The notes beneath the pieces were generated by a model. The model did no database searches, was not told the DNA's origin, and was given only the letters and a program-made list of their open reading frames with translations. Source: Candidatus Daviesbacteria bacterium (GTDB taxonomy: Bacteria > Patescibacteriota > Microgenomatia > Daviesbacterales > UBA10151). From it: a DNA stretch of 64,000 nt. The translations under genes were made by a program, and so were the position numbers. Positions within the stretch are counted from its first letter, which is position 1, and every line of letters begins with the position of its first letter. Shown here piece by piece: positions 1 through 64,000 of the stretch. The DNA lies in contig JACPKP010000003.1 of NCBI GenBank assembly GCA_016186955.1, positions 2,290-66,289 on the forward strand. Reading direction: 5' to 3'.

Positions 1-425
1 CTGCTATTGTCCCCCAGTATTTAAAAGAATGGCCAACATCACCCTGCGCCCCTAATATAGTTTATGATTGGGAAAGCTGGTTAAGCTGGGGTGAATCTTC
101 AAGTACCTGGACGCCAATTGTCAGAATCAGCCTGAGAAGAGTAAAACTTTCTGACGGTTCACCGGATGACACCACAATCTATTATGCATGTGTACAGCCC
201 AATAAAAACGGTTCCTGTACCTGCAATGATTACACCCCAACATTTCCTGACCAGCATTTTTGCAAGGGATATGCCCCGATTGAAGATGCACCTAAGGATT
301 TAAAATGTGATTATATGATGGATACTACCAGGTTCCCGTCTTACGGCCATTTTTAAACACTTGGTTGTTCGTGTGGTTTGATGTATAATAACCCCATCTT
401 AATAGAAAGTATGAGGTAAACATGC

Positions 426-1541
426 GTGACAAATATGACAATGGCCGAACTTTTGGCCAAACAGGACTTTCAACCTAAATTTTTAAAATACTCAAGAGGA
501 CAGGAAATTGAAGGAAAAGTAGTAGCTTTACTATCCCATGATATCATCCTTGATTTGGGGACCAAATCAGAAGGCGTCCTTCCTAAAAAAGAGCTTGGGC
601 CAAACATCCTTGAATCTATAAAACTTGGTAGCAGGTTGAAGGTGTTTGTCATCCAGACAGAAAATGAATCCGGCCAGGTAGTTTTAAGCTCTGACAAACC
701 AACGCAGCAATCCAGGTTTGACAGAAGTGGCCAAGCGCAAAGCCATGGCGCCAGGAAAAACCTACAGTGGAAAAAATTTGAGGACGCCCTAAAAAGCGGG
801 GTAATTTTGAAAGGGATTGGCATGGAAGTAAATAAAGGAGGTTTAGTAGTTGAGGTAGACAGAACCAGGGGTTTTCTCCCCTCATCCCAGGTAACCCTTT
901 CACAAGCTGCTGACCTGGATAAGCTGATTGGTAGGGAATTGGAATTGACCGTGATAGAGGTTGACCCCAACCAGAACAGGCTTATTTTTTCCCAGAAAAC
1001 AAATATATCAGAAGATATTAAAAGTAAACTTACAACATTAAAGATAGGTGATACCGTAGAAGGGTCAGTAGCTGCGATCTTGCCTTTCGGGATATTTGTC
1101 ACTATTGAAGGGCCGGATTTTAGCGGAGTTGAAGGCCTGGTGCATATCTCAGAGGTTTCCTGGGAAAAACAGGAAGATATCTCGTCTTTATTTAAAGTGG
1201 GCGATAGTATCAAAGCCAAAATTTTATCTGTTGATAATACTCTGGGGAGGGTTAGTTTATCAATAAAACAATTGCTTAATGACCCCTTCGTACAACTTAT
1301 TGAAAAGTTTCAGGCAGATGATATAGTAAAAGGAAAAATCAGCAAAATCAGCGCAATCGGGGTAAATGTAGATTTGGGTGAAGGCATTATAGGATTGATA
1401 CACAGTTCTAAGATGGAAGGGGATACAAAATATCAGGTTGGCCAGGAAATTACCTGTATGGTTGACAGTGTTGACAGTGCAAAACGGAAGATTAACCTGG
1501 CGCCTTTTATTACTACCACCAAGGGACTGATATATAAGTAG
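426..1541 (+). CDS. rpsA: 30S ribosomal protein S1-like RNA-binding protein (four S1 domains, short form)
   Basis: 371-aa ORF with repeated S1-domain signatures (GxxVxGxV...G.L..S...; 'GDTVEGSV','GLVHISEVSW','GKISKISAIGVNVDLGEGIIGLIH'). This is the typical truncated S1 seen in reduced genomes. Confidence 0.65.
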   Translation: MTNMTMAELLAKQDFQPKFLKYSRGQEIEGKVVALLSHDIILDLGTKSEGVLPKKELGPNILESIKLGSRLKVFVIQTENESGQVVLSSDKPTQQSRFDRSGQAQSHGARKNLQWKKFEDALKSGVILKGIGMEVNKGGLVVEVDRTRGFLPSSQVTLSQAADLDKLIGRELELTVIEVDPNQNRLIFSQKTNISEDIKSKLTTLKIGDTVEGSVAAILPFGIFVTIEGPDFSGVEGLVHISEVSWEKQEDISSLFKVGDSIKAKILSVDNTLGRVSLSIKQLLNDPFVQLIEKFQADDIVKGKISKISAIGVNVDLGEGIIGLIHSSKMEGDTKYQVGQEITCMVDSVDSAKRKINLAPFITTTKGLIYK

Positions 1542-1786
1542 CCGGTATTTAAAAAGCCTCGGGATCAAATTCTTTTTTGCCGATTACTTCTGCTACCAGT
1601 TTAGCTTTTTTCTTATCTTTTATTAAAAGACGGGTCCCTATTGAAATTTTGTTTAAATAGTCAGACAAATTATTTCTAAATTCACTTATAGAAACAGTTA
1701 AAGTCAGAAGTACATATTGTACAAATCGTCAAGCTTGCTATTAAAAATTGTTATGTTGTGTAGAGTGGATTCTTCACTGTGCTCAG

Positions 1787-1858
1787 TCGGGGTGGAGAGA
1801 ATTGAACTCTCTGCCTCTCGGACCCGAACCGAGCGGTCTACCGATGACCTACACCCCG
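1787..1858 (-). tRNA. tRNA-Pro (anticodon CGG)
   Basis: Reverse complement folds as a cloverleaf: acceptor CGGGGTG/CACCCCG, D-arm GGTC-ATCGGTA-GACC, anticodon stem CTCGG/CCGAG with loop TTCGGGT (CGG, G37), T-arm GAGAG-TTCAATT-CTCTC, discriminator A. No encoded CCA. Confidence 0.8.
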
Positions 1859-1932
1859 TTAAACAACCATAACAAAACAATCTTAATTATACATTATTGA
1901 CAAAATGATAGACGATCGTACAATGTTTTGGC

Positions 1933-2463
1933 ATGAGAATCAATAAAGGAAGTTTAAGCAGTATTATTTTAAGTATTTTAGAAAAATCTGTGGATGGATA
2001 TGTTAGGTTTGAGGATTTTGCCAGTAATCCCGGCCTTTATGCATATTATGGACGCTGGGAGAAAAATCTGCCAAAAAGTGGTTTTGCTAAAGCGATAGCT
2101 AGGCTTAAGGCAGGTGAACTGGTAGAAAAGGTAAAAGTAGATAACCAGATGATTGTAAAACTTACTAACGTTGGGGAACAGTTTCTTTTTGATAATAATT
2201 TAAAAGATGACGGATGGGATGAGAAATGGAGGATAGTAATTTTTGACATTCCTGAGCAGAAAAGAATTATCAGAAACCTTTTCAGGAGAAATCTTAAGAA
2301 ATGGGGGTTTAAGCCTCTGCAAAAATCAGTCTGGATCAGCAAAAGGGATGTTTTTGAAAAATTAACACGGTATATTAGCGATTTGAAGCTTGAACCCTAT
2401 ATAACTGTGATTGAGTCCAACAAGATTCTTCCTCCCATAATGATGTACGATCGCACAACATAA
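1933..2463 (+). CDS. PaaX-family / Cas2-fold winged-helix regulator-like protein
   Basis: 176 aa. The C-terminal 'WRIVIFDIPEQKRIIRNLFRRNLKKWGFKPLQKSVWIS' matches the PaaX_C/Cas2-like core. It sits between two tRNA genes, with CGATCG-containing palindromes at both ends of the gene (1903-1918, 2445-2459). Confidence 0.45.
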   Translation: MRINKGSLSSIILSILEKSVDGYVRFEDFASNPGLYAYYGRWEKNLPKSGFAKAIARLKAGELVEKVKVDNQMIVKLTNVGEQFLFDNNLKDDGWDEKWRIVIFDIPEQKRIIRNLFRRNLKKWGFKPLQKSVWISKRDVFEKLTRYISDLKLEPYITVIESNKILPPIMMYDRTT

Positions 2464-2602
2464 TGGGAATTTTGTTTTAGAGGTCAGAACTGTTAAAATT
2501 TAAAGTAAGCAGGAACAATGTTACGAGTTTTGCGGTTCGTCTTGCCCTACGAATTCTTGTTGATAGGTTCAGGTGCGAAGCGCGTAAATGTTAATTTTTC
2601 CT

Positions 2603-2678
2603 GCCGTCGTAGCTCAATGGACAGAGCTACCCCGTCCTAAGGGGTAGGTTGGAGGTTCGATTCCTCTCGACGGCGCCA
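2603..2678 (+). tRNA. tRNA-Arg (anticodon CCT)
   Basis: Acceptor GCCGTCG/CGACGGC, D-arm GCTC-AATGGACA-GAGC, anticodon stem ACCCC/GGGGT with loop GTCCTAA (CCT), T-arm GGAGG-TTCGATT-CCTCT, discriminator G, encoded CCA. Confidence 0.8.
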
Positions 2679-2679
2679 A

Positions 2680-3366
2680 ATGAAGACAACGTTTCTAGTT
2701 AGGTTTCTGGCTTATTTTTTTATCATAGTTGGTTTTCTGGCCCTGGTTTTTGAATTTGGGCCGGTTGCTCAAACAGAGTTTACTTACAGGTATAATAAAT
2801 TTTTTCAAGTGAGATATGTTATACAACCTGTTGTTGGTGATATTACCCAAACACAGCCACCCCCATCAGATACCGGTGGAGTTGGTTTTGGGCAATTAGG
2901 CGCACCAACCGAAAAGATAATCCAGCCTGTCAGTACAGAGTATGGGATTGTAATAGAAAAAATTAATGCCAACGCAAAAGTTGTGCCGGATATAGATGTC
3001 GGCAATGAAAAAGAATATGTTAAAGCCCTGCAAACAGGGGTTGCAGAGGCCAAAGGATCAACCAAACCAGGGGAAAACGGCAACCTGTTTATCTTTTCCC
3101 ATTCAGCCGACGCACCATGGAATATAGTGCGTTTTAACGCTATTTTTTATCTGTTGCGTGAGTTAAACCCCGGGGATCGGGTGATAGTTTTTTACCAGGG
3201 AAGAAGATATGATTATGAGGTTTTTGATAAAAATATCACAGACCCGAAAGATATAAGTTATCTAGTTAACCGTTATGATAAACCTGTTTTGACGCTGCAA
3301 ACCTGTGATCCGCCGGGTACGCTGTCCCGCAGGTTAATTGTCCGGGCCAAGCTAATGGGGAGTTGA
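2680..3366 (+). CDS. sortase family transpeptidase
   Basis: N-terminal TM anchor. Catalytic His region ('LFIFSHS') and the signature 'LTLQTCDPPGT' (TLxTC) with the catalytic Cys. A downstream conserved Arg is present ('RLIVRAKL'). The ORF starts 2 nt after tRNA-Arg. Confidence 0.8.
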   Translation: MKTTFLVRFLAYFFIIVGFLALVFEFGPVAQTEFTYRYNKFFQVRYVIQPVVGDITQTQPPPSDTGGVGFGQLGAPTEKIIQPVSTEYGIVIEKINANAKVVPDIDVGNEKEYVKALQTGVAEAKGSTKPGENGNLFIFSHSADAPWNIVRFNAIFYLLRELNPGDRVIVFYQGRRYDYEVFDKNITDPKDISYLVNRYDKPVLTLQTCDPPGTLSRRLIVRAKLMGS

Positions 3367-3421
3367 GCAAATTTTAAATTTCGAATTTTAAATTAAAAAT
3401 TATTGTTGTACAATAAAAGAT

Positions 3422-4606
3422 ATGAGTAAACGTTTTTTGACCACCCTTCTGACGCTGGTTGTTATTGGCCTCTCTGCTGTGGTGGCTATATTCCTGGCTA
3501 AGGGATATCGGCTTTCGCCGGATACAAAAACAGTCTCAGGGACAGGCATATTATCAATCACCTCTATTCCTGACCAGGCATCTGTTTACCTTGACGGGCA
3601 TCTTACCACGGCAACAAATGACAATATCAACTCATTGCCCCCAAAAGTTTATAAAGTAAGAATAGTTAAAGAGGGTTTTATCCCGTGGGAAAAAGACGAA
3701 GAAGTAAAGGCAGGTTTTGTGACTGATGTTAAAGCAACACTTTTCAGGTCAATACCCTCAATTTATCCTTTAACTTATACAGGGGCTGTCAATCCGGTTC
3801 TTTCTCCTGATGGCCAAAAATTAATTTATGAAGTTCCGGTTTTACAAAACGCCAATCCGTTGGAGCTCAAAAGAGCCGGCCTTTGGGTGTGGCAGATGAG
3901 CAGCGAGAGGGCCATCTCTTTAAACAGGGGGGCGGAGCCCCACCAGATTGCCCAAAATATTCCGGGGCTGGATTTTACTAAAGGTCAATTTAAATGGTCA
4001 CCTGATTCTAGCCAGGTGATGGTTACATTTGCTGACAGGGTTTTGCTTCTAGATACCAACCGTTTCAACGATCTGCCCAAAGATATAACAGCCACAGCCG
4101 GGTCTACGAATAAGCAATGGGAGAATGACCAAAAGGCTAAAGATACAGTCAGGCTGGCTTTAATTAAAGATATGGGCATTAGGAAGGAAGCATCATCGGC
4201 AGCTTTCCTGAAATGGGCTCCTGATGACAGTAAGTTTATGTACTCAAAAGATGGTAAAGATAATTTCAAAGTGGTTAATTTAGGGGCAGGTAAAGACGCT
4301 GTATCTGCCAGGCAGGTGGGCTTGCCCCAAAACAAAGGCATTTACAGTTGGCTTGCCGATTCCGACCATCTGATTTTAGTAGAAACACAGAGTGATATAC
4401 CTGAAAATGAAATTAGTTTAGGCGGAATACCCGGCAAGATCTCGATTTTGGAATATGATGGGTTTAATAAGTCAGAGATTTATGCCGGTAACTTTAACCC
4501 TGATGCTGTATTTGCCTGGCCGGATTCGTCAAGGTTGGTGATTTTATCTTCGGTGCCAACCGCGACTGCCTCAGAACCTAATTTATTTGGAATTAACCTC
4601 AAATAA
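3422..4606 (+). CDS. PEGA domain-containing membrane-anchored protein with C-terminal beta-rich domain
   Basis: N-terminal TM helix, then a PEGA-type domain ('ITSIPDQASVYLDGHLTTAT...KVYKVRIVKEGFIPWEKDEEVKAGFVTDVKATLF'). Adjacent to the sortase. Confidence 0.6.
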   Translation: MSKRFLTTLLTLVVIGLSAVVAIFLAKGYRLSPDTKTVSGTGILSITSIPDQASVYLDGHLTTATNDNINSLPPKVYKVRIVKEGFIPWEKDEEVKAGFVTDVKATLFRSIPSIYPLTYTGAVNPVLSPDGQKLIYEVPVLQNANPLELKRAGLWVWQMSSERAISLNRGAEPHQIAQNIPGLDFTKGQFKWSPDSSQVMVTFADRVLLLDTNRFNDLPKDITATAGSTNKQWENDQKAKDTVRLALIKDMGIRKEASSAAFLKWAPDDSKFMYSKDGKDNFKVVNLGAGKDAVSARQVGLPQNKGIYSWLADSDHLILVETQSDIPENEISLGGIPGKISILEYDGFNKSEIYAGNFNPDAVFAWPDSSRLVILSSVPTATASEPNLFGINLK

Positions 4607-4609
4607 CGT

Positions 4610-5620
4610 ATGTTTTTTAAAAAAAGGGAAAGATCAACCAGAGGAGGGGTGCTGGGTATATTTAGGCTATTTTTGAGCCTGGTGATAATGTTTATCCTGG
4701 GGTTGGGCCTGCTGCAGGCCTACAGGTCATTTTCAGGGATTGACCCTTTGACAATAAACCCGAAATCCCTTGTGAAAAATATTTTCACCAGTGATTCCAT
4801 ATATAAGCTCGTCACGAGTCTACTTTCGGTAAATCCTACCCTGCAAATTTCTGATGCAAAAAAAATCCTGGGTCCCTCAAAAGACAAGGTTGCTGTCAAA
4901 ACTAATACATTATTCAAGTTTGCAGTTATAACAGACTCACACACAGACTATCAAAATCTATCAAAAGCACTACAACAGGCAAAACTTTCAGGTGCAAAGT
5001 TTGTTGTCGGGTTGGGTGATTTTTCTGATGTAGGTACGCTAAGCGAATTACAGGAAACAAAAAGCGCCTTCGATCTTGCAGGGCTGCCTTATTATATAAC
5101 TGCTGGAGACCATGACCTATGGGACTCAAGGGACAAAAAATCCCCGCCGGAGGAAAATTTTAAAAAAGTTTTTGGCTCACCCTACCAGTCTTTTGCATTT
5201 GAAAATACCAGGATAATTTTGGTCTACGACAGTGATAATTATTTTGGGCTTGATTTAATGCAGCTTAACTGGCTTGAACAGGAGCTGGAAACAATGAAAC
5301 TTCAGCCCTACAAACAGCAGTTTATTTTTACCTCTATACCTTTGTACCATCCATCATCAGACCATATCATAGGCAAAACAAACCCTAAATTAAAAGATCA
5401 GGCAGACCACCTGATCAGTATTTTTCAAAAAAACGGTATAGAAGAAGTTATTGCCGGAGACACCCATCTCTTTTCCAGGTATACTGAACCCAATACCGGT
5501 ATGAAGATGACCACAGTAGGCGCAGTAACCTCAAGCAGGAATCCACAGGCGCCCAGGTTTGCCATAGTTGATATTTTTGATGACGGCAGCTACAATATTG
5601 AAGATGTGGAGATTAAATGA
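4610..5620 (+). CDS. calcineurin-like metallophosphoesterase
   Basis: Motifs 'ITDSHTD','GLGDFSD','TAGDHDLW','AGDTHLF' match the MPE signature (D-x-H...GD...GNH[DE]). N-terminal TM segment. Confidence 0.7.
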   Translation: MFFKKRERSTRGGVLGIFRLFLSLVIMFILGLGLLQAYRSFSGIDPLTINPKSLVKNIFTSDSIYKLVTSLLSVNPTLQISDAKKILGPSKDKVAVKTNTLFKFAVITDSHTDYQNLSKALQQAKLSGAKFVVGLGDFSDVGTLSELQETKSAFDLAGLPYYITAGDHDLWDSRDKKSPPEENFKKVFGSPYQSFAFENTRIILVYDSDNYFGLDLMQLNWLEQELETMKLQPYKQQFIFTSIPLYHPSSDHIIGKTNPKLKDQADHLISIFQKNGIEEVIAGDTHLFSRYTEPNTGMKMTTVGAVTSSRNPQAPRFAIVDIFDDGSYNIEDVEIK

Positions 5621-6123
5621 TTGAACAAACATTAGTATTGATAAAACCTGATGGTGTAAAACGCAGTTTGATCGGTGAGATCATTAAAAGATATGAAAGC
5701 GCTAGTTTGATCGTGGTTGACCTTAAATTGTTGCGGGCTGAAAAAGATATTGTTGGCCAGCACTATCCCGAGGAAGATGAATATATGATCTCATTAGGTA
5801 AAAAAAGCGCTGCTGCCGGGGATGAGGTTGGTGATTTTAAAGAGCACGGTAGGATGATAGTAAGGGCTTTGAGGGAGTATATTACATCCGGTCCTATTGC
5901 CGCGGTAGTGTTAGAAGGGGATGATGCTATAGCCAGAGTCCGCAAAATTACAGGCTACACAGACCCCAAATCTGCAGACAAAGGGACAATAAGGGGAGAT
6001 TTAGGGGAGGACTCAATACTGGAAGCAAACCGTGAGAAAAGACCGGTGAAAAACCTTATTCACGCATCCGGTACGATGGAGGAAGCTAAAAGGGAAATTA
6101 AGCTTTGGTTCCCGGACGCGTAA
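5617..6123 (+). CDS. ndk: nucleoside diphosphate kinase
   Basis: 'TLVLIKPDGVKRSLIGEIIKRYE' and the active-site region '...IHASGTMEEAKREIKLWFP' (N-x-x-H[AG]SD-type). Carries a lineage-typical internal insertion. Overlaps the upstream gene by 4 nt. Confidence 0.75.
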   Translation: MIEQTLVLIKPDGVKRSLIGEIIKRYESASLIVVDLKLLRAEKDIVGQHYPEEDEYMISLGKKSAAAGDEVGDFKEHGRMIVRALREYITSGPIAAVVLEGDDAIARVRKITGYTDPKSADKGTIRGDLGEDSILEANREKRPVKNLIHASGTMEEAKREIKLWFPDA

Positions 6124-6161
6124 TTAGTATTTCCCGCAACATCGTTTGATACAATACTCAT

Positions 6162-7550
6162 ATGGCTCGGACTTCATCCATCTATGTTTGCCAGCAATGC
6201 GGGTATCAGTCTCCCCAGTTTTTGGGGAAGTGCCCGCAATGCCAAACATGGAATTCACTGGTGGAGGAAGTGGAAGAAAGTAAAAAGTCAAAGGTCAAAG
6301 GTCAAAAGTATGGTAGCTCTGGAAGAGCTTCCGTCATAAATTTAGTTGATGTACAAAAAGAACATTATGATAGGATAAGTACTGATATCGGGGAGTTTGA
6401 TAGGGTATTGGGTGGCGGGATAGTCAGGGGAGCAGTAGTGCTTATCGCAGGAGATCCGGGGATAGGGAAAAGTACTTTATTGACACAGTTAGCGCTAAAT
6501 GTCAACCTCTCCATGCAATCTAAAAAAAAGATTGCCACGTCCTCCGATGGACATCGGAGTCCTCGCAATGACATAGGAGGGGTGCTTTATATTTCAGGCG
6601 AAGAATCTGCCCACCAGATTAAGCTGAGGGTGGAAAGGATCAAAAAAAATGCTGATTTGGCTGTTTTAAATGAAGTTGATGTAGATGTTATCTCTGAGGC
6701 TATCAGCCTCACCAGGCCTGGTCTTGTGATCGTAGATTCAATCCAAACTCTGGTTACAGGGGACCTGGCGTCTGTAGCAGGTTCTGTCGGCCAGGTTAGG
6801 GAATGTGCAAACAGGCTGCAAAGGGTTGCCAAGGCCAACCATATCCCGGTGTTTATAGTTGGTCATGTGACAAAAGAAGGTACGGTAGCAGGCCCCAAGA
6901 CGCTTGAGCATCTGGTTGATGTAGTGTTAAGCCTGGAAGGTGACCCGCAAAGCAGTTACAGGATACTCAGGGGGGTTAAAAACAGGTTTGGTTCAACAGA
7001 TGAGGTTGGCATTTTTGATATGGGCAGTAGCGGGATGACAGGGGTGGAGAACCCATCCAGGATTTTTCTCGAATCAGAAAGCCATAGGGTAAAAGCTCCG
7101 GGGTCGGTTGTGGCGGCTATCATGACAGGGCTGCGGCCAATCTTGGTCGAGATTCAAGCTTTGGTGACTAAAAGCAACTTGGCTATCCCCAGAAGGATTG
7201 CCCAAGGTATAGATAATAACAGGTTGGTGCTGTTGATAGCGGTCTTATCTAAAAGATTGGGTTTACCGCTTTTTGACAAGGACATATTTGTCAATATTAC
7301 CGGCGGGATTAAAGTCTCTGAGCCTGCCTGTGACCTTGGAGTTTGCATGGCTGTTGTGTCTTCTCTCAAAGAGCAGTTGGTCAAACAGGGGACGGTTTTT
7401 ATTGGGGAGGTGGGGCTTTTGGGTGAGCTAAGAAACATCAGGGAGTTAAGCAAAAGGACAAAAGAGGCTAAAAAACTGGGGTATACAAATGTTATTTCAC
7501 CGGAGAATGCTAAGTCCCTTGATGAAGTTTTGAAAAAAGTGCTAGAATAA
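6162..7550 (+). CDS. radA: DNA repair protein RadA/Sms
   Basis: N-terminal C4 zinc ribbon ('YVCQQCGYQSPQFLGKCPQCQTWNS'), Walker A 'GDPGIGKST', KNRFG motif ('GVKNRFGSTDEVG'), and a C-terminal Lon-protease-like domain. Has a ~30-aa insertion after Walker A. Confidence 0.85.
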   Translation: MARTSSIYVCQQCGYQSPQFLGKCPQCQTWNSLVEEVEESKKSKVKGQKYGSSGRASVINLVDVQKEHYDRISTDIGEFDRVLGGGIVRGAVVLIAGDPGIGKSTLLTQLALNVNLSMQSKKKIATSSDGHRSPRNDIGGVLYISGEESAHQIKLRVERIKKNADLAVLNEVDVDVISEAISLTRPGLVIVDSIQTLVTGDLASVAGSVGQVRECANRLQRVAKANHIPVFIVGHVTKEGTVAGPKTLEHLVDVVLSLEGDPQSSYRILRGVKNRFGSTDEVGIFDMGSSGMTGVENPSRIFLESESHRVKAPGSVVAAIMTGLRPILVEIQALVTKSNLAIPRRIAQGIDNNRLVLLIAVLSKRLGLPLFDKDIFVNITGGIKVSEPACDLGVCMAVVSSLKEQLVKQGTVFIGEVGLLGELRNIRELSKRTKEAKKLGYTNVISPENAKSLDEVLKKVLE

Positions 7551-7554
7551 ATAT

Positions 7555-8514
7555 ATGAAAGCAAAAGAGCTGTTGGAAAAAACCCAAGAAGATGCCCGTG
7601 AGGATGAAAGTAAGCTATTTTCCCAAGCAGATGAGCACAAACCATCTTCCCAGGAAGAGAAAGTTGAGGAAGCTTATGAAAACATTACCAGAAAAATTGA
7701 AGCTTTAAGGCATGACGACGATGGATATGAGCAGCAACAACAGGAACAGGAACAGGGACAGGAAGAGGGAGAGGACGAAACAATCCCAACCTATACAGTA
7801 CCTGACCGCTTGGCAGACCCGGAATTCAGTAAGCCAGAAATAACAGATTTAAATTCAAAAGAAGAAGGAATAAAAGAAAAGGGGATAGAAGAAGACCAGA
7901 CTCTGGATGATTTAGCCCGGGAAGAAGAAATGATTTCTGAAACGCCTGTGCGTGAGGAAAACCAGGAAGACAGTTTTTCTATCCCTAATTTGCATTCACC
8001 AAGGCCGACATTGAATTTCCAATACCGGGAGCGTCCGGTCCAACCTGGGAAGAAACCCTCAAGGAACTTTTTATGGTTGGCAATAGTTGGTTTAGGGGTT
8101 ATTGCAGTTGCTGTATACCTGTTGAAAAACCAATCTCTCAGCCCTAAAAACCCCTCTCCCTCTCCTTCAGCTGCTTTGGTTATACCATCCCCCCAACCAA
8201 CCCCGACACCAATACCAACACTCAGCCCGGAGCAGCGGGGTAAATATAAGGTTAGGGTTTTAAACGGTACCTCTAAAACAGGCATGGCTGCCTCTGTATC
8301 CGCCCGTCTCAAAGCGCTGGGTTACCAGACAGGCAGGGCTGCCAACGCGACTAATTCTGCTTTTACTAAAACATTAGTTAGGGTTAAGGCTGAAAACATC
8401 AGTCTGGCTGACCAGCTTATCAAAGACCTTCTCCCTGATTTTGACGCCTCAGCCAGTTTAGATTTAAAGGGGTCAGAGACAGTTGATGGGGAAATTATAC
8501 TTGGAATTAGATAA
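7555..8514 (+). CDS. membrane protein with acidic low-complexity N-terminus, Pro-rich linker and C-terminal LytR_C-like domain
   Basis: E/Q-rich N-terminus, single TM ('FLWLAIVGLGVIAVAVYLL'), 'PSPSPS...PTPTPIPT' linker, and a C-terminal 'KVRVLNGTSKTGMAASVSARLKALGYQ...' LytR/CpsA/Psr C-terminal-type domain. Confidence 0.5.
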   Translation: MKAKELLEKTQEDAREDESKLFSQADEHKPSSQEEKVEEAYENITRKIEALRHDDDGYEQQQQEQEQGQEEGEDETIPTYTVPDRLADPEFSKPEITDLNSKEEGIKEKGIEEDQTLDDLAREEEMISETPVREENQEDSFSIPNLHSPRPTLNFQYRERPVQPGKKPSRNFLWLAIVGLGVIAVAVYLLKNQSLSPKNPSPSPSAALVIPSPQPTPTPIPTLSPEQRGKYKVRVLNGTSKTGMAASVSARLKALGYQTGRAANATNSAFTKTLVRVKAENISLADQLIKDLLPDFDASASLDLKGSETVDGEIILGIR

Positions 8515-8634
8515 TCTCAAATCTTCGATCGCAAATCGCAAAGCTTTACACTTGCCCCGCTTTGTGGCAAAATACCTCTAGCAAGGTTCATACAATCTGG
8601 AATTATCACCCCTTGCTAAAGGAAATTATCTTTA

Positions 8635-9615
8635 ATGCGGATCCGCAGGTTTTCATTCCCAAGGCTGCGCCGCGGGATTGCCAGGACATTTAATGAACCA
8701 AGCTTACTGAAGCTTATTTTAAGGCTTATTTTGGCTTTTACCTTTGCACTGCCTGCTTTTATATTTTCTGAAGTCATCCCTGACCTGCCGCCTATACACC
8801 ACTCCATAATCAGAATTGTAATTACGTTATGGTTTGGTCTATTAGGATATGGTTTGTTTACAGACTTGGCCAGAATTGTTACTGTCAACACCATTGAATT
8901 GATAAACAAATTTGTATCCAGGTTAACAATTGAAGTGATGGACCAGTTTTTAAGGCTGCCGCGCCAAAATACCATTTCAGCGCCTTTCCCTTCCCAGGCC
9001 CCTTTAGGCGGGGTTTCAGTCAACCAGCCGTTGATTTTAGACACTTCAGCAATAATTGACGGTAGGATACTTGATATAGCAAAGAGCGGGTTTTTATATG
9101 GTATGATCCTGTTACCCACCTTTGTATTATCCGAACTACAGCAGGTGGCAGACAGCGCTGATTATTTAAAAAGAAGCAGGGGGAGAAGAGGGTTTGAAAT
9201 TATTGAAGACTTAAAGAAAGTCAAAGGTATCAGGATTGAAGCCTGGGATAAAGAGCCAAGTTACAGCAAGGGAGGGGTTGACGATAAGCTGTTAAAACTT
9301 GCCAAAAGCCTGCATGGCAAGATTATCACGACAGATTATAATTTGAACAGGGTGGCAACTGTGGCTAATGTGCCTGTTTTAAATGTAAACGACCTGGCCA
9401 ATGCAGTAAAAACCCTTTGTATACCAGGGGAAAAGCTGAGTGTTAAGGTAGTCCATGTCGGCAAAGACCCAAAACAGGGGGTAGGGTATTTGCCTGATGG
9501 CACTATGATTGTGGTTGAAAATGGCGCTGATCTGGTTGGTATACAGATACAGACAGAAGTCAGTAGAGTGATACAGGTCCCGGCAGGCAGGATGATCTTT
9601 ACTAAGAAAGTGTAA
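8635..9615 (+). CDS. PIN/TRAM domain-containing protein (YacL-like)
   Basis: N-terminal TM helices, a PIN domain ('LILDTSAIIDGRILDI...ITTDYNLNRVATVANVPVLNVNDLANA') and a C-terminal TRAM-like beta-barrel ('GEKLSVKVVHVGKDPKQGVGYLPDGTMIVVENG'). The start codon is uncertain. Confidence 0.65.
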   Translation: MRIRRFSFPRLRRGIARTFNEPSLLKLILRLILAFTFALPAFIFSEVIPDLPPIHHSIIRIVITLWFGLLGYGLFTDLARIVTVNTIELINKFVSRLTIEVMDQFLRLPRQNTISAPFPSQAPLGGVSVNQPLILDTSAIIDGRILDIAKSGFLYGMILLPTFVLSELQQVADSADYLKRSRGRRGFEIIEDLKKVKGIRIEAWDKEPSYSKGGVDDKLLKLAKSLHGKIITTDYNLNRVATVANVPVLNVNDLANAVKTLCIPGEKLSVKVVHVGKDPKQGVGYLPDGTMIVVENGADLVGIQIQTEVSRVIQVPAGRMIFTKKV

Positions 9616-9817
9616 TTGCATTTTGATTTTGTTTGTGCTATATTCCAACAGACTATAACTTCCTGCTGCTGTCTAATTCAAACTGCTACAAAAACTGTCC
9701 GGAAAGGTATATACATGCTTTTATACTGGGGGATTTTTACTGCAGGATTATATATTGGTATGATACTTTTTTTTATAATTTTTTCAGATAAGGAAGAGTA
9801 GTACAAGCTATTTCAAA

Positions 9818-9970
9818 ACGTCATCGCGAGCGACCGAAGAGAGCGTAGCGATCTTATTGTCTAAACGCAATACCACAACCGTTGAGGTTGTGGATGAAGT
9901 TTTTACGAGCAAAGCGAGTACTCCTTAATTAGATTGCTACGTCGCTCGCTTTGCTCGCTCCTCGCAATGA
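9818..9970. repeat. Intergenic imperfect inverted-repeat (MITE-like / structured RNA) element with GTCAT...ATGAC termini
   Basis: Left arm 'cgtcatcgcgagcgaccgaagagagcgtagcgatc' is ~80% complementary to right arm 'gattgctacgtcgctcgctttgctcgctcctcgcaatgacatcg'. There is a central perfect hairpin 'ccacaacc-gttgagg-ttgtgg'. It lies between convergent genes. Arm-like half copies occur in-frame at 13500-13541 and 23966-24006. Confidence 0.6.
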
Positions 9971-10011
9971 CATCGGGTTTTGGAATAGTCTCTAGTCAGT
10001 AGTCTGATAGC

Positions 10012-10317
10012 TTAGATTAACTGTTTTAGTTCAAAGTCAGGGAAGAGGAGCCTTTTTAGGTCCAACTGATGCTTTTGTCCTATTTGCAGGGCTTCCAGGA
10101 CTGTTTTTACGCCTTGCAGGTTAATGCCCCGCTCATGGGTTAGAAATTTTACAAACTGCAGCTCTTCCAGGTTTTTGATAGAGTACATCCTCCTGTTTGT
10201 CCCTGTCCGAAATGGCTTAAGGAAACCCTCATTTTCATAAAGCATCAGGGTCCTCGGATGCAGTTTTAATAAACTTGAGGCTACAGAGATTGTTAAGATA
10301 GGTTCTTCTGTGCGCAT
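10012..10317 (-). CDS. MerR-family HTH transcriptional regulator
   Basis: 101 aa. The N-terminal 'ILTISVASSLLKLHPRTLMLYENEGFLKPFRTGTNRRMYSIKNLEEL' matches the MerR HTH (..TLR.YE..GL..P.R...g.R.Y). Divergent from the giant gene across a 650-bp AT-rich region. Confidence 0.7.
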   Translation of the reverse strand: MRTEEPILTISVASSLLKLHPRTLMLYENEGFLKPFRTGTNRRMYSIKNLEELQFVKFLTHERGINLQGVKTVLEALQIGQKHQLDLKRLLFPDFELKQLI

Positions 10318-10972
10318 TGTAAAAAATCAATAAACTATTTTGATAAAAAGATTATACCACTATTATCAATACCTTAAAAACCATTATTTTTCTGTCAGCC
10401 AATTTTATGTAATAATTTTATATATTCTCAAGGCAAAAACTTCAATCCCCAAAAAGATTTATCAACCGTTTTAAACAGTAAAATATATATTACCATAACA
10501 GCTGGAAACAAGACTGTCAATTAGTAAGTTAAGCAATAGCCAAACCGAATGCTTTTGGCTTATTTTTTTAAGCGGTTTTTACTGAAAATAGGCTTGTGAA
10601 AAGCATGAAAATGGTTTCAGTCTTTTAGTTTATGTATATAACCCTGAGTTTATATACTTTTTTGGCTGGAAATAAAATTATAAAGATAACAAACAGGGTA
10701 ATAAGTTAGCACAAAAAACAGGATCAAAACAGATCAGTAAATAAAATTGTTATTAAAAAATCTTTATTATTATAAGACCTTTTTTGTATAATCAGTTATA
10801 TCCTATATTTTTTTAAAAAAAATTAGCCTCAAATTAGCCTCAAAACCTCAAATTTACCTTAAAGCTGATACTTTATTCAAAAAAGGATCTATAAAAAAGA
10901 CTATTGACCTCTGTACCCACTTGGTGTTAACATGGAAAATGAAGCTAAAATATACTCAGAAGTGTTTACAAA

Positions 10973-13900
10973 ATGTCTGCCAAATTAACTGCCAAGGAGC
11001 GCACAAAAGTTATTAAAAGGGCCCTGAAGGGGGAAAACATCTCCGGGCTTTGCAGGGAATATAAAATCTCCCGCACCCTGCTTTACCGTTGGATCAACCG
11101 CTGCAAGCTTGCACAAAAAAAACGTGAGGAAAGACAACTTAGGCCCCAGGACAGGCAGGAGATGATTGAAAGGGTCAAACTGGGGGAGAATGTTGCAAAA
11201 GTTTGCTCTTTATATAATGTATCAAGGACTGCCTTTTATAAGTGGCTGGAAAGGTATGAGCAGGCGCCTGAGGGTCATAAACTTGAAGCTTTATGGGATA
11301 AACAACCCAAAGTAGAACGGTATTTTAATCAAGCTTCAGAGGAATATGAAGAAGCAGTCCTGTCTGCAGTCCGGGAGTATCCAGAGCTTTCATCCCACAA
11401 ACTGGTTTGGGCTTTGCCCCAGGTTGGCGGTAAACCTATATTATCCAACCATGGCGTCCAAAATGTCCTGAAAAGGCATAGCTTAAATACTTATGGACTA
11501 CGCTTGGCATATTCAAAAGCCTACTACAAACCAACCGCACTCTCGCGTTTTTTTGCTTTCATCCAATCTGTTTTGGCAGCCGTTACTGCCCAGCCGGCCC
11601 AAAGAAGGAATGTCCTGGTGCGGGGCAGCTTTGTTTTTGCCCTGACAATCTTTTCCCTGGTTACGGTTTACGGATTATTCTCGCTCTCCAGATTGGTTTT
11701 GGGGGCGGGTGGTGTGGCACTTTCGTTAGGCTTAATACTTTCCCTGATAGCCTTGGGTTTTGGCATGTTTTTCTTCCTCTATTCGCTTAAATACTACATT
11801 ACTATAGCAATGGTGCTGTCATTTTCCAGGAGAAGCGATGAAGAAAATCTCAAATCTCAAAACTCAAATCTAAAATCTGCATCTCAAATCTTAAATCCTA
11901 ATCATCAAAGAAAGTCATTTCTGCAAAACATTCAAGGTACAGGCCGGGATGATGTTATCAAATATCAGGGCGGGTTGGGGCTTAAAGCAGATTTATCAGG
12001 TGTAATTTTAGACAGGCAGCCTTTTGTCTCCATCCACTTGGCTACATATAATGAAAAAAGGGTTTTGGAAAGGTTGCTGACAGCAGCAACCGCCCAGGAA
12101 TATGAAAACTACGAAGTAGTCATAGTTGATGATTCAACAGAACAAGAAAGCATAGATATTTTAAATAAATGGAAAAAACACCCCAGGGTTAAAGTCATCC
12201 ACAGGGAGAGCAGGGAAGGGTACAAGGGGGGGGCGCTCAGGGAAGCTTTAAAAATTAGCAGCCCGCGCACGGAGTTTGTCCTGGTATTTGATGCTGATTT
12301 TATACCATACCCGGATACAATTACCTCATTTTTGAAGTACTTCAAGCTCACAGTTGGGAACCTGGAAACAAAACATTCAACCTCTAATGTCGCTGCAGTG
12401 CAGGGCTACCAGTGGCATGTGCTCAATAAATCAGAAAACTGGATTACCAGAGGGGTAAAAAGCGAATATTCCGGTTCTTATGTCATCGAAAGGTCAGGTG
12501 AGGAGCTGTATTCAGGGTTAAAACAGATTGCAGGCTCGGTATATATGATCAGGGCGGATGTGTTAAAGGAATTGGGTTGGGGGACATCAATTACTGAGGA
12601 TTTCCAGCTGACATTAAGGCTTTATGAAAGGGGATATAAGGTAGTCTTTACCCCATACATACAGGCCCCGGCAGAGGCAGTCTCCACCATCAAAAGGCTA
12701 ATCCGCCAGAGGATGAGGTGGGCAGAGGGACATTCACATAACATCAAAAAGATGCTGATCCCGCTGCTAACCTCAAAAAACCTGACTTGGGCTGAGAAAT
12801 TTGAGGTTTTATACTTGACCCCATATTACCTGCAGGCAGCTTTTTTCATCTTCGGTACCCTGTGCTGGTTTCTGGCTGAGGTGGTTTTCAGGGTCACATT
12901 GCCATTTTGGACTTCCACCTGGGGTTGGTCCCTGGTTTTGACCAACCTGTTTGCCCTGCCCCTAATGAACCTGGTGGGGCTGTTTTTGGAAGAGAGTAAT
13001 GAAAAAGACTACCTGGGGCTGCCTGCCTTTATGGCCCTCTCTTATGTGGTTGCGCCTTTCCAGGGCTATGCAGCCATCAAAGGGTTTTTGGAAAAAGAGG
13101 AAGGGCCATGGTTTAGGACCCCCAAAACAGGCAGGATTACAGATGTCTTTACCCCGGGAAAGTTGTACAAGTTTGTATTTGGCTGGTTGGGTAAAACAGT
13201 CAAACATTCTGCCAATCCCGCCATAGGCCAGATCAACAGGATGTATTCCCAGGAGCAGCTGGCCGAGTTTGCTGCCATGTCGGAAGATAATGTCACCCTG
13301 AGTGAAACGAAGGGTATAAATATATCCTTCGCTAACGCTCAGGATGACAGGGGAAGAATATATCAAACCCAACCAAATGTGGTTGTCCTGGCTATATCAA
13401 AGGCAGTCAGCAAATTAACCGTAAACCAATTTTCAATTTTTATTTTTCAATTTTTAATGAATTTTCAATGGTTCAAAAGATTAAATTCAAAATTAAAAAA
13501 GATTGCCGCGTCGCTCGCTTTGCTCGCGCCTCGCAATGACGGAGGGAGGAGTCCTCATCTGGCTGTTTCCTCCTCCTTTAACACCTTTAATTACTTTAAA
13601 TCCCTTAACAGCCTTAACCACCCTGTCCCTGCTCCCAACAGGCTGGTGGGAAAAATAATCCTGGCCTCTTTTGTTATTGTGTTTATCCTGTTAAACCAGG
13701 CAGCGCTGTTTAACCAATACACTGTAGATTTGCGCCATATGAGTATCAAGGCAAAAGAAGGGGGCCCAATCTCCAGGAAACTGGCTGCCGGCGCACCCCT
13801 GCCCATAGACCCCACGATTGAACAGCAGATTAATATCACCACCCAGGAATATTCCACCCAAAGCATAACAGATATGCCCACAGATAACTCCTTAGGCCTG

Positions 13901-16900
13901 GTGCGCTACACTGCAGCCTCATATACCTCACCCACCACTTATTTTGAGGCAGTCATCAAAAACTCCAACTCCTCAACCACCACTGCTTCCTTGTATGATT
14001 CAACAGGGGCTTATGTGGCAGGCTCAGCTGTCACAGCCACAGGAGCAACATATACCAGGGTCAGGAGCGCTGCAATTACCCTGACCACAGGTACTGATTA
14101 TACTGTCAGACTTAGGTCCTCGCCGGGAAACGGCGCCATATCTTCAGGCACAGCCTCAATCATCGCAGCCAGGATTATAGTGGTCCAGGCCACTGATTCC
14201 AATATTACCAACACCGAGACCCAGGTAGAGGTGGGGGATAATGAGACTACCAGCAAAGTAGACCTAACCCCGCTTTCAAACCCCAAGTATTTTAAGTTTG
14301 ACCCCACCAAATATGATGCAGGCTCTATCACAGCATATTTTGAGGCAACTTTAAAGGCAAGTAATAATACACCCGCTGCTACCTCTACCGGCCCCAATAG
14401 TCCATCTTCCTGCGCTGATGACGGGGCAGTTGGGACACTCACTTGGACTAATGATTCAAATGCTACTGCCCAGGACGACCAGACTGCCGTAATGCAAGGT
14501 ACGGATAATGGAACATCAGAATATGAGGAGTGTGTAGGTTTTAGTTTCAACCTGGCACCAACGGACACAGTAGCTGGGGTGCTTTTGGAGGCGGATATCT
14601 ATTCAAGCGGGACATCAACGCGGCCGATCATTGATAATTCTGTCAAATTGTCTCAGGCAGGCACAATTACCGGCAATGATCAGGCTACAACAGACGCCTG
14701 GCCTACCTCAGATACTGACACCTACACCTCATGGGGTTCATCAAGTAACCTTTGGGGGGTAAGCTGGACACCTGCCGATATCAATGACCCAAACTTTGGG
14801 GCAGGTATCTCAGCCCGCAAGACTACTACCGCAGGGAATCCCGGAACCGGCAAAATTGACCATGTCAGGATGACAGTTTATTATACCCCTGCTGCCGCTG
14901 CACAAACAGCCACAGCGGAACTTTACAACAGGACAGACGGCCTGGCTGTAACAGAATCATCAGTTTCCACATCAAACCTTACCTGGACAAGGGCACGTTC
15001 ATCAGCCCTTTCCACCAATTGGGATACCACCAATGCTGATGAGTATGAGGTCAGGGTAAAAACATCAGACACAACAGCCAATGCCTCCATAGCCAATGCC
15101 AAGGTAGTATTGGTGCAAAATGTGGCCGGGGGGATTGGCAATGTAGAACTATACCATAACTATATCAATGCCCCAGAGAGTCAAAACAGCGCATCGGTTG
15201 GTACATTTAGCACTACCAACCAGGGGCAGATACCGTTAGTAAGGATGCAGGGGAGCTCTGTTATAAACACCATTGGTTCTTCCACCTACGTTTATGTTTT
15301 AGGCGGTTGTAATGCAGCTTGCTCCAGCACCACAGACACGTCCACAGTTTATAAATCAACTATCAATAATGTAACCGGGGATGCCGGTGTGTTCAGCACT
15401 ACTTCCCAGGGCCAGTTGGTTACAGAAAATAGTGATAATGCGGTTGTTACATCATCCTTGGGCGGGACTACATATATATATGAAATCGGGGGGGATAACG
15501 GGGCGAGGAAATCTACCGTATACAAAGCAAGTATCAACTCATCAGGTGATATTGGAACTTTTGCTACCACCAGCCAGGGCCAGATGCCAGCGATATTGGG
15601 TTCTATATCATCAAACAGTATAACAGTAGGTCCTTCCTCATATATTTATATATTGGGGGGTGCGCCTGCAACCGGCCAGTCTTCCACTGTCTATAAATCC
15701 ACCCTAAACTCCTCAAATGGTGATGCAGGCGCTTTTGCCACCACCTCCCAGCAACAGTTGCCTATAAAAGTTAGGGACCACACGTCGGTTTCTACAACCG
15801 TCGGCCCATCTACATATATTTATGTGGTTGGCGGGGAAAGCGCTGCTTTCAGTAGCGCGGTTTACAAATCCACAATTGACAGCTCGGGGGATGTCAGCGC
15901 TGTTTTTGCCACCACCTCCCAGGGGCAGTTACCGCAAATAAGCAGCCAACATTATGCAGTCCTTACTGCAGTTGGCCAATCAACTTATTTATATACTATG
16001 GGAGGAAGCCCGGATGGCGGGACTACGGTTGTCTCCACTGTCTATAAATCCACCCTTGACAGCGCCACAGGTGATCTGTCAACTTTTAGCACCACTAACC
16101 AGCAACAACTGGTTCCGCTTACTTTTGGTCTGTCAGCTAATGCTGCGTTGGTAGGCCCCTCCACCTACCTGTATGTTTTAGGGGGGTACAACGGCAGTAG
16201 TGCTCTATCTACTGTCTACAAAGCCCCCCTCTCCAATGATTTTGACTCTTTTGGCTATAACAACCTGTACAATTCTAATGACTGGATAGGGGGGACATTT
16301 ACTTTTTACCAGGAATCAACCCTAAAACAGACTCAGGCAGGCGTGACAGCCAACTCCAGGCTTACCCCGGGGGGGATTGGCAATGTCTCATCAACCCTGA
16401 TGCCCAACGCTGCAAATGGCAATTTCGGGGTTTTTGCCACCACTTCCCAGGGACAGGTGCCAGAAATTAACTCCAACTTATCCAGCAGTACAGCGATGGT
16501 TAACGGGTCAACATATATTTATGTTTTAGGCGGTAATAATGACAGTGCAAACCAATCCACAGTATATAAGTCCACTGTCAATTCTACAACAGGTGATGCA
16601 GGCGCTTTTGCCACTACCTCCCAGGGACAGCTGCCCCAAATCTTGGAAGGTTTACAGACGCGTTCTTTGGCAGTGGGCAGCTCCACTTATATATATACCC
16701 TGGGTGGGTACACAGGGACAGCATATAAATCTACTGTCTATAAATCCACGCTGAAAGCAGCATCAGATAGCACCAATGGTGATGCAGGCGCTTTTGCCAC
16801 CACCTCCCAGGCCCAGTTGCCGCTTACCAATGGCAACTTTGGCAGCACAATCCTGACTTCAGGCGCCTCAACCTATATTTATGTTATAGGCGGTGCCAGT

Positions 16901-19900
16901 ACCGCCTCCGTTTCTTACAGCACTAATTACAAAGCGCTAATAGACCCTACAACCGGTGATATAGGCGCTTTTGCCACCACTTCCCAGGCCCAGTTGCCGG
17001 CAGCAGGACAAAGGCTTGGCGTAACCTCAGCTGTGATCGGGCCGTCTTCTTATTTATACGTAGGGGGGGGTTGCAGCGGTTGCGGCACCCCTGTGTCAAC
17101 TTTTTATAAAGCCACCATCGACCCTACAACCGGTGATATCGGGACATTAGCTACCACTAACCAAGCGCAGCTGCCTACTGCATTGCGCCAGTTCAATATT
17201 ACATCCACCATTGTCGGCCCTTCTACCTACCTGTATGTTTTCGGGGGCTGCACAGGTGGCGTAAGCTGTGGTAACCAATCCACTGTCTATAAATCCACCC
17301 TAAACTCCTCAAATGGTGATGCCGGCACATTTGCCACCACCTCCCAGGGGCAGCTGGCCCAGCCTCTGATTTGGGTTGGCGGGTCAGGGGCAATAGCTTC
17401 AGCCGGGCCGTCAACTTATTTATATGTATTGGGCGGGCTAAATACATCAAGCGTTTCTATATCCACTGTCTATAAATCAGCCCTGCAGCAAAACCCTTAT
17501 GAACGCCAGCGCTCAGGGGATATCACAAGCTATCTTAATGGGTCACTTGCAGCCAATGCCGGCACATTTGACACCACCAACCAGGCCCAGCTGCCAAAAA
17601 TGTTTCGTCAGCATTCAGCAGTTTCAACGCAGATAGGTAACTCAACATATGTTTATGTGTTGGGTGCATTTACGGATCTTTCTAGTGTATTATCCACAGC
17701 CTACAAATCAACTCTGGATAATAATACTGGTAACCTTAGCCTTTTTAATACAAGTAATCAAGCACAATTATTACAAGCTTTCAGGTTGGCAGCAACCACT
17801 TCTTTGTCAGTTGGTGTATCAACCTATGTTTATGTTCTAGGAGGTTTTACATCCTCTGCAAATATATCAACAGTATATAAAAGTACTATCAATAGCGCCA
17901 CGGGGGATTTGGGAACATTTGATACTACTTCCCAAGGACAAGTCCCACAGGCATTGCGGTCACACACCATAAATAGCGCCCAAATAGGCGTCTCAACATA
18001 TATATATGTTTTGGGAGGAGTTAATACAGGAGGAAGTGATATTTCAACAATTTACACCTCTACGGTCAATAGCGCCACGGGGGATTTGGGAACATTTGAT
18101 ACTACTTCCCAGGCACAGTTACCTAGGGTTGGATCAAGCTTTGCCTCAATTACACAGTCAGTTGGCCCATCAACATATCTTTATGTAATTGGAATACAGG
18201 GCAATACTTCTGTCTATAGGTCCGTAATTAACAGTACTTCAGGTTATTTAGGGGTGTTTGATACAACATCTCAAGGTCAGTTAGTGCAAAATACCACTCA
18301 ACATAGTGCAATTGCAACTGTTTTAGGGCCATCAACTTATATTTATGTATTGGGAGGAAGCAGTATGTCGACAATATACAGAGCAGCGTTAAATTCAAGC
18401 ACTGGAAATATCAACACGTTCACTACTACTTCTCAATCACAACTACTGAACATTTCCCGGGAAAATACTGCAATTATTGCGAATACCGGCCCTTCTACTT
18501 ATATATTTCAATTGGGTGGTTTTGATAATGGGAGTTCAACAACATTTTCAACAGTCTATAAATCAGTCCTCACAGAAGACCTGACCCCGGGCAATTTAAA
18601 TGTTATCCAGACCACTTACCAGGGCCAGCTTCCCGCTGCCCTTTCTTCCCATGCCACAGTTGTCGGGCGGGACCAGGGCGTAAATTATATCTATCAGCTG
18701 GGGGATAACCCCGCATCAACTGTCTATAAATCTGCCATAGATGCCAATGGTTACGCCGGCACCTTTGCCACTACCAACCAGGCCCAGCTTACCCAAACCT
18801 TGAAAAACCTCCAGGCAGTCTCTGCCAGTTATGGCGGCACTACCTATATCTATACCATAGGCGGGGACAACGGCAGCGCCATTACCTCAACAGTCTACCG
18901 GGCCAATTCAAATGGCACCAGCGGGAATTTAACTGTAGCTTTTGCAACAACCAGCCAGGCCCAACTGCCCCAGGGCCTGCAAAACCACCAGGCTGTGATA
19001 GGTGCAACCTCAGGTGACAACTATATTTATGCTTTGGGGGGGTGCAACTTAACTGGTTTTTGTGCTGCATCCAGCACCCAATCCACTGTTTATAAAGCAA
19101 ATATTAAAGTCTCTGCAGATGCCCAAACCTTTGCCACTACCAGCCAGAAACAACTGCTTAAAATTAGTGAGGCGCCTGCTTCTGTTACTGCCACAATGGG
19201 GTCTTCCACATACGTTTATGTATTGGGAGGATATGATCAGGGCGGTGTTATAAACTCTACTGTCTACAAAACAACCCTCAATTCCACAACCGGTGATGCA
19301 GGCGCTTTTGCCACTACCAGCCAGGGGCAATTAGTCGTTGGTTTACAGTACCAATCAGCTTTGGTTTCAACAATTGGCTCCTCCACCTACCTTTATGTTT
19401 TAGGGGGGTATAATGGATCTGATCTCTCCACTGTCTATAAAACAACCCTAAATTCCACAACAGGTGATATAGGCGCTTTTGCCACTACCAACCAGGGACA
19501 ATTAGTGCAAATTAATGAGTCGCACGCCTCTGTTACTACCGCAGTAGGCCCCTCAACCTATGTTTATGTATTGGGGGGAACCAGTGATGGTGGCACAACT
19601 ATCTTCTCCACAGTCTATAAATCCACCATAAATTCCACAACAGGGGATATAGGCGCTTTTGCCACTACCAGCCAGCAACAGCTGCCGGCGCTGAGAGAGA
19701 AACTTGCTTCTTTTGTAGCCGCAATGGGCCCCTCAACTTATGTTTATGTACTGGGAGGGGCTGAAGCCAGCGTCAAATCCACAAACTATAAGGCTACTTT
19801 AAATGCCTCAGGGGATATAGGCGCTTTTGCCACTACCAGCCAGGGACAGTTGCCAAATATTATATATATGCATAGCGCGATCACTTCAACTATTGGTTCT

Positions 19901-21937
19901 TCAACGTATGTCTATGTGTTAGGTGGGAATACCGGTAGCGGTGTCATTTCCACAGTCTATAAATCCACCCTAAATTCTACAACAGGTGATTTAGGCGCTT
20001 TCGCCACTACCAATCAGGCACAATTGTCCCAGCCTTTTTGGCGGCATTCCTCTGTTATCTCTGTACTGGGCCCTTCAACTTATTTTTATATTTTGGGTGG
20101 TTGTGATAATAATTCTTGTACTGCTTCGACAGTCCGTTCCACTGTCTATAAATCAGCCCTCAATACTGACCCAATTGTCCAAACCTTTGCCACCACCTCC
20201 CAATCCCAACTGCCCCAGGTAGTTAAAAACTTCTCTGCCAATTTTACAACAATTTTAGGCACAAATTATATTTATGCCATAGGGGGGGACAGTGGGGCCA
20301 GCTCAGGTACAGGTGATGCAGGCACATTTGACACCACTTCCCAGGGGCAACTGCCGCTTGATGTTAATGCCTACAGACCCTTTAGTGTGAATATAGGTGC
20401 ATCTACTTATGTCTATGTAGTTGGTGGATTTTCCGGCAGCCTCAATAATAAATTGTCTACCAACTACAAAGCTACATTAAATAATACAACCGGTGATGCA
20501 GGCACATTTGCCACCACCAGCCAAGCACAACTTCCTACTGCTTTGAGGAATCACGCCTTGATTAGCACAACAGTGGGCATCTCAACTTATGTTTATACAA
20601 TAGGTGGGGAGAACATCTCCACGGTCTATAAATCCACTATTGTTGGGTCCGGCGCTAATGCCGGCGATCTTGGTACATTTGCTACCACTTCTCAGTCTCA
20701 ACTGCCTGAGGCTAGGAAACAATTGCCGGCCGCTTTGGCCGCAATAGGGTCATCTCAGTATGCTTATGTGGTTGGAGGTTATAATGCTAGCGGTACCAAT
20801 AAATCTACAGTATATAAAGTCAGTATAAATAGTTCATCCGGCGATCTTGGTACATTTGATACCACTTCTCAGTCTCAATTACCCCAAGTCTTGGCTGCTC
20901 ACTCACTGATTGTTCAAACTATTGGTTCATCTACTTATCTTTACGCCGTAGGGGGAGAAAATGGCGGTACTAAATACAGCACCAACTACAAAGCTACATT
21001 AAATAATACAACCGGTGATGTAGGCACTTTTGACACCACCAGCCAGGGACAATTACCCCGCTCTCTGACAAGCTCTACCGCTATTAATGTCAGCGTCGGG
21101 AGCTCATCCTATATTTATGTATTAGGAGGGGATCCGGGAGGTCTGGCAGTATCCACTGTTTATAAAACTACTATTAATGGCACAACTGGTGATGCAGGCA
21201 CATTTGCCACCACCAGCCAGGCCCAATTAATCCGTACTAATGCACAAAATACGGTTTTAACATCAACTGTTGGCCCTTCCTCTTATCTCTATTTCATCGG
21301 GGGTTGTTTGTCCACTAATGGTTGTGCAAATAGTGAAGTGCAGTCTACAGTCTACAGATCCATCTTAGGTTCAACCAAAATAGCAGAATCTACTGTTTAC
21401 AAATCTACTGTAGATTCAAGCGCCAATGTGGGGAGTTTTGCCACCACTGCCCAAACCCAGCTCTCCACTGCCCTGCAGTCCCACGGAACTGCTTTTTTCC
21501 AGAACAGCTCACCCTACCTTTATGTTATAGGCGGGTGTGTTTTTGGAGGTACGCCATGTGGCATAGCAGATACCCGGCAGACAATTTATAGGACTTCCAT
21601 TACTTCCTCGACCGGAGATGTGGGGGCATTTTCCTACTCTGCCAACGGGCTGCCCATAGTTTTAAACAAACTTACAACTACAACTGCCACCTTAGGCGCC
21701 ACCACCTACCTGTATATCTCAGGGGGGGCATTGGGGACAACAGACCAGTCCACATTTTACCAGTCCAGGATCTCCAACTCTGAATTTGACACCCAGATCC
21801 AAAATGCCACAGTCGCCAATTCCTGGCTGGTTGTAGATGTATCATCACTCCAGATCCCCGAGAACCTGCTGGGGTTTTTGCCATTAGGATTATTGTTACC
21901 CAAACTGATGAAAAAGTTCCGGAGGCAAAAAGATTAA
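10973..21937 (+). CDS. Giant (3654 aa) multidomain surface protein: IS481-like transposase HTH region, membrane-embedded processive GT2 glycosyltransferase, ~36 tandem Kelch-like beta-propeller repeats, PEP-CTERM-like (PEN-CTERM) sorting tail
   Basis: Single uninterrupted ORF. aa 1-170 contain two transposase-type HTH motifs ('ISRTLLYRWINR','VSRTAFYKWLERY') plus a 'VQNVLKRHSLN' HTH_32-like segment. TM helices follow. The GT2 domain ('VSIHLATYNEKRV...VVIVDDSTEQ...FDADF...RQRMRWAEG...WFRTPKTG') is followed by cellulose-synthase-like C-terminal TMs. An anchor helix 'GKIILASFVIVFILL' precedes a Ser/Thr-rich region and the repeat '...ST(V)YKSTLNSTTGDAGAFATTSQGQLP..(h)SAV(s)T.VGPSTYIYVLGG...'. C-terminus: 'QIPENLLGFLPLGLLLPKLMKKFRRQKD'. 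Confidence 0.75.
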   Translation: MSAKLTAKERTKVIKRALKGENISGLCREYKISRTLLYRWINRCKLAQKKREERQLRPQDRQEMIERVKLGENVAKVCSLYNVSRTAFYKWLERYEQAPEGHKLEALWDKQPKVERYFNQASEEYEEAVLSAVREYPELSSHKLVWALPQVGGKPILSNHGVQNVLKRHSLNTYGLRLAYSKAYYKPTALSRFFAFIQSVLAAVTAQPAQRRNVLVRGSFVFALTIFSLVTVYGLFSLSRLVLGAGGVALSLGLILSLIALGFGMFFFLYSLKYYITIAMVLSFSRRSDEENLKSQNSNLKSASQILNPNHQRKSFLQNIQGTGRDDVIKYQGGLGLKADLSGVILDRQPFVSIHLATYNEKRVLERLLTAATAQEYENYEVVIVDDSTEQESIDILNKWKKHPRVKVIHRESREGYKGGALREALKISSPRTEFVLVFDADFIPYPDTITSFLKYFKLTVGNLETKHSTSNVAAVQGYQWHVLNKSENWITRGVKSEYSGSYVIERSGEELYSGLKQIAGSVYMIRADVLKELGWGTSITEDFQLTLRLYERGYKVVFTPYIQAPAEAVSTIKRLIRQRMRWAEGHSHNIKKMLIPLLTSKNLTWAEKFEVLYLTPYYLQAAFFIFGTLCWFLAEVVFRVTLPFWTSTWGWSLVLTNLFALPLMNLVGLFLEESNEKDYLGLPAFMALSYVVAPFQGYAAIKGFLEKEEGPWFRTPKTGRITDVFTPGKLYKFVFGWLGKTVKHSANPAIGQINRMYSQEQLAEFAAMSEDNVTLSETKGINISFANAQDDRGRIYQTQPNVVVLAISKAVSKLTVNQFSIFIFQFLMNFQWFKRLNSKLKKIAASLALLAPRNDGGRSPHLAVSSSFNTFNYFKSLNSLNHPVPAPNRLVGKIILASFVIVFILLNQAALFNQYTVDLRHMSIKAKEGGPISRKLAAGAPLPIDPTIEQQINITTQEYSTQSITDMPTDNSLGLVRYTAASYTSPTTYFEAVIKNSNSSTTTASLYDSTGAYVAGSAVTATGATYTRVRSAAITLTTGTDYTVRLRSSPGNGAISSGTASIIAARIIVVQATDSNITNTETQVEVGDNETTSKVDLTPLSNPKYFKFDPTKYDAGSITAYFEATLKASNNTPAATSTGPNSPSSCADDGAVGTLTWTNDSNATAQDDQTAVMQGTDNGTSEYEECVGFSFNLAPTDTVAGVLLEADIYSSGTSTRPIIDNSVKLSQAGTITGNDQATTDAWPTSDTDTYTSWGSSSNLWGVSWTPADINDPNFGAGISARKTTTAGNPGTGKIDHVRMTVYYTPAAAAQTATAELYNRTDGLAVTESSVSTSNLTWTRARSSALSTNWDTTNADEYEVRVKTSDTTANASIANAKVVLVQNVAGGIGNVELYHNYINAPESQNSASVGTFSTTNQGQIPLVRMQGSSVINTIGSSTYVYVLGGCNAACSSTTDTSTVYKSTINNVTGDAGVFSTTSQGQLVTENSDNAVVTSSLGGTTYIYEIGGDNGARKSTVYKASINSSGDIGTFATTSQGQMPAILGSISSNSITVGPSSYIYILGGAPATGQSSTVYKSTLNSSNGDAGAFATTSQQQLPIKVRDHTSVSTTVGPSTYIYVVGGESAAFSSAVYKSTIDSSGDVSAVFATTSQGQLPQISSQHYAVLTAVGQSTYLYTMGGSPDGGTTVVSTVYKSTLDSATGDLSTFSTTNQQQLVPLTFGLSANAALVGPSTYLYVLGGYNGSSALSTVYKAPLSNDFDSFGYNNLYNSNDWIGGTFTFYQESTLKQTQAGVTANSRLTPGGIGNVSSTLMPNAANGNFGVFATTSQGQVPEINSNLSSSTAMVNGSTYIYVLGGNNDSANQSTVYKSTVNSTTGDAGAFATTSQGQLPQILEGLQTRSLAVGSSTYIYTLGGYTGTAYKSTVYKSTLKAASDSTNGDAGAFATTSQAQLPLTNGNFGSTILTSGASTYIYVIGGASTASVSYSTNYKALIDPTTGDIGAFATTSQAQLPAAGQRLGVTSAVIGPSSYLYVGGGCSGCGTPVSTFYKATIDPTTGDIGTLATTNQAQLPTALRQFNITSTIVGPSTYLYVFGGCTGGVSCGNQSTVYKSTLNSSNGDAGTFATTSQGQLAQPLIWVGGSGAIASAGPSTYLYVLGGLNTSSVSISTVYKSALQQNPYERQRSGDITSYLNGSLAANAGTFDTTNQAQLPKMFRQHSAVSTQIGNSTYVYVLGAFTDLSSVLSTAYKSTLDNNTGNLSLFNTSNQAQLLQAFRLAATTSLSVGVSTYVYVLGGFTSSANISTVYKSTINSATGDLGTFDTTSQGQVPQALRSHTINSAQIGVSTYIYVLGGVNTGGSDISTIYTSTVNSATGDLGTFDTTSQAQLPRVGSSFASITQSVGPSTYLYVIGIQGNTSVYRSVINSTSGYLGVFDTTSQGQLVQNTTQHSAIATVLGPSTYIYVLGGSSMSTIYRAALNSSTGNINTFTTTSQSQLLNISRENTAIIANTGPSTYIFQLGGFDNGSSTTFSTVYKSVLTEDLTPGNLNVIQTTYQGQLPAALSSHATVVGRDQGVNYIYQLGDNPASTVYKSAIDANGYAGTFATTNQAQLTQTLKNLQAVSASYGGTTYIYTIGGDNGSAITSTVYRANSNGTSGNLTVAFATTSQAQLPQGLQNHQAVIGATSGDNYIYALGGCNLTGFCAASSTQSTVYKANIKVSADAQTFATTSQKQLLKISEAPASVTATMGSSTYVYVLGGYDQGGVINSTVYKTTLNSTTGDAGAFATTSQGQLVVGLQYQSALVSTIGSSTYLYVLGGYNGSDLSTVYKTTLNSTTGDIGAFATTNQGQLVQINESHASVTTAVGPSTYVYVLGGTSDGGTTIFSTVYKSTINSTTGDIGAFATTSQQQLPALREKLASFVAAMGPSTYVYVLGGAEASVKSTNYKATLNASGDIGAFATTSQGQLPNIIYMHSAITSTIGSSTYVYVLGGNTGSGVISTVYKSTLNSTTGDLGAFATTNQAQLSQPFWRHSSVISVLGPSTYFYILGGCDNNSCTASTVRSTVYKSALNTDPIVQTFATTSQSQLPQVVKNFSANFTTILGTNYIYAIGGDSGASSGTGDAGTFDTTSQGQLPLDVNAYRPFSVNIGASTYVYVVGGFSGSLNNKLSTNYKATLNNTTGDAGTFATTSQAQLPTALRNHALISTTVGISTYVYTIGGENISTVYKSTIVGSGANAGDLGTFATTSQSQLPEARKQLPAALAAIGSSQYAYVVGGYNASGTNKSTVYKVSINSSSGDLGTFDTTSQSQLPQVLAAHSLIVQTIGSSTYLYAVGGENGGTKYSTNYKATLNNTTGDVGTFDTTSQGQLPRSLTSSTAINVSVGSSSYIYVLGGDPGGLAVSTVYKTTINGTTGDAGTFATTSQAQLIRTNAQNTVLTSTVGPSSYLYFIGGCLSTNGCANSEVQSTVYRSILGSTKIAESTVYKSTVDSSANVGSFATTAQTQLSTALQSHGTAFFQNSSPYLYVIGGCVFGGTPCGIADTRQTIYRTSITSSTGDVGAFSYSANGLPIVLNKLTTTTATLGATTYLYISGGALGTTDQSTFYQSRISNSEFDTQIQNATVANSWLVVDVSSLQIPENLLGFLPLGLLLPKLMKKFRRQKD
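15190..21790 (+). repeat. Coding tandem array of ~36 Kelch-like ~60-aa repeats (~180 nt period) inside the giant gene
   Basis: Reiterated 'STVYKST(L/I)NSTTGD(A/I/L)G(A/T)FATTSQ(G/A)QLP' plus '...VGPSTY(I/L/V)YVLGG' units, seen directly in the translation. Copies are divergent at the DNA level but some are near-identical (e.g. 19255-19330 vs 19435-19500). Confidence 0.8.
21854..21934 (+). other. C-terminal PEP-CTERM-like sorting signal (PEN motif - TM helix - basic cluster) of the giant protein
   Basis: 'IPEN' + 'LLGFLPLGLLLP' + 'KLMKKFRRQKD' mirrors the tripartite PEP-CTERM architecture (PEP - hydrophobic - Arg/Lys-rich). Confidence 0.6.
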
Positions 21938-21955
21938 ATATGCTAAGATACACGA

Positions 21956-22375
21956 ATGAAAACGAATCAGGAACGAATCAAAACGAATACTTTAGTGTAT
22001 CCAGAGCTCAGTTTTAAAATTATGAACGTCCTTTTTAAGGTACATAATATGTTAGGATCAAAATTGCAGGAAAAATATTACCAGAGAGCAATTGAGATTG
22101 AGTTTCAAAAACAAAATATTCTATTTGAAAGAGAAAAGATGATCCCACTAAACTACGAAGAAAATAGTATCGGTAGATACTTTATAGATTTTGTGATTGA
22201 AGATAAAATTGCGCTTGAAGTAAAAGCTGCAGATTATTTCAAGAGAGGTTTTACTATCCAAGTTTTGGCTTATTTAAACTCGGGTAACTTTAAACTTGGA
22301 ATTATTGCAAACTTCAATTCGAACAAGGTACTGTTTAAAAGACTTATTAATCCGGAATATGATAAAAAGCATTAG
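21956..22375 (+). CDS. GxxExxY family protein (PD-(D/E)XK-like)
   Basis: 139 aa. 'YPELSFKIMNVLFKVHNMLGSKLQEKYYQRAIEIEF...GRYFIDFVIEDKIALEVKA...QVLAYLNSGNFKLGIIANFN' matches the GxxExxY family layout (G.xLxExxYxxAL..EL). Confidence 0.7.
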   Translation: MKTNQERIKTNTLVYPELSFKIMNVLFKVHNMLGSKLQEKYYQRAIEIEFQKQNILFEREKMIPLNYEENSIGRYFIDFVIEDKIALEVKAADYFKRGFTIQVLAYLNSGNFKLGIIANFNSNKVLFKRLINPEYDKKH

Positions 22376-22416
22376 TTTATATTTGTTAAAAAATTCGTTT
22401 ATATTAGTATTATTGT

Positions 22417-23115
22417 ATGAACACAAAACGTGAGACTTTTTCCACCCTTTTTATAATCTTGGTGGCGATGCTGGTTTTTTTACCCTTTATTACTACTTTC
22501 CAGGATATATTAACGCGCATTATTTTACACTTTGATACGTATAAAGCGTTACAGAGCATAGTAGTGCCTTATGAACTGAAAGTCCTGGCAGCTGTTTTAA
22601 ACTTTCTGCACCTGCAGACTGAGGCCGGGCCCTCTTACATCCAGTTTATGCGGGATGGCAAAGTTGAGGTGATATATTTGGCTTGGAATTGCATAGGCTG
22701 GCAATCTTTACTGTTTTTGCTGGTAACCCTGGTCACCGGGCTGTCGGGAAAGTATACTCGGATGAGCAAATTCCAGGCGTTTTTAGTGGGGATATTGGGG
22801 ATTTACCTGATCAATATTTTCAGGATGACGCTGGTGGTGGTTATTTATTACTTTAGCGGGCGGGGGCTTGGCAATGTGTTCCATAATTATTTCTCCAACC
22901 TGCTGTCAATCTCATGGCTGTTTTTATTCTGGTGGATGGCGTATAAGTATATTTTGGAGGAGGTTGGAATTTATCCTAAAGGCAATAAAGCCGTATTTAA
23001 AGGAAGATTTTTAAAGCTGTATGGTAGAATAAGCGCAAAAGTTAAAGCGAAAAGTGCAAAACTAAAGCTGAAAGTTAAAAACTTAAAATTATGGGAAAAA
23101 ATAAAGAAGAATTAA
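22417..23115 (+). CDS. exosortase/archaeosortase-family protein (small CPR-type)
   Basis: 232 aa polytopic membrane protein with the conserved Cys in 'LAWNCIGWQSLLFLL' and Asn/Arg in 'LINIFRMTLVV', as in the exosortase/archaeosortase active-site helices. The lysine-rich tail 'KVKAKSAKLKLKVKNLKL' is encoded by an AT-rich heptamer array. Two genes downstream of a protein with a PEP-CTERM-like tail. Confidence 0.6.
   Translation: MNTKRETFSTLFIILVAMLVFLPFITTFQDILTRIILHFDTYKALQSIVVPYELKVLAAVLNFLHLQTEAGPSYIQFMRDGKVEVIYLAWNCIGWQSLLFLLVTLVTGLSGKYTRMSKFQAFLVGILGIYLINIFRMTLVVVIYYFSGRGLGNVFHNYFSNLLSISWLFLFWWMAYKYILEEVGIYPKGNKAVFKGRFLKLYGRISAKVKAKSAKLKLKVKNLKLWEKIKKN
22990..23095. repeat. AT-rich heptamer array (aaagYNa units), left flank of four-helix-bundle gene
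   Basis: 'gcaaaagttaaagcgaaaagtgcaaaactaaagctgaaagttaaaaacttaaaa'. It is partially complementary to the array at 23440-23505 (e.g. 'ctgaaagttaaaaac' vs 'gttttgaactttcag'). Confidence 0.55.
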
Positions 23116-23456
23116 AATACAGAGCTTACAAATTTTCTATCAAAATCATCAAGTTTTCCGCTACTTTGCCAAACCAAAGAGTTTATTGGATTATGGGTGA
23201 TCAATTACTGAGGTCTGCGACTTCGATTGGAGCAAATATTATCGAGGCGCAAGCTGCATCAAGCAGGAAGGATTTTATTAGATTTTACGAAATAGCGCTC
23301 AAGTCGGCAAATGAGACAGGGTATTGGTTAGCGCTTTTAAGGGACGGAACTGAGATTGATAATGATGAAATAAATCAACTACTGGAGGAAACAAAACAAC
23401 TAGCCAAAATTTTAGGGGCTAGTTTGCTAACTTTAAAAAGTAAAAGAAAGTTTTGA
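23091..23456 (+). CDS. four-helix-bundle protein (23S rRNA intervening-sequence protein / Avd-like family)
   Basis: 121 aa. 'ELKYRAYKFSIKIIKF...LRSATSIGANIIEAQAASSRKDFIRFYEIALKSANETGYWLALL' is the hallmark of the TIGR02436-type four-helix-bundle family. Confidence 0.75.
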   Translation: MGKNKEELKYRAYKFSIKIIKFSATLPNQRVYWIMGDQLLRSATSIGANIIEAQAASSRKDFIRFYEIALKSANETGYWLALLRDGTEIDNDEINQLLEETKQLAKILGASLLTLKSKRKF

Positions 23457-23505
23457 CTTTTGAGTTGTAGCTTTGCGTTTTGAACTTTCAGTTTTACGTT
23501 TGACT
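23440..23505. repeat. AT-rich heptamer array in opposite orientation, right flank of four-helix-bundle gene
   Basis: 'aagtaaaagaaagttttgacttttgagttgtagctttgcgttttgaactttcagttttacgtttgac'. Forms an inverted repeat with the array at 22990-23095. Confidence 0.55.
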
Positions 23506-23506
23506 C

Positions 23507-25561
23507 ATGATACAAACTGTCTTGGCTCTCTCCCAATTCTTTATCAATAACTTCCCTCCGCCAGCTGGCGGATGGTGGTACCCATACTGGTATTTGGGCA
23601 ACCCTTACCATTATCTGATAGGGCCGGTGGTGCCAATAATATTGGCAATTATAAATTTCAAATTTCAAATTTCAAATTTTGGATTTCCAATATATTTAGG
23701 GTTGCTGGGAGTGTCATGGGTGGTTGGAGGAGTGGGGGTGTATCAGCTGGTAGAAAAGCTATCTCAAACCTCAAATCGCAAATCTCAAATCCTTTATGCT
23801 TTACTATTTATGTTCCTGCCCTTCTCGTTGTTTCTTTTGGCTTACTCAAATGGGTTGTATCACTTTGCCTGGGGGTTTTTGCCATGGGTTTTTGTGGTAT
23901 TTTTACGCTTTCTTGTCGGATCTCCCATGTCATTGCGAGACCACAAAGTGGCGAAGCAATCTAATTTAATAAAGATTGCCGCGCTCCCTTCAGTCGCTCG
24001 CAATGACGAAGAAAAAAAGGGCATAAAAATTGCCCTGTTGCTTAGTATTTTGGTATCCTTTGTACTGTTGGTAGATGTTTCGATACTGCTTCCAATGCTG
24101 GTAGGGTTTGTTTGTTTAGGGGTGGTAATCAAGGATATTAAAGGAGTTAAGGGAATTAATGGGGGCGGGGAATATCAGGTTTTTAAAACTTTCTTTGTAT
24201 TATTGTTTGCCCTAAGCCTGGCTACAATCTGGTACACACCCGGGTTTTGGCTGACCCTGTTGCAAAACCCCTCATTTGGTGGGATGCCGCTTGTTAATTT
24301 GGGGAAATTTTTATTCCAGCTGCTTTTGAACCTGGTCCCTATCCTGGCAGCGGTTTGGGTGGTCAAGCTGAGAATGAAAAATTTGTCCCGGACAGCATAC
24401 TTCGGGCTGCTTTTTTTGTCATCATTTCTTTTTCTTACTATAATAAGGTATTTATCTGATCCTGATTTTGTGCAGGACTGGATCGGGTTTTTTATAGAGA
24501 TCCAGTTTGGGTTGGCGATTTTGCTGGGCTCTTTTTTGTCATCCTCGCGTATGCGGGGATCTTTTAGAAGATTGATTCCCGCTTTCGCGGGAATGACAGT
24601 ACTATTGGTATTTATTGTAAAAGGTTGGATGGGTGGCGAAAATGTAAAATATCAATCCAAGATTGTATCCATGCTGAAAAATGTGCCCAAAGACGAGCGG
24701 GTGTTTCTTTCAGGCACAAGCGTTTTTTGGGCTAACCAATACCTTGATATTATACAGGTGAGGGGAGGGGTAGACCAGGCATCAATCCATCCTTACTGGG
24801 CTGATGGGGCATACCAGATTAGGGAAGGGGAAAATAGTGAGTTATCTTTAAACTGGCTTAGGGCTTTAGGCGTAAGCTGGATTTTAGTGCATAGTGGAGG
24901 GTCAGATGAGCCTTACAGGGATTTTAAGCGCCCTGAGAAGTTTACCCAAATTTGTCATCCCCGACTTGATCGGGGATCCATTTTGGAAAAGGATCCTCGC
25001 ATTCGCGAGGATGACACAATATGTAAGATTGTTAAGGGAATTAAGGGGGATACTCTATATAAGGTAGGCGGGGCAAGCATTGCCAGGGTGGCTGATAAAT
25101 CAATATTGGAGGTTAAAAAACCAAAAAACGGCGCAGATGCCCAAACATTGGCAAAATATGTCAACACCTTCAAAATACACCCCGGGGGTTCACCCCCGGG
25201 GTGGGAAAACAGGCCTGGCTTTACGAACGTAATTGAGGTAGATGCTGATTTGGGAAAGGATGAGGTGATCTCTTTGGCGATTGCCTATGACAGGGGATGG
25301 CAAGTTCAACAGTTCCACCCGGGGGGTGGAACTGGAGGAGTGAGGCTGGTCAAAGATAATCTGGGTAATATAGTTTTGATACCTGGTGCAGTCGGCCGGA
25401 TCAGCTTGAGCTTGGTTTATCAGACCCCGGTTTGGGAGAGGGCAGCGCCTGTTTTGATATCTTTGGTGCTTCTTTTTATATTGGTAAATTATGATAAATC
25501 CTATCCCGGGATGTCCCGAATCCTGGCTAAGGTGGGGCATGGATTAGGGGAGGAAGAATAA
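23507..25561 (+). CDS. large polytopic membrane protein (possible GT-C-like) carrying multiple in-frame mini-element insertions
   Basis: 684 aa, many TM helices ('WWYPYWYLGNPYHY' N-terminal region). In-frame copies of heptamer repeats (ISNFKFQISNFGF at 23640-23700), a GTCAT-family half element (23966-24006), two hairpin MITEs (24537-24597, 24954-25015) and caccccgggggtg palindromes (25178-25204, ~25318-25335). Confidence 0.5.
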   Translation: MIQTVLALSQFFINNFPPPAGGWWYPYWYLGNPYHYLIGPVVPIILAIINFKFQISNFGFPIYLGLLGVSWVVGGVGVYQLVEKLSQTSNRKSQILYALLFMFLPFSLFLLAYSNGLYHFAWGFLPWVFVVFLRFLVGSPMSLRDHKVAKQSNLIKIAALPSVARNDEEKKGIKIALLLSILVSFVLLVDVSILLPMLVGFVCLGVVIKDIKGVKGINGGGEYQVFKTFFVLLFALSLATIWYTPGFWLTLLQNPSFGGMPLVNLGKFLFQLLLNLVPILAAVWVVKLRMKNLSRTAYFGLLFLSSFLFLTIIRYLSDPDFVQDWIGFFIEIQFGLAILLGSFLSSSRMRGSFRRLIPAFAGMTVLLVFIVKGWMGGENVKYQSKIVSMLKNVPKDERVFLSGTSVFWANQYLDIIQVRGGVDQASIHPYWADGAYQIREGENSELSLNWLRALGVSWILVHSGGSDEPYRDFKRPEKFTQICHPRLDRGSILEKDPRIREDDTICKIVKGIKGDTLYKVGGASIARVADKSILEVKKPKNGADAQTLAKYVNTFKIHPGGSPPGWENRPGFTNVIEVDADLGKDEVISLAIAYDRGWQVQQFHPGGGTGGVRLVKDNLGNIVLIPGAVGRISLSLVYQTPVWERAAPVLISLVLLFILVNYDKSYPGMSRILAKVGHGLGEEE
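24537..24597. repeat. Hairpin MITE, GTCAT...ATGAC family (in-frame in CDS)
   Basis: 'gtcatcctcgcgtatgcggggatc-ttttagaa-gattgattcccgctttcgcgggaatgac'. Terminal inverted repeats plus the internal hairpin cccgc-tttc-gcggg. Encodes 'SSRMRGSFRRLIPAFAGMT'. Confidence 0.6.
24954..25015. repeat. Hairpin MITE, GTCAT...ATGAC family (in-frame in CDS)
   Basis: 'gtcatccccgacttgatcggggatcc-attttggaaaa-ggatcctcgcattcgcgaggatgac'. TIR gtcatcc/ggatgac and two internal hairpins. Confidence 0.6.
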
Positions 25562-25879
25562 ATTTTCAATTTTAAATTTACAATTTTCAATCAAAGTTTA
25601 ATGATTTAATTTTCAAATTCATGGAGAGAACTGAACTCATACACCTCTGTATCCGCAGCCTCAAAAGGGGACGCCTTTTGATCGTATAATCAACCAACCG
25701 CCCCTTACATGCTCATAGCTAGCAGCCTATTTAACTCAACTGAATACTACCATAAAGAGTAGGTGTCAACGTAACCCACCCTCCAGGTGTATTAGCTTGG
25801 TACCCTATCTTTTTTAACAATTTTGGCCACTTGAAAGGTTTCGCTGCTGGCAAGAACTGAATAGTTACAAATCGAGGTA

Positions 25880-25908
25880 TTGACAAAAACCAGAGAATTG
25901 CTTACAGT
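25880..25908 (+). promoter_or_regulatory. sigma70-like promoter candidate (TTGACA-N17-TACAGT), transcript probably leaderless or near-leaderless
   Basis: TTGACA at 25880-25885, 17-nt spacer, TACAGT at 25903-25908. The ATG of the downstream secreted protein is at 25919. Confidence 0.3.
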
Positions 25909-25918
25909 AAAAATGTAG

Positions 25919-28372
25919 ATGTATAGTAAGTTGACAGCGGTTTTGGCAATATTTTTCAGCTTTCTGGCTTTTATCCCCAAACCTGTATTTGCAGCTCCCG
26001 GGACCTTGGACTTAAGCTTTGGGACAAATGGCATAGTCAGTACAGAATTTAGTGCGGACCCGGATGCAACTGACGGTACTTTTGCACTGGCCGCAAGTCT
26101 TCAGCCTGATGGGAAAATAGTGGCAGGCGGGTTTGGTTTTACAGGTACAGACTGGGATTTTGCTGTAGCCAGATATAATCCTGATGGTTCGTTGGACACC
26201 ACATTTGATAATGACGGTAAGGTTATGACTTCGTTTGGTTCCACAAGTGAGATTTTAGCTTTAAAAATTCAAGAAGATGGAAAAATAGTGGCTACAGGGG
26301 ATGTTTCCAGTACCACAACCACTTCTGATTTTGGTTTGGTCAGGTACAACAGTGACGGTTCTCTAGATTCTACCTTCGGAATGTCAGGTAAAGTAACAAC
26401 TGATTTTGGTGGCAGCGAGTCCCCTCAGGGTTTAGTTATTCTGAATGATGGCAAAATAATGGTGGCAGGAAACAAAGATGAGAATTTTATGTTAGTAAGA
26501 TATAACTCTAATGGGACTTTGGATACTACCTTCGGTACAAATGGATATGTTGTAACTGATTTTGGTGGTGTTGATGGTGCAACCAGTCTGCTTTTGCAAT
26601 CCGACGGTAAGTTGGTCGCAGGGGGATACAACGGTACAGATTTTGCTTCAACCAGATTTGCTGCAGCCAGGTATAATTCTGACGGTTCTTTAGATACTTC
26701 TTTTGGCACAGGTGGTAAGGTGACCACTGATTTTGGTGCAACATCTATTGCATTCTCCTCGGTTTTACAAAACGATGGTAAAATTATTCTAGCGGGTGAT
26801 GTACGTTTGGCAAATCTTGATTTTGCTTTAGTAAGGTATAATACCGACGGTTCGCTTGATACTGGGTTTGGGAATGGAGGTAAGGTAATAACTGATTTTA
26901 ACAATACCGATGAAGAACTTTTTGCAATAGGGATTCAGACAGACGGTAAAATCCTTGGAACCGGTATGAATAATGGTTTGAATGGGACTGTGTTTGCTTT
27001 GGTCAGATACAATATGAATGGAATGCTGGACACTGATTTCGGGACAGCAGGGAAAGTTACTGCAGAGCTTGGAACTGGTGATAATGCCCAGGCTTTCGCA
27101 TTAGCCATCCAGACTGATGGGCAAGTAGTAGTTAGCGGAATTATATTTAATGGCCCTAAAGCTACTTTTGGGTTAGCTCGGTTTAATACCTCAACTTTAG
27201 AAAATGTTATCCAAACCGTTTCTGCAGGAGGCAGTTTAACCTCTGATTCAGAAAATGATGGTGCAACCAGTGTTGACCCTATTGAAACTACTGTTACCAG
27301 CCCCACCGGTGGAGAAGTTTCTATCAGCGAAATCACCCCCAGCCTACAGCCCCCTTCAGGCTATTCCTTCCTGGGTTCTCAGGTCAATATTACCGCCCCT
27401 GCTGCAACAGCGGAAAACCCGCTGCAGCTGGTGTTCGTTTTAGATTCTACAGTAGTAGCCGGGGCTGATGTCAGTACCATACAAGTATTAAAAAATACTG
27501 TGCCGGTTCCGCCTTGTTTAGGTAGCCCGGGTGTAGCGTCCCCGGATCCGTGTGTATCTTCCAGGACGCTGCTTGCCGATGGGGATGCGCAGATAACAGC
27601 ATTAACTTCAACTGCCAGCAGTTGGAATTTAGCCCTGCAAACTAATTCCGCTCCGCAGCTTTCTCTTACCTCACCTTCCGTCGGGCAGCTGTATGCTTTG
27701 GGAGATGTTGTCAACCTGCAGGCTTCCTTTACTGACTCAAACAGCAGTGATACCCATACATGTGATATTAACTGGGATGACGGCAGCAACAGCCAGGGTG
27801 TAGTGGTTGAATCAAAAAGTTCTTGCGGGGCAAGCCACAGCTTTGGTAGCGCCGGGGTTTACACCATAAATACCACCTTAACAGACAGCCAAGGGGCAGC
27901 TGATGCTAAAAGCGTGATGGTAGTTGTGTACGACCCGAGCGCAGGGTTTGTGACAGGAGGGGGATGGTTGAACTCACCTGCGGGTGCATATACTGCTGAC
28001 CTGGGTCTTGCCGGTGTAGCCAATTTTGGTTTTGTTGCCAAGTACCAAAAAGGAACCAATCTGCCAACAGGGCAAACCGAGTTCCAATTTAAAGTTGCCG
28101 GTTTTAACTTTCACAGCGACAGTTACGAGTGGTTGGTGGTGGCAGGAAGCAAAGCACAATATAAAGGCTCAGGTTCAGTAAACGGGGTTTCAGGTTATAA
28201 CTTTCTTTTAACCGCAACAGATGGTGAGACAAAAGATAATCCGGATAAGTTCAGGATTAAAATTACCAAAGGCAGCCAAGTTGTTTATGATAATGCCTTA
28301 GGCGCCTCAGATGATATTGACTCAGCCAACCCGCAAGAGCTTGGCGGAGGGTCCATTATCATCCACAAGTGA
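25919..28372 (+). CDS. secreted delta-60-repeat (beta-propeller) protein with PKD domain
   Basis: Signal peptide 'MYSKLTAVLAIFFSFLAFIPKPVFA'. At least 8 repeats of 'DGSLDT(T/S)FG.NGKV.TDFGG' (delta-60 repeat pattern). The PKD-like segment has 'CDINWDDGS'. Confidence 0.7.
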   Translation: MYSKLTAVLAIFFSFLAFIPKPVFAAPGTLDLSFGTNGIVSTEFSADPDATDGTFALAASLQPDGKIVAGGFGFTGTDWDFAVARYNPDGSLDTTFDNDGKVMTSFGSTSEILALKIQEDGKIVATGDVSSTTTTSDFGLVRYNSDGSLDSTFGMSGKVTTDFGGSESPQGLVILNDGKIMVAGNKDENFMLVRYNSNGTLDTTFGTNGYVVTDFGGVDGATSLLLQSDGKLVAGGYNGTDFASTRFAAARYNSDGSLDTSFGTGGKVTTDFGATSIAFSSVLQNDGKIILAGDVRLANLDFALVRYNTDGSLDTGFGNGGKVITDFNNTDEELFAIGIQTDGKILGTGMNNGLNGTVFALVRYNMNGMLDTDFGTAGKVTAELGTGDNAQAFALAIQTDGQVVVSGIIFNGPKATFGLARFNTSTLENVIQTVSAGGSLTSDSENDGATSVDPIETTVTSPTGGEVSISEITPSLQPPSGYSFLGSQVNITAPAATAENPLQLVFVLDSTVVAGADVSTIQVLKNTVPVPPCLGSPGVASPDPCVSSRTLLADGDAQITALTSTASSWNLALQTNSAPQLSLTSPSVGQLYALGDVVNLQASFTDSNSSDTHTCDINWDDGSNSQGVVVESKSSCGASHSFGSAGVYTINTTLTDSQGAADAKSVMVVVYDPSAGFVTGGGWLNSPAGAYTADLGLAGVANFGFVAKYQKGTNLPTGQTEFQFKVAGFNFHSDSYEWLVVAGSKAQYKGSGSVNGVSGYNFLLTATDGETKDNPDKFRIKITKGSQVVYDNALGASDDIDSANPQELGGGSIIIHK

Positions 28373-28437
28373 CATCTTCAGTTTAGGTCTTTTTCTGTGA
28401 TAAACTCGGAGTTAGCATCTCAAATCTTAAATCTCAA

Positions 28438-30549
28438 ATGTCAAATCTATTCAAATCACTTAAAGATACCAAAATTCAACTGCTTATCATCCTCGCTCTG
28501 ACTTTTTTGGTTTATGCCAATTCATTGCCAAATAAGCTGCTTTGGGATGACCATTTATTTTTAGAACAGTGGCCGCAGGTACAAAGTTTTAAGAACCTGG
28601 GAGAGGTCCTTAAAGGCTCTGCGCCTCCTTCACAAGGCAAGATCTACAGGCCCTTGCGGGGGGTGTTTTATATGATTGATTACCGGCTCTTTGGGGCAAA
28701 CCCATTTGGGTATAGGGTCCAGGCTGTTTTAATCCACCTTATCAGCACACTTTTAGTCTATTTTATAGTTAGAGAAATTTTGACAAAACATTTCACCCCG
28801 GGGGTGAAAAATTTGAGATTACACCCCCGGGGTGGGGGATATTTACCTTTCATCACAGCCCTTCTCTTTGGCCTGCATCCCATCCACACCGAAACCATTG
28901 ATTATATCTCAACCAGTATGGAAAGTTTTGGGACGGTGTTTTTCTTTTTGAGCTTCTGGCTGTATTTATTGGCTCAAAAGTACACCCTGAAAGTACAAAA
29001 CCGGAGTGAGAATGCATGGTTGTATTTAGCTTCCGTAACCAGCGCTGCCCTGGCTTTTTTTACCTATGAGATGACGCTGACTTTGCCCATCCTGATAGTG
29101 CTGTATGAGCTAACCTTGGGTCAATTTCAAATTTCTAATTTCAAATTTCTAATTAAGATATTGCCTTACTTTGTGGCAGCTATAATCTTTGTGGTTATCA
29201 GGTTCAGCGTGCTTGGTTTAATCTCTAGGACAGATTACCTGGGTTATAGCTTTTACCTGACCCAGCTTACCATGGTGAAGGTTTTTGTGCGCTACATTGG
29301 GCTTTTACTTTTTCCGATTAACCAGACTGCCATCCACAACCTGGTGGGGGATTTTCCCTCCTCAATGATCCCTTATGATAAACTTGAACCTGTTTTAAAC
29401 CAGACCATCTTTGATAAAGATGTCTTGCTTGCTATATCAGTGGTACTGGGGCTGATTTTGGCAGCAGTTAAATATATCAGAAAATATCCAATTGTATCAT
29501 TTTCAATTTTATGGTTTTTCATAAGCCTGTTGCCTGTCTCTTATATCATTCCGCACGGCGGAGCCATGGCAGAAAAGTACCTGTATATCCCATCATTTGG
29601 ATTTGTACTAATAATCGGCTTCCTTATAGTTCAAAGTGCAAAACTTAAAGTGCAAAATTATAATTTAAAGCTAAAAAGTTCTAAGTTTTACACTATAGTT
29701 TTTACCTTTACACTTTTACTTCTAATTTCCTACTCCGTACTAACCATTCAAAGAAATACTGTTTGGAAGGATGACATTTCGCTTTTTTCCGACGTAGTTA
29801 AAAAATCACCGGAAAACCTGTTGGCAAACTACAATTTGGGCATCTGGTTTGGCAACTTTAACAAGCTTGAGGAAGCCGCAGCCCATTACCAGATAGCAAT
29901 TGATAAAGCCCCTGATTTTTTGGAGGCAAGGTATAACCTTGGGAATATTTACGCACGGGTTGCGCAATTTGAAAATGCTACAGCGCAGTACACGTATATT
30001 TTAAATATTAACCCCGGCCATAAACAAAGCCAAAATATTTTAAATAACATGGTTCTTTTAAAAACAGCATCTCCTTCAGCCCTGCTTAATTCCCCAAACC
30101 TGATGGTAGGTTTTACAACTAAAAATGGGTTGCAGTTTTCTTTCCCTGCCTTCTGGTCTAAGGGTGAGTTAAGGAAGGCAGTTTCAGAAAAAGAGACCAA
30201 AACAGGAAAAACTACACCTGTTAGCGATGAGGCTGTCGGCACCAGCCTTGAGTCTCCTGACGGGTTCAAAATCCAAATTATTGAAGACAGTTTGGGGAAA
30301 AAGAATATGGAGGAATATATAAATGGCCAAAAAGAGACCCATGGTAAGCTGGTAAACCAGGGGTTGGCCCAAATCCCGAATGCAGAGGGTGCTTTTGTTA
30401 AGGTTTGGGAAGGGGATGGTGTAACAAAACTCCAGTTCTTTCTTTTTATAAAGAAAAAAGTAATCCAGATAATAGCCTATCCGGCCGGTTTACCTTCAAT
30501 GCCGATTTTTGATGCCTTTTTAGGGTCTTTGAAGCTACATGACACATAA
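28438..30549 (+). CDS. TMTC-like (DUF1736) GT-C glycosyltransferase with C-terminal TPR repeats and conserved C-terminal 'YPA' module (paralog A)
   Basis: N-terminal 'LLIILALTFLVYANSLPNKLLWDDHLFLEQW' (loop-1 acidic motif of GT-C O-mannosyltransferase-like enzymes) and ~11 TM helices. TPRs ('YNLGIWFGNFNKLEEAAAHYQIAIDKAPDF...'). C-terminal 'KLQFFLFIKKKVIQIIAYPAGLPSM'. In-frame palindromic element at 28794-28834 and heptamer repeat at 29118-29150. Confidence 0.65.
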   Translation: MSNLFKSLKDTKIQLLIILALTFLVYANSLPNKLLWDDHLFLEQWPQVQSFKNLGEVLKGSAPPSQGKIYRPLRGVFYMIDYRLFGANPFGYRVQAVLIHLISTLLVYFIVREILTKHFTPGVKNLRLHPRGGGYLPFITALLFGLHPIHTETIDYISTSMESFGTVFFFLSFWLYLLAQKYTLKVQNRSENAWLYLASVTSAALAFFTYEMTLTLPILIVLYELTLGQFQISNFKFLIKILPYFVAAIIFVVIRFSVLGLISRTDYLGYSFYLTQLTMVKVFVRYIGLLLFPINQTAIHNLVGDFPSSMIPYDKLEPVLNQTIFDKDVLLAISVVLGLILAAVKYIRKYPIVSFSILWFFISLLPVSYIIPHGGAMAEKYLYIPSFGFVLIIGFLIVQSAKLKVQNYNLKLKSSKFYTIVFTFTLLLLISYSVLTIQRNTVWKDDISLFSDVVKKSPENLLANYNLGIWFGNFNKLEEAAAHYQIAIDKAPDFLEARYNLGNIYARVAQFENATAQYTYILNINPGHKQSQNILNNMVLLKTASPSALLNSPNLMVGFTTKNGLQFSFPAFWSKGELRKAVSEKETKTGKTTPVSDEAVGTSLESPDGFKIQIIEDSLGKKNMEEYINGQKETHGKLVNQGLAQIPNAEGAFVKVWEGDGVTKLQFFLFIKKKVIQIIAYPAGLPSMPIFDAFLGSLKLHDT
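28794..28834. repeat. GC-rich palindromic mini-element (caccccgggggtg - N15 - cacccccggggtg), in-frame
   Basis: Encodes 'TPGVKNLRLHPRGG'. Homologous copies at 44436-44476 and 53125-53165, with partial copies at 39030-39050 and 25178-25204. Confidence 0.65.
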
Positions 30550-32662
30550 AATATTCAAGTTTTATCCGATGGTTATACTTTTGACCCTGCTGGTTATCTT
30601 TTTTGGAAAAGCCTTAACAGGCCAGGAAATTTTTGTCACACCGGATATTGGCGGGAGTGATATTTTGCACTATGAGTATGCGACAAAATACTTTTTATCG
30701 GAGTCGTTGAAAAAACACCAATTACCTTTGTGGAACCCGTATATCGCAACAGGTTTCCCGCAAATGGGTACGATAACAGGGGATTTTAACCCGGTTAACT
30801 TATTACTTTTTTATTTTTTGCCAATGCCTTTGGTGTTTAACCTTTACTTAGCTTTGACCTTCTTTTTGACAGGGTTTTTTACTTACCTTTTTGCCAGGTC
30901 TTTAAAAATTTCCCGGTTGGGCAGCCTGCTTTGCTCAATTTCCATCACATTCTCCGGCATTTTGGTTACAAAAATTGTCCATTCAATCATGTTACAAACT
31001 TTTACTTTTTTCCCGCTTGAGCTTTATTTTGTTGAAAAGTATTTACAAAAAAAAAGATTATTCTTCATTTTATGCCTATCTTTGGCAATCGGGCTCCAAA
31101 TCTTATCAGGCTATTTACAGATAGTACTTTACTGCCTGATCATTCTTCTGCTGTATTTTGGTTTAAGGTTGTACTTGGAACAAGCGCTCCGCTTAAAGAG
31201 TATGTGTATTATTTTTGCTGCAATCATAATAGGTTTTATCATTGCTTCTGTCCAGCTTCTGCCCAACCTGGAGTTCACAGGGCTTTCTACCCGCTCCGGC
31301 GGAGTGGACATAGAAGTTGTTGAAAAACTTCCTTACCCGCTGCAGCACCTGGTTACGTTTATATGGCCGTATCTTTTAGGTGATCCGCGCAGCGGGACAT
31401 ACCCCTGGTATTCAGAGAATTGGGGAATTTTTTGGGAAAACACCGGTTATATTGGTATTTTACCTTTGATCCTGGCTTTTTTGGCTGTATTTTGGGGCTT
31501 GAAAAAGAATTCCAATGTGGTGATTTTTTTTCTGATTATCACATTTACTTTTTTCTTAATGCTTGGTAAATATTCCCCTGTTTTTTTCCTCTATAACATC
31601 CCGCCCCTGTCTTTTTTTAGGGTCCCGGCCAGATGGATAATATTTTTTACATTCGGGTTGGTCATTCTCGCCGGTTTTGGTTTTGACCAATTTTTTAAAA
31701 AATCCGCCATCGGAAAACACCGCAAGAGCATAATACCAATGGTTATTTTAGCCTTAATAGTGTTAAATTTATTTGCTTTTTCATTCTTTTATAATCCCAG
31801 AGGCGATGCTTTAACCTGGCTTAATGAACCTGAAACAGTAAAGTTTTTAAAAACGGATCTATCGGATTATAGGATTATATCTTTTGGGACTCCTGTCTTA
31901 TGGAACAAACAATTACAGAGTAAGGGTTGGGATACCAAAGCCGATGGATTTAAAGCCTTTTTACAAGGTCTGGAGCCAAACTGGAATGTTGTATATAGGA
32001 TTAACCATGCCGGTCTTTATGCTGTTATCCAGACCCAGAGGGGGAGTACCTTAAATTCAGCTTTAAAACGGAATATTGGCGGACAGGCAAGGGATTTGCT
32101 GGATTTGGAAAATGTTAAATACATAATTTCTCCCCTGCCTGTTGACGGCAGGGATTTAGAGTTGGTATTTACATCAAGCAGCCAGCCTAAATATTATATA
32201 TACCAAAATAAAACAGTGTCAGCCAGGGTTTTTTTAGTTTCAAATTGGGTGCTTATCCCTGACCAGACAGGGCAGTACCAGGCTTTAATGGCAGGGGATG
32301 TTAATTTCAAGAAAACTGCAATCGTTGAGCAGGAAATTCCAAATTTAGGATTTAAGAATGGAGAAGCAAAAATACTTAAGCACGGTAACAATAACGTAGA
32401 GGTTGCAGCCAACTTAGACGGTGACGGGTTGCTGGTTTTGGCAGATTCCTATTATCCGGGATGGAGAGCAACAGTGGACGGTGTTGAAACAAAAATACTG
32501 CCGGTCAATATCAACCAAAGAGGGGTATTATTAAGAACAGGGGAGCATATTGTTAAATTTAAGTTTCAGCCTGAAAGCCTTAAGTGGGGAATTATAATAA
32601 GTGCCCTGTCTTTACTGATAGTTACATCTTTAGTCGTGTTTTTTAAGAAAAAAGATTTATAA
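30539..32662 (+). CDS. YfhO-family polytopic membrane protein (GT-C-type glycosyltransferase family)
   Basis: 707 aa, many TM helices. The C-terminal 'LVLADSYYPGWRATVDGVETKILPVNINQRGVLLRTGEHIVKFKFQP' matches the characteristic YfhO C-terminal beta-region (Y.GW.A.V.G......N..F.G). Confidence 0.6.
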   Translation: MTHKIFKFYPMVILLTLLVIFFGKALTGQEIFVTPDIGGSDILHYEYATKYFLSESLKKHQLPLWNPYIATGFPQMGTITGDFNPVNLLLFYFLPMPLVFNLYLALTFFLTGFFTYLFARSLKISRLGSLLCSISITFSGILVTKIVHSIMLQTFTFFPLELYFVEKYLQKKRLFFILCLSLAIGLQILSGYLQIVLYCLIILLLYFGLRLYLEQALRLKSMCIIFAAIIIGFIIASVQLLPNLEFTGLSTRSGGVDIEVVEKLPYPLQHLVTFIWPYLLGDPRSGTYPWYSENWGIFWENTGYIGILPLILAFLAVFWGLKKNSNVVIFFLIITFTFFLMLGKYSPVFFLYNIPPLSFFRVPARWIIFFTFGLVILAGFGFDQFFKKSAIGKHRKSIIPMVILALIVLNLFAFSFFYNPRGDALTWLNEPETVKFLKTDLSDYRIISFGTPVLWNKQLQSKGWDTKADGFKAFLQGLEPNWNVVYRINHAGLYAVIQTQRGSTLNSALKRNIGGQARDLLDLENVKYIISPLPVDGRDLELVFTSSSQPKYYIYQNKTVSARVFLVSNWVLIPDQTGQYQALMAGDVNFKKTAIVEQEIPNLGFKNGEAKILKHGNNNVEVAANLDGDGLLVLADSYYPGWRATVDGVETKILPVNINQRGVLLRTGEHIVKFKFQPESLKWGIIISALSLLIVTSLVVFFKKKDL

Positions 32663-32664
32663 CC

Positions 32665-34813
32665 ATGAAGTATTTTCGGTCGACGAAAGTTCAGATATTA
32701 ATAATAATTTTAGCTACTTTTTTAGCTTATTTAAACATCTTCCAAAATGGGTTTGTGGTAGATGATGAGGATTTCATAGTTAACTGGAAAGAAAAGCAGG
32801 AGATCACAAACGTTCCCCTGATGTTGAAGGGTAATAATCCACCTAAGTTTGGAGGGATATATAGGCCTATTAGAGGAGTATTGTACACATTTTATGATCA
32901 AATATTCGGTGCTAACCCTTTTGGTTACCACCTCCACTCAATCCTGGTCCACCTAGGGGTAACTGTTTTGGTTTACTTTATAACCAGGCAGCTTATACAG
33001 GGTTTAGGGTCTAGGGGTTGGGGTTTAGGGTTGGAAGTTAAAACTAAAAAAAATTCAACTATACCCTATACCCTACCCCAAAGGGGTAAGCTCCGCTTAT
33101 ACCCTATACCCTTTATTTCTGCCCTGCTTTTTGGCCTGCACCCTATCCATACTGACCGGGGTCTTTTTTATGCTTGCAGCGCTCCATCTTTATTTAATTG
33201 AGAAAAAAATGTATTCATATATTTTTGCAATTCTTGCCTTCTTTAGCTATGAACCTGCGTTAGTTTTAATACCCCTGCTGGTTACTTACGACGTGTTAAT
33301 TAAAAAAATACCATTAAGGGAAACGCTTAGTAACATTAAAAAATATTTGCCGTATCTGCTGGCAGGGTTAAGCTTTATTTTTATCAGGCTGGTATTAATT
33401 GGGCGGAACCCTGCGCATTTTAAATATTTAGCAGACAGCTTTTACCATACCCAGCTTATAATGACGAAGGTTTTTGTCAAATATTTAAGCCTGCTTATAG
33501 CCCCGTTTAATTTATCCTTAAACCACATCATAGACCCTGACTTTGAAACTTTTAACCCGCCTGTTAATGATTTTAAGTCATTTACCTCCCAGTCAATCCT
33601 TGACCCCTGGGTTATTACCTCAATTTTAATCATAGCCACCCTGATATTTATAACAATAAAATTTAGAAATAAGCTGCCTCTGGTTTCATTTGGGCTGGCC
33701 TGGATTTTTATATCTTTCCTGCCTTATGCCAATTTAGTTCCACAGCCTACCCCGCTTGCAGAAAGATACCTATATATAGCATCATTTGGCTTTTGTTTAT
33801 TACTGGGATACCTTTTAGTGGAAATTTCAAATTTCAAATTTCAAATTTCAAATTATTTTCTTTTTACTCTTTTCTTTTTACTCTTTTCTTTTTACTTCTA
33901 CCAGACTTACCAAAGGAACAAAGACTGGAAGGAGAAAGGCAGCCTTTGGCAGAGAGCTTTAGTTTATTACCCAAACAGCGCTTTCGCAAGTTATATTATG
34001 GCTAGGGTGAACCAGGAAAAAGGCAACCTGCCGGAAGCTATAAAATTTTACAACCAGACTGCAAATCTCCAACCAGGCTATGTAACTGCATATCTGGAAT
34101 TGGGTAGGCTTTACCACAAAAACAACCAGCTGGATAAGGCGTTAGAGGTACTAGTCAAAGCTACACAGCTTGAGCTTGAGCCGATAGATGAAAACAGGTT
34201 GGATGCATCTATCGGAGAGCTGGCAAAAGTTTACACTGAGATAGGATTTATCTACCGGGAGAAAAAAAAGTTTAAAGAGGCCTACACTAACTTTGAACAG
34301 GCGCTATCGTTATATTCAGGATACTTGCCTGCAAAGGTAAGCATTGAAACTCTGTTAAAAGATCATCCTGAGCTAAACGAACTGGCTAAAATTTACTCAA
34401 TGGAGAATTGGACAGAATATCATTCAAAATCCGGGCTGTCTTTTCAGTACCCCAAAATATGGGATATTAGTGAAAATGATGGGCAAATTCATATTTTTAC
34501 AAAAGATAAAAGCGCTAATATTGAGATAATTGTTGATGGGTTTTCTACATCAAAAGAAGAATATCTTAAAAATCAGACAGATATGCATGGAATGTTGGTA
34601 AACCAACGGTATACCAGGCTGCCTAATGCTGATAATGTTTATGCCAAGATTTGGAACGATCCTACGCCGGAAAGCACCGGAAGTGGAGTCCCGAAGCTGC
34701 AATTTTATGTTTTCAAACCCAAAAATGTCATTAAGTTATTCGTTTACCCAGCTGAAATTTCCTTGAAGGTAGTTTTAGACAGTCTAATGCGGAGCTTAAA
34801 GTTAACAATTTAA
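32665..34813 (+). pseudogene. TMTC-like GT-C/TPR glycosyltransferase paralog split by +1 frameshift next to a ~170-bp palindromic element (fragments 32665-33201 and 33131-34813)
   Basis: The N-terminal fragment ends right after the element-encoded '...LYPIPFISALLFGLHPIHT'. The C-terminal fragment resumes at 'TGVFFMLAALHLYL', so ~15 aa of the conserved core (ETIDYISTSMESFG in paralog A) are missing and the frame changes. The C-terminal part retains TPRs and the 'KLQFYVFKPKNVIKLFVYPAE' module. Confidence 0.5.
32985..33152. repeat. ~170-bp G/T-rich palindromic insertion element (copy 1)
   Basis: 'cagcttatacagggtttagggtctaggggttggggtttagggttggaagttaaaactaaaaaaaattcaactataccctataccctaccccaaaggggtaagctccgcttataccctataccc...ccatact'. 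Nearly identical to 35163-35330. Arms 'ggggttggggtttagggt' / 'accctataccctacccc' are partly complementary. Confidence 0.7.
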
Positions 34814-34829
34814 TCTTAAAAATAAAGTT

Positions 34830-36912
34830 ATGGAGACAAAATTCAAATTTCTGAAACAAACCAAAATTCAGGTTTTAATCATTGTTTTGCTAACCCTTTT
34901 GGCTTACTCCAACATCTTTCAGAATGAATTTGCTGTTGATGACCTTTATCTGATCGTCAAATGGGAGAGGATACATAACTTATCAATTATCCCGGAGCTT
35001 TTTGTAAAGGATACGTTGGAAACAGGCTATACAGGTTACAGGCCTCTGCGTACAACAATCATCGCTATTCTTTACAATATTTTCAGGGAAAATACATTCG
35101 GCTATCATTTGTATTCAATTCTGGTGCATCTTAGTTCAACTCTTTTAGTCTATTTTTTAGCCAGACAGCTTATACAGGGTTTAGGGTTTAGGGGTTGGGG
35201 TTTAGGGTTGGAAGTTAAAACTAAAAAAAATTCAACTATACCCTATACCCTACCCCAAAGGGGTAAGCTCCGCTTATACCCTATACCCTTTATTTCTGCC
35301 CTGCTTTTTGGCCTGCACCCTATCCATACTTAAGCCAAAACTGATGCTTTTGTCCTCAATCCTTCTCGGGGTATTGGCATATTTGACTTTTGAGATCACC
35401 TACATCCTACCGCTGTTGATTTTTGCCGCTGAAATAATTTTATTCCCCGGCAAAATTAAATCCCGGTTAATCAAAGCTTTCAAAATAACACTTCCTTTTA
35501 CCCTGATTGTAGCAATAATTTTTCTCATCAGGTATCAGGTATTATCGCTAGGGGAATTTAAGGTAAATTATTTGGCGGGCAGTTTTTACTTAACTCAGGT
35601 ATTGATGCTGAAAGTACTACTCAAATATCTTCTTCTGCTGATTTATCCTGTGAATTTATCGTTAAACCACGTTATCTCCGGGAATTTTGAAACTTTTCGG
35701 GTGAACATCAATAGTTTTGATTGGTTTATTCATCAATCTATCCTAGAACCACAACCAATACTTGCATTGTTAATTGTTATATCACTAACGCTTTTGGTAT
35801 TTTGGTGCAGAAAGAAAAATCCCCTGGTATCGTTTTCAATAGCATGGTTGTTTATCAGCTTTTTACCTTTTTTTAACCTCATACCCCAGGCAACCGCTCT
35901 TTCGGAAAGGTATCTATATGTTGCCTCGTTTGGGTTCATACTTTTTTTATGCTGCGTATTATTTTATTTACCGAAAAAGTTGGGCTTTTTAATATTGATA
36001 TTGCTGGTAATTTCTTATGGAACCTTAACTTACCGTAGAAATTTTGATTGGAAATATGCATCATCGATTTGGGAGGCGATGTTGAGGGCCTATCCTAAAA
36101 GCGCCCTGGCAAATTATTTCGTAGGAACAATCTTTGAAGAGCGCCGTGAAAATGACGAAGCTATTTACTACTACCAGAGATCTTTAGAACTAAATCCCAA
36201 TATGGATTATGCCTATAATAGCCTGGCCTACCTTTATTTTAAACAAGGCAATTCGGCTCTGGCAAAAAATTTACTTCTACAAGAGTTGAAGATCCAAAAT
36301 AAGATATTAGATCGGAATCAAACGGATGTATTGTTAAATTTATCTGAAAGTTATGCCTTGTTAAGCAAAATAGCGCTAAAAGAAAAAAAATTTGATGAGG
36401 CTTTTGAATATTCTCAAAAAGCAATAACAGTAGATGCCGATAACCAAGATGCCTTTTTAGCGCAGGATTTGATATTGGCTGAGAAGCCGGAGTTCAAAAA
36501 AAATGCAGCCCTTTTCGACCCTAAAGGATGGCAACAGTTTACAAATAAAAATTATGCCTTTGCTTATCCTATAAATTGGTCAGCTGAAGAGAAAGAGGGC
36601 AAAATAGTTTTACATCCGTTTAAAAGACAATATGAAATAACTATAGAGAAAATAGATGGTTTTACAAATTCAGACAAAGATTTGTTTTTGAAATCACAAA
36701 ATCAATCTTTTGGAACCTTGGTTAAAGAAGAATCTGCCAAAGTGCCTGATACGGAGTGGGCATATGCCAGGATATGGAATGACCACGAACAACCCAGGCT
36801 TGAGTTTTATATCAGTAAAAAGGGGATAATCTTCAGGGTAATCGCCTTTCCCTCAACGTTCGCTTTAAAAGAAATATTTGATAAGGTCATACAATCCATA
36901 CAGGTATTTTGA
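34830..36912 (+). pseudogene. TMTC-like GT-C/TPR glycosyltransferase paralog split at the same element (fragments 34830-35333 and 35308-36912)
   Basis: The N-fragment terminates with a TAA immediately after the element ('HPIHT*'). The C-fragment resumes ~50 aa further into the conserved membrane core ('LSSILLGVLAYLTFEITYILPL'). It retains TPRs and the 'RLEFYISKKGIIFRVIAFPST' C-terminal module. Confidence 0.5.
35163..35330. repeat. ~170-bp G/T-rich palindromic insertion element (copy 2)
   Basis: Near-identical to 32985-33152 (single-nucleotide differences only). Confidence 0.7.
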
Positions 36913-36918
36913 GTTTTT

Positions 36919-38676
36919 ATGAAAATTTTAGGGATTAATCCCAATCTGCTTCATGACAGCGGGGCAGCTTTAGTTTTAAACGATTGTTTGGCTGCAGCTG
37001 TAAACGAAGAAAGATTTACCAGAGTAAAGCAGCAGCAAGGAGTGCCGGAAAGGTCTGTTTTTGAAGTGTTAAAGATCGCAAATCTGACCCCGGCCCAGAT
37101 TGACCGCATCCATATTGCCGGATACCCGCCTGTAAAAAAACTCTTAGCGCTCGGTAAAACTTTCTTTAGGCTTTTGCTGTTTTTGAAATTCGATCTGGTT
37201 AAAATTTCTTTTTCAAAAGACAAATTCCAGTCTGTTATTTCAAGAAGGATGGCGAAAGGGAAAGGGGAGAGTATGAATATGTTTGTTGAAGCTTTCAAAG
37301 ACATCTGGGACATGGAAAGATTGCTAAATAGGTTAAGAAAGGAAGGGTTTTCGGGAAAGATTTGTTATATCCCGCACCATCTTTGCCACCTCTACGCAGC
37401 TTATTCAGCGTCAGGCTTTTGGGATAAATGCCTGGTGGTGAATATTGAGGGTAGTTCATTTGAATACACAGCTAATGCGTATATAGGGGACAAGGGTATT
37501 TTAAAGGAGGTTGTTTCCACCCCTGACCCTAACAGCGCCGGCCATTTTTATGCAGCTTTTACCGAGCTTTTGGGTTTACGCCCAGGTTTCGACGAGGGTA
37601 AAGTTACAGGATTGTCGGCTTGGGGAAGGGTGGGGAATCTCGGAGAGGAATTTAAAAATCTTTATGAGGTTGCAGTGAAAATGCTCAAACTGGAGAATTT
37701 GAAGCTTAAAATATCGCCAGATGTGTTTTTATACCCATTCTTTTATAGTAGTACCGGCCGGTTGCCAAAATTACTGGAAGGTTTTAAAAAGGAAGAGATA
37801 GCTTGGGTTGCCCAAAAAAGGCTTGAAGATGTAATATGTCCGTTTGTTAAACAACTTTTGGACCAAACCGGCTGCAAACAAATAATACTGACGGGTGGAG
37901 TTGCTGCCAACGTCAGGCTTAACCAGCAGGTAGCGGAGTTGCCAGGGGTTAATGAGATATTTGTATATCCTGGAATGGGCGATTTTGGAAACGCCCACGG
38001 CGCAGCCATTGCCCCGAAAAAAAACGGCCGCATTAAACAGACTAAATTAAATGACCTCTATCTAGGCCCCGAATTTTCTGAAGAGGAAATGGAAAACCTG
38101 CTTTTTGCGAATAAATTAAAATTTAAGAAAATTACAAACGGCCTTGAAGATATAATAGCTATGGAACTTGCGCAGGGGAAAATAATTTGCATATTCAGGG
38201 GCAGGATGGAATACGGGCCAAGGGCATTAGGCAACCGTTCCATCATAGCAGCAACCGAGATCCGGCTCGCCGGAAAATTGAATAAAGCCCTCAACAGGGA
38301 TGAGTTTATGCCGTTTGCCCCTTTAGTGGTTTACCACCTGGGTAAAAAATGTTTTGAAAATATCAACAAAGCAGGATATTGTGCGCAGTTTATGACGATC
38401 AGTTTTAGGGCAAAAGACTATTTTAAAAAATTATGCCCTGCTGCCGTGCACATAGACAATACTTCGAGGCCGCAGCTGCTGCAGAAAAAAACAAACCCGT
38501 TTCTTTACAGAGTCCTTACGCAATACTATAAGCGTACAAAAATTCCCGGCGTTATAAATACTTCTTTTAATATGCACAATGAACCGATCGTCTGTTCACC
38601 GCAAGATGCGATAGGTACATTCCTAAAGTCAAAACTTGATATATTGGTTATGGGAAATTTCCTTGTGCGTAAATGA
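36919..38676 (+). CDS. NodU/CmcH-family carbamoyltransferase
   Basis: 'MKILGINPNLLHDSGAALV...EERFTRVK' (Carbam_trans_N) and a C-terminal domain with 'GRMEYGPRALGNRSI' (Carbam_trans_C signature). Confidence 0.75.
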   Translation: MKILGINPNLLHDSGAALVLNDCLAAAVNEERFTRVKQQQGVPERSVFEVLKIANLTPAQIDRIHIAGYPPVKKLLALGKTFFRLLLFLKFDLVKISFSKDKFQSVISRRMAKGKGESMNMFVEAFKDIWDMERLLNRLRKEGFSGKICYIPHHLCHLYAAYSASGFWDKCLVVNIEGSSFEYTANAYIGDKGILKEVVSTPDPNSAGHFYAAFTELLGLRPGFDEGKVTGLSAWGRVGNLGEEFKNLYEVAVKMLKLENLKLKISPDVFLYPFFYSSTGRLPKLLEGFKKEEIAWVAQKRLEDVICPFVKQLLDQTGCKQIILTGGVAANVRLNQQVAELPGVNEIFVYPGMGDFGNAHGAAIAPKKNGRIKQTKLNDLYLGPEFSEEEMENLLFANKLKFKKITNGLEDIIAMELAQGKIICIFRGRMEYGPRALGNRSIIAATEIRLAGKLNKALNRDEFMPFAPLVVYHLGKKCFENINKAGYCAQFMTISFRAKDYFKKLCPAAVHIDNTSRPQLLQKKTNPFLYRVLTQYYKRTKIPGVINTSFNMHNEPIVCSPQDAIGTFLKSKLDILVMGNFLVRK

Positions 38677-40484
38677 AAAAATTAAATTCTTTAAAATTAC
38701 AACTTTTAATTTTCGGGGTGCTTATTGCAGTTTTTTACGGCAACACCCTGTTTAACGACTTTGTCCATGATGATATCTGGCAGGTGGCTGAAAATAAATA
38801 TGTCAAAAACGTCTCCAACATCCCGGCAATTTTTACCAGCTGTATAGCAGAGGATATTTTGGGGGGATGCAGGAACAAGGGTTTTTATTACCGTCCGTTG
38901 CAGTCAGTGGTTTATGCAATTGTTTATCAGGTATCCTCTAAGCCTTGGTTGTTCCACCTTGCAAACCTTGTTTATCTGCTGATCATTAGCCTGCTTGTCT
39001 TCCATCTTTTCAGCCTCATTATTTCCAAGACCACCCCCGGGGTGGTCTTGGGTTTGGTTGGGACGGTTTTGTTTTTAGCCCATCCCATTAATTCAGAAGT
39101 AATAAATTGGGTATCAGCCACTCCTGAGCTTTTGACAACAATTTTTATGATGTTGGCAATCATCCTTTATGACAAATTCAGAAAAAAAAGCAAAATTTAT
39201 TATTTACTCTTTTCCGCCCTGTCCTATTTTTTGGCCCTTCTGGCTAAAGAAACAGCCCTTTTTCTGCTGCCTTTACTGCCTCTTTATGAATTTCTTTTCA
39301 GTAAACCTCAAAAAGGACAGGGTTCGTTTAAAAGGTTTTCTTTTATATCCTGGCATCTGGGGGCAGTGGGGCTTTATTTAAGCTTGCGGGAAGAGGCCTT
39401 GGGCAGGGTCATATATAAATATGCAGGTTATTATTCAATGGATACATACACACAGGTTATCAATGCGCTGACACTTTTACCTAAATACCTGTGGAAGCTT
39501 ATCTATCCATTGCCTTTGAGTTTTCAACCCCAGATTTTACCTGTTTCTTCATTTGGGTTGATGGGTTGGTTGGGAGTTTTTATTTGTGCAGCAGCGGTTT
39601 TGGCATCATTCTTTTTATGGAAGAAAAAGAAAAAAGGGATGCTTTTTGGACTGGCTCTGATATTACTGCCCCTTTTCCCGATCCTTGTCTTTATTAATAA
39701 ACTAGGCGAGAACCTGTTTTCAGAAAGATACCTGTTTTTATCAAGTATTGGATTCAGTTTAATAGCAGTGGAGATATGTAGAAGGTTGCTGTCCCATACA
39801 AGTGGACGATCGTCTCATGTTTTGTCCAAAATACCGGTAGCGGTATTGCTGGTATTCTTAGGGGTTGGTTGGTGGGTGGTTTTTAACAGGAATAAAGATT
39901 GGAAAGACAATAGTACTTCATATCAGAGTATGATCAGGGTTAACCCAAACCATACCAAGGCCCATTTCCAACTTGGAGAATATTATCTGGGCATTGGTGA
40001 ATTTAGTAAGGCGCAAGAGGAGCTCAAAAGGGTATTAAGCCTAGATCCCAACTATCCGGGAGCCCAAAAAAGGTTGGATATGAGTGTGCAAAGGTACAAT
40101 GCGAAAACCGGTTTGTCATTTTACCAGCCGGCAGGTTTTAAGGTGGTGGAAGATGAGCATGAGTTAAGTCTTTATGAGGCACAAAATAGATTAAACATTA
40201 GGATAAGTTTGGAAAAAGTAAAGGGATCAAAAGAGGAATATTTATCAGGACAAACTGAAAAATTTGGTGTTTTGAATAAAGAAGGTTTGGGGTCTGTCCC
40301 AAATTTTGATCAAACCGTTGTAAGGGTCTGGCAAGATCCCGCACCAGACGGTGCAGGACAAGTTGCCAAACTTCAATTCTTTCTTTTCAAAGGTGATCAG
40401 GTAGTAAAAATTTTAGTTTATCCGGCAGACTCACCTTTGATGGAACAGTTTAATCTGGTTTTAGGATCAATCAGAATCCACTAA
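38673..40484 (+). CDS. TMTC-like GT-C glycosyltransferase with TPRs and conserved C-terminal module (paralog F, canonical 'FVHDD' type)
   Basis: 'LLIFGVLIAVFYGNTLFNDFVHDDIWQVAENKYV', many TMs, TPRs ('AHFQLGEYYLGIGEFSKAQEELKRVLSLDPNYPGA'). C-terminal 'KLQFFLFKGDQVVKILVYPADSPLMEQF'. Partial caccccgggggtg element at ~39030-39050 ('TPGVV'). Confidence 0.65.
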   Translation: MKKLNSLKLQLLIFGVLIAVFYGNTLFNDFVHDDIWQVAENKYVKNVSNIPAIFTSCIAEDILGGCRNKGFYYRPLQSVVYAIVYQVSSKPWLFHLANLVYLLIISLLVFHLFSLIISKTTPGVVLGLVGTVLFLAHPINSEVINWVSATPELLTTIFMMLAIILYDKFRKKSKIYYLLFSALSYFLALLAKETALFLLPLLPLYEFLFSKPQKGQGSFKRFSFISWHLGAVGLYLSLREEALGRVIYKYAGYYSMDTYTQVINALTLLPKYLWKLIYPLPLSFQPQILPVSSFGLMGWLGVFICAAAVLASFFLWKKKKKGMLFGLALILLPLFPILVFINKLGENLFSERYLFLSSIGFSLIAVEICRRLLSHTSGRSSHVLSKIPVAVLLVFLGVGWWVVFNRNKDWKDNSTSYQSMIRVNPNHTKAHFQLGEYYLGIGEFSKAQEELKRVLSLDPNYPGAQKRLDMSVQRYNAKTGLSFYQPAGFKVVEDEHELSLYEAQNRLNIRISLEKVKGSKEEYLSGQTEKFGVLNKEGLGSVPNFDQTVVRVWQDPAPDGAGQVAKLQFFLFKGDQVVKILVYPADSPLMEQFNLVLGSIRIH

Positions 40485-40488
40485 ATCG

Positions 40489-42468
40489 ATGAGAAATATT
40501 ATGGCTAATCTCGGATCAATTAAGATGCAGCTTCTTATTATCAGCGTGGTAACAGTTCTTGCCTATTCCAATACTTTTCAGAATGGGTTTACAATAGATG
40601 ATCATTTATTCGTGGTGGATTGGCAGATCACTAAGGATTTAGCCAATATTCCCAAAATGTTCACCTCTGAATTTGCTCCTGGATTGGGAGAGCATAACGG
40701 AATTTATAGGCCGGTGAGAACTGTTTTTTATGCTCTCTCATATAAAATTTGGGGTATAAATCCGTTTGGATATCACCTTCAGGCTGTTTTGGTTCATTTG
40801 GCCTCAACGTTGCTAGTTTATTTTATAATCAGGGAATTATTGTTTGTTGCTCGGGGTTCTGCCGCGGCAGTTTCCCGTCGGGTGTCCTCAGTCGTTTTAC
40901 TCCCTGCGGGTACGCGCCGGGACCCCTCTGCCGCGTCACCCCTCGCAACTTATTTGCCTTTTGTCACCGCTTTGCTTTTTGCTCTCCACCCCATCCATAC
41001 TGAACCGGTCAACTATATCACCGCCAGCTTTGACATGATCGGGGAGATGTTTTTTTTTCTGGCATTTTGGCTGTATCTTAAGTCAGCAGGAAACAGTAAA
41101 GTTGCCTGGAGAAAACCTTTTTACTTTCTATCTCTTTTTTCCGCAGTTATTGCTTTTTTTACAGACGAAATTACCTTGACTCTGCCTTTTTTGCTGATTC
41201 TTTATGATCTCTGTTTCCGGAAAGAAATATTTAAAAAGCGGTATGAATCTACCCACGACCTAACGGTCGAGGTATCTTCTCTCGATCGGACTTCGTCCGA
41301 CTCTGGAAAACCCGCGACTTTACAGTCGGGGTTTTATCGAGATAAATTACTTAAAAATTACTTCCCATATTTTTTGGTGGGGATTGTTTACATATTCATT
41401 AGGGTTGGGGTATTTCATATAACTGCAAGAAGCCAGTATTTAGGGGGGAGTTTTTATCTGACCATGCTGACAATGGCAAAGGCGCTACTGCGGTATATTG
41501 AACTGTTAATCTGGCCCCTAAATTTATCCATAAACCCTCAGGTTGCCGATGGGATATATTCATGGGTTGGACCGTTAGTGAAAATGGATAAAATCCTCTC
41601 GCAAAAAATTACTGATCCGCCAATACTTTTGTCAGCATTAATAAACTTTATTTTGGTTGTGGTTGCAGTTAAAGCATATAGAAAAATTCCGCTTTTGAGC
41701 TTCAGCATAGGCTGGTTTTTTATATCACTACTTCCGGTTTCGTATTTAATTGCCCAGGGCCCGATTATGCAGGAGAGATATGTTTATATAGCTTCTTTTG
41801 GGTTTTGTCTGTTGTTAGGATGGCTTTTTTGTGTCATCCCGGACTTGATCCGGGATCCATTTTCTAAAGCTATTAAAATAGATTCCCGCTTTCGCGGGAA
41901 TGACAAAAAGGTTTTGAAATTTTTACTCGTTACTTGTTTCTTATTACTTATATCTTTCTATGGGTACAGAACTTATACCAGAAATTTTGACTGGAAAAAT
42001 GGGGAAACTGTATGGTTGAAATTAGTGGAACAGACTCCTGATGATGCATATGCCAATCTGATTGCAGGCAATGTCTTTAAATTCAGAAATGATTTGGATA
42101 CTGCCAGAAACTATTATCTGAAAACCCTTAGCCTGGCTCCTGATCTGCTAAACACAAAAGATATCTTCGGTGATTTATATGCAGTTGAGGGTACTGCCCC
42201 GTCTGAGTTTATCCGCAAGGATGGGGTTTGGGTAAAATATTTCAAACAGGGCAAAAAAATAGATTCTGGAATAATGTTTTTTTACCCTGAGCATTGGAAG
42301 GTGCAAGAGACTTTTGAGGGTTTTACTCTGCGGGGAGCTGTTTTGCAAGCACAGATAATTTATGGAAAGGAGCTGGGATTAGGGCAGGTGCAGGTTAAGA
42401 TAGATAAAAGCAGTCCGGAGGAGCTCAAACAACTGGAAGGGTTACTTAGCTCTTTGAGGGTTTTCTGA
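40489..42468 (+). CDS. TMTC-like GT-C glycosyltransferase with TPRs (paralog G) carrying GC-rich MITE and hairpin-element insertions
   Basis: 'LLIISVVTVLAYSNTFQNGFTIDDHLFVVDW'. 104-bp GC-rich element at 40846-40949 (encodes 'VARGSAAAVSRRVSSVVLLPAGTRRDPSAASPLAT'). Another GC-rich segment (41270-41340, 'TSSDSGKPATLQSGFYRD'). Hairpin MITE at 41833-41904. Diverged C-terminal module. Confidence 0.6.
   Translation: MRNIMANLGSIKMQLLIISVVTVLAYSNTFQNGFTIDDHLFVVDWQITKDLANIPKMFTSEFAPGLGEHNGIYRPVRTVFYALSYKIWGINPFGYHLQAVLVHLASTLLVYFIIRELLFVARGSAAAVSRRVSSVVLLPAGTRRDPSAASPLATYLPFVTALLFALHPIHTEPVNYITASFDMIGEMFFFLAFWLYLKSAGNSKVAWRKPFYFLSLFSAVIAFFTDEITLTLPFLLILYDLCFRKEIFKKRYESTHDLTVEVSSLDRTSSDSGKPATLQSGFYRDKLLKNYFPYFLVGIVYIFIRVGVFHITARSQYLGGSFYLTMLTMAKALLRYIELLIWPLNLSINPQVADGIYSWVGPLVKMDKILSQKITDPPILLSALINFILVVVAVKAYRKIPLLSFSIGWFFISLLPVSYLIAQGPIMQERYVYIASFGFCLLLGWLFCVIPDLIRDPFSKAIKIDSRFRGNDKKVLKFLLVTCFLLLISFYGYRTYTRNFDWKNGETVWLKLVEQTPDDAYANLIAGNVFKFRNDLDTARNYYLKTLSLAPDLLNTKDIFGDLYAVEGTAPSEFIRKDGVWVKYFKQGKKIDSGIMFFYPEHWKVQETFEGFTLRGAVLQAQIIYGKELGLGQVQVKIDKSSPEELKQLEGLLSSLRVF
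40846..40949. repeat. 104-bp GC-rich MITE with terminal inverted repeats GTTGCTCGGGG...CCCCTCGCAAC (copy 1)
   Basis: ~70% GC in a <40% GC context. Internal perfect palindrome 'ctgccgcggcag'. Three near-identical copies at equivalent positions of three paralogs. Confidence 0.8.
41833..41904. repeat. Hairpin MITE, GTCAT...ATGAC family (in-frame)
   Basis: 'gtcatcccggacttgatccgggatcc...gattcccgctttcgcgggaatgac'. Encodes 'VIPDLIRDPFSKAIKIDSRFRGNDKK'. Confidence 0.6.
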
Positions 42469-43827
42469 AATGGCTTTTTTAAATTCTGATGTTGCTTGCA
42501 GCAGTAAACCTACTGAGGTGAAATATTCACCCATCCTTTGGTGAAAAGGGGGAAACTGTGAAAAAACATATGCATAGATCCTAATCTGCGGGTATTGAAA
42601 GAGATTTTTATACCCTTTAGTCTGTATTTCAATAAATTCTTCGGTTACGGCAAAGATATTGCCATAAGGTCCGCTAATTAATCTTTTCTGTCCAAGAAAA
42701 GAATAGAAAGATGCCAAAAAAATTAAATTAGAGATGACCAGACACGAAAATATAAGTAAAAATACCATCTTTACTTTTTGGGTGAGGAATTTTAAAAACA
42801 AGACATAAAGAAGGACTATAAATGGCAACACAACCATAAAATAATGCATGGAAAACCTAGTCCGGGTTATGATGTAAAAAGGTATTAACAAAATAGTGAT
42901 TAAGACCAGAAAAAAATATTTTTTTCGTTTTTTGTAGATGAAATATGCAGAAAATATCGGGAAGAAGAAGGTGATCATCATTACTGTGTTAGTTAAATTT
43001 ACAATAGGGTAATTTAATAAAAATAACCGGTAATCTGGCCCCAATTCGTTTTTATGGTATAAACCATTTACAGCCTGGAAAGGTAAGATTATGTGACGGA
43101 GGTCGAAAGGTAAATTGGAGGCTGTTTGATTTTCCAGCAGCAGGATACAATCAGGGCAGGGTGGATCAGAAGATATCTGGCGGTAAAAAAAAGGTAGGGC
43201 AAAAATTGTACCGATTAAAAATCCCGCAGCTGCTTTTTTCCAGTTAACCCTAACTTTTTGATACAGTAAAGTTATGAGTGTGGCCATCATCAGGAATAAT
43301 CCCGTAGGGTGCAACTGAATTAAGAGGGAAAATGTTAAAAACAGTCCAAAACAAGCTTTGGTGTTTTTTTTCAGGATTACTTCATGTATAAAATAAAAAT
43401 ATGGCAGCACCAGCGGTAAAATCACATCTGTGCTCCAGATCTTTCTTGAGAAAAGTACTGCAATCGGAGATAAGGCGAGCAGCAGGGAGGACAACCGGGC
43501 AATAGATTCCGGGTAATACCTGCGGGTTATCAGATAAAAAATTGCCACAGAAAAGGTGTTTAATATAGCTATGATGAAACTAATGCTTTGTGGATGTCTT
43601 GACGGGATGGAGATGATAGCTATCAGATAGTTGTATAAAGGCGGGCTGAAAAATCCGACACTTTGCCTGGTGCCTACCTGGAATAAATAGGGGTGGTCAA
43701 AAAACTGTTGCATATCATAAACAGTTGATGCTTCATCTCCTTTAAACTCAATTAGGTCTAAAAAGAAGATCCTGAAAATGGCAGCTGCTATCAATAAAAA
43801 TATTACCCAAACTATTGTTCGCATCAT
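42442..43827 (-). CDS. PMT_2/ArnT-like (GT39/GT83-type) GT-C glycosyltransferase
   Basis: 461 aa polytopic membrane protein. The N-terminal 'FRIFFLDLIEFKGDEASTVYDMQQF...' matches the Dol-P-Man/undecaprenyl-P-sugar dependent glycosyltransferase family layout. Short C-terminal TPR-like tail. Confidence 0.55.
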   Translation of the reverse strand: MMRTIVWVIFLLIAAAIFRIFFLDLIEFKGDEASTVYDMQQFFDHPYLFQVGTRQSVGFFSPPLYNYLIAIISIPSRHPQSISFIIAILNTFSVAIFYLITRRYYPESIARLSSLLLALSPIAVLFSRKIWSTDVILPLVLPYFYFIHEVILKKNTKACFGLFLTFSLLIQLHPTGLFLMMATLITLLYQKVRVNWKKAAAGFLIGTIFALPFFYRQISSDPPCPDCILLLENQTASNLPFDLRHIILPFQAVNGLYHKNELGPDYRLFLLNYPIVNLTNTVMMITFFFPIFSAYFIYKKRKKYFFLVLITILLIPFYIITRTRFSMHYFMVVLPFIVLLYVLFLKFLTQKVKMVFLLIFSCLVISNLIFLASFYSFLGQKRLISGPYGNIFAVTEEFIEIQTKGYKNLFQYPQIRIYAYVFSQFPPFHQRMGEYFTSVGLLLQATSEFKKAISENPQRAK

Positions 43828-43851
43828 GGTAAAATTTATGTTTTAATTCTG

Positions 43852-45822
43852 ATGCAGCATTGTTATGCTGGTCATAGATTAATGGTAACCTGTTTCAAGA
43901 ACACTAAATTGCAACTTCTCATAGTCTGTGTTTTAACCCTTCTTGCTTACTCTAACATCTTCGCAAATGAATTTGCCACAGATGACATTGGATATTTTTA
44001 TAACTGGGATATCCCCAGGCATATAGAAAATATCGCAAAGATTTTTACTACAGATTCTGTACCCAAAGATGAGCAGGGGGTTTACAGGCCGGGGAAGGCT
44101 CTTCTGATAATGCTCTCTTACAAGCTTTGGGGGTTAAACTTAACAGGATACCACCTTTTCTCACTTTTTGTACACCTTGGCTCCACAGTTTTAGTCTATT
44201 TTATAACCAGGAAAATAGTATCAAGTATGGAGTATGAAGTATTAAGGATTAAAAAGTTGAATACAAAATACTCAATACTAAATACTGTATACTCTATACC
44301 TTTCATCACTGCTCTGCTTTTTGGCTTGCATCCAATCCATACAGAAGCCATAACTTTTATATTGGCAAGTTATGACAGCGCAGGCCTGCTTTTTTATCTG
44401 CTGGCATTTTGGCTTTACTTATTGGTTCTCAAGGACACCCCGGGGGTGGAAAAAATGCAGTTACACCCCCGGGGTGAGTATGCATGGTTATATTTCGCTT
44501 CCATATTAAGCGCCGCCGCAGCATTTTTGACCTATGAGATGACTTTTACCTTACCGTTGGTGATTATGTTGTACCATTTTTGTTTCAGAAAGAAGTTGGC
44601 AGCCAGGATTATCCCGTATTGGTTAATCCTGGCAGGTGTAATCTTATTGCGGGTGTTCATGCTGCATATCCCCTCCCGGGGGGAATATTTAGGCGGGGAT
44701 TTTTACCTGACCATGCTGCTTATGACAAAGGTTTTTATACAGTATATACAGCTTCTTATTTTGCCTTTAAATTTGAGCCTGGACCATCAGGTTGCTCCGG
44801 GGATTTACTCTGTTGTCTATCCGGCTTATGTAAATTTAGAGACACTCCGTGCACAGTCAATTTTTGAACCGGCTATTTTGGCAAACGCAGGTATTATTAC
44901 CGGGGTTTTTGTATTTGTCCTGAAATGGTATAAAAAATTACCTTTGGCAGCTTTTGCAATAGGCTGGTTTTTTATAACACTTTTGCCTGTTTCAAATATC
45001 ATCCCCCAGGGCCAGATTATGGCAGAAAGGTATCTTTATCTGCCGTCATTCGGTTTCTGCCTGATAGCAGGATATTCCATTAGTAAAATTTTCAATTCGA
45101 AATTTTCAATTTTCAATAAATTTTCAATGTTTAAATTTTTAAAACATTTAAATTTCAATTCAAATTTTAAATCATACACCCGTCCTCTGGACGTAAAAAC
45201 TAAAAATTATGTTTTTTTTACTCTTTTCTTTTTACTCTTTTCTTTTTACTTCTACCAGACTTACCAGCGCAACAAAGACTGGAAGGATACCCCAACTGTT
45301 TGGCAAACACTTGTCCGGCAAAACCCCGCCCATCCGGTTGCCAACCTCACTTTGGCCAGGATTTATAAAGAAAAAGGACAAAATACCCAAGCTGCTTTTT
45401 ATTTTAATAAAGCGCTTGATCTGGACCCTAATTTAAAAGATGCAAGACTATCCTCTAATTTTTATCAGAATAAAAATCTCTCATTTTTTTATCCCAAAGG
45501 CTGGAATATAAAAGAAGAAGCAGGGATAAAAGTATCTAAAAAGAATTTTGAGATTCAAATTGAATCAGAGATGTTGGGGGATAATTCTATTGAAGACTAT
45601 CTTTTAAAACAAAAAGAATCATTGGGTGTTTTGAAAAGCCAGGGATTAGTTAAACTTCCGCATTTTACAACAGCTTATCTTAGGCTATACACCTTGCCTT
45701 TTAAAGCTGATATATATCAGTTCTTCCTTTTTAAAGCAGGGAATGTTATCAAAGTAACTGCCAACCCTGTGGATATTGAAGAAAAAAGTAGTTTGGATTC
45801 TATATTAGAATCAATGGATTAG
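43852..45822 (+). CDS. TMTC-like GT-C glycosyltransferase with TPRs and conserved C-terminal module (paralog I)
   Basis: 'LQLLIVCVLTLLAYSNIFANEFATDDIGYFYNW'. AT-rich inverted-repeat insert at the hotspot loop (44215-44300). Palindromic element at 44436-44476 ('TPGVEKMQLHPRG'). Heptamer array at 45085-45175. C-terminal 'IYQFFLFKAGNVIKVTANP'. The true start may be the internal Met at ~43882. Confidence 0.6.
   Translation: MQHCYAGHRLMVTCFKNTKLQLLIVCVLTLLAYSNIFANEFATDDIGYFYNWDIPRHIENIAKIFTTDSVPKDEQGVYRPGKALLIMLSYKLWGLNLTGYHLFSLFVHLGSTVLVYFITRKIVSSMEYEVLRIKKLNTKYSILNTVYSIPFITALLFGLHPIHTEAITFILASYDSAGLLFYLLAFWLYLLVLKDTPGVEKMQLHPRGEYAWLYFASILSAAAAFLTYEMTFTLPLVIMLYHFCFRKKLAARIIPYWLILAGVILLRVFMLHIPSRGEYLGGDFYLTMLLMTKVFIQYIQLLILPLNLSLDHQVAPGIYSVVYPAYVNLETLRAQSIFEPAILANAGIITGVFVFVLKWYKKLPLAAFAIGWFFITLLPVSNIIPQGQIMAERYLYLPSFGFCLIAGYSISKIFNSKFSIFNKFSMFKFLKHLNFNSNFKSYTRPLDVKTKNYVFFTLFFLLFSFYFYQTYQRNKDWKDTPTVWQTLVRQNPAHPVANLTLARIYKEKGQNTQAAFYFNKALDLDPNLKDARLSSNFYQNKNLSFFYPKGWNIKEEAGIKVSKKNFEIQIESEMLGDNSIEDYLLKQKESLGVLKSQGLVKLPHFTTAYLRLYTLPFKADIYQFFLFKAGNVIKVTANPVDIEEKSSLDSILESMD
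44436..44476. repeat. GC-rich palindromic mini-element (caccccgggggtg-N15-cacccccggggtg), in-frame
   Basis: Same family as 28794-28834 and 53125-53165. Confidence 0.65.
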
Positions 45823-45833
45823 GGGATATTTAT

Positions 45834-47471
45834 ATGTTTATACTAGATATCTTAAAATCAACTACAGCTCAGATTCTACTTATTATTTTTTTAACAGTCC
45901 TAGCTTATTCCAATATCTTTCAAAACTCATTTGTAGGCGATGATTATGTCTTTATTATCAACTGGGACAAGGCCCATAAGATAGACTTTATCCCAAAAAT
46001 GTTTATGGGAGAGTCAGCGCCTGAAGGTCATCAAGCTGTATACAGACCAATCAGATCTTCAATCCTGACCCTCTTATATCAAATTTGGGGGTTAAATCCC
46101 TGGGGTTATCATCTTTATTCGTTGTTTGTAATAATATTTTCAACAGTTTTGGTCTATTTTATAACTAGGCAAATAGTGTATGTTGCTCGGGGTCCTGCCG
46201 CGGCAGTTTCCCGTCGGGTGTCCTCAGTCGTTCCACTCCCTGCGGGCACGCGCCGGGACCCCTCTGCCGCGTCACCCCTCGCAACTTCTTTTATACCTTT
46301 CATCACAGCTCTGCTTTTTGGCTTGCATCCGATCCATGTGGAGTCCATCACCTTTATGTTGGGAGCAATGGATTCTACAGGGGCGCTTTTTTTCCTTTTG
46401 TCATTTTATTTTTGGATAATACGCTCTGATAAAATTATATTTTTCTATTTTTCGCTATTTTTTGCTGGAGCAGCATATTTTACAAATGAAATCACAATCA
46501 CTTTGCCATTGGTAATTTTAGCTTATGAATATTTTTTTAACTTTGATAATCGGAAAAAACCTTTCAAACTTAAAAATTTTAATCTATTTTTAACGCATGT
46601 AACAGCTTGGTTTTTTTATTTAATCTTTAGAATATTCATTTTGGGGGTTCATTTTAAAGGAGAATATTTAGGTGGGAGTTTTTATCTGACCATGCTGACG
46701 ATGGTTAAAGCTCTTATTAAATATATACAAATTTTTATCTGGCCGAATAATCTATCTACTTATCCAACTATTGCTCCGGGGATAGAGTCATACACAGGTT
46801 TGTACGCTCCTATGGGAAAAATTATGACACAATCTATTTTTGATCCGGACATACTGGTATACCTTGTGTTTTTTGGGGCGCTGTTTTTTGCCACCTTCCA
46901 TTTTAGGAAAAAGTTTCCATTATTGTCTTTCTCCATAGCCTGGTTTTTTATCAGCCTTTTGCCTGTATCGGGAATATTTCCCCTGGATACTTTAGTGCAG
47001 GAAAGGTATGCATATCTATCTTCGTTTGGATATTGTCTCTTTTTAGGCTGGGCCTTTTTAAAAATATTTAATATTAAACATCAAAATTTTTATGTGAAAT
47101 ACTTTGCCCTGTTTATTTTTTTAGTGTTGATTTCCAGTTATTTTTATTTCATTTACGGACGCAACCAGGATTTTAGAAACCAGATAACATTTTGGGGGAA
47201 ATTAGCATCACAAGCGCCCAACAATCCTTTGATAAATTATTATCTGGCAGCAGAATATCAATATGCAGGTAGGGATATGGAAGCAATTAGATATTTTGAA
47301 AAAGTTCTGCAGGTTGCCCCTAATGCTCCCGATGTTTATTTTAGGTTAGGTCAGATTGACCAAAAAAAAGGTAATCTGGAAGAAGCTATAATTAATTATC
47401 AAAAAGCGCTAAGATTTGACCCAGGCTATTTGCCTGCGCAACAAGCCTTAGGTGATCAGGTAAAAAAGTAG
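45834..47471 (+). CDS. TMTC-like GT-C glycosyltransferase with TPRs (paralog J, lacks the C-terminal 'YPA' module)
   Basis: 'ILLIIFLTVLAYSNIFQNSFVGDDYVFIINW'. 104-bp GC-rich MITE at 46182-46285. TPRs at the C-terminus ('YFRLGQIDQKKGNLEEAIINYQKALRFDPGY'). Confidence 0.6.
   Translation: MFILDILKSTTAQILLIIFLTVLAYSNIFQNSFVGDDYVFIINWDKAHKIDFIPKMFMGESAPEGHQAVYRPIRSSILTLLYQIWGLNPWGYHLYSLFVIIFSTVLVYFITRQIVYVARGPAAAVSRRVSSVVPLPAGTRRDPSAASPLATSFIPFITALLFGLHPIHVESITFMLGAMDSTGALFFLLSFYFWIIRSDKIIFFYFSLFFAGAAYFTNEITITLPLVILAYEYFFNFDNRKKPFKLKNFNLFLTHVTAWFFYLIFRIFILGVHFKGEYLGGSFYLTMLTMVKALIKYIQIFIWPNNLSTYPTIAPGIESYTGLYAPMGKIMTQSIFDPDILVYLVFFGALFFATFHFRKKFPLLSFSIAWFFISLLPVSGIFPLDTLVQERYAYLSSFGYCLFLGWAFLKIFNIKHQNFYVKYFALFIFLVLISSYFYFIYGRNQDFRNQITFWGKLASQAPNNPLINYYLAAEYQYAGRDMEAIRYFEKVLQVAPNAPDVYFRLGQIDQKKGNLEEAIINYQKALRFDPGYLPAQQALGDQVKK
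46182..46285. repeat. 104-bp GC-rich MITE (copy 2)
   Basis: Near-identical to 40846-40949 and 52876-52979. Confidence 0.8.
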
Positions 47472-47494
47472 TTGTCCAGTAATTTTTACAAGTT

Positions 47495-48733
47495 ATGAAT
47501 CTTGCCAAAAAGATTAATGTTTGCAGAATATGTAAAAGTAAAAAACTTTATCATTTTTTGGATTTAGGAAAACAACCAATTCCAAACGGGTTTTTAAAAA
47601 AAGAGCAATTAATATTAAAAGAGAATTTTTTTAAGTTAGCATGTTTTTTTTGTCGCAGCTGCGGGCTTGTTCAACTGACTCATGTTGTTTCTCCTGCCCT
47701 TATGTTTAAAAATTATGCCTATATCCCATCCGGCGCTAAGATGATGTTAAACAACTTTTCAAATTTGGCATACCAGGCAAACCACCAGATTAAACTTTCA
47801 AAATCTTCCCTCTGCGTGGATATCGGTTCAAATGATGGGAGTTTACTCAAATTTTTCAAAGCTTTTGAAGCAAAAGTTTTAGGGATTGACCCGGCGCAGA
47901 ATCTGGCGGATGTTGCAATAAAAGCAGGCATCCCTACCGAAGTAATGATGTTTAATGAAAAAACAGCAGACAGAATTATTAAAAGTCACGGCAAAGCAGA
48001 CATCATTACCGCAACGAATGTAGTGGCGCATATAGATAACCTGCACAGTCTCCTCAAAGGCATACTCAAGCTTTTGAAAAATGGAGGGATATTTATTACT
48101 GAGTTCCCTTATCTTTTAGATCTGGTTGCAAAAAACCAATTTGACACCATTTATCACGAACATCTTTCATATTTCTCACTGAAACCATGGTTGAAACTGA
48201 TAAGCGGGTATGGTTTTGAGATCGCCGCAGCGCAAAGGTTACAGATTCATGGCGGGTCTATTAGGTTGACCCACCGGAGGAGACGGCTGAAACACATTTC
48301 CCGGGTGGTAAAATACCTGGTGGATCTGGAGGCAAGACAAGGTTTGCACAGCGCCCAGGGGTTTGAAGATTTTTCAAAACGTATTTTTAACCTGAAAGAT
48401 CAATTGCGTGCAGCGCTTAAAAATTTAAAAGATCAAGGTAAAAGGGTAGTGGGTTTGGGTGCGCCGGCCAAAGGCAATGTCCTGACTAGTTTTTTCAATA
48501 TCGGAGTTGAGACACTGGATTATATTGTAGATTCAACGCCGTTGAAACACGGTTTGTTTAGTCCGGGTAAACATATTCCGATTTTTCCTGAATCCAGGTT
48601 GTTGGAGGATAGACCTGACTACGGCCTTATTTTGGCCTGGAATTTTTCTGATGAGATTATTAAAAAGCACGAGAAGTTTAAAAAAATCGGGGGTAAGTTT
48701 ATAATTCCAATACCTGAGGTTAGGATAATATAA
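47495..48733 (+). CDS. SAM-dependent NDP-sugar C-methyltransferase-like protein (zinc-ribbon N-domain + Methyltransf + C-methyltransferase C-domain; TylC3/TcaB9-like)
   Basis: 'CRICKSKKL...CRSCGLVQL' zinc ribbon, a 'VDIGSNDGSLL' SAM motif, and 'YHEHLSYFS', which is characteristic of the sugar C-methyltransferase family. Confidence 0.65.
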   Translation: MNLAKKINVCRICKSKKLYHFLDLGKQPIPNGFLKKEQLILKENFFKLACFFCRSCGLVQLTHVVSPALMFKNYAYIPSGAKMMLNNFSNLAYQANHQIKLSKSSLCVDIGSNDGSLLKFFKAFEAKVLGIDPAQNLADVAIKAGIPTEVMMFNEKTADRIIKSHGKADIITATNVVAHIDNLHSLLKGILKLLKNGGIFITEFPYLLDLVAKNQFDTIYHEHLSYFSLKPWLKLISGYGFEIAAAQRLQIHGGSIRLTHRRRRLKHISRVVKYLVDLEARQGLHSAQGFEDFSKRIFNLKDQLRAALKNLKDQGKRVVGLGAPAKGNVLTSFFNIGVETLDYIVDSTPLKHGLFSPGKHIPIFPESRLLEDRPDYGLILAWNFSDEIIKKHEKFKKIGGKFIIPIPEVRII

Positions 48734-48840
48734 ATCTCAAATGTTAAATGTCAAATCTACAACTTAAAGCTAAAATCTTGAAAAAATAGGATATTTGAGA
48801 TAAAGTTTTGAGATTTTCGATTTGAGTTTTGAGATTTTCC
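48725..48840. repeat. Inverted arrays of AT-rich heptamers (aaatNtc ... gagattt) forming a long imperfect hairpin between genes
   Basis: 'tctcaaatgttaaatgtcaaatctacaac...gatatttgagataaagttttgagattttcgatttgagttttgagattttc'. The left arm heptamers are on the + strand and the right arm is their complement. Confidence 0.6.
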
Positions 48841-48844
48841 GAAC

Positions 48845-49570
48845 ATGTGGCATAGAAAAACTGTTGCTGTTATTTTTCCTACATACAGAGAAAAAGATTC
48901 AATCAAGGATGCTATTTTAGAGTTTGATTCAACAGGCTTTGTTGATGAGATTATTGTGGTGGATAATAATGCCCAGGAAGGGACAGGGCTTGAGGTTAAA
49001 AAAACCCGCGCAAGGCTGATAAAAGATAACAGGCAAGGTTATGGTAGGGCTATAAAAACCGGAATAAAAAATACCAAGGCAGATCTGCTGATAATTGCGG
49101 AACCAGACGGCGCCTTTGAAGGAAAGGATGTCGTTAAACTTTTAGCATATAGTGATGATTTTGATACTGTTTTTGGCTCAAGGACACATGTACCGCTGAT
49201 TCATTCAGGTGCAGGAATGCATTTTTTAAGAAGAATCCTGGATGTGCTTTTGGGTAAAATGATTAGTATTCTTTTTATGTCTACAACGCTGACTGATGTG
49301 GGGTGTGTTTTACGGCTTACTAACAGGCGGGGTTGGAAAAAAGTATCTTCAGAATGTAAGGCAGACAATGCCATGTTTGCTACAGAGTGGCTTCTACTGG
49401 CCTGTAAAAATAATGTGAAATTTATTGAGATTCCGGTTAACTTCCGGTCAAGGGTTGGCAGGCCGCAGTTTAACGCAACATTTTTTGGCCAGGCAATATG
49501 GGGTGTTAGGATATTTATCTATATCTGGAAGGTTTGGTTTTATGCAAAACTGGACAGAAAACTTCGCTAG
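48845..49570 (+). CDS. GT2 glycosyltransferase, DPM1/polyprenyl-phosphate sugar synthase-like
   Basis: 'VAVIFPTYREKDSIKDAI...IIVVDNNAQEGTG...IIAEPDG' (GT-A fold with DxD-like 'EPD'). Confidence 0.65.
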   Translation: MWHRKTVAVIFPTYREKDSIKDAILEFDSTGFVDEIIVVDNNAQEGTGLEVKKTRARLIKDNRQGYGRAIKTGIKNTKADLLIIAEPDGAFEGKDVVKLLAYSDDFDTVFGSRTHVPLIHSGAGMHFLRRILDVLLGKMISILFMSTTLTDVGCVLRLTNRRGWKKVSSECKADNAMFATEWLLLACKNNVKFIEIPVNFRSRVGRPQFNATFFGQAIWGVRIFIYIWKVWFYAKLDRKLR

Positions 49571-50411
49571 AATGATTAAATGCCCAAATTGTCAGGACAG
49601 TCCAACAATCGAACTGAAAGCCGATGGAAAATTTCAGGTTTTTTTCTGCACCGGGTGTTTGAACGGTTTTACATATCCGGTACCTGCCGGTTTGGCTAAA
49701 TATTATCCTGGAGGGTATTGGATACCGCAAGGGTGGAAAGGGTTCGTCAAAGAGCAAGTTTATAAGTTAACCCAAAAACGCAGACAAAGATGGATTAAAA
49801 AATACCTGTCTTCCGGCAAGATCCTGGATGTGGGTGCAGGTGAAGGAGTTTTCATAGAAACCATGAAGAAGCAGTTTTCCGTAGTCGGTATTGAACCGCC
49901 TTTTTCCAAAATAAAAAATCAACATATAATTAAAATTGATTTTTTAAAATGGCAAACAAAACAAAAATTTGATGCAGTAGTTTTTTGGGAAAGCCTGGAA
50001 CATACAAGAGTCCCTCAAAAATATCTTGAAAAAGCATATAATCTGTTGAAAAAAGGAGGCCTGGTTTTTATAGAATATCCTGTCCTTGATTGTTTGGAAT
50101 CAAAAATTTTTGGCAGGTTTTGGTACCATCTTGATTTGCCAAGGCACCTTGCCCATCTTACAGAAAAAGGGTTGGGGATAATAACTGCAAAGGCAGGTTT
50201 TAAAAAAATTGACAGCAAAGATGTATTTGCCCTTGAATATACTTTGCCTGGGTTTTTAGCAAGCCTTTTGAATATCAGTAAAGTTAAGTTACCAAAAACG
50301 AATCTTTTACTCCTTGCAGTACCGCTTTTCATACCAGTTTTAGCCGTAGAACTGCTTTTTTATGTATTGCACCAGGCGCCTATAGGAATTATGATTGCCA
50401 GGAAAGTTTAA
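49542..50411 (+). CDS. class I SAM-dependent methyltransferase with N-terminal zinc ribbon
   Basis: 'MIKCPNCQDS...CTGCLNG' followed by 'ILDVGAGEGVFIE' (motif I). Start chosen at an internal Met to avoid a long overlap with the upstream GT2; 49572 is an alternative. Confidence 0.55.
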   Translation: MQNWTENFARMIKCPNCQDSPTIELKADGKFQVFFCTGCLNGFTYPVPAGLAKYYPGGYWIPQGWKGFVKEQVYKLTQKRRQRWIKKYLSSGKILDVGAGEGVFIETMKKQFSVVGIEPPFSKIKNQHIIKIDFLKWQTKQKFDAVVFWESLEHTRVPQKYLEKAYNLLKKGGLVFIEYPVLDCLESKIFGRFWYHLDLPRHLAHLTEKGLGIITAKAGFKKIDSKDVFALEYTLPGFLASLLNISKVKLPKTNLLLLAVPLFIPVLAVELLFYVLHQAPIGIMIARKV

Positions 50412-51101
50412 ATGTTTAAAAAGTTGAAGGTAGTAGCAATTTTACCAGCCTATCAAGCTGAAAAAACACTGTTGCCATTTTTTAAAACCCTGCCAAAAGG
50501 GGTTTTTGATGAAGTTATTTTAGTTGATGATTGCTCATCGGATAAAACTTATGAGATTGCCAAAAAACACCGTGGGATAAAGGCATACCAGAATCCAAAA
50601 AATTTAGGTTATGGGGGGAATGTCAAACAATGTTTGAAAACCGCTTTGAAACATGGGGCGGATGTTATGATTGAAATCCATCCTGATGGTGAATACGGGG
50701 CAGATGGGATTATTCCGGCGCTTTTGGAAATAAAACAAGGGGCAAAATTTGTGCTTGGTAACCGTTTTGCCAAAAACCCCGTATCTTCGGGTATGTTTTT
50801 ATGGAAGTATGTTTTTATAAGGGTGTTAAATTTAATCCATAATTTGATTTTGCGGACAAATATTCCCGATTTACATCAGGGTTTTCGGGTTTATACCCGG
50901 CAGCAATTAAGCAAAGTAAATTTTAAAAAGATGAGTGATGGTTATATTTTTAGTTTTGAAATTATCGTAGAGACAATTTTTAAAAAAATGCATATTTCGA
51001 GCGTTCCTGTCAGTACAAAATACCAGGGCGCCAAAAGAGGGGCTTACTTTAAAAACAGTTTGGTCTATGGTTTACAAACCCTTGCAATTTGCTTAAAATG
51101 A
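50412..51101 (+). CDS. GT2 glycosyltransferase, DPM1-like
   Basis: 'VVAILPAYQAEKTL...VILVDDCSSDKT...IEIHPDGEY'. Confidence 0.65.
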   Translation: MFKKLKVVAILPAYQAEKTLLPFFKTLPKGVFDEVILVDDCSSDKTYEIAKKHRGIKAYQNPKNLGYGGNVKQCLKTALKHGADVMIEIHPDGEYGADGIIPALLEIKQGAKFVLGNRFAKNPVSSGMFLWKYVFIRVLNLIHNLILRTNIPDLHQGFRVYTRQQLSKVNFKKMSDGYIFSFEIIVETIFKKMHISSVPVSTKYQGAKRGAYFKNSLVYGLQTLAICLK

Positions 51102-52528
51102 GGGGAAACAGCTATTTTTTAATTCCAATATTTTTAATAGTTGTTCAGGGGATATATTCAATTTCATCAATAGGCGAACTGAGGCTTGAGGAAGCGATTG
51201 AATCTATAAGAAGTGTTTACTGGTTTCAAAACCATCTGGTCTGGAATGGTGGATATACAAATTTAGGATGGTATACGGTTTTGGCGGTTGTCTATAATCT
51301 CTTTGGTTTTAGCGTTTATAGCGCTAAGTTTGTTAAACTTTTTGTTTACATTTTAGCACTTTTATGTCTTGCAGCTCTTTTAAAAAAATACTTAGGTGAA
51401 AAATTAGCTATCGTTCCTCTTTTAATGATTGGATTCTCACCAACCCTCATATATTTAAACAGTTTACAGATATCGCATGGCATAGAGGTAAGTTATTTTT
51501 TAATTTGCGCTTACTTAATTTCCAACTTAAATTTTAAAAAAAGAGCTGAATGGATGTTGCAAACAATTCTTGGAATTGTAGCTGCAATTGCCGTTCTTTC
51601 ATATCCGGCGTTTATTTACTATTTACCGATTATTAGCTTTTATTATTTATATCAATTAAAAAATCAGTGTAAAAAGGCATCAATAAGCTTAATTGTATTT
51701 TGTACGTATCTTTTACTTAGTATTTTATATATTAAGAATAGACAAATTCTTATATATGATACAAACAGCAATCTAGGATTATTCAGAGGAGGAGGCAGAT
51801 TGGAATTTGATTTGGATCTTTTGATAAGTAACTTTAGAATAATGTTTTCAGATTTGTTTCAAATTCCAGTTAGTTATTATTTTGAACCATTAAAAACAGA
51901 GTTTTCAGATTTTTATCCAATGTTTGTTGTAATTTTTGTTATGGTTATTAGTTTAGCGCTTTTCCTCAAAATACAGAGACTACGGTTTTTTATTGGATTT
52001 GTTTGGACTTGTTTTTTAGGTTATTCAATTGTTTTAAACTTATTTGGACCTATTGGGTTAGGAGGGATAAGAAGGGAAACAATTATCCTCACATTATTTT
52101 ATTTACTTTTTGTAATTGTTTGGAAATTTATCTCGAACATAAAGAAATCTTCTTTCGGCCGGAATTTAGTTTTAGTAGTTCTTGGTTTGTTACTTATACA
52201 TCACATCTTTGTTTACCCCCAAAATTTGGGACAATTGAATAAGCAGAGTAAATTCGGTAATTGGTTTGCTCCAAATGCGGAGCTTAGTTTTAGAAGTCAA
52301 ATCAAAACTATTGAAGCAGAAGACCTATGGGTCAATTGCGAGGAAAATGTTAATCCCTATGCGCATTCAAGATGTGCAGGTTTAAGTATCAACTATGCCC
52401 TGATAGCAGGTGAGTGTTTATGGAACAGACGGCTTTGTCATAAAGTCATAGCTTTTGATGCAAAAAACCAAAAACATTTTTTGATTAATTTAAATTTTTG
52501 GGGGGAAGGATCACATGCCGAACCATGA
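51089..52528 (+). CDS. polytopic membrane protein of unknown function (possible GT-C glycosyltransferase or polymerase)
   Basis: 479 aa with ~12 predicted TM helices, embedded in a glycosyltransferase cluster. No diagnostic motif recognised. Confidence 0.4.
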   Translation: MLKMRGNSYFLIPIFLIVVQGIYSISSIGELRLEEAIESIRSVYWFQNHLVWNGGYTNLGWYTVLAVVYNLFGFSVYSAKFVKLFVYILALLCLAALLKKYLGEKLAIVPLLMIGFSPTLIYLNSLQISHGIEVSYFLICAYLISNLNFKKRAEWMLQTILGIVAAIAVLSYPAFIYYLPIISFYYLYQLKNQCKKASISLIVFCTYLLLSILYIKNRQILIYDTNSNLGLFRGGGRLEFDLDLLISNFRIMFSDLFQIPVSYYFEPLKTEFSDFYPMFVVIFVMVISLALFLKIQRLRFFIGFVWTCFLGYSIVLNLFGPIGLGGIRRETIILTLFYLLFVIVWKFISNIKKSSFGRNLVLVVLGLLLIHHIFVYPQNLGQLNKQSKFGNWFAPNAELSFRSQIKTIEAEDLWVNCEENVNPYAHSRCAGLSINYALIAGECLWNRRLCHKVIAFDAKNQKHFLINLNFWGEGSHAEP

Positions 52529-54783
52529 AAGATAAAGTCAAAACTATAATTCAAAATTCAAACTTTCAGATTATAACATTAGTCTTATTAACAATTTTAG
52601 CTTATTCCAATATTTTCTCAAACGGTTTTGTCATTGATGATAAAAGTTTTATTGGGGGTTGGGAGGGGACTAAAAGCTTAGCAAACATCCCGCAATTTTT
52701 TGCAGGCGCTGTCCCGCCGGGCCATGAAGGGGTTTACCGGCCTTTAAGAAGCGTACTTTATGCAATCTATTATCAGGTATTCGGGACTAATATTTTTTGG
52801 TACCATCTCCATTCAATTCTGGTTCATTTAGGGTCAACAATTTTGGTCTATTTTATAACCAGGGAATTAGTATATGTTGCTCGGGGTCCTTCCGCGGCAG
52901 TTTCCCGTCGGGTGTCCTCAGTCGTTTCACTCCCTGCGGGTACGCGCCGGGACCCCTCTGCCACGTCACCCCTCGCAACTTCTTTCATACCTTTCATCAC
53001 AGCCCTACTTTTTGGCCTCCAACCCATCCATACAGAAACCATTACCTATATTGCATCCAGTATGGATGCGGTAGGGATGATGTTTATGTTTTTATCCTTC
53101 TATCTTTACCTTCGGGCACAACTCACCCCGGGGGTGAAGAAAATGCAGTTACACCCCCGGGGTGTAATCCTGGGAGCCTCAGTAGTTTCTGCATTGGCAG
53201 CCTATTTTACCAATGAAACTACACTTATCTTGCCGCTACTGTTGATACTGTACAATATCTGCTTTAGAAAATTAGGATTTGTTTCGAATTTCGGTATCCG
53301 ATATTCGAATTTATTGCTTTATTTGCCTTATTTTGCAGGAGTTTTGATTTACTTCATGGTTCGCTTTTTTGCTCTTCAAATCACTTCAAGAGGGCCATAT
53401 CTGGCGGACAGCATTTATTTTACCTTTCTCACCATGACTAAGGTGTTTGTAAAGTATATCTCCCTTATATTGTTGCCTTTAAACCAGGCAAACAACCACA
53501 CCATCTCAAAAGGGATAGAAGCATTTGTTTACAGGGGTTACAGCCCTGATGCAATCAAAGCGCAAACATTGTTTGATGCAGAGGTATTACTATGTATTGT
53601 TGTTATTATTGCATTGTTTTTATTAGCCTGGAAGATGAAGAAGAAACTACCCATTGTAACATTCGGGATAGGGTGGTTTTTTATTTCTCTTTTGCCGGTT
53701 TCTGAAATTATCCCGCAAGGCTCTATGTTGGGCGAGAGGTTTTTGTATATACCGTCATTTGGGGCGATACTGATTATCGGGTATTGCCTGGGCATAATTT
53801 TTAATTTTAAATTTTTAATTTTCAATAAAAATTTCAAACTTCAAATTTCAAATTCATTAAAGAATATAGTACTGACTACATTTATTGCAATCATTTGTGG
53901 ATATTTTTACCTCACATACACTAGAAACAAAGACTGGCATGATGAAACTTCCCTCTGGTCTAAAGATATTAAAGTTTATCCCGATTCCAATGCTTATGCA
54001 TATTTTCAACTGGGGAATGTCTATTTGGGAAATAACCAGCTGGATAAGGCGCTTTCCAACTATAACCGTTCTTTTGAAATCAATCCTCATTTTGCAGTAG
54101 CCATAGCCAGCGCCGGCAGGGCTGATGAGCGGCAAGGCAATAAAGATGAGGCGGTAAAAAACTACCAAAAGGCCATAAATACAGACCCTAATTTTTGGGA
54201 AGGCTATATTATTTTAGGGGCTATAAATATTGAAGATGGTAACTTTGATTTTGCAAGTAAATATTACCAAAAACTTTCTACAATTTATCCGCAGTATACA
54301 GTTGCTAAAGATATCTTAGACCAGCTTTCCAGGATAGAGCCAGGCGCCAAAAACCTCAAGGTACAAAACGGGGGTATCTTTAAAGCTTTCAGTAACCGGG
54401 TTATAACGTTTTCATATCCTGCAGACTGGAGGTTTGAAGACGGCAAAACTGAATTTAAGCTTACCAGCAGCGGCGAAAAACTTAAAATTGATATTAAAAA
54501 AATTGCAACGAAAGAGAATTCTATTGAAGATTATCTTAAATCAAAAAAAGCTACTTTTGGGTTACTGAAAAACCAGGGGCCGGCTAAAATACCGCAATTT
54601 GACGATTCTTTTGTAAAAGTTTGGCAGGATCCTCAAGATGGGGATATTTTAAAACTGCAGTTTCTTCTTCTGAAAGGAGAAGATATTTTAGAAGTCTTAG
54701 TTTATCCTGCAGACTCACCTTTGATGCGGCAGTTTGATGAGATATTAGCAAGTATTAAAATAGTAACACCATCCAAAAGATGA
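52525..54783 (+). CDS. TMTC-like GT-C glycosyltransferase with TPRs and conserved C-terminal module (paralog P)
   Basis: 'QIITLVLLTILAYSNIFSNGFVIDDKSFIGGW'. GC-rich MITE at 52876-52979, palindromic element at 53125-53165, heptamer array at 53800-53860 ('FNFKFLIFNKNFKLQISN'). TPRs. C-terminal 'KLQFLLLKGEDILEVLVYPADSPLMRQF'. Start set at the internal Met that overlaps the upstream stop by 4 nt. Confidence 0.65.
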   Translation: MKDKVKTIIQNSNFQIITLVLLTILAYSNIFSNGFVIDDKSFIGGWEGTKSLANIPQFFAGAVPPGHEGVYRPLRSVLYAIYYQVFGTNIFWYHLHSILVHLGSTILVYFITRELVYVARGPSAAVSRRVSSVVSLPAGTRRDPSATSPLATSFIPFITALLFGLQPIHTETITYIASSMDAVGMMFMFLSFYLYLRAQLTPGVKKMQLHPRGVILGASVVSALAAYFTNETTLILPLLLILYNICFRKLGFVSNFGIRYSNLLLYLPYFAGVLIYFMVRFFALQITSRGPYLADSIYFTFLTMTKVFVKYISLILLPLNQANNHTISKGIEAFVYRGYSPDAIKAQTLFDAEVLLCIVVIIALFLLAWKMKKKLPIVTFGIGWFFISLLPVSEIIPQGSMLGERFLYIPSFGAILIIGYCLGIIFNFKFLIFNKNFKLQISNSLKNIVLTTFIAIICGYFYLTYTRNKDWHDETSLWSKDIKVYPDSNAYAYFQLGNVYLGNNQLDKALSNYNRSFEINPHFAVAIASAGRADERQGNKDEAVKNYQKAINTDPNFWEGYIILGAINIEDGNFDFASKYYQKLSTIYPQYTVAKDILDQLSRIEPGAKNLKVQNGGIFKAFSNRVITFSYPADWRFEDGKTEFKLTSSGEKLKIDIKKIATKENSIEDYLKSKKATFGLLKNQGPAKIPQFDDSFVKVWQDPQDGDILKLQFLLLKGEDILEVLVYPADSPLMRQFDEILASIKIVTPSKR
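52876..52979. repeat. 104-bp GC-rich MITE (copy 3)
   Basis: Near-identical to copies 1 and 2. Confidence 0.8.
53125..53165. repeat. GC-rich palindromic mini-element (caccccgggggtg-N15-cacccccggggtg), in-frame
   Basis: Encodes 'TPGVKKMQLHPRG'. Confidence 0.65.
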
Positions 54784-56627
54784 TTGTCCTTACATTATCA
54801 AGAGTTTATCAGTATTTGTTGATTCTTACGGTAATATTTCTTTTTTACGGAAATACTTTAGGCAATGGATTTGTTTACGATGATCCGGCATTTATTACGA
54901 ATAATGACTTAGTTCATAGTTTATCAAATATCCCAAAAATACTTGCAGGCTGTTTGATGGGTTTTTCGGGTGCAACCTGCCAGGAGGCAGGAGTCTATTA
55001 TCATCCGTTTTTATTTCTACAGTTTTTGTTTACCTACCAGATTTCGCCTGATCCATTTTTATTCCATGCAGTAAATTTATTAATTTTATCAGGAACAATC
55101 ATGCTAGTAATCATTTTTTTTGAAAAGATTTTTGGAAAAGGATTGTTACCTATTCTGGCGGCGCTACTGGTACTGATAAACCCTATCAATTCTGAGATTG
55201 GTAACTTTGTTTCCGCAGTAAATGATCAATACCTGGTGATATTTTTTATTTTAAGCTTTTTAAGCCTGATAAAATTTTCAAAAACAGGAACGAAAAAATA
55301 TCTTTATCTATCCCTGGTTTTCTATTTTTTGGATTTAGTAGCCAAAGAATCAGCAGTATTTTTATTTATTCCCGGTCTGTTTTACTACATATTTCTTACA
55401 AAACCAAAAAGCAAGCTGCCGTTGTATAAATTAGTCATGTTATATTTTATTCCGCTCCTGTTCTATTTGGGTTTGAGAACTGTTGTACTGGGGAAGTTGA
55501 TCCATAATTTAACCGGTTATCATGATATGAGTTTTCTAACCCAAATTTTAACCGGCATCTCAATTTATCCGCTATATTTATCAAAACTTATCTACCCTTT
55601 GCCCCTTAATGCCCAACATGATCCTCCGGTAATAAGCGGTATAGACTTAAGGTTTTATCTGTCCTTAGGGTTTTGGATTGTAAATGGTTGGTTGGTTTAT
55701 CTTCTGGTCAGGAAAAAGCTGTATAAAATATTATTTGGTTTCAGTTTAATTTTTTTATCGCTTGCGCCGATTCTTGTTTTAATCAATAAAATTGGGCGGT
55801 TTATCTTAGCAGAGAGATATTTATTTATGGCTTCGATTGGATTTTCACTAATTATATTAATTATCTATTCTTGTATAAGTTGGTGGGTTATTTTTCAAAG
55901 AAACAAGGATTGGCATGACGAGTTTACCTTTAACAAAAGCATTGCATTCCTGACGCATGAAAACTTTGGAGTGTTATATAACTTAGGTGTAAATTATACA
56001 AATATAAATCAATTTGAATTTGCAGTTGATTCCTACAAAAAATCATTATTAATTAATCCTGATTTTTGGCAATCTCATAACAATTTAGCAAATGCTTATT
56101 TAAATTTGGGACGAATTGATGAGGCAAAGAATGAGTTTATGATTGTTCAAAAACTAAATCCTGAACTAATCGCTGCAAGTACAAGTATAGATAATTTGAA
56201 TTTAATTAAATCAGGTACAAAATCTGGAATTCTTAAATTGAATAAAAATTTACTTGAATATTCTAAAGATAATTTATCTTTTAGTTTTCCATTGTATTTA
56301 AATTTGAAGGATCAAAAAAATAAAAAAATAATTTCTTCTCCAGATAATTCTTTTGCTATAGAAATTATTCAAGATATTTCGGGAGGATTGGAACTTGAAG
56401 ATTACTTAAAAACCCAAAAAGAAAATTACGGAGTATTGGTAAACCAGGGATTGGCTCAAATTCCCAGCTTTGAAAAAGCTTATGTTAAAGCATGGAATAA
56501 AGACGGAAAAGTTTCTCTTCAGTTCTTTCTGTTTAATAGTAGTAAGGTTATAAAAATATTTGTTACTCCTGCAGATTCGCCACTCATGAAACAATTTGAT
56601 TTAATAATAGGATCAATGCGTATATGA
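54780..56627 (+). CDS. TMTC-like GT-C glycosyltransferase with TPRs and conserved C-terminal module (paralog Q, 'FVYDD' type)
   Basis: 'LLILTVIFLFYGNTLGNGFVYDDPAFITNNDLV'. TPRs ('WQSHNNLANAYLNLGRIDEAKNEF'). C-terminal 'SLQFFLFNSSKVIKIFVTPADSPLMKQF'. Confidence 0.65.
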   Translation: MIVLTLSRVYQYLLILTVIFLFYGNTLGNGFVYDDPAFITNNDLVHSLSNIPKILAGCLMGFSGATCQEAGVYYHPFLFLQFLFTYQISPDPFLFHAVNLLILSGTIMLVIIFFEKIFGKGLLPILAALLVLINPINSEIGNFVSAVNDQYLVIFFILSFLSLIKFSKTGTKKYLYLSLVFYFLDLVAKESAVFLFIPGLFYYIFLTKPKSKLPLYKLVMLYFIPLLFYLGLRTVVLGKLIHNLTGYHDMSFLTQILTGISIYPLYLSKLIYPLPLNAQHDPPVISGIDLRFYLSLGFWIVNGWLVYLLVRKKLYKILFGFSLIFLSLAPILVLINKIGRFILAERYLFMASIGFSLIILIIYSCISWWVIFQRNKDWHDEFTFNKSIAFLTHENFGVLYNLGVNYTNINQFEFAVDSYKKSLLINPDFWQSHNNLANAYLNLGRIDEAKNEFMIVQKLNPELIAASTSIDNLNLIKSGTKSGILKLNKNLLEYSKDNLSFSFPLYLNLKDQKNKKIISSPDNSFAIEIIQDISGGLELEDYLKTQKENYGVLVNQGLAQIPSFEKAYVKAWNKDGKVSLQFFLFNSSKVIKIFVTPADSPLMKQFDLIIGSMRI

Positions 56628-57313
56628 AGAAGATTTCTATAATAATTCCAGCTTTTAATGAAGAAGCGACTATTGAAAATTTATTGCTTAAGGTAATGAA
56701 AGTTGATTTTGGGAAATGGAAAAGTGAAATAATTGTTGTTGATGATGGATCAACTGACAAAACTTCAAAAGTTTTGTCAGAGAGTAAAAGGAAAAGAGAA
56801 AAATTCAAAGTAATAAGGCACAAAAAAAACAGGGGTAAAGGTGCAGCTATACAAACAGGTTTAAAGCATATAAAAGGGGATGCAGTCATAGTCCAGGATG
56901 CAGATTTAGAGTATGACCCAAAAGAAATAAAAAAACTTTTAAAGGAATTAGAAAAAGGAAAGACAGAGATAATTTTTGGGGCAAGGAATGTTAATGTCAG
57001 TAAAAAAGACCAGTTTTTGTATGTTTGGGGAATCAACTTATCCACATTCCTGCTGAATATTTTTTACGGGTCAAACATCACAGATCTTTATACCTGCTAT
57101 AAATTGTATAGGGCAGACCTTTTCCAGGAATACTCAGCCAAAAAAACCGGTTTTGAATGGGATATTGAAATGATAACCGGGCTTTTAAAAAAAGGGTATA
57201 AAATAAGTGAAGTACCCATAAAATACAAACCAAGAAAATTTTCCGAAGGTAAAAAAATCAGGCCCTGGGATGGGATAATCGGGCTTTGGGTGATTATTAA
57301 AAATAGGTTTTAA
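56624..57313 (+). CDS. GT2 glycosyltransferase, DPM1-like
   Basis: 'KISIIIPAFNEEATI...IIVVDDGSTDKT...VIVQDADLEYDP' (DxD = DAD). Confidence 0.7.
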   Translation: MKKISIIIPAFNEEATIENLLLKVMKVDFGKWKSEIIVVDDGSTDKTSKVLSESKRKREKFKVIRHKKNRGKGAAIQTGLKHIKGDAVIVQDADLEYDPKEIKKLLKELEKGKTEIIFGARNVNVSKKDQFLYVWGINLSTFLLNIFYGSNITDLYTCYKLYRADLFQEYSAKKTGFEWDIEMITGLLKKGYKISEVPIKYKPRKFSEGKKIRPWDGIIGLWVIIKNRF

Positions 57314-57319
57314 AAGGGT

Positions 57320-57709
57320 TCAAACATCAAATTTATCCCCGGGGGCAGATGGGGTTTTGACAACAAAAACTTTAGTTCCGGGTGCATTCTCAGGATTTTG
57401 CAGCACAGTTCCGGGTGGAATAACCAGGAACTCATTTTCCTCAAGATTTATTTCCTCTTTTTGGTCAACAATGAGCCTTAATCTGCCGGATAAAACAAAA
57501 GTTACCTCATACATTAGTTTATGATAGTGAGGTTTAGACTCATCAATAACAGGTAATTCCATTATTGCACACTCCAGATCCTCCCTTTGGAGCAGTGGAT
57601 CTTTTAAAAAAGCGCCAATAAAATAACCTTTATTTTTGTCAAAATCCTTTATGTTGCCTTTAAAAAACCTGGGACTTTCCTGCTCTCTTTCCAAATTCTC
57701 AATTGACAT
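57320..57709 (-). CDS. cupin-fold protein (possible NDP-sugar 3,4-ketoisomerase/epimerase, FdtA/WxcM-like)
   Basis: 'KPHYHKLMYEVTFVLSGRLRL...EFLVIPPGTVLQNPEN' is a two-motif cupin signature. Start set at 'MSIENLEREQ' (internal Met), giving divergent spacing to the next gene. The functional assignment is by context. Confidence 0.45.
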   Translation of the reverse strand: MSIENLEREQESPRFFKGNIKDFDKNKGYFIGAFLKDPLLQREDLECAIMELPVIDESKPHYHKLMYEVTFVLSGRLRLIVDQKEEINLEENEFLVIPPGTVLQNPENAPGTKVFVVKTPSAPGDKFDV

Positions 57710-57740
57710 GGCAGGATTATAACATATTATATTATTTGAA

Positions 57741-58547
57741 ATGACAAGTGATGTAAAAGTTTGTGTTATCCCTGCTGCAGGCAAAGGGTCAAGGTGGGCT
57801 CCTGTTTCCGGGTACCTTCCCAAAGAGATGTTGCCTCTTGTAGAGAGGCCGGTTATAGAATGGGTCGTGAGTGAAGCAGCAGCTGGAGGTTTCAAAGAGG
57901 TTATTATTGTGTTGAATAAACAGAAAAATGCGATAAAAAAATATCTGCAAAAAAATGTTGAGGTTAATAAAAAAGTTAAGCTAAGCTTTGTTTATCAGGA
58001 AAAACCTCTGGGGATAGCACATGCGCTGTTTATCTTAAGGCATATAATTGGGGACAGGCCATTTGGGATGGCTTTACCGGATCTGCCAACAATCTCAAGG
58101 AAACCTGTCATTGGGCAACTGGTAAAAGCTTTCCAATCTCTGGGGGGGAAAGCACACATCACATCTTTCAATATTTTTCCGGAAAACTGCAGACATTTTT
58201 ACAGCGAATGTTTGCTGGAGAAATATGAAAAAAAGCAGTTACTAAAATTGATTCATTTTTGTCCGAAAACAAAAAATTCTCAAAAACCCCACCATCCTTT
58301 AAATAAACTCAGGATGTCAGGAAGGTATGTATTTAACCCATCAATTTTCAAAAGTTTAGAAAATTTAATGGAAAATGCGGTAAATAGTGAAATTACTGAT
58401 GTTGACGGGTTAAAGGCTGTCATGAAAGACAACCAGGAGGTGGTTGGTTTTGCCATTGAGGGGCATACCTATGATACCGGCAATCCGGCTAGCTATATCA
58501 GGGCGAATACAGCTTTTTTTAAAAAGAGGCTCGCCAAAAACAGTTGA
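57741..58547 (+). CDS. sugar-1-phosphate nucleotidyltransferase, GalU-like (UTP-glucose-1-phosphate uridylyltransferase family)
   Basis: 'VCVIPAAGKGSRWAPVSGYLPKEMLPLVERPVIEWVVSEAAAGG' closely matches the GalU signature (IPAAGLGTR.LPATK..PKEMLP.VDKP.IQY). Confidence 0.65.
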   Translation: MTSDVKVCVIPAAGKGSRWAPVSGYLPKEMLPLVERPVIEWVVSEAAAGGFKEVIIVLNKQKNAIKKYLQKNVEVNKKVKLSFVYQEKPLGIAHALFILRHIIGDRPFGMALPDLPTISRKPVIGQLVKAFQSLGGKAHITSFNIFPENCRHFYSECLLEKYEKKQLLKLIHFCPKTKNSQKPHHPLNKLRMSGRYVFNPSIFKSLENLMENAVNSEITDVDGLKAVMKDNQEVVGFAIEGHTYDTGNPASYIRANTAFFKKRLAKNS

Positions 58548-58660
58548 TGCTGTTTGGTACCTTTAATCCCTCTTGACCCTTCATTGGCATAAAAGCTATA
58601 AGTAAATTACTGTAAATTTTTTGTGCCAGTAACAAAATTTTCAGCCTCGATTATTTTACA

Positions 58661-60178
58661 ATGGAAAAGATCCATGATATTCCGGTGTGTTTCATCATCC
58701 CCCCTTCAACATTCCTGGCTGATGAGCGGGTTTTTCCATTCCTGGGCCCTTTGAAAGTTGCGGCTGAGCTCAAAAAAAACGGCAACAAGGTAGAGGTGTT
58801 GGATTTGTCAGGTTATGGCAACTTTGAGGAGATTGTTGAACAATACGTTAAAGAAACAGATATTAAAAACTTTGCCCTTACTGCCACTACGCCTCAAATC
58901 CCTGCTGCTGCAAAAATAGTCAATAAGTTAAGAGAGGGTGCCCCTGAAGGGAAAATTATTTTAGGCGGGCCGCATACAACCTTAACCTATACAGGCATGA
59001 CGGAAGATCTTAAAGCAGGGAGGCTTTCCAGGGGAACCCTTGCTTACAGGCAGCTTGAGGGTCTTTTTGATAAGTTGGTGGTAGGCGATGGGGAGTTGGC
59101 TATTTTCCGGGCGCTTGATCCAGAATGTAAACTTAAGACCATAGATGCCGGGAATTTAAAATCACCCCTATTCATGCAAAAAGGGACGCTGGAAAATTTT
59201 GAGTTTCCTGCCAGGGATTTGATTGACTTGGATAGTTACCATTATTATATTGACGGCCACAGGGCTTTTTCAGTAATTGCCCAACTCGGTTGTCCTTTTG
59301 AATGTGGCTTTTGCGGTGGTAGGGATTCCCAGGTTTTCCGGGTTGCCCGTTCCAGAAGCATAAACCATGTGATTTCAGAGATAGAGTATGAGGTTGGTAA
59401 ATCCAGGGAGAGAGGAAACCCATATTCAGCAGCCATGTTTTATGATGATGAGTTAAACATCTCGCCAAAAAATCTTGAAAACCTCTGCCAAGAGTTGATT
59501 TTGATGCAAGAACGGCTTGGGGTGGAGATGAGGTTTAGGGGGTTTGTCAAAGCTGAACTTTTTACACCTACCCAGGCAAAACTGATGTATGATGCAGGCT
59601 TCAGGATGCTTTTATCAGGGGTAGAATCAGGGTCAGATGAGATGTTAAAAACTATGAAGAAGCACACTACCTCTTTGATCAACAGCATCTGTTTAAATTA
59701 TGCAAAAGATGCAGGACTTAAATTCAAAGCATTGATGTCTATCGGCCACCCGGGGGAATCCGAAAAAACCGTCCGGGAATCTGTTGATTGGGTCCTAAAA
59801 AATAAACCCGATGATGTGGACTGGACCATCATTACCCAATACCCGGGGTCCCCTTATTTTGATAAGTCTATTTATGATGATCAAGAGCAGGCTTGGGTGT
59901 ATGTTGAAACCAAAACCGGTCATAAACTTTGGAGCAGGGCGATTGACTATACTGTTGAAGCTGAATATTATAAAGGTGTGCCCGGGGATTATACCTCTTA
60001 TGTCTGGACAAAATATTTGAGTTCGGAAAGATTGGTGGAGCTTCGTGATGGGGCAGAACAGGTCACCAGAAATGCCCTCAAACTGCCCCCAATCACTGAA
60101 GCTGCAGTCCTCCAATTTGAGCACTCTATGGGTCAAAATTTACCAAGAAATATTTTGAGAGTGTCAAGTATAGTCTGA
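58661..60178 (+). CDS. B12-binding domain / radical SAM protein (class B radical SAM, putative sugar C-methyltransferase)
   Basis: N-terminal cobalamin-binding Rossmann-like region, then 'AQLGCPFECGFCGG' (CxxxCxxC). Confidence 0.65.
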   Translation: MEKIHDIPVCFIIPPSTFLADERVFPFLGPLKVAAELKKNGNKVEVLDLSGYGNFEEIVEQYVKETDIKNFALTATTPQIPAAAKIVNKLREGAPEGKIILGGPHTTLTYTGMTEDLKAGRLSRGTLAYRQLEGLFDKLVVGDGELAIFRALDPECKLKTIDAGNLKSPLFMQKGTLENFEFPARDLIDLDSYHYYIDGHRAFSVIAQLGCPFECGFCGGRDSQVFRVARSRSINHVISEIEYEVGKSRERGNPYSAAMFYDDELNISPKNLENLCQELILMQERLGVEMRFRGFVKAELFTPTQAKLMYDAGFRMLLSGVESGSDEMLKTMKKHTTSLINSICLNYAKDAGLKFKALMSIGHPGESEKTVRESVDWVLKNKPDDVDWTIITQYPGSPYFDKSIYDDQEQAWVYVETKTGHKLWSRAIDYTVEAEYYKGVPGDYTSYVWTKYLSSERLVELRDGAEQVTRNALKLPPITEAAVLQFEHSMGQNLPRNILRVSSIV

Positions 60179-60313
60179 ATATTCTTCAAATTCAGGATTA
60201 GGTCAATCTTTAAAAAGCATTTCCAATTTAAGAATACTATGGTAAATTAGCAACAAGAAGATACCACGCCACGGTGCGTAAGCCCGCGGAGTTGCATATA
60301 GAATATTCTGAAC

Positions 60314-61687
60314 ATGTTTACCAGCCCACGGTTTTCGCAAAGTTTGGATAAAACAGGCTTATCCTTAATATTGCCCTGTTTTAATGAAGCAGGATATCTA
60401 TGGGATTCTTATAAAAAGATAGTTGCAGAATTTCAGAAATATAAAATAGACTACGAAATAATTTTTATTGATGACCAAAGTCAAGACAATACAGTGGAAA
60501 TTATTAAAAAAATTCAAGCCGGAGATAATCGAGTAAAATACAAAATGCATCATAAAAATCAGGGAAGAGGGCAGACTGTTATGGATGGAATCAGGATTGC
60601 AAAAAATGATACGATAGGTTTTTTGGATGCTGATTTGGAGATTTCTGAAAAATATATTAAAATATTCGTTAAAAAATTAGAGGAAGGGTATGACCTTGCA
60701 ATTGCTAAGAGATCATACACAATAAGCGTGCTTGCTTTACATCGGTTGATATTAAGCAAAGGCTACCACTGTTTAGAAAAAATATTGTTAGGGTTACCAT
60801 TTAACGATACACAATCCGGGTATAAATTTTTTATAAGATCTAAAATTAATCCCATACTTACAAAAATTGTTGACAAAAATTGGTTTTGGGATACTGAAAT
60901 AGTAGCCAGAAGTTACTATAATGATTTAAAAATTGTTCAAATACCAGTAATTTTCAAAAGAAGGTTGGATAAAAAATCCACAGTAAAAATTTTTAGCGAT
61001 TCTTGGACAAGTTTTAAAAGTTTATGGCAATTTGGGAAGGAATACAAGTTTCCAGGATTTGTTACTACCAAATTGGTGCTTAGTGTCAAAAATGATATTA
61101 AGGCACTGATAATGACTGTATTAAAGATTATTCTTTTCCCGTTTGCCCAGATGGAAAAACTTACACCCAAAAAAGGCAAGATCTTGGATCTTGGCTGCGG
61201 AGAAGGTACGTTTACTAAATATTTAGCAGAAACTTCTCAAAACAGGCAGGTTATTGGTATAGATTATTCAATAGGTCGTATCAGTAAAGCTAAAATAGGC
61301 GTTATGAATAAGCAAAATATTAAATTTATTCTTGGAGATATACTCAAAATTAGCTACCCAAAATGCGATGCAGTTGTTTTATCCGACACGCTCCACCATT
61401 TTAATCATAAAAACCAGAAATTTATTTTAACAAAATGTTACAAAGCGCTCAGGACAGATGGTATGATTTTAATTCGGGATGTTAACCCTGATGGTAGTCT
61501 AAAGCACCGTTTAAGTAAGTTTTGGGATGATATACTATATCCTGATGCTGAACCTGTTTCTTATTTACCACCCAAAATATGGGTTAATATATTAACTAAA
61601 ATAGGTTTTAATACCTGCTCAACGATCAATGCGAGATCATGGCCCATTATTTCTACAGTTCTGATTACAGCCAAAAAGAGTATTTAA
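60314..61687 (+). CDS. bifunctional GT2 glycosyltransferase / class I SAM methyltransferase fusion
   Basis: N-terminal 'LSLILPCFNEAGYL...IIFIDDQSQDNT...FLDADLE' (GT2). C-terminal 'ILDLGCGEGTFTKYLAE...VVLSDTLHHF' (methyltransferase motifs I and post-I). Confidence 0.65.
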   Translation: MFTSPRFSQSLDKTGLSLILPCFNEAGYLWDSYKKIVAEFQKYKIDYEIIFIDDQSQDNTVEIIKKIQAGDNRVKYKMHHKNQGRGQTVMDGIRIAKNDTIGFLDADLEISEKYIKIFVKKLEEGYDLAIAKRSYTISVLALHRLILSKGYHCLEKILLGLPFNDTQSGYKFFIRSKINPILTKIVDKNWFWDTEIVARSYYNDLKIVQIPVIFKRRLDKKSTVKIFSDSWTSFKSLWQFGKEYKFPGFVTTKLVLSVKNDIKALIMTVLKIILFPFAQMEKLTPKKGKILDLGCGEGTFTKYLAETSQNRQVIGIDYSIGRISKAKIGVMNKQNIKFILGDILKISYPKCDAVVLSDTLHHFNHKNQKFILTKCYKALRTDGMILIRDVNPDGSLKHRLSKFWDDILYPDAEPVSYLPPKIWVNILTKIGFNTCSTINARSWPIISTVLITAKKSI

Positions 61688-61714
61688 AATAATCAAATCT
61701 ATTATAATAACGCC

Positions 61715-62260
61715 ATGAAAGCTTTACGGGAAATTGGCATAAAAAAAGCTGTCTATTATTTATTTTTTAAGATATTTGATCTGCTGGTTGATTTATCGCC
61801 TATACCTCAGGTGAGATCTATTTTACTGCAGTTGGCTGGTGTCAAAATAGGCAAGGAAAATGTTATACATGATGTTAGCTTCTTTAACTATTATAAAAAG
61901 GGTTTTTCAACTTTAAAAATTGGGAGCTATTGTTTTATAGGCGACGGAGTGATGATAGACCTGTCAGGAGGTGTAGTATTAGAGAACCATGTGACTTTAT
62001 CAAACAGAGTTTTAGTTTTAACCCATACAAATGTTGGGTATAAAAATCATCCGTTACAAAAGTTTTTTCCAAAATTTACTAAAAAAGTCTTATTTAAAGA
62101 GGGTTGTTATGTAGGAGCAGGAGCCCAGATTATGCCGGGGGTTGTAATTGGCGAGTGTGCTGTTGTAGGGGCAGGAGCTGTAGTAATCAAAAATGTTCAG
62201 TCATGGACTGTGGTAGGTGGCATACCAGCCAAAAAAATTCGGAAAATAATTCGAGCATGA
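61715..62260 (+). CDS. hexapeptide-repeat (left-handed beta-helix) acetyltransferase
   Basis: 'GCYVGAGAQIMPGVVIGECAVVGAGAVVIKNV' hexapeptide repeats. WbbJ/FdtC-like context. Confidence 0.65.
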   Translation: MKALREIGIKKAVYYLFFKIFDLLVDLSPIPQVRSILLQLAGVKIGKENVIHDVSFFNYYKKGFSTLKIGSYCFIGDGVMIDLSGGVVLENHVTLSNRVLVLTHTNVGYKNHPLQKFFPKFTKKVLFKEGCYVGAGAQIMPGVVIGECAVVGAGAVVIKNVQSWTVVGGIPAKKIRKIIRA

Positions 62261-63429
62261 ATAGAAAGGATACATTTCTGGTATTTGGTAAACCTCACTT
62301 CAACCAGGATGAAATTGATGAAATCATAGATACTATAAAATCCGGGTGGTGGGGTACCGGACCTAAAACAGAAAAATTTGAATGGTTATTTAAAGAGTAT
62401 ATTGGTAGTAAATATTCATTGGCAGTAAATTCAGCAACTTCAGGCTTATTTTTAGCGCTTAAGGTATTAGGAATTTCAGAAGGTGATGAGGTTATTACTA
62501 CACCTTTGACTTTTTGTTCAACAGCCAACGTTATTCTCCATCTGGGAGCAAAACCGGTGTTTGCAGATATTGAAAGCGATTCATGGAATATAGATCCTAT
62601 CCAAATTGAAAAAAAAATAACTAAAAAAACCAAAGCCATATTACCAGTTCACTTGCATGGCAGGCCCTGTAAAATGGACCAGATCCGGGCAATTGCAAAA
62701 AAGCATAAGCTATATGTGGTTGAAGATGCTGCGCATGCTACTGAAGCCTGGTTTAAAAAAAAGAAGATTGGTAATATTTCCGATATTACGGTTTTTTCCT
62801 TCTATGTAACTAAAAATATCGCCACGGGAGAGGGAGGGATGGTAACAACGAACAATCGCAAATGGATAGAAAAAATGAGAGTTTTAAGCCTTCATGGTTT
62901 ATCCAGAGATGCTTATAAAAGATATTCAGTTAAGGAGTACGTAAATTATGAATGTATGTATCCTGGCTATAAGTTTAATATGACTGATTTAACCGCCTCA
63001 CTTGGTATACATCAACTGAGCAGGGTTAAAAAAAATTTTAAAATAAGAGGTCAGTTATGGGATTTGTATAATAAAGAGTTTGAGGATTGCCCTCTATTGA
63101 GTGTTCCGAAAAATGAAGATAATGATACTGTGCATGCGCGTCATATATATGCTATTTTATTAAAACTTGAGCTGATAAAAGTGAGTAGGGATAAATGTAT
63201 TAGTTTGTTAATTAGGGAAAAAATCGGAAGCGGTGTGCATTTTACACCCGTACACCTACACCACTATTACAAAAAAACTTTTGGGTATAGAAAGGGAGAT
63301 TATCCCAATGCAGAATTTATTGGCGAAAGGGTCATATCACTTCCGTTTGGAGCTAACTTAAAAGTTAAAGACATAAAGAGGGTTGCAGAAACTGTTAAAA
63401 AATTGCTTCATCAAAACTCAATACAATAA
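62257..63429 (+). CDS. DegT/DnrJ/EryC1/StrS-family PLP-dependent sugar aminotransferase
   Basis: 'FLVFGKPHFNQDEIDEIIDTIKSGWWGTGPKTEKFEWLFKEYIGSKYSLAVNSATSGLFLAL...' and 'SFYVTKNIATGEGGMV' (PLP-Lys region). Start at the internal Met, 4-nt overlap with the acetyltransferase. Confidence 0.75.
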   Translation: MNRKDTFLVFGKPHFNQDEIDEIIDTIKSGWWGTGPKTEKFEWLFKEYIGSKYSLAVNSATSGLFLALKVLGISEGDEVITTPLTFCSTANVILHLGAKPVFADIESDSWNIDPIQIEKKITKKTKAILPVHLHGRPCKMDQIRAIAKKHKLYVVEDAAHATEAWFKKKKIGNISDITVFSFYVTKNIATGEGGMVTTNNRKWIEKMRVLSLHGLSRDAYKRYSVKEYVNYECMYPGYKFNMTDLTASLGIHQLSRVKKNFKIRGQLWDLYNKEFEDCPLLSVPKNEDNDTVHARHIYAILLKLELIKVSRDKCISLLIREKIGSGVHFTPVHLHHYYKKTFGYRKGDYPNAEFIGERVISLPFGANLKVKDIKRVAETVKKLLHQNSIQ

Positions 63430-63431
63430 TA

Positions 63432-64000
63432 ATGATAAAATCGGGAAACTTCATTTTTAGTACAAAACTACAGCTACTCCTTATTGCTTTTTTAACAACT
63501 TTAGCTTATTCCAGTTTTTTCCAAAACGGGTTTATCGGGGATGATGAGAAATTTATGATGATTTGGGCGGAGATTAGGCATATTGAAAATATTCCCAGGT
63601 TTTTTTTAGGGTTTGGGTATGGAGGAGATGAGGCCAATAACACCCGCTACCTGCCTGTTGGGAATACATATTTGGCTATTATGTACCAGCTTTGGGGTAC
63701 TAATCCTTTGGGGTACCATTTTGCTAACCTGTTGGTTCATATAATGAGTGCTGTAGCTGTATACTTCATAGCCAGAGAAATAGTGATGAGTGTATGGTTT
63801 AAGACAAAAAACAATTTAGGTATAAATCTGGTGCCCTTTCTTACATCCCTTCTTTTTGCAATCCATCCCGTACAAACAGAAACAGTCAATTTTGTTTTTT
63901 TATCAAGAATTATTTTAGGTTTTATGTTTTATTTTTTTTCTTTTTTATTTTTTTTAAAAATTAATACAAAATTTAACCTAAATCTCTATCTTCTATCATT
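63432..64000 (+). CDS. TMTC-like GT-C glycosyltransferase paralog (5' partial, runs off window)
   Basis: 'LQLLLIAFLTTLAYSSFFQNGFIGDDEKFMMIW...YLPVGNTYLAIMYQLWGTNPLGYHFANLLVHIMSAVAVYFIAREI...' matches the paralog family. No stop codon before the window end. Confidence 0.55.
   Translation, partial: MIKSGNFIFSTKLQLLLIAFLTTLAYSSFFQNGFIGDDEKFMMIWAEIRHIENIPRFFLGFGYGGDEANNTRYLPVGNTYLAIMYQLWGTNPLGYHFANLLVHIMSAVAVYFIAREIVMSVWFKTKNNLGINLVPFLTSLLFAIHPVQTETVNFVFLSRIILGFMFYFFSFLFFLKINTKFNLNLYLLS

Follow-up and report, generated by a model that had tools for sequence, protein, structure and literature searches.

Short hairpin repeats with a GTC tag in front of a palindrome have been described as CGTC-tagged REPs and as Ssn-related motifs. 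The CGTC-tagged REPs consist of the tag CGTC (TGTC and CCTC occur as variants), a stem of 8–9 bp that starts with AT, a loop of 4–5 nt, and an unpaired tail of 3 nt with the consensus CCA (Di Nocera, De Gregorio, & Rocco, 2013, BMC Genomics 14:522). They are found mostly as dimers with the tags outside and spacers of 20–100 bp, and heterodimers are frequent. [quoted passage not shown]

A protein that acts on such repeats is known from Neisseria. The repeat called NTS (CGTCATTCCCGCGMAVGCGGGAATCYRG) is bound and cut by SsnA, a GIY-YIG protein of 94 aa, only as single-stranded DNA (Chenal et al., 2025, Nat Commun 16:2388). Ssn binds the hairpin of the tagged strand, and its cut lies upstream of the tag by a few bases; for SsnA, cutting and binding depend critically on the GTC that precedes the palindrome and on the C that follows it. 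As a rule, genes for SsnA homologues have Ssn-related motifs (SRM) in their flanks, and the Neisseria repeats cluster around genes (Chenal et al., 2025). Strand-specific binding and cleavage were demonstrated for Neisseria and Wolbachia pairs only, and Ssn modulates transformation. The activities demonstrated are thus hairpin binding, cutting, and modulation of transformation, and transposition of the repeats is not among them (Chenal et al., 2025).

The window, that is, the whole 64-kb stretch of DNA that was analyzed, has a gene content typical of the candidate phyla radiation (CPR), and long ORFs cover about 94% of it. Its RadA shows 100% identity to a protein listed at NCBI under Candidatus Daviesbacteria. 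We found 12 hairpin units at seven loci; ten of them are arranged in pairs, as five head-to-head dimers whose GTC tags lie outside. Two designs were distinguished. Type A reads YGTC, ATYGC, GAG…CGNR, GCRAT, CT and has a 5-bp outer stem (ATYGC/GCRAT) with 19–29 nt between the stem halves. The pattern GTCATYGCGAG-N10-30-GCRATCT was present six times (6529–6572, 9820–9854, 9931–9971, 13500–13540, 23929–23962, and 23973–24007) against 0.00 expected. In type B, TGTC is followed by a stem of 8 bp whose first bases are AT, closed by a loop of 4–5 nt; six units were counted against 0.27 expected, and the maximum in 200 random sequences was two. Of the type B stems, five pair perfectly and the sixth contains one mismatch. 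Both designs share a YGTC tag, a palindrome that begins with AT, and a C after it. The tag is YGTC in all 12 units (cGTC and tGTC three times each in type A, tGTC six times in type B). The tails after the palindrome are CTT or CTA in type A and CCA (twice), CCT, CTT, CAA, and CTA in type B, always with C first. Head-to-head dimers occupy five of the seven loci, four of them being heterodimers, and their spacers measure 8–76 nt.

These repeats are probably members of the widespread family already described as CGTC-tagged REPs and Ssn-related motifs, and not of a new one. The published SRM expression, HGTCWYN(0-2)YYVSBRHN(0-5)WNVSBRGN(0-2)RNCYNB (Chenal et al., 2025), matched five of the six type B units, against 0.09 expected, and two type B units are 2–3 mismatches away from the 28-nt Neisseria NTS consensus, with all mismatches outside the hairpin. 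None of the six type A units was matched by this expression, and neither were related hairpins of the "GAG class". A full-text literature search for type A sequence strings returned unrelated primer matches only. The intergenic element with which the analysis began is built from type A units and is a long-loop variant that falls outside the published definitions.

The earlier note had flagged this element as a GTCAT...ATGAC sequence of about 150 bp between convergent genes, with inverted arms and a central hairpin. The observation was confirmed; it is real and far above chance. The element covers positions 9820–9971 (152 nt), between the gene of a 28-aa peptide (9716–9801, + strand) and the convergent gene of a MerR protein (10012–10317, − strand). 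It is composed of two short DNA hairpin repeats, joined head to head with the tags outward. The left type A unit (9820–9854, +) reads cGTC ATCGC gagcgaccgaagagagcgta GCGAT CT, and the right one (9931–9971, −) reads tGTC ATTGC gaggagcgagcaaagcgagcgacgta GCAAT CT. The arms form an inverted repeat, with a perfect 8-bp hairpin between them at the center, in the dimer spacer (9873–9893). The spacer also holds, on the + strand, a fragment (CGAGCAAAGCGAG, 9906–9918) that resembles the interior of a type A unit and is complementary to 9945–9957 over 13 nt (100%). The limits first given, 9818–9970, locate the element, but the palindrome is wider: the full composite extends over 9808–9988, with an outer inverted repeat CTATTTCAAAAC / GTTTTGGAATAG (12 nt, 92% complementary) around the dimer.

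Another Daviesbacteria genome (locus L205, 3050–3160) has the same dimer, with ATCGC on the left and ATTGC on the right, at a non-homologous locus upstream of radA. Its outer flanks are the same (TATTTCAAAAC ... GGGTTTTGAAA), its spacer is just 12 nt long, and the central 8-bp hairpin is missing from it. The 152-nt element of the window is thus that dimer plus about 66 extra nucleotides of spacer, which include the terminator-like hairpin. Among 325 loci, the outer flank was found in the window and in L205 only, and neither the composite outer flank nor the full left arm had a match in the scanned viral contigs. In the syntenic Daviesbacteria contig L203, the spacer between the genes measures 107 bp and has no element, whereas it measures 396 bp in the window.

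As RNA, the element folds with −60.9 kcal/mol on the + strand (z −5.6) and with −62.6 on the − strand (z −5.3), and none of 200 shuffled sequences was as good on either strand. Folding better than shuffled controls had been expected for it, and this was found. Such a fold, in a copy that lies between convergent genes, could mean that the repeats are functional RNAs or terminators kept by selection rather than mobile DNA, as hairpins that end or stabilize transcripts. The central hairpin would serve this reading, since on the strand of MerR (−) it scores as terminator-like in a consensus scan, and REPs in the genomes studied elsewhere are mostly extragenic, with the majority directly downstream of the 3′ end of a gene (Di Nocera et al., 2013). 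We consider it unlikely all the same, because six of the seven loci are inside ORFs, in all three frames, where termination would be harmful. The terminator-like hairpin is missing from the L205 dimer, and SsnA acts on single-stranded DNA and not on RNA (Chenal et al., 2025). A structured sRNA had also been suggested, but when the whole window was scanned against Rfam with permissive filters, no family was found at 9818–9970. The sole Rfam match in the window was a weak one to FtrB at 41810–41930 (30.5 bits against a gathering score of 66, E 0.57). A terminator role is possible as a secondary, co-opted function of the intergenic copy only.

The other six loci are intragenic, all in long ORFs, and none contains a stop in the frame in which it is read. 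The intergenic copy, in contrast, has stops in six of six frames, and this difference fits a survival of readable insertions only. In the DNA-repair gene radA, a type A unit was identified by pattern match (6529–6572, −); the whole insert, at about 6507–6581, comprises 25 codons (LSMQSKKKIATSSDGHRSPRNDIGG), and its left unit is reduced to the tail TGCAATCT. The sequence GTCAAC in radA was considered as a degenerate left tag and rejected, as its "VN" aligns with the native "LN/IN" of homologues. A single type A unit (13500–13540, −) is in frame in an ORF of 3654 aa (KIAASLALLAPRND). The membrane-protein gene 23507–25561 contains a compact type A head-to-head dimer in frame (23929–24007; units 23929–23962, +, and 23973–24007, −). 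It also contains a type B head-to-head dimer at 24538–24597 (units 24538–24563, +, and 24572–24597, −, the right unit being GTCATTCCCGCGAAAGCGGGAATC) and a type B head-to-head heterodimer at 24954–25015 (units 24954–24980, +, and 24990–25015, −). One more type B head-to-head dimer is in frame in gene 40489–42468 (41833–41904; units 41833–41859, +, and 41879–41904, −).

Much of this had been anticipated. The right arm 9931–9971 does recur in the giant gene and in the membrane-protein gene, as the earlier note had stated: the identity is 92.7% over 41 nt at 13500–13540 and 83.8% over 37 nt at 23972–24008. The shorter relatives that it had placed at 24537–24597, 24954–25015, and 41833–41904 each consist of two hairpins with GTC and an 8-bp stem, and account for the six type B units. 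Its list of copies was right in what it contained and had missed the radA unit at 6529–6572 and the left arm at 23929, with which 23929–24007 becomes a two-armed element. Its proposal of one superfamily, with an intergenic copy and in-frame copies that colonize coding sequence, agrees with the shared design and with the absence of the copies from homologues. It had also called this a second, independent family of palindromes; there is a real family in the coding sequence, but it is that of the CGTC-tagged REPs and SRM.

The three intragenic type A right arms share one frame, in which they give KIA…RND. One could therefore take the inserts for selected peptide modules (…IAxS…PRND, IPAFAGMT), with the DNA similarity as a by-product. 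Only two of the three frames are open in the type A right-arm orientation, so that three copies in the same frame are unremarkable. Each of the three type B dimers uses a frame of its own, so that their peptides are unrelated, what is conserved is base pairing and not residues, and the same DNA is present in the non-coding element 9820–9971 and in the flanks of ssn genes. A selected peptide is thus hardly credible as the origin of these sequences.

Comparison with homologous proteins suggests that the intragenic copies are insertions, as judged from alignments at 65–70% identity. The closest RadA homologue (P0122, from L203; 70% identity) reads LALNLN-QVLY and lacks the 25 extra codons of the window. 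Among the 120 closest RadA proteins, about one-third have no insert at this site, and the inserts of the remainder are diverse, among them type A dimers (NVIARSETTKQS…EIAxLPSVARND) and dimers of mixed type; the radA of L205 carries a mixed dimer. In the membrane protein 23507–25561, the 32-aa segment that corresponds to element 23929–24007 is missing in 11 of 11 aligned homologues. For element 24538–24597, a related element (WIPAFAGMT) occupies the same site in the closest homologue, P0355, and the other aligned homologues lack it. Element 24954–25015 is missing in most aligned homologues, and a dimer of another kind occupies this position in the distant P0359. In gene 40489–42468, a paralogue alignment indicates that 41833–41904 is a lineage-specific insert. 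The 684-aa membrane protein was also compared with a 683-aa PMT_2-like neighbor of radA in L205, and the two are not homologous.

A separate observation concerns the places where inserts occur. The same codon-level positions in essential proteins have apparently been entered repeatedly and independently, for example, in the RadA loop that follows the Walker A helix and in loops of the 23507–25561 protein.

Dispersed elements of 60–150 bp with inverted termini (GTCAT...ATGAC) have the outline of classical MITEs, which are deletion derivatives of insertion sequences with a DDE transposase and have terminal inverted repeats and target-site duplications. No direct repeats, and hence no target-site duplication, flank any of the seven loci, and no insertion sequence with matching ends was found. 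Each arm of these elements is itself a hairpin, and a lone arm exists (13500–13540). The left and right arms are often different hairpins with just 5–8 terminal bases in common, and the spacer length ranges from 4 to 73 nt. No DDE transposase is linked to them; the giant ORF begins with transposase-type HTH domains, but these adjoin no unit. We regard a MITE origin as very improbable. The element boundaries given here are approximate, because no near-identical empty site was found for any locus. A conserved target sequence was looked for upstream of the tag: positions −14 to −2 are unbiased, and the only bias is at −1, where T precedes GTC in 62% and C in 31% of 421 type A units from all loci.

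That the units are hairpins was examined by single-strand DNA folding and by covariation. The type B units fold strongly relative to their shuffles (z −3.3 to −4.8), and so does the type A insert of radA (z −3.2). For four of the six type A units, shuffled sequences fold just as well (z +1.0 to −0.3); among the long variants of type A, about half have an inner segment that folds more stably than when shuffled. Pairing in the outer stem of type A is conserved all the same, supported by covariation rather than by folding energy. Over all DNA sampled, and not the window alone, 827 of 1153 GTCATNNNGAR sites were followed downstream by the exact complement of NNN and then ATC, against 179 ± 10 after permutation of NNN, and at least eight outer stem types are in use among these units. 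In the window, the left stems of the 41833 and 24954 units differ by a compensatory change from C-G to G-C.

Since type A fails both the SRM expression and the stem and loop sizes of the CGTC-tagged REPs, the link between type A and Ssn was tested independently of the published motifs. The first 20 nt of the left arm 9820–9854 were found in more than 120 metagenome stretches, of which three carry an Ssn-like gene. In a viral contig (L089), an Ssn-like gene adjoins a type A dimer. A second locus (L228) has its Ssn-like gene between two units of the left-arm subfamily, one of them immediately upstream (7181–7214), and in a third (L254) the gene is bracketed by dimers of ATCGC and ATTGC units like the flagged element. 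The proteins are of 94–104 aa and match Pfam GIY-YIG. In an alignment of homologues of the L089 protein, Y6 and Y17 are invariant and E64 is nearly so; these are the residues that were mutated in SsnA. Their assignment as putative Ssn relatives was made from the Pfam match and these residues. A search of viral contigs with a single Ssn-like protein returned the protein itself and no other match.

We then analyzed 80 loci of many phyla (559 kb), chosen solely by homology to an Ssn-like GIY-YIG protein and belonging to organisms other than the one studied here. Of the 13 type A units in these loci, 12 are no farther than 206 bp from the gene, typically with one unit to either side and the tags outward. 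Units defined generically reached 4.33 per kb within 250 bp of the Ssn-like gene and 0.30 per kb beyond, a 14-fold difference. At least one unit was nearby in 76 of the 80 loci, and units were present on both sides in 61 of the 80, with tags outward as the preferred orientation. In other genomes, units of exactly these types thus enclose Ssn-like genes with their tags pointing outward, much as terminal repeats enclose an insertion sequence. Because the SRM expression had no match in the flanks of any of the 80 loci, this link between type A and Ssn rests on our own structural definition of a unit and on the shared protein features. In IMG/VR loci, adjacent units were paired as 30 HH, 42 HT, and 11 TT.

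No GIY-YIG gene was detected in the 64-kb window, either with a regular expression or with an HMM built from 120 homologues, nor in 38 kb from three related Daviesbacteria contigs. One ssn locus, the only one with a CPR label, is annotated as "Roizmanbacteria" (L159). It was dropped as evidence for Ssn in CPR, as it may be mis-binned: its protein is 85–96% identical to those of other organisms, some of which are labeled Deltaproteobacteria or Desulfobacterales.

The tight clustering of units around Ssn-like GIY-YIG genes also bears on another possible partner. The repeats could be REPs or REPINs mobilized by a RAYT, a Y1/HUH transposase of the IS200/IS605 type, which would recognize each hairpin with its conserved unpaired tag and move inverted doublets. 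[quoted passage not shown] The tag of the window repeats is YGTC, however, and not GTAG. In addition, no RAYT or other transposase gene was found flanked by CGTC repeats (Di Nocera et al., 2013). A RAYT as the mover of the window repeats is therefore improbable.

We consider it probable that the window repeats are selfish hairpin repeats of the Ssn/CGTC-REP kind that act as single-stranded DNA. The dimer 9820–9971 and the intragenic dimers are of one design, the shorter intragenic ones having tighter hairpins of 8 bp. Once single-stranded, the tagged strand would form a hairpin, which a small, single-domain GIY-YIG endonuclease (Ssn) would bind and cut. The repeats would spread, or would have spread formerly, as non-autonomous partners of an Ssn-type gene that is elsewhere in the genome or was present in an ancestor. 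With about 94% of the window coding, most landings would be expected in genes. The copies that survived would be those that kept the frame, were free of stops, and fell in tolerant surface loops. Survival of readable copies only would explain the in-frame peptides (…IAxS…PRND and VIPDLIRDP…FRGND). The spacer hairpin of the intergenic copy may have been co-opted as a terminator of MerR.

A bolder proposal is that the type A, or GAG-class, hairpins represent a large Ssn-type branch that the published motifs have missed and that is actively site-selective in CPR; we find this possible yet doubtful. If it were true, the insertion machinery would target particular single-stranded sites, rather than selection filtering random hits, and the elements would be a systematic source of variation in protein loops in reduced genomes. 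The RadA site, where about two-thirds of the 120 closest homologues have some insert, is a natural system in which targeted and tolerated insertion could be compared.

Our results place GTC-tagged, Ssn-linked hairpin repeats in a CPR genome. A common class of hairpins, ATYGC-GAG…, lies outside both published definitions and yet brackets Ssn-like genes, so that surveys using those definitions probably undercount the family. For annotation, the strings …IAxSLxxxAPRND and VIPDLIRDP…FRGND in CPR proteins should be read as inserts encoded by repeats and not as conserved protein motifs.

In relation to the CGTC-tagged REPs, type B agrees in the tag, the 8-bp stem that starts with AT, the loop of 4–5 nt, and the dimers with tags outside, often heterodimers. 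The window also has in-frame copies within genes, one of them in the repair gene radA, as is known for the CGTC-tagged REPs. Type A differs in the sizes of stem and loop, since it has GAG…CGNR and a variable inner segment of 13–24 nt in place of a short loop. The host also differs, being a CPR bacterium, a group outside the 2013 survey, and six of the seven window loci are intragenic. The likeness to the Neisseria repeats is closest in type B, whose right unit GTCATTCCCGCGAAAGCGGGAATC is the NTS core. Types A and B have in common precisely the bases on which SsnA depends, a GTC ahead of the palindrome and a C behind it. Unlike the Neisseria repeats, which cluster around genes, those of the window lie within coding sequence.

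The Rickettsia palindromic elements (RPE), which Ogata et al. reportedly described in 2000, are palindromic repeats that occur in frame in numerous unrelated protein genes, in a genome that is small and densely packed with genes, and are tolerated as extra peptide. The window repeats resemble them as in-frame palindromic inserts in unrelated genes, and most window copies are intragenic, as with the RPE. The host here belongs to a different phylum. RPE-1 is longer (about 100–150 bp) and apparently unrelated in sequence to the window repeats.

The REPINs and REP-RAYT systems, reportedly described by Nunvar in 2010 and by Bertels and Rainey in 2011, are likewise comparable. Both they and the repeats studied here are inverted doublets of tagged hairpins. 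REPINs depend, as non-autonomous partners, on a gene present in single copy with repeats on its flanks, and the window repeats would do so likewise. They differ in the tag and in the partner, which are GTAG and a Y1/HUH transposase in the REP-RAYT systems, and YGTC and probably a GIY-YIG nuclease here.

Insertions into radA are concentrated at a hotspot covering residues ~115–140 of RadA (6500–6585 in the window), between LTQLALNxN and VLYVxGEES. Some insert was present at this site in about two-thirds of the closest RadA proteins (best 120 homologues). The inserts belong to several unrelated repeat families and lengthen the protein by up to ~60 residues.

Peptides resembling ARGPAAAVSRRVSSVV.LPAGTRRDPSAASPLAT are also found at the RadA hotspot of other Daviesbacteria. 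In the window, this is the in-frame peptide encoded by GC-rich hairpins of ~102 nt, which occupy an identical position in three paralogous membrane-protein genes (40849–40950, 46185–46286, and 52879–52980). The minimum free energies of the three RNA copies ranged from −42 to −52 kcal/mol, and these hairpins constitute a third palindromic family in the window. The palindromes of the CACCCCGGGGGTG type are probably the "first family" hinted at by the earlier note; three of them (28794–28834, 44436–44476, and 53124–53164) encode a TPGVKKMQLHPRG-like segment in paralogous membrane-protein genes, and another lies at 39025–39051.

Intragenic runs of AAATTTCAAATTT, which encode the peptide NFKFQISNF, were located at 23640–23692, 29116–29154, 33802–33854, and 53782–53854. 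The loop that these runs fill in the paralogues is the one that carries the type B dimer (a pair of TGTC-tagged hairpin units) at 41833–41904. An Rfam search gave a weak match to the Francisella sRNA FtrB (30.5 bits, E = 0.57; 41810–41930, minus strand) that spans this dimer. This weak match hints that FtrB may itself stem from a repeat akin to the type B dimer.

The 3654-aa ORF (10973–21937), which may be a single gene or several genes joined through read-through of the repeats, begins with transposase-type helix–turn–helix domains (HTH_28, HTH_23, HTH_29, and HTH_Tnp_IS630), followed by a GT2 glycosyltransferase domain and then by dozens of repeats of ~58 aa (~174 nt), one of which showed a weak match to Kelch_1.

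The gene for a 28-aa hydrophobic peptide beside the intergenic element (9716–9801) has the opposite orientation to its orthologue in the syntenic Daviesbacteria contig L203 (7188–7271). In L203 it lies downstream of the MerR gene on the same strand, whereas in the window the two genes are convergent, with the palindrome 9820–9971 between them. The flipped gene therefore suggests a small inversion at this palindromic element.

Type A units (YGTC-tagged, with an ATYGC/GCRAT outer stem) occur frequently on contigs with a viral classification, in at least 120 stretches. The 1.06 Mb of IMG/VR loci (L002–L121) contained 176 matches to the type A pattern, and adjacent generic units in these loci formed 30 head-to-head, 42 head-to-tail, and 11 tail-to-tail pairs. 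In four of the fetched loci (L139, L141, L190, and L201), genes for Ssn-like proteins (small, single-domain GIY-YIG proteins) are flanked by pairs of inverted type A units that match each other exactly or almost exactly, as with the units at 3925–3958 and 4309–4342 of L201. In this arrangement, the inverted pairs look like the terminal repeats of insertion sequences.

Follow-up and report, generated by a model that had tools for sequence, protein, structure and literature searches.

Can one polypeptide be both a polysaccharide synthase and the substrate of a sorting enzyme encoded beside it? The question is raised by a giant gene in the window (the whole 64,000-nucleotide stretch of DNA analysed here). 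An earlier note, written from the sequence alone, had taken its product for a unique chimera of the DNA-binding part of an IS481-type transposase, a processive family 2 glycosyltransferase (GT2) set in membrane helices, about 36 Kelch-like repeats and a PEP-CTERM-like tail, with a cognate exosortase two genes downstream. The reading frame is indeed uninterrupted, and the NCBI gene call is likewise a single gene of the same length (MBI2595268.1, 'glycosyltransferase', Candidatus Daviesbacteria). The host is a tiny groundwater bacterium. The gene and its parts are:

10973..21937, + strand: giant precursor gene, a single open frame of 3654 aa (helix-turn-helix (HTH), GT2, signal-anchor, passenger and tail)
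10988..11488, + strand: two transposase-type HTH motifs, predicted cytoplasmic (aa 6-172; Pfam/NCBIfam profiles)
11615..11827, + strand: N-terminal hydrophobic helices ahead of the GT2 (aa ~215-285; Kyte-Doolittle peaks at aa 220-284)
12008..13126, + strand: processive-type GT2 catalytic domain, then membrane helices and a WFRTPKTG motif (aa 346-718)
13610..13717, + strand: internal signal-peptide-like helix (aa ~880-915; hydrophobic peak at aa 895-913)
13763..15151, + strand: pre-repeat passenger module starting DPTIEQQINI (aa 931-1393), Ser/Thr-rich (S+T 27%)
15152..21793, + strand: 36 Kelch-type repeats, predicted extracytoplasmic (aa 1394-3607), in six groups of six
21836..21937, + strand: tripartite C-terminal tail (aa 3622-3654) of SSLQI-PE-N, the hydrophobic helix LLGFLPLGLLLPKLM, KKFRRQKD and the stop

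Profile searches agree with the domain order that had been proposed. The HTH motifs match HTH_28 (52 bits), HTH_23 (44 bits) and also HTH_29. The IS481 model NF033577 scores 66 bits against a cut-off of 224 and is matched at profile positions 2-108 of 284 only, so that in the profile search the DDE catalytic domain of IS481-family transposases is absent from the giant, as had been claimed. Pfam GT2 families span aa 346-673 (Glyco_tranf_2_3, 81 bits), and the motifs DDS386, DAD440, TED541, QRMRW579 and RTPK715, together with the flanking helices, identify the processive type. The nearest solved relatives are chondroitin synthase and BcsA, of which aa 272-531 align. The catalytic motifs and their placement between helices are shared with the processive synthases (BcsA, PgaC/IcaA, NodC, hyaluronan and chitin synthases). 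Unlike these, the family of the giant adds an HTH at the N-terminus and an exported passenger of 150 to >2700 aa at the C-terminus. The equivalog models for synthases of known product stay below their cut-offs (PgaC 94.8 vs 422, CelA 62 vs 699, NodC 38 vs 550 bits).

The protein is no unique chimera. HTH, GT2, passenger and tail are the usual build of a family for which over 700 homologs were detected; the HTH-GT2 join is kept family-wide, and more than 100 homologs among the matches listed carry all four elements within one ORF. HTH-less relatives occur in metagenome-assembled genomes (MAGs) labelled Chloroflexi, Dormibacterota and Eisenbacteria. The giant is the largest seen member of this big Patescibacteria family, more precisely a member of its 'DPTIEQQ' subfamily with 36 Kelch-type blades inserted. 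The pre-repeat module (aa 931-1393), for which there is no Pfam match, is common to a subfamily of 16 sequences that includes L003, L062, P0103, P0111 and P0082. In L003, from an independent Curtissbacteria MAG, one reading frame runs from the GT2 through the pre-repeat module and 11 Kelch-like repeats to the tail, and a GxxExxY gene and an exosortase gene come next; L002 combines 17 repeats with the tail.

The number of repeats suggested earlier was accurate. We count 36 full repeats, each of 54-76 aa (most of 54-63), plus three partial closing strands, and Kelch_1 exceeds its Pfam cut-off (20.1) in three of the six six-repeat blocks, with 30.3, 31.3 and 36.3 bits. Each group of six may close into a six-bladed ring; in an AF2 model of the repeats (pLDDT 62), where every repeat has four strands, only about two blades can be superposed on known propellers. 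With Kelch propeller proteins the giant shares a repeat length of about 57 aa, the GG doublet and the conserved aromatics. It differs from them in having 36 blades in a row, in a bacterial protein that is Ser/Thr-rich and extracytoplasmic.

Between synthase and passenger lies the signal-peptide-like helix. A K/R n-region precedes it in 124 of 129 family members, and [AVSTI]-x-A follows 4-13 aa past the h-region in 118 of the 129, compared with about 52% in controls. Since most members thus combine an apparent internal signal peptide with an AxA site, the fusion may be a precursor that is cut apart, and the sequence pattern suggests that the family's gene product is a polyprotein precursor. The giant itself fails the AxA pattern, its c-region LLNQAALF being non-canonical. 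The passenger composition (S+T 28%, few charges), together with the signal-peptide-like element in 118-124 of the 129 members, is consistent with exported sorting substrates (PMC1569441).

The giant ends in '...SSLQIPENLLGFLPLGLLLPKLMKKFRRQKD*'. Residues 3629-3630 are PE, the hydrophobic helix spans about 16 residues, and KKFRRQKD is the basic cluster. A search of the window's ORFs with the family tail HMM gives this tail as its single match (17 bits, E 9e-4); orthologous tails are present in L001-L003. Most complete homologs end '[TV][IV]-P-E-[NK] ... PF[IL]P ... KKRK'; the strict pattern is found in 69 of 120 listed homologs, with the consensus T-[IV]-P-E-[NK]...A-P-F-[IL]-P...K-K-R. When about 700,000 aa of six-frame ORFs were searched with the tail HMM, all significant matches lay 0-48 aa from the stop, in GT2-family ORFs or their fragments. 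The tail is thus conserved across homologs and more than a plain transmembrane anchor. The likeness to PEP-CTERM proved partial: motif, helix and basic cluster stand at the C-terminus as described, but the motif is PEN, not PEP, and the curated CTERM models do not match the giant's tail (TIGR02595 not even at E<=10). A type-C sister tail reaches 15.7 bits on TIGR02595 PEP_CTERM, 0.3 bit short of the cut-off of 16.

The candidate sorting enzyme is encoded two genes downstream of the giant:

22417..23115, + strand: small exosortase/archaeosortase-family membrane enzyme, 232 aa (a core of ~185 aa and a Lys-rich C-terminal helix)

Its family assignment, also made in the earlier note, is firm. TIGR04178 exo_archaeo scores 38.8 bits against a cut-off of 23, and 28-39 bits, always above cut-off, in eight diverse relatives that include the fusion P0266; PF09721 is precomputed on many homologs, and NCBI names the product 'exosortase/archaeosortase family protein'. 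In 26 aligned homologs, W90, N91, C92, G94, W95, Q96, N133, R136 and H156 are invariant, in accordance with the conserved Cys and Asn/Arg helices noted before. C92, R136 and H156 form a Cys/Arg/His triad within the motifs WNCxGWQ, NxxR and H(D)Y, and absolutely conserved Cys, Arg and His residues define the exosortase family (PMC1569441). In the AF2 model (pLDDT 86.8), one beta-hairpin and six long helices precede a C-terminal amphipathic helix. The named subfamily models (ArtA, ArtC, XrtG, XrtX, XrtR, CrtC, thaumarchaeosortase, EpsH 8TM) all remain below cut-off. ArtC is the best resemblance with 27.8-39 bits vs 100; XrtX gives 18-31 vs 170, thaumarchaeosortase 33 vs 250, CrtC 35 vs 225 and EpsH 8TM (TIGR02602) 19.7 vs 105.55.

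The linkage between tail and enzyme extends well beyond this locus. A tail-bearing ORF ends upstream on the same strand, at ~0-900 bp, for 52 of 84 assessable exosortase copies, a count that takes in one match lying further away. These 52 ORFs comprise 29 intact GT2s, five frameshift-split GT2s, 14 cut by contig ends and four without GT2, two of the four being spurious pattern matches; where the N-terminus is visible, the upstream ORF is a GT2. The distance from GT2 stop to exosortase start is 0-60 bp in most loci, with occasional overlaps and a fixed gene order, and in the window no + strand terminator was found between the giant and the exosortase gene. In the reverse direction, six GT2 homologs were picked blind, solely by the length of the surrounding sequence; five have an exosortase directly downstream, and one locus has two pairs. 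About one third of the exosortase copies have no tail-bearing ORF directly upstream: for some of them the GT2 is downstream, for others it is kilobases away, and some come with PD or DE variants. GT2, passenger, 'EVPEN' helix and exosortase are even joined in a single chain in the cluster representatives P0266 (946 aa) and P0282 (1227 aa), the latter from two independent assemblies. The more alike two tails are, the more alike their enzymes tend to be (Mantel r 0.55, reached by 0 of 2000 permutations), and one MAG has two different pair types, L003 and L030, with 60% and 37% identity to the window enzyme. Two-way adjacency, fusions and co-variation bear out the proposal of a sorting substrate fused to a GT2 with its cognate exosortase adjoining. 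Hundreds of related proteins show the same pairing, which points to a widespread system.

Four further genes surround the pair:

10012..10317, - strand: MerR-family regulator, divergent from the giant gene (Pfam MerR_1, 56.5 bits)
21956..22375, + strand: GxxExxY / PD-(D/E)XK_3 small protein (TIGR04256, 102 bits, cut-off 35)
23091..23456, + strand: four-helix-bundle '23S rRNA IVS' protein (TIGR02436, 102 bits), overlapping the exosortase stop by 25 nt
23507..25561, + strand: 684-aa polytopic membrane protein, often but not always encoded nearby

The MerR regulator is a recurrent accessory of the module: homologs occur in 10 related loci, divergent in all ten and 311-1175 bp upstream of the GT2 gene. 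The GxxExxY gene was correctly recognized ahead of the exosortase. Its homologs occur in 4 of 85 loci only (L003, L010, L023, L082), and we judge it an incidental insert between substrate and enzyme genes, outside the system. The '23S rRNA IVS' gene, with homologs in few loci only, is probably an incidental neighbour. Homologs of the 684-aa protein are present in 40 of 85 loci. Measured from the exosortase, their start lies under 400 bp downstream in 12 of 82 and no more than 3 kb downstream in 23 of 82. The protein has no Pfam or NCBIfam match. Two relatives have weak YfhO / PTPS_related matches, and it is possibly a GT-C-like glycosyltransferase.

With a probability of about 0.65, we regard the module as a dedicated exosortase-type surface-display module of candidate-phyla-radiation bacteria. 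This reading builds on what was observed directly: the domains present, the conserved tail, the Cys/Arg/His triad, and a genetic linkage that is tight, holds in both directions and sometimes goes as far as fusion. The export helix would send the part of the giant that follows it across the membrane. Acting as ArtA does on PGF-CTERM proteins, and as the PEP-CTERM model has it, the exosortase would then recognize the PE tail, cleave off the helix and transfer the new C-terminus of the passenger to an acceptor, a lipid or glycan. Exosortase cleavage has been directly shown for archaeal ArtA only, which cuts its tail in dependence on conserved residues and still processes a substrate with a fusion-made internal signal (PMC6098224). 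In most members, the export helix may be a true signal peptide with an AxA site, at which signal peptidase I would split the polyprotein into the synthase and a classical sorting substrate. Both would thus be made 1:1 at the same membrane site. In view of its degenerate AxA site, the giant may stay attached to its synthase.

Alternatively, the C-terminal helix could be a permanent part of the machine, which re-enters the membrane and packs against the helices of the synthase or against the exosortase-like protein, which would then be a subunit of the synthase complex with a structural role or one in handling lipid or glycan. Within its membrane span, the tail helix has a conserved PF(I/L)P motif, a feature more typical of structural helices than of those that are discarded. 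Some subfamilies run 35-50 aa past the helix to a conserved '...LDxLPV' end, a cytoplasmic extension that would be lost upon cleavage, and L085, of this type, has no adjacent exosortase in the ~900 bp of downstream sequence available. The exosortase-domain fusions are equally compatible with a permanent complex. Yet an invariant Cys/Arg/His triad is not expected of a purely structural subunit, P-E are the only invariant residues of the tail and lie at the outer face, where sorting motifs are located, and the type-C tail nearly matches the PEP-CTERM model. We therefore consider a permanent helix unlikely.

Exosortases classically sit in exopolysaccharide (EPS) loci (PMC1569441), and the linkage could be another case of such clustering, with the true substrates elsewhere in the genome and the GT2 tail an ordinary anchor. 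The sequence surveyed comprised 64 kb from this genome and pieces of 20 kb from the others. This explanation is quite improbable given the short or overlapping stop-to-start distances in fixed order, the lack of any other complete tail-bearing ORF in ~1.1 Mb of related loci, the single-chain fusions and the paralogous pairs in one genome that differ in tail and enzyme alike. An assembly or annotation artefact fusing a transposase fragment, a GT2 gene and a repeat protein is hardly credible, although the source is a metagenome-assembled genome, the repeat array is long and the giant is a singleton cluster at 90% identity, because the one-ORF architecture recurs in the listed homologs, in L003 with its neighbours and, for repeats and tail, in L002, and because the repeats have diverged at the DNA level (TRF, just 77% identity over ~2 copies), which makes a collapsed or expanded assembly unlikely.

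The module resembles several known sorting systems. With PEP-CTERM/exosortase (EpsH, XrtA; PMC1569441), it shares the P-E motif at the membrane face, helix and basic cluster, the polytopic Cys/Arg/His enzyme, Ser/Thr-rich exported substrates and the link to polysaccharide genes. It differs in that the clade of the giant has PE[NK] and never PEP, that the enzyme core has ~185 aa and about 5-6 helices, whereas EpsH has eight or more, and that there is one adjacent target in one chain with a GT2 synthase, not many dispersed ones. To our knowledge, the host phylum is generally regarded as devoid of an outer membrane, unlike the Gram-negative hosts of PEP-CTERM systems. Operation at a single membrane is shared with the archaeosortases ArtA/PGF-CTERM and ArtC/PEF-CTERM, the latter having the best subfamily HMM resemblance; here, in contrast, the hosts are bacterial, the tail motif is another one and the substrate is fused to an enzyme. 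XrtG of Firmicutes (TIGR03110) is likewise a small exosortase (model length 187) of a one-membrane cell, and its gene adjoins a GT2 gene (TIGR03111, by NCBIfam model names), as in the family of the window exosortase. The XrtG neighbourhood often has a large GT-C-like membrane protein, comparable to the 684-aa protein here if that is of the GT-C type. We know of no sorting tail assigned to the XrtG-associated GT2. The window family does not belong to XrtG, as judged from 18-20 bits against 102.75 for the enzyme and 23-30 against 364 for the GT2.

We found no curated model or paper for this proposed surface-display system, which is apparently widespread and undescribed; the earlier statement that a sorting substrate fused to a polysaccharide synthase had not been described is upheld to that extent. 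The system is a variant of the exosortase paradigm not described before, in which we infer the cleavage, the acceptor and the glycan. More tentatively, the module could be a self-contained protein-glycan conjugation machine, in which the exosortase would join the C-terminus of the passenger (PE) onto the nascent polysaccharide from the GT2 of the same chain; this is an improbable extension. If true, the joint product of synthase, substrate and sortase would be a surface layer or adhesin anchored covalently to glycan, on a bacterium with a minimal envelope, and assembly would be linked to transcription through the membrane-tethered HTH and the divergently transcribed MerR gene. A role of the giant in host attachment is speculation. 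The two-gene or one-gene (P0266/P0282) versions of the module would, if the reading is true, be the first minimal system for identifying the long-unknown acceptor of an exosortase.

The unit of interest is a family-wide module, rather than one giant protein. It combines a gene for a GT2-family glycosyltransferase, which runs on into a predicted extracytoplasmic passenger and a C-terminal tail (PE motif, hydrophobic helix, basic cluster), with a neighbouring gene for an exosortase/archaeosortase-family enzyme. The following features of the window are relevant:

10012-10317, divergent, upstream of the GT2 gene: MerR-family gene
10973-21937 (+): giant protein, 3654 aa
Giant protein, aa 6-172: two transposase-type HTH motifs (IS481 model matched over its first 108 of 284 positions only)
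Giant protein, aa 346-673: GT2 domain with DDS386, DAD440, TED541 and QRMRW579, then RTPK715
Giant protein, aa 895-913: hydrophobic helix
Giant protein, aa 931-1393: module without Pfam match
Giant protein, aa 1394-3607: 36 full repeats of 54-76 aa each, most 54-63 aa
Giant protein, C-terminal tail: SSLQI-PE-NLLGFLPLGLLLPKLM-KKFRRQKD
After the giant gene, in this order: GxxExxY protein, exosortase-family enzyme (22417..23115 (+), 232 aa), four-helix-bundle protein, 684-aa polytopic membrane protein

A homology search with residues 1-950 of the giant protein returned at least 733 significant homologs. The best 120 of these are 599-1634 aa long and come from Patescibacteria, and nearly all of them combine the HTH and GT2 Pfam families, so that the earlier note's picture of a one-off chimera does not hold. 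JGI names these 120 proteins 'cellulose synthase/PNAG synthase-like glycosyltransferase/transposase'. The pairing of GT2 and exosortase, without the HTH part, extends to MAGs that carry the labels Chloroflexi, Dormibacterota and Eisenbacteria. In the literature, we found no description of HTH-GT2 proteins of this family, and exosortases are not linked to Patescibacteria or Microgenomates in any paper found. Exosortase and 'candidate phyla radiation' are joined only in one hot-spring virus study, present in two versions, which uses each term once.

The giant protein itself is annotated by NCBI as MBI2595268.1 ('glycosyltransferase', 3654 aa), from a MAG of Candidatus Daviesbacteria, in the Microgenomates group of the Patescibacteria. 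Its ORF has no interruption and, together with the domain matches, this confirms the single chain and the modules first listed for it. The IS481 match is confined to the N-terminal end of the model, as expected for the proposed transposase N-terminus without DDE domain, and the motifs of a processive GT2 enzyme are all present. The closest solved relatives of the GT2 domain are BcsA and chondroitin synthase. The suggestion of a Kelch array sufficient for about six propellers fared less uniformly. Kelch_1 scores 30-36 bits in three of the six repeat blocks (cut-off 20.1), and three partial 'closing' strands split the repeats 6 x 6. An AF2 model of the repeats (pLDDT 62) has four strands per repeat, and its top matches among known structures are all beta-propellers, but only about two blades superpose, and complete rings are putative. 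The giant protein belongs to a subfamily in which the passenger starts with 'DPTIEQQ'. Kelch-like repeats are visible in its close relatives at loci L001 (4), L002 (17) and L003 (11), which have the same tail. In L003, from an independent Curtissbacteria MAG, GT2 domain, pre-repeat module, repeats and tail share one frame, and a GxxExxY gene and an exosortase gene follow. The DNA of the repeats in the giant gene has diverged, which argues against an assembly artefact and, with the repeats in the three relatives, led us to reject this explanation as well as a recent repeat expansion.

The 232-aa enzyme (MBI2595270.1, 'exosortase/archaeosortase family protein') scores 38.8 bits against the exosortase/archaeosortase signature model (cut-off 23). 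In an alignment of 26 homologs, the motifs WNCxGWQ (Cys92), NxxR (Arg136) and H(D)Y (His156) are invariant, and the exosortase family is defined by its Cys, Arg and His residues (PMC1569441). The assignment made from the sequence alone, two genes downstream of the giant gene, was thus correct. A profile of the enzyme found 572 members among 1.84 billion cluster representatives at E<=1e-3, and 204 at E<=1e-10. Searches of the PDB with the enzyme model (Foldseek) and with the sequence profile found nothing, which is consistent with the absence of a solved exosortase structure. The enzyme of the window ends in a Lys-rich extension of about 45 aa (aa 186-232, window 22972-23115), which is modelled as a single long helix and has a 25-nt overlap with the following gene. 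The extension is shared by the closest relatives and absent from most of the family. Other family members have C-terminal additions as well, namely a class I methyltransferase domain in the representative P0224, and about 250 aa of unassigned sequence in P0239, P0252, P0255, P0261, P0265 and P0300.

The genes for GT2-family proteins and for the enzyme are tightly linked. A one-genome-per-species scan for the enzyme gave 186 confirmed matches, from which 79 loci were fetched. A same-strand ORF with a PE tail ends about 0-900 bp upstream of the enzyme in 52 of 84 assessable copies (one match further off). These 52 ORFs comprise 29 intact GT2-family genes, 5 GT2 genes split by frameshifts, 14 cut by contig ends and 4 without GT2, two of which are spurious pattern matches. 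In several further loci, the GT2 gene lies directly downstream of the enzyme instead. In the reverse test, six GT2 homologs were picked solely because they lie on long contigs. An enzyme homolog starts at most 90 bp from the GT2 stop in five of the six (E 1e-56 to 8e-71), and one of these loci carries a second GT2-enzyme pair. The cluster representatives P0266 and P0282 unite GT2 domain, passenger, 'EVPEN' helix and exosortase domain in a single chain, and P0282 was found independently in JGI and ENA assemblies. Some single MAGs hold two pairs that differ in type (e.g. L003/L030, L021). Tail and enzyme similarities are correlated (Mantel r 0.55, reached by 0 of 2000 permutations), with phylogeny as a confounding factor. 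Judged from these sequences, the exosortase-like enzyme is the cognate partner of the predicted GT2-family substrate, and the two form dedicated, co-diversifying pairs that are sometimes fused. The central claim of the earlier note, a sorting substrate fused to a GT2 synthase with its exosortase nearby, is essentially right, in view of the linkage in both directions and the single-chain fusions. Where the tails are of the 'FEFxxVPEK' type, a further gene is found between GT2 and exosortase (L017 9107-9970, L021 8272-9039, L044 3574-4419, L046 8973-9971); its conserved product of 256-333 aa ends in '...KRIYINGVLK...' and has no Pfam match.

The tail consensus in the best 120 homologs is T-[IV]-P-E-[NK]-x-[LIV]-[LF]-[LF]-[LI]-x-x-A-P-F-[IL]-P-x-[IM]-V-L-W-[LM]-K-K-R-[RK]. 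The strict pattern is present in 69 of the 120, and the remaining proteins are mostly truncated or have a cytoplasmic end that is longer and conserved. The sole invariant pair in the family tails is P-E, and the variants PD and DE also occur. The tail of the giant protein had been likened to PEP-CTERM. The tripartite layout and its conservation across homologs bear this out, but curated CTERM models did not match the tail even at E<=10. Among eight other tail types, there was one near-threshold PEP_CTERM match (15.7 bits, cut-off 16). When all six-frame ORFs from the window and the loci (about 700,000 aa) were scanned with a tail HMM, the matches fell exclusively on C-termini of GT2-family ORFs or fragments, and within the window on the giant protein alone. 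A search of 5.8 billion proteins with the tail, meant to detect it on non-GT2 proteins, gave no match at all at E<=10, and the description of the enzyme as single-target applies to the approximately 1.1 Mb of loci. The sorting signal is duplicated in L033, where the ORF upstream of the exosortase (3-2261) has two PE tails in tandem at its end (...FEFSTLPENVLIYIIALPVLAGLIRKFFYDSTKSELEFETVPENILLIIVLFPVLSRLVSRYRKKR). L011 has a GT2-family gene (14-4582) with a 'PD' tail variant (FEFAPLPDFSLILIVILPVLPRLLRKIHRRRC), an exosortase 5.4 kb downstream, and between them a 71-aa ORF (7010-7225) that is barely more than a PE tail and may be the remnant of a lost paralog. A GT2 subfamily (P0078, P0091, P0107, P0131, P0135, P0139 and others, L085) has 'PE(I)P' before the helix and, past it, about 35-50 aa of conserved cytoplasmic sequence that ends in '...LDxLPV'. 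No exosortase is present in the roughly 900 bp available downstream in L085, the only locus of this subfamily examined, and the helix may have another use in these proteins.

Domain content, the conserved tripartite tail, the conserved triad and the tight, bidirectional and sometimes fused linkage are observed directly. By analogy with ArtA and the PEP-CTERM model, the enzyme would recognise PE at the outer face of the membrane, remove the tail helix and pass the C-terminus of the passenger to an acceptor. For ArtA, tail cleavage and its dependence on the conserved residues have been demonstrated experimentally (PMC6098224). The main alternative is that the tail helix is a permanent structural element. 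We consider it because of the intramembrane PF(I/L)P motif inside the helix and the conserved extensions past it in some subfamilies, and regard it as rather unlikely.

A predicted internal signal peptide is an unexpected feature of the family. In 124 of 129 members, the helix just before the passenger carries a K/R-rich n-region. An [AVSTI]-x-A site follows the hydrophobic core after 4-13 residues (mode 7-8) in 118 of 129, compared to a background of about 52% in shuffled c-regions and control helices. Typical sites are ...EVLA|TN, ...AFA|AT and ...TYA|AAPDPTIEQQ. Helix and AxA site have the signature of a predicted signal peptidase I substrate, and the topology fits. We therefore regard the typical gene product as a probable polyprotein, in which the internal signal peptide probably resolves synthase from substrate. 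Cleavage at AxA, a step based on the pattern, would yield a synthase and a conventional sorting substrate, which would carry a signal peptide at one end and the sorting tail at the other, the arrangement of PEP-CTERM proteins (PMC1569441). The giant protein is an exception, with a poor c-region (LLNQAALF); the AGA that aligns with the site of its relatives is about 30 residues further out and followed by Pro. The giant protein may thus stay in one piece.

The genes after the giant gene share its strand and are separated by 18, 41, -25 and 50 nt, without a terminator-like site between them, and Rfam and tRNA scans of the region gave no match. The GxxExxY protein reported ahead of the exosortase is indeed there (MBI2595269.1). 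It looks incidental, as does the four-helix-bundle protein, and, with homologs confined to a handful of loci, neither was kept as a part of the system. We regard the gene for the 684-aa membrane protein as a common neighbour and not as a core component, since of 82 cases it is adjacent in just 12 and within 3 kb in 23. The MerR-family gene is divergent and upstream of the GT2 gene in all ten other loci with a homolog. The window also encodes an 817-aa protein (25919-28372) with six delta-60/DUF5122 beta-propeller repeats, a PKD domain, a post-COAP-1 domain and a weak match to the CPR pilus protein PamR; in L001 and L003, the closest loci, homologs are found in the equivalent position. The stretches 28387-56627 and 63399-63998 hold a paralogous family of at least ten genes for polytopic membrane proteins (about 560-765 aa), which have TPR repeats and, at the C-terminus, a conserved domain of about 90 aa ('...KLQFFLFKG..VIKI.VYPADSPLM..F...L.S...'). 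PMT_2, YfhO-like, carbamoyltransferase and C-methyltransferase genes are interspersed with this family, and the region looks like a very large envelope-glycosylation island. Two adjacent paralogs (32647-33201/33029-34813 and 34806-35333/35206-36912) are split at the same point into fragments of about 180 aa and 570-595 aa whose reading frames overlap, and a direct repeat of 252 nt (87% identity) is found at 32902-33153 and 35079-35330. The splits could reflect a shared frameshift, programmed or decayed. Upstream in the window are a classical sortase (2641-3366), a PEGA-domain protein (3392-4606) and, from reading of the translated sequence only, a nucleoside-diphosphate kinase (5617-6123). A sortase and an exosortase-family enzyme are thus both encoded in this genome. 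The three genes are also neighbours in L081, with the PEGA gene on the opposite strand.

Signature model, triad and membrane character all place the enzyme in the exosortase/archaeosortase superfamily, but outside the named subfamilies, since the scores for ArtC, XrtX, XrtG, CrtC, thaumarchaeosortase and EpsH are far below the cut-offs. Its GT2 partners do not belong to the XrtG- or XrtP-associated glycosyltransferase families, and the tail shares the PE-helix-basic layout of PEP-CTERM but matches no curated CTERM model. In organisation, the nearest analogue is the XrtG neighbourhood of Firmicutes, in which a small exosortase is found beside a GT2 protein and to which, to our knowledge, no sorting target has been assigned. 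The module is a probable case of C-terminal sorting by an exosortase-family enzyme. Three traits set it apart: synthesis of the substrate as part of the same polypeptide as a processive glycan synthase, an internal signal peptide that probably separates the two, and dedicated, co-diversifying, at times fused pairs of enzyme and substrate.

According to a 2018 review, bacterial exosortases were without experimental analysis (PMC6098224). Two decades after their discovery, they are still largely uncharacterised biochemically. The module hard-wires three players, with glycan synthase and sorting substrate in one gene and the sortase in the next gene or the same chain. We know of no identified exosortase acceptor molecule, nor of an explanation why exosortases are sited at polysaccharide loci. 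The fused design is an argument for synthase and substrate having to act at one site and in equal numbers. For reconstitution, the family offers a compact two-gene system, with some members below 800 aa. If cleaved, the internal signal peptide would make the product a rare bacterial polyprotein resolved by signal peptidase. Finally, a role can be assigned to a large, unnamed 'glycosyltransferase/transposase' family, whose genes are among the largest in the small genomes of Patescibacteria. These episymbionts are believed to depend on attachment mediated by the cell surface, of which the proteins of this family are probably a major part.

Follow-up and report, generated by a model that had tools for sequence, protein, structure and literature searches.

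What does a bacterium with a tiny genome do with ten related membrane sugar-transferases in a row? The genes occupy a 40-kb block in a groundwater bacterium, Candidatus Daviesbacteria, together with enzymes for lipid-linked sugar donors. The window analysed, 64,000 nt in all, lies on a contig of 322,873 bp, and the block is real. We give a probability of about 0.5 to the reading that it encodes an extracytoplasmic glycosylation system which uses lipid-linked sugar donors and whose acceptors are most likely surface proteins.

The first-pass annotation had counted at least ten TMTC-like paralogs. Ten were found in the window region, all on the plus strand. Paralog 1 (28438..30549, 703 aa) has a GT-C domain with 11 TM segments, TPRs and a PsbP-like C-terminal domain, as detected by a TM-HMM, a C-terminal-HMM and TPR models of Pfam. 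GT-C, TPR and PsbP-like parts are likewise combined in paralog 4 (38673..40484, 603 aa), paralog 6 (43852..45822, 656 aa; 646 aa in the NCBI call, P0110), paralog 8 (52498..54783, 761 aa) and paralog 9 (54780..56627, 615 aa), the member of the family that was modelled. Paralogs 4 and 9 belong to subfamily A, and paralog 4 keeps the Lys-Glu motif "AKE". Paralog 7 (45834..47471, 545 aa) has GT-C and TPR without the PsbP-like domain. Paralog 5 (40489..42468, 659 aa), with GT-C and a degenerate TPR and C-terminus, scores 695 bits with the TM-HMM and gave no Pfam match at E≤0.01. Two ORFs each make up paralog 2 (32665..34813; ORFs 32665-33201 and 33131-34813), which ends in TPR and PsbP-like parts, and paralog 3 (34830..36912; ORFs 34830-35333 and 35308-36912). 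Paralog 10 (63432..64000) is cut by the window end after its N-terminal 189 aa; on the independent contig L033 (4196-6166) it is whole, with 656 aa, TPR and a PsbP-like end. The contig of the window has an eleventh paralog, P0114, at another place.

Paralogs are 24-43% identical to one another over 400-700 aa, and relatives in other genomes match the TM-domain HMM with E values of 1e-100 to 1e-159. By these sequence matches they are a real family and not a chance likeness. The C-terminal TPRs claimed earlier were found by Pfam. The PsbP-like beta domain, absent from the earlier account, ends 8 of the 10 window-region paralogs. Foldseek matches it to PsbP/CyanoP with TMt of 0.45-0.58, and PsbP_2 matches weakly. 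The domain is a rare one, with 157 clusters in 1.84 billion representatives, and is located almost only at the C-terminus of proteins of 580-820 aa. The DUF1736 label did not hold, since Pfam PF08409 was undetected in every paralog, even at E≤10 with the TM domains alone. The family does match DUF1736-bearing bacterial proteins at E values of 1e-28 to 1e-43. PMT_2 stays below threshold in the paralogs, at 17-18 bits against a Pfam cutoff of 26.1.

As proposed earlier, the loop-1 motif "LAYSN.F.N.F..DD" is present with both Asp invariant, and the alignment suggested as a check kept this pair along with other donor/metal-site motifs. In the alignment of paralog 1, DD, YRP, HP.H.E and E(K/R)YLY are invariant. 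The 7 aligned paralogs all have D34, D35, Y74, P76, P135, E139, E190, R233, P330 and E345, and D34, D35, P76, E139, E190 and R233 are conserved in ≥90% of 68 family members. These motifs line up in order with M1, M2, M4 and M7 of TMTC, as defined in PMC7801869. In the five aligned subfamily-B paralogs another residue stands in place of the Lys of the KE motif, and the raw sequences show the same for paralogs 2, 3 and 10. The acidic residue of EL4 (DW/DY) is not conserved across paralogs. Fold, motifs and domain architecture are direct observations here.

Are the copies active? It is very improbable that most are non-catalytic, either as GT-C-derived TPR scaffold or chaperone membrane proteins or as decaying duplicates. 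That idea could draw on the KE Lys and EL4 acidic residue, unconserved in most copies, on the two split paralogs, and on GC-rich palindromes inserted into several coding sequences. The split of paralog 3, however, is an assembly artefact, because the independent assemblies L036 and L038 have a further 95 nt behind position 35330 of the window, encoding ...HPIHTEAITFIVASIDTTGEMFLF..., which restore a single frame. In paralog 2 the frame breaks in this assembly right after HPIHT, at the same junction as in paralog 3, and the break lies where a palindromic insertion of 114 nt, common to both, comes to an end. Other palindromes are in frame: 48 nt and GC-rich in paralog 1 (28792-28839), 111 nt in paralog 5 (40843-40953) and two in paralog 8 (52873-52983 and 53122-53166). 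All insertion lengths are multiples of 3, and the insertions are predicted to sit in cytoplasmic loops away from the active face, going by the inferred topology. Against decay also stand the DD pair, E139, E190, R233 and E345, invariant across deeply diverged paralogs, and orthologues kept across genera. The enzymes of the block look active.

The GT-C and tailoring neighbours listed earlier (YfhO, PMT_2, carbamoyltransferase, C- and other methyltransferases, B12/radical-SAM) were all present by Pfam and NCBIfam. Only two genes in the block are on the minus strand, PMT_2 at 42442-43827 and cupin at 57320-57895. Start and stop codons of neighbouring genes overlap, which suggests co-translation. 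The YfhO-family GT-C membrane protein (30539..32662, 707 aa) scores 43.5 bits against a Pfam cutoff of 28.5; the match covers only the C-terminal part of the model, and NCBIfam gave weak matches to S. mutans PgfM2 and PgfM1. The minus-strand PMT_2 enzyme (461 aa, ArnT/PMT-like GT-C) matches at 5.1e-11, with 43.5 bits against 26.1. A second expanded family of PMT_2-like GT-Cs is represented by 51089..52528 (479 aa; PMT_2 19.4 bits, below cutoff), and homologues are again neighbours of arrays in L002, L004, L010 and L013. On L033 the cluster runs past the window end with a methyltransferase and two more copies of this family, at 6167-7612 (PF13231) and at 8330-9769, the latter with no Pfam match on record.

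Three DPM1-like GT2s had been claimed. By Pfam and NCBIfam the block holds three GT2s that are short and one fused to a methyltransferase, and two of the short ones match Dol-P-Man synthase (DPMS). The best-supported polyprenyl-phosphate-sugar synthase is 56624..57313, whose start overlaps the stop of paralog 9; it matches P. furiosus DPMS 5mlz (6.9e-18), ArnC (1.5e-16) and GtrB (1.6e-15) in the PDB, and AglJ (3e-32), PgfS and ArnC in NCBIfam. The GT2 at 50412..51101 has 5mlz as its sole PDB match (2.8e-7), with AglJ and PpgS in NCBIfam. The third (48845..49570), which has a C-terminal hydrophobic tail, is the weakest candidate: it gave no PDB match at 1e-4, and its best NCBIfam matches (AglJ, Dol-P-hexose transferase, PpgS) are all far below cutoffs. 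The fusion with a SAM-methyltransferase (60314..61687, Pfam) matches PgfS (7e-24) and ArnC (8e-14) below cutoffs. A flippase gene, of GtrA type or other, was not found in the window.

The sugar-tailoring genes begin with a NodU/CmcH-type carbamoyltransferase (36919..38676, 585 aa; Carbam_trans_N 2.7e-37, Carbam_trans_C 7.7e-54). A putative NDP-sugar C-methyltransferase follows at 47495..48733 (412 aa; Methyltransf_14 1.3e-52, Methyltransf_13 1.1e-21), and Pfam and NCBIfam find two further methyltransferase domains besides it. A SAM methyltransferase is called at 49425..50411, with a probable true start near 49590 (Methyltransf_23 2.4e-22), and 58661..60178 encodes a B12-binding radical-SAM enzyme (Pfam Radical_SAM and B12-binding). 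The reported set of cupin, NTP-transferase, hexapeptide acetyltransferase and DegT genes was recovered by Pfam and NCBIfam. Its likeness to the Fdt route lacks specific support, because the DegT-family aminotransferase (62257..63429; Pfam 2.2e-123) is closest to ArnB (PDB 8.6e-77; QdtB 3.6e-52, PglE 1.4e-37) and the NTP transferase (57741..58547) resembles UTP-glucose-1-phosphate uridylyltransferases (YngB 4.4e-31, GalU 3e-30 to 7e-29) and not RmlA (about 1e-8). The Cupin_2 protein (57320..57895, probable true product about 126 aa) matched no FdtA-type protein in the PDB; its matches there were limited to generic cupins and a cupin resembling mannose-6-P isomerase. The hexapeptide-repeat (Pfam Hexapep) enzyme at 61715..62260, a probable sugar N-acetyltransferase, matches N-acetyltransferase 7s43 and WxcM-like 4mzu. 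The sugar pathway is incomplete within the window, where neither a 4,6-dehydratase nor a UDP-glucose dehydrogenase/decarboxylase turned up.

Such gene content also allows a second reading, which we hold possible and tentative: the GT-C array may decorate a cell-envelope glycopolymer and not proteins. The polymer would be teichoic-acid-like or else an exopolysaccharide, perhaps one made by the processive GT2 within the neighbouring giant protein, and the paralogs would differ in the side-chain sugar or linkage that they add on the outside of the membrane. CsbB-GtcA-YfhO (teichoic acids), GtrABC (O-antigen), ArnC/ArnT (lipid A) and Emb/Aft (arabinogalactan) work by such logic. In the same block are YfhO- and ArnT/PMT_2-type GT-Cs, an ArnB-like aminotransferase, GT2s that match ArnC, and carbamoyl-, methyl- and acetyl-transferases, which are typical glycan decorators. 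B. subtilis YngB, the closest match of the nucleotidyltransferase, supplies UDP-glucose for teichoic-acid glycosylation. TPRs are no proof of a protein acceptor, as they also serve polysaccharide export machines. On the other side, there is no GtrA/GtcA flippase, and L003 and L011 have arrays with no giant GT2 module next to them. TMTCs, the sole characterised GT-C proteins with C-terminal TPRs, act on proteins (PMC7801869). The TPR and PsbP-like module is also found on a TMEM260-like GT-C, and human TMEM260 is reported to be protein-specific (PMC10214176).

If proteins are the acceptors, which ones? The giant protein (10973..21937, plus strand, 3654 aa) had been named the obvious substrate, with repeats of ~40% Ser/Thr. 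We measured 26-30% per 200-aa window of the repeat region, and the protein is not mucin-like. It is a fusion of 2 HTH (HTH_28/23), a TM segment, a processive GT2 (Glyco_tranf_2_3 and Glyco_trans_2_3, aa 352-661), about 37 beta-propeller-type repeats of 58 aa (Kelch_1 weak) and a C-terminal TM/basic tail. In an AF2 model (pLDDT 64.5) each repeat has 4 strands, and the Foldseek matches are all beta-propellers with low TM-score. Directly after it, on the plus strand, is an exosortase/archaeosortase-family gene (22417..23115; TIGR04178 38.8 bits, cutoff 23), followed by a secreted DUF5122 (delta-60) beta-propeller and PKD protein (25919..28372, plus strand; DUF5122 2.2e-59 in 6 stretches, PKD_4). 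We consider it doubtful that the array is dedicated to O-glycosylating the giant and/or the DUF5122/PKD protein, with paralogs serving different sites. The giant gene is immediately upstream, its repeats carry a conserved Ser/Thr-rich strand "STVYKSTLNSTTGD..FATTSQ", and its product is exported, with probable anchoring through an exosortase of its own. L005 keeps the order of giant repeats, exosortase, 684-aa membrane protein, DUF5122/PKD, paralogs and carbamoyltransferase; but L005 is a close relative, so that the shared order counts for little. The repeats fold into four-strand blades and form no mucin-like tract.

Other genomes argue against a dedicated array as well. The giant/exosortase module is absent beside paralog arrays of another Daviesbacteria and other Microgenomates. 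In that Daviesbacteria, L003, a sortase-PEGA gene is followed by 4-5 paralogs and a GT2 with no giant/exosortase module within the 22-kb locus, and in L011 S1-RadA-PIN adjoins a paralog. In loci of Curtissbacteria, other Daviesbacteria and Bacteroidales the family forms arrays of 3-6 copies, and GT2s of the polyprenyl-P-sugar-synthase class recur beside arrays in other genomes. Like the gene content, this conservation of arrays is directly observed. The window paralogs are closer to orthologues in other genomes than to paralogs of their own genome. By that pattern they are ancient, separately conserved orthogroups, older than the divergence of Daviesbacteria and Curtissbacteria. This fits the earlier idea that specificity is divided among paralogs, and division of work by acceptor or linkage, not dosage, is most likely.

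Our preferred reading, an extracytoplasmic system acting most likely on surface proteins, would work as follows. UDP-sugars would be made and tailored in the cytoplasm by the UGPase-like nucleotidyltransferase, the ArnB-like aminotransferase, the N-acetyltransferase, methyltransferases, the B12-rSAM enzyme and the carbamoyltransferase. The short DPM1/ArnC/GtrB-like GT2s would load single sugars onto polyprenyl phosphate, and a flippase would turn the lipid-sugar across the membrane. Outside the membrane, ten or more TMTC-like GT-Cs and the YfhO- and PMT_2-type ones would transfer the sugar to cell-surface acceptors. Each TMTC-like enzyme would consist of an 11-TM catalytic domain, with the loop-1 Asp-Asp pair, HP.H.E, (K)E and ERxxY as donor/metal site, and an external TPR module, joined in most by the PsbP-like domain, that would select the acceptor. 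In this scheme the kind of donor, the topology in the membrane and the catalytic activity are inferred, and so, most of all, is the kind of acceptor. A protein acceptor is plausible by analogy, and folded, beta-rich surface proteins are the most likely ones by comparison with TMTC, TMEM260, PMT and Pgf. We know of no bacterial TPR-GT-C with a known acceptor. Precedent for protein O-glycosylation by GT2 and GT-C in Gram-positive bacteria is the Pgf system (PMC5856776, PMC12041528).

Compared with known systems, the block shares with Arn (ArnB, ArnC, ArnT), Gtr and CsbB-GtcA-YfhO an ArnB-like aminotransferase, an ArnC/GtrB-like GT2 and ArnT/PMT_2- and YfhO-type GT-Cs. In contrast, the window lacks ArnA, ArnD, ArnE/F and a GtrA/GtcA flippase, and an acetyltransferase stands where the Arn pathway would have a formyltransferase. 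To our knowledge, a CPR bacterium such as Daviesbacteria is not expected to make lipid A. Compared with the PMT family (GT39; yeast Pmt4, Pmt1-Pmt2, actinobacterial PMT), PMT_2 in the paralogs is below the Pfam threshold, and TPR and PsbP-like domains take the place of the MIR domain.

Streptococcus mutans Pgf (PgfS GT2, PgfM1/PgfM2 YfhO-like GT-Cs, PgfE), and glycosylation of streptococcal Ser/Thr-rich regions, follow the same logic as the block. A GtrB-type GT2 makes the lipid-linked sugar, and GT-Cs pass it on, outside the membrane, to surface proteins (PMC5856776, PMC12041528). The window GT2s match PgfS and the YfhO protein matches PgfM2/PgfM1, weakly and far below equivalog cutoffs. Pgf has two GT-Cs whereas there are fifteen here; its acceptors are disordered Ser/Thr-rich regions, and it has no TPR or PsbP modules.

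TMTCs carry 8-12 TPRs. Metazoan TMTC1-4, protein O-mannosyltransferases for cadherins, have like the paralogs an N-terminal 11-TM GT-C followed by extracytoplasmic TPRs, with loop-1 DD, YRP, HP.H.E, EL3 (K)E and EL5 ERxxY in the same order. The paralog family is also linked to TMTC by its homology to the DUF1736-bearing bacterial proteins. Unlike TMTC1-4, the window paralogs have no detectable DUF1736 and no EL4 DW motif, have lost the KE Lys in most copies, carry only 1-4 TPRs, add the PsbP-like domain, occur in at least ten tandem copies and would use a bacterial polyprenyl-P-sugar as donor. Full-length TMTC homologues in uncharacterised prokaryotes were already noted (PMC7801869). No protein like human TMEM260, a domain-specific protein O-mannosyltransferase, was found in the window. 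In Gottesmanbacteria (L007), however, a TMEM260-like GT-C (PF11028, 3.1e-13) adjoins a TMTC-like paralog and is itself fused to the TPR and PsbP-like C-terminal module of the paralogs.

Nearly all genes from 28438 to the end of the window lie on the + strand. Many of their start and stop codons overlap, and no intergenic gap in this stretch is big enough for a further gene. As the first-pass annotation had proposed, ten paralogs of one membrane protein are encoded here, with 24-43% identity across their whole length. Numbered along the + strand, they are paralogs 1 (28438-30549), 2 (32665-34813), 3 (34830-36912), 4 (38673-40484), 5 (40489-42468), 6 (43852-45822), 7 (45834-47471), 8 (52498-54783), 9 (54780-56627) and 10, which starts at 63432 and runs past the window end. 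Paralogs 2 and 3 each appear as two ORFs in the window, and paralog 10 is seen in full (656 aa) on L033, an independent contig covering part of the same locus. A TM-domain HMM of the paralogs matched relatives in other genomes at E values of 1e-100 to 1e-159. On L033 the block goes on beyond the window with two further PMT_2-like GT-C genes and a methyltransferase, which brings the number of GT-C-type genes to 15 over the window and the 5.7 kb that follow it. An eleventh paralog, protein P0114, is encoded elsewhere on the 322,873-bp parent contig. The paralog 9 product is 100% identical to an NCBI protein of Candidatus Daviesbacteria (CPR/Microgenomates), and the strain is present in four runs from the source groundwater (SRR12113383, SRR12113420, SRR12113424 and SRR12113430).

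A second GT-C family is also expanded. Its members are PMT_2-like proteins of ~480 aa with a Cys-rich end motif (CLWNR..CHK..GYD), and the block has three copies, at 51089-52528 and at 6167-7612 and 8330-9769 of L033. The same family adjoins TPR-GT-C arrays in four loci of other Microgenomates (L002, L004, L010 and L013).

Paralogs 2 and 3 each break into two ORFs just 3' of a common, near-identical 165-nt segment. L036 and L038, independent assemblies of the same strain or population, have 95 nt more than the deposited MAG scaffold at 35330/35331, and in them paralog 3 is one unbroken, normal-looking protein. The split of paralog 3 is therefore an assembly artefact, a false frameshift. Pseudogenisation was rejected because the frame is intact in both assemblies. 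Paralog 2 is broken at the same junction, and the independent contigs stop at the repeat there; its break at 33153/33154 is probably the same missing-nucleotide junction.

Near-perfect palindromic elements are inserted in frame in the paralogs. Elements of 45-48 nt (28792-28839, 44434-44478 and 53122-53166) and 111 nt (40843-40953, 46179-46289 and 52873-52983) are GC-rich, with 58-68% GC against 33-40% locally, and those of 114 nt (32998-33111 and 35175-35288) have 45%. Every element has a length divisible by 3 and lies in a loop predicted to be cytoplasmic; the encoded loop peptides include TPGVKKMQLHPRG and YVARGPAAAVSRRVSSVVPLPAGTRRDPSAASPLAT. Their predicted hairpins have energies of -29 to -57 kcal/mol. 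These elements recall the Rickettsia palindromic elements. Similar ones occur in two other genes of the window, encoding a giant protein and a 684-aa membrane protein. Short AT-rich tandem motifs (AATTTCAAATTTCAAATT and relatives; families D13, D15 and D17) are found between genes and in frame within genes, at 23640-23692, 29116-29154, 33816-33854, 53796-53857 and other sites. Where they are in frame, several paralogs have the encoded peptide, for example 'NFKFQISNF', in the loop between TM10 and TM11.

The paralogs have a multi-pass membrane GT-C fold. The related proteins named for them are ALG3, GPI-mannosyltransferase I and AftA, to which Foldseek added PglB. In an alignment of the seven full paralogs, D34 and D35 of the first extracytoplasmic loop are invariant and form the acidic motif of the GT-C superfamily; loss of this pair was one outcome that the first-pass annotation had said would refute its proposal. 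The pair was found in paralogs 2, 3 and 10 as well. Other invariant positions of the seven are Y74 and P76 (YRP), P135 and E139 (HP.H.E), E190, R233, P330 and E345 (ERYLY). Six of these positions (D34, D35, P76, E139, E190 and R233) reach at least 90% conservation across 68 family members.

Seven motifs have been described in TMTCs: DD (M1), SHKSYRP (M2), RxD (M3), KE(T/Q)xxT (M4), DW (M5), PxxP (M6) and ERxxY (M7) (PMC7801869). Eisenhaber et al. gave M1, M2, M4 and M7 roles in catalysis and in binding metal and Dol-P-Man (PMC7801869), and the conserved motifs of the paralogs run in the same order as these four. M1 is present, and M7 is present as ER/EK-Y/F-x-Y/F. M2 is represented by its YRP part only, M3 retains the acidic residue and not the Arg, and M6 is partial. 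M5 was not found in the paralogs, and the acidic residue of the EL4 'DW/DY' is not conserved among them. The Glu of M4 is invariant; its Lys is found in paralogs 4 and 9 alone, and these two make up a subfamily of their own. The TMTC layout, an 11-TM GT-C domain followed by C-terminal TPRs, was recovered from model helices and TPR matches. By analogy with TMTC topology, the TPRs would lie on the non-cytoplasmic side.

Pfam signal in the paralogs was limited to TPRs and sub-threshold PMT_2. The DUF1736 (PF08409) architecture assigned to them earlier did not hold up, as none of the seven TM domains tested alone matched that model even at E≤10. DUF1736 is the TM7-TM8 loop in TMTCs, and some remote homologues of the paralogs do carry it. 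The family profile matched DUF1736-bearing bacterial proteins at E values of 1e-28 to 1e-43. The window paralogs are therefore homologous to the TMTC-type group, with an EL4 loop that has diverged too far for the Pfam model to recognise. The paralogs cannot be filed as TMTC by the Pfam criterion. They also fall outside the PMT family (GT39), with PMT_2 scores of 16.8-18.4 bits against a cutoff of 26.1 and no MIR match in the paralogs. The JGI label 'protein O-mannosyl-transferase' on homologues is automatic naming. O-mannosylation of protein Ser/Thr is, by analogy, a candidate activity of the paralogs.

The first-pass annotation did not mention a conserved, beta-rich domain of ~130 aa that follows 1-4 TPRs and forms the C-terminus of paralogs 1, 2, 3, 4, 6, 8, 9 and 10. 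In the model this domain is a beta-sandwich with the PsbP fold (alpha/beta sandwich), and its Foldseek matches are CyanoP and the PsbP of spinach and tobacco (prob 1.00, TMt 0.45-0.58). Sequence similarity is weak (PsbP_2 E 0.007, PsbP E 0.13), so the likeness is one of fold and does not place the domain in the Pfam family. When 1.84 billion representatives were searched with a profile of the domain, only 157 clusters matched (111 with E≤1e-10), and nearly every match lies at the very end of a protein of 580-820 aa. In a Candidatus Gottesmanbacteria locus (L007 5628-8195), a TMEM260-like GT-C (PF11028, 3.1e-13) is fused to the same TPR and PsbP-like module and adjoins a TMTC-like paralog. The module is therefore common to two catalytic scaffolds, TMTC-like and TMEM260-like. 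The human TMTC and TMEM260 relatives of these scaffolds are domain-specific protein O-mannosyltransferases. We infer that the module is the acceptor-selecting part. A literature search found nothing on the PsbP-like domain, and this accessory domain is previously undescribed.

DPM1/ArnC/GtrB-like GT2s adjoin the GT-C paralogs and are translationally coupled to them, and similar GT2s adjoin arrays in other Microgenomates loci. The GT2 at 56624-57313 begins inside the paralog 9 stop codon; its closest matches are the P. furiosus Dol-P-Man synthase (6.9e-18), ArnC (1.5e-16) and GtrB (1.6e-15). The GT2 at 50412-51101 has Dol-P-Man synthase as its sole match (2.8e-7). The third, at 48845-49570, has sub-threshold NCBIfam matches to AglJ, Dol-P-hexose transferase and PpgS. 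The earlier description of three 'DPM1-like' enzymes thus stands at class level for the first two and is weaker for the third. This gene context predicts a polyprenyl-phosphate-linked sugar as the paralogs' donor. The GT2 and GT-C parts of a three-component system (GtrB/CsbB, GtrA/GtcA and GT-C) are present. No GtrA-type flippase gene was found in the tightly packed window, and the flippase may be encoded elsewhere. The one spare ORF (23091-23456, 121 aa), which follows an exosortase gene, looks soluble. It is presumably of the four-helix-bundle kind often found in 23S rRNA intervening sequences. The mechanism best supported for the locus is extracytoplasmic glycosylation that depends on lipid-linked sugars and employs many specialised GT-C transferases; for this statement about enzyme class we estimate a probability of about 85%.

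The giant protein upstream, earlier proposed as a substrate of the array with Ser/Thr-rich repeats, is more than a simple Ser/Thr-rich protein. It is a single + strand ORF (10973-21937, 3654 aa) that, from Pfam and a repeat census, encodes two transposase-type HTH domains, a TM region, a processive GT2 (Glyco_tranf_2_3 and Glyco_trans_2_3, aa 352-661), repeats, and a C-terminal hydrophobic segment with a basic tail, ending ...IPENLLGFLPLGLLLPKLMKKFRRQKD. The repeats, ~37 copies of ~58 aa, have the consensus 'STVYKSTLNSTTGD.G.FATTSQ.QLP....G.STY.YVLGG', and Ser and Thr make up 26-30% of the repeat region. For the repeat model, the MAFFT alignment was mis-registered, since overlapping windows were aligned by identity. 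The model (pLDDT 64.5, moderate confidence) has four strands per repeat, and its Foldseek matches were all beta-propellers with low TM-scores; it suggests four-strand, propeller-type blades, and we claim no more. Directly after the giant gene lies an exosortase/archaeosortase-family gene (22417-23115; TIGR04178, 38.8 bits against a cutoff of 23). The C-terminal TM segment and basic tail would be the sorting signal, and given the adjacent exosortase gene the giant protein is probably processed and surface-anchored. Such a fusion followed by a dedicated exosortase is an unusual architecture.

A 684-aa multi-pass membrane protein (23507-25561) with a large C-terminal domain and three palindromic insertions lies between the exosortase and DUF5122/PKD genes. 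It has no Pfam or NCBIfam match and was considered as another GT-C. In L005, a close relative, the giant/exosortase module, the 684-aa protein and the DUF5122/PKD protein keep this synteny together with paralogs. The 22-kb locus L003, from another Daviesbacteria, has no giant/exosortase module along its length; in it, a Metallophos-NDK-sortase-PEGA group is followed by 4-5 paralogs and a GT2. In L011, S1-RadA-PIN adjoins a paralog. Array and giant protein are therefore associated locally and not throughout the family. That the giant protein is the dedicated substrate, as first proposed, could hold in this organism and is improbable, weakened by the absence of conserved linkage.

Pfam confirmed the earlier domain calls for the sugar-tailoring genes; the Fdt route built on them has no specific support. 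The best match of the aminotransferase is ArnB (8.6e-77), followed by QdtB (3.6e-52) and PglE (1.4e-37). For the UGPase-like nucleotidyltransferase, the UDP-glucose pyrophosphorylases YngB and GalU came first and RmlA scored much worse, and the cupin has no FdtA-type match. Only the acetyltransferase, which is like sugar N-acetyltransferases (WxcM-like 4mzu), fits Fdt/Qdt. On these matches the dTDP-3-acetamido-3,6-dideoxyhexose pathway (RmlA, RmlB, an FdtA-type 3,4-ketoisomerase, the FdtB aminotransferase and the FdtC acetyltransferase) was rejected as the specific sugar route. A UDP-linked 4-amino sugar, N-acetylated and further methylated or carbamoylated, fits at least as well. No dehydratase was found in the window or in the 5.7 kb past its end, and the sugar pathway is incomplete in the window under either reading.

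The resemblances to ArnB, ArnC, YngB and YfhO favor our main alternative, that an envelope glycopolymer is decorated, perhaps one made by the synthase domain of the giant protein itself. So does the equal similarity in structure of the paralogs to glycan-building GT-Cs. We regard this alternative as rather unlikely. The preferred reading, in which the glycosylation system acts on surface proteins, stands at about even odds.

Related loci were found using an alignment of the five closer paralogs. Loci with 3-6 arrayed copies come from Curtissbacteria (L002), other Daviesbacteria (L003 and L004), two contigs binned under other names and clearly of the same kind (L005 and L012), and, with more distant members, Bacteroidales (L019). 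Eight loci (L005, L006, L008-L010 and L012-L014) were deposited as 'uncultured Gammaproteobacteria' or 'Methanosarcinales archaeon' MAGs, yet they are syntenic with the window, and their protein matches to it are very strong, those of L005 in particular. These bins are probably mislabelled or contaminated. A rough NJ tree had long branches between the window paralogs, and paralogs 1, 5 and 8 each had a closer orthologue in another genome. This pattern indicates that the expansion is ancient and the copies individually maintained, which argues for functional specialisation.

The GT-C paralogs with TPRs and PsbP-like domains might be a bacterial counterpart of animal TMTC/TMEM260 'domain-specific' O-glycosylation. 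Every conserved orthogroup would have a target class of its own among folded, beta-rich surface domains, for example DUF5122/PKD proteins, PEGA proteins or the propeller blades of giant proteins anchored by exosortase, and a tailored sugar would go onto a defined strand. The window itself encodes a PEGA protein, at 3422-4606. This reading is a long shot. If true, ultra-small CPR cells would have a combinatorial surface glyco-code costing several percent of the genome.

This CPR organism is thought to live attached to other cells, and by our own estimate its genome is probably only ~1 Mb. For such an organism, 15 GT-C-type genes are a striking investment in surface glycosylation. Full-length prokaryotic homologues of the human TMTC O-mannosyltransferases exist and none is characterised (PMC7801869); our search of the literature on bacterial TPR-GT-C function, DUF1736, CPR O-mannosyltransferases and CPR arrays found nothing beyond that paper. 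The locus is a compact, testable set in which ten or more diverged paralogs, all with their catalytic motifs intact, adjoin their probable lipid-sugar synthases and have candidate surface acceptors nearby. Knowing the acceptor would assign a function to bacterial TMTC-like enzymes for the first time and inform how TPR-GT-Cs choose substrates. The locus is a good experimental lead and not a surprise in principle. In architecture and motifs the closest known system is TMTC1-4, and in logic the closest are the Pgf, Gtr and Arn three-component systems.
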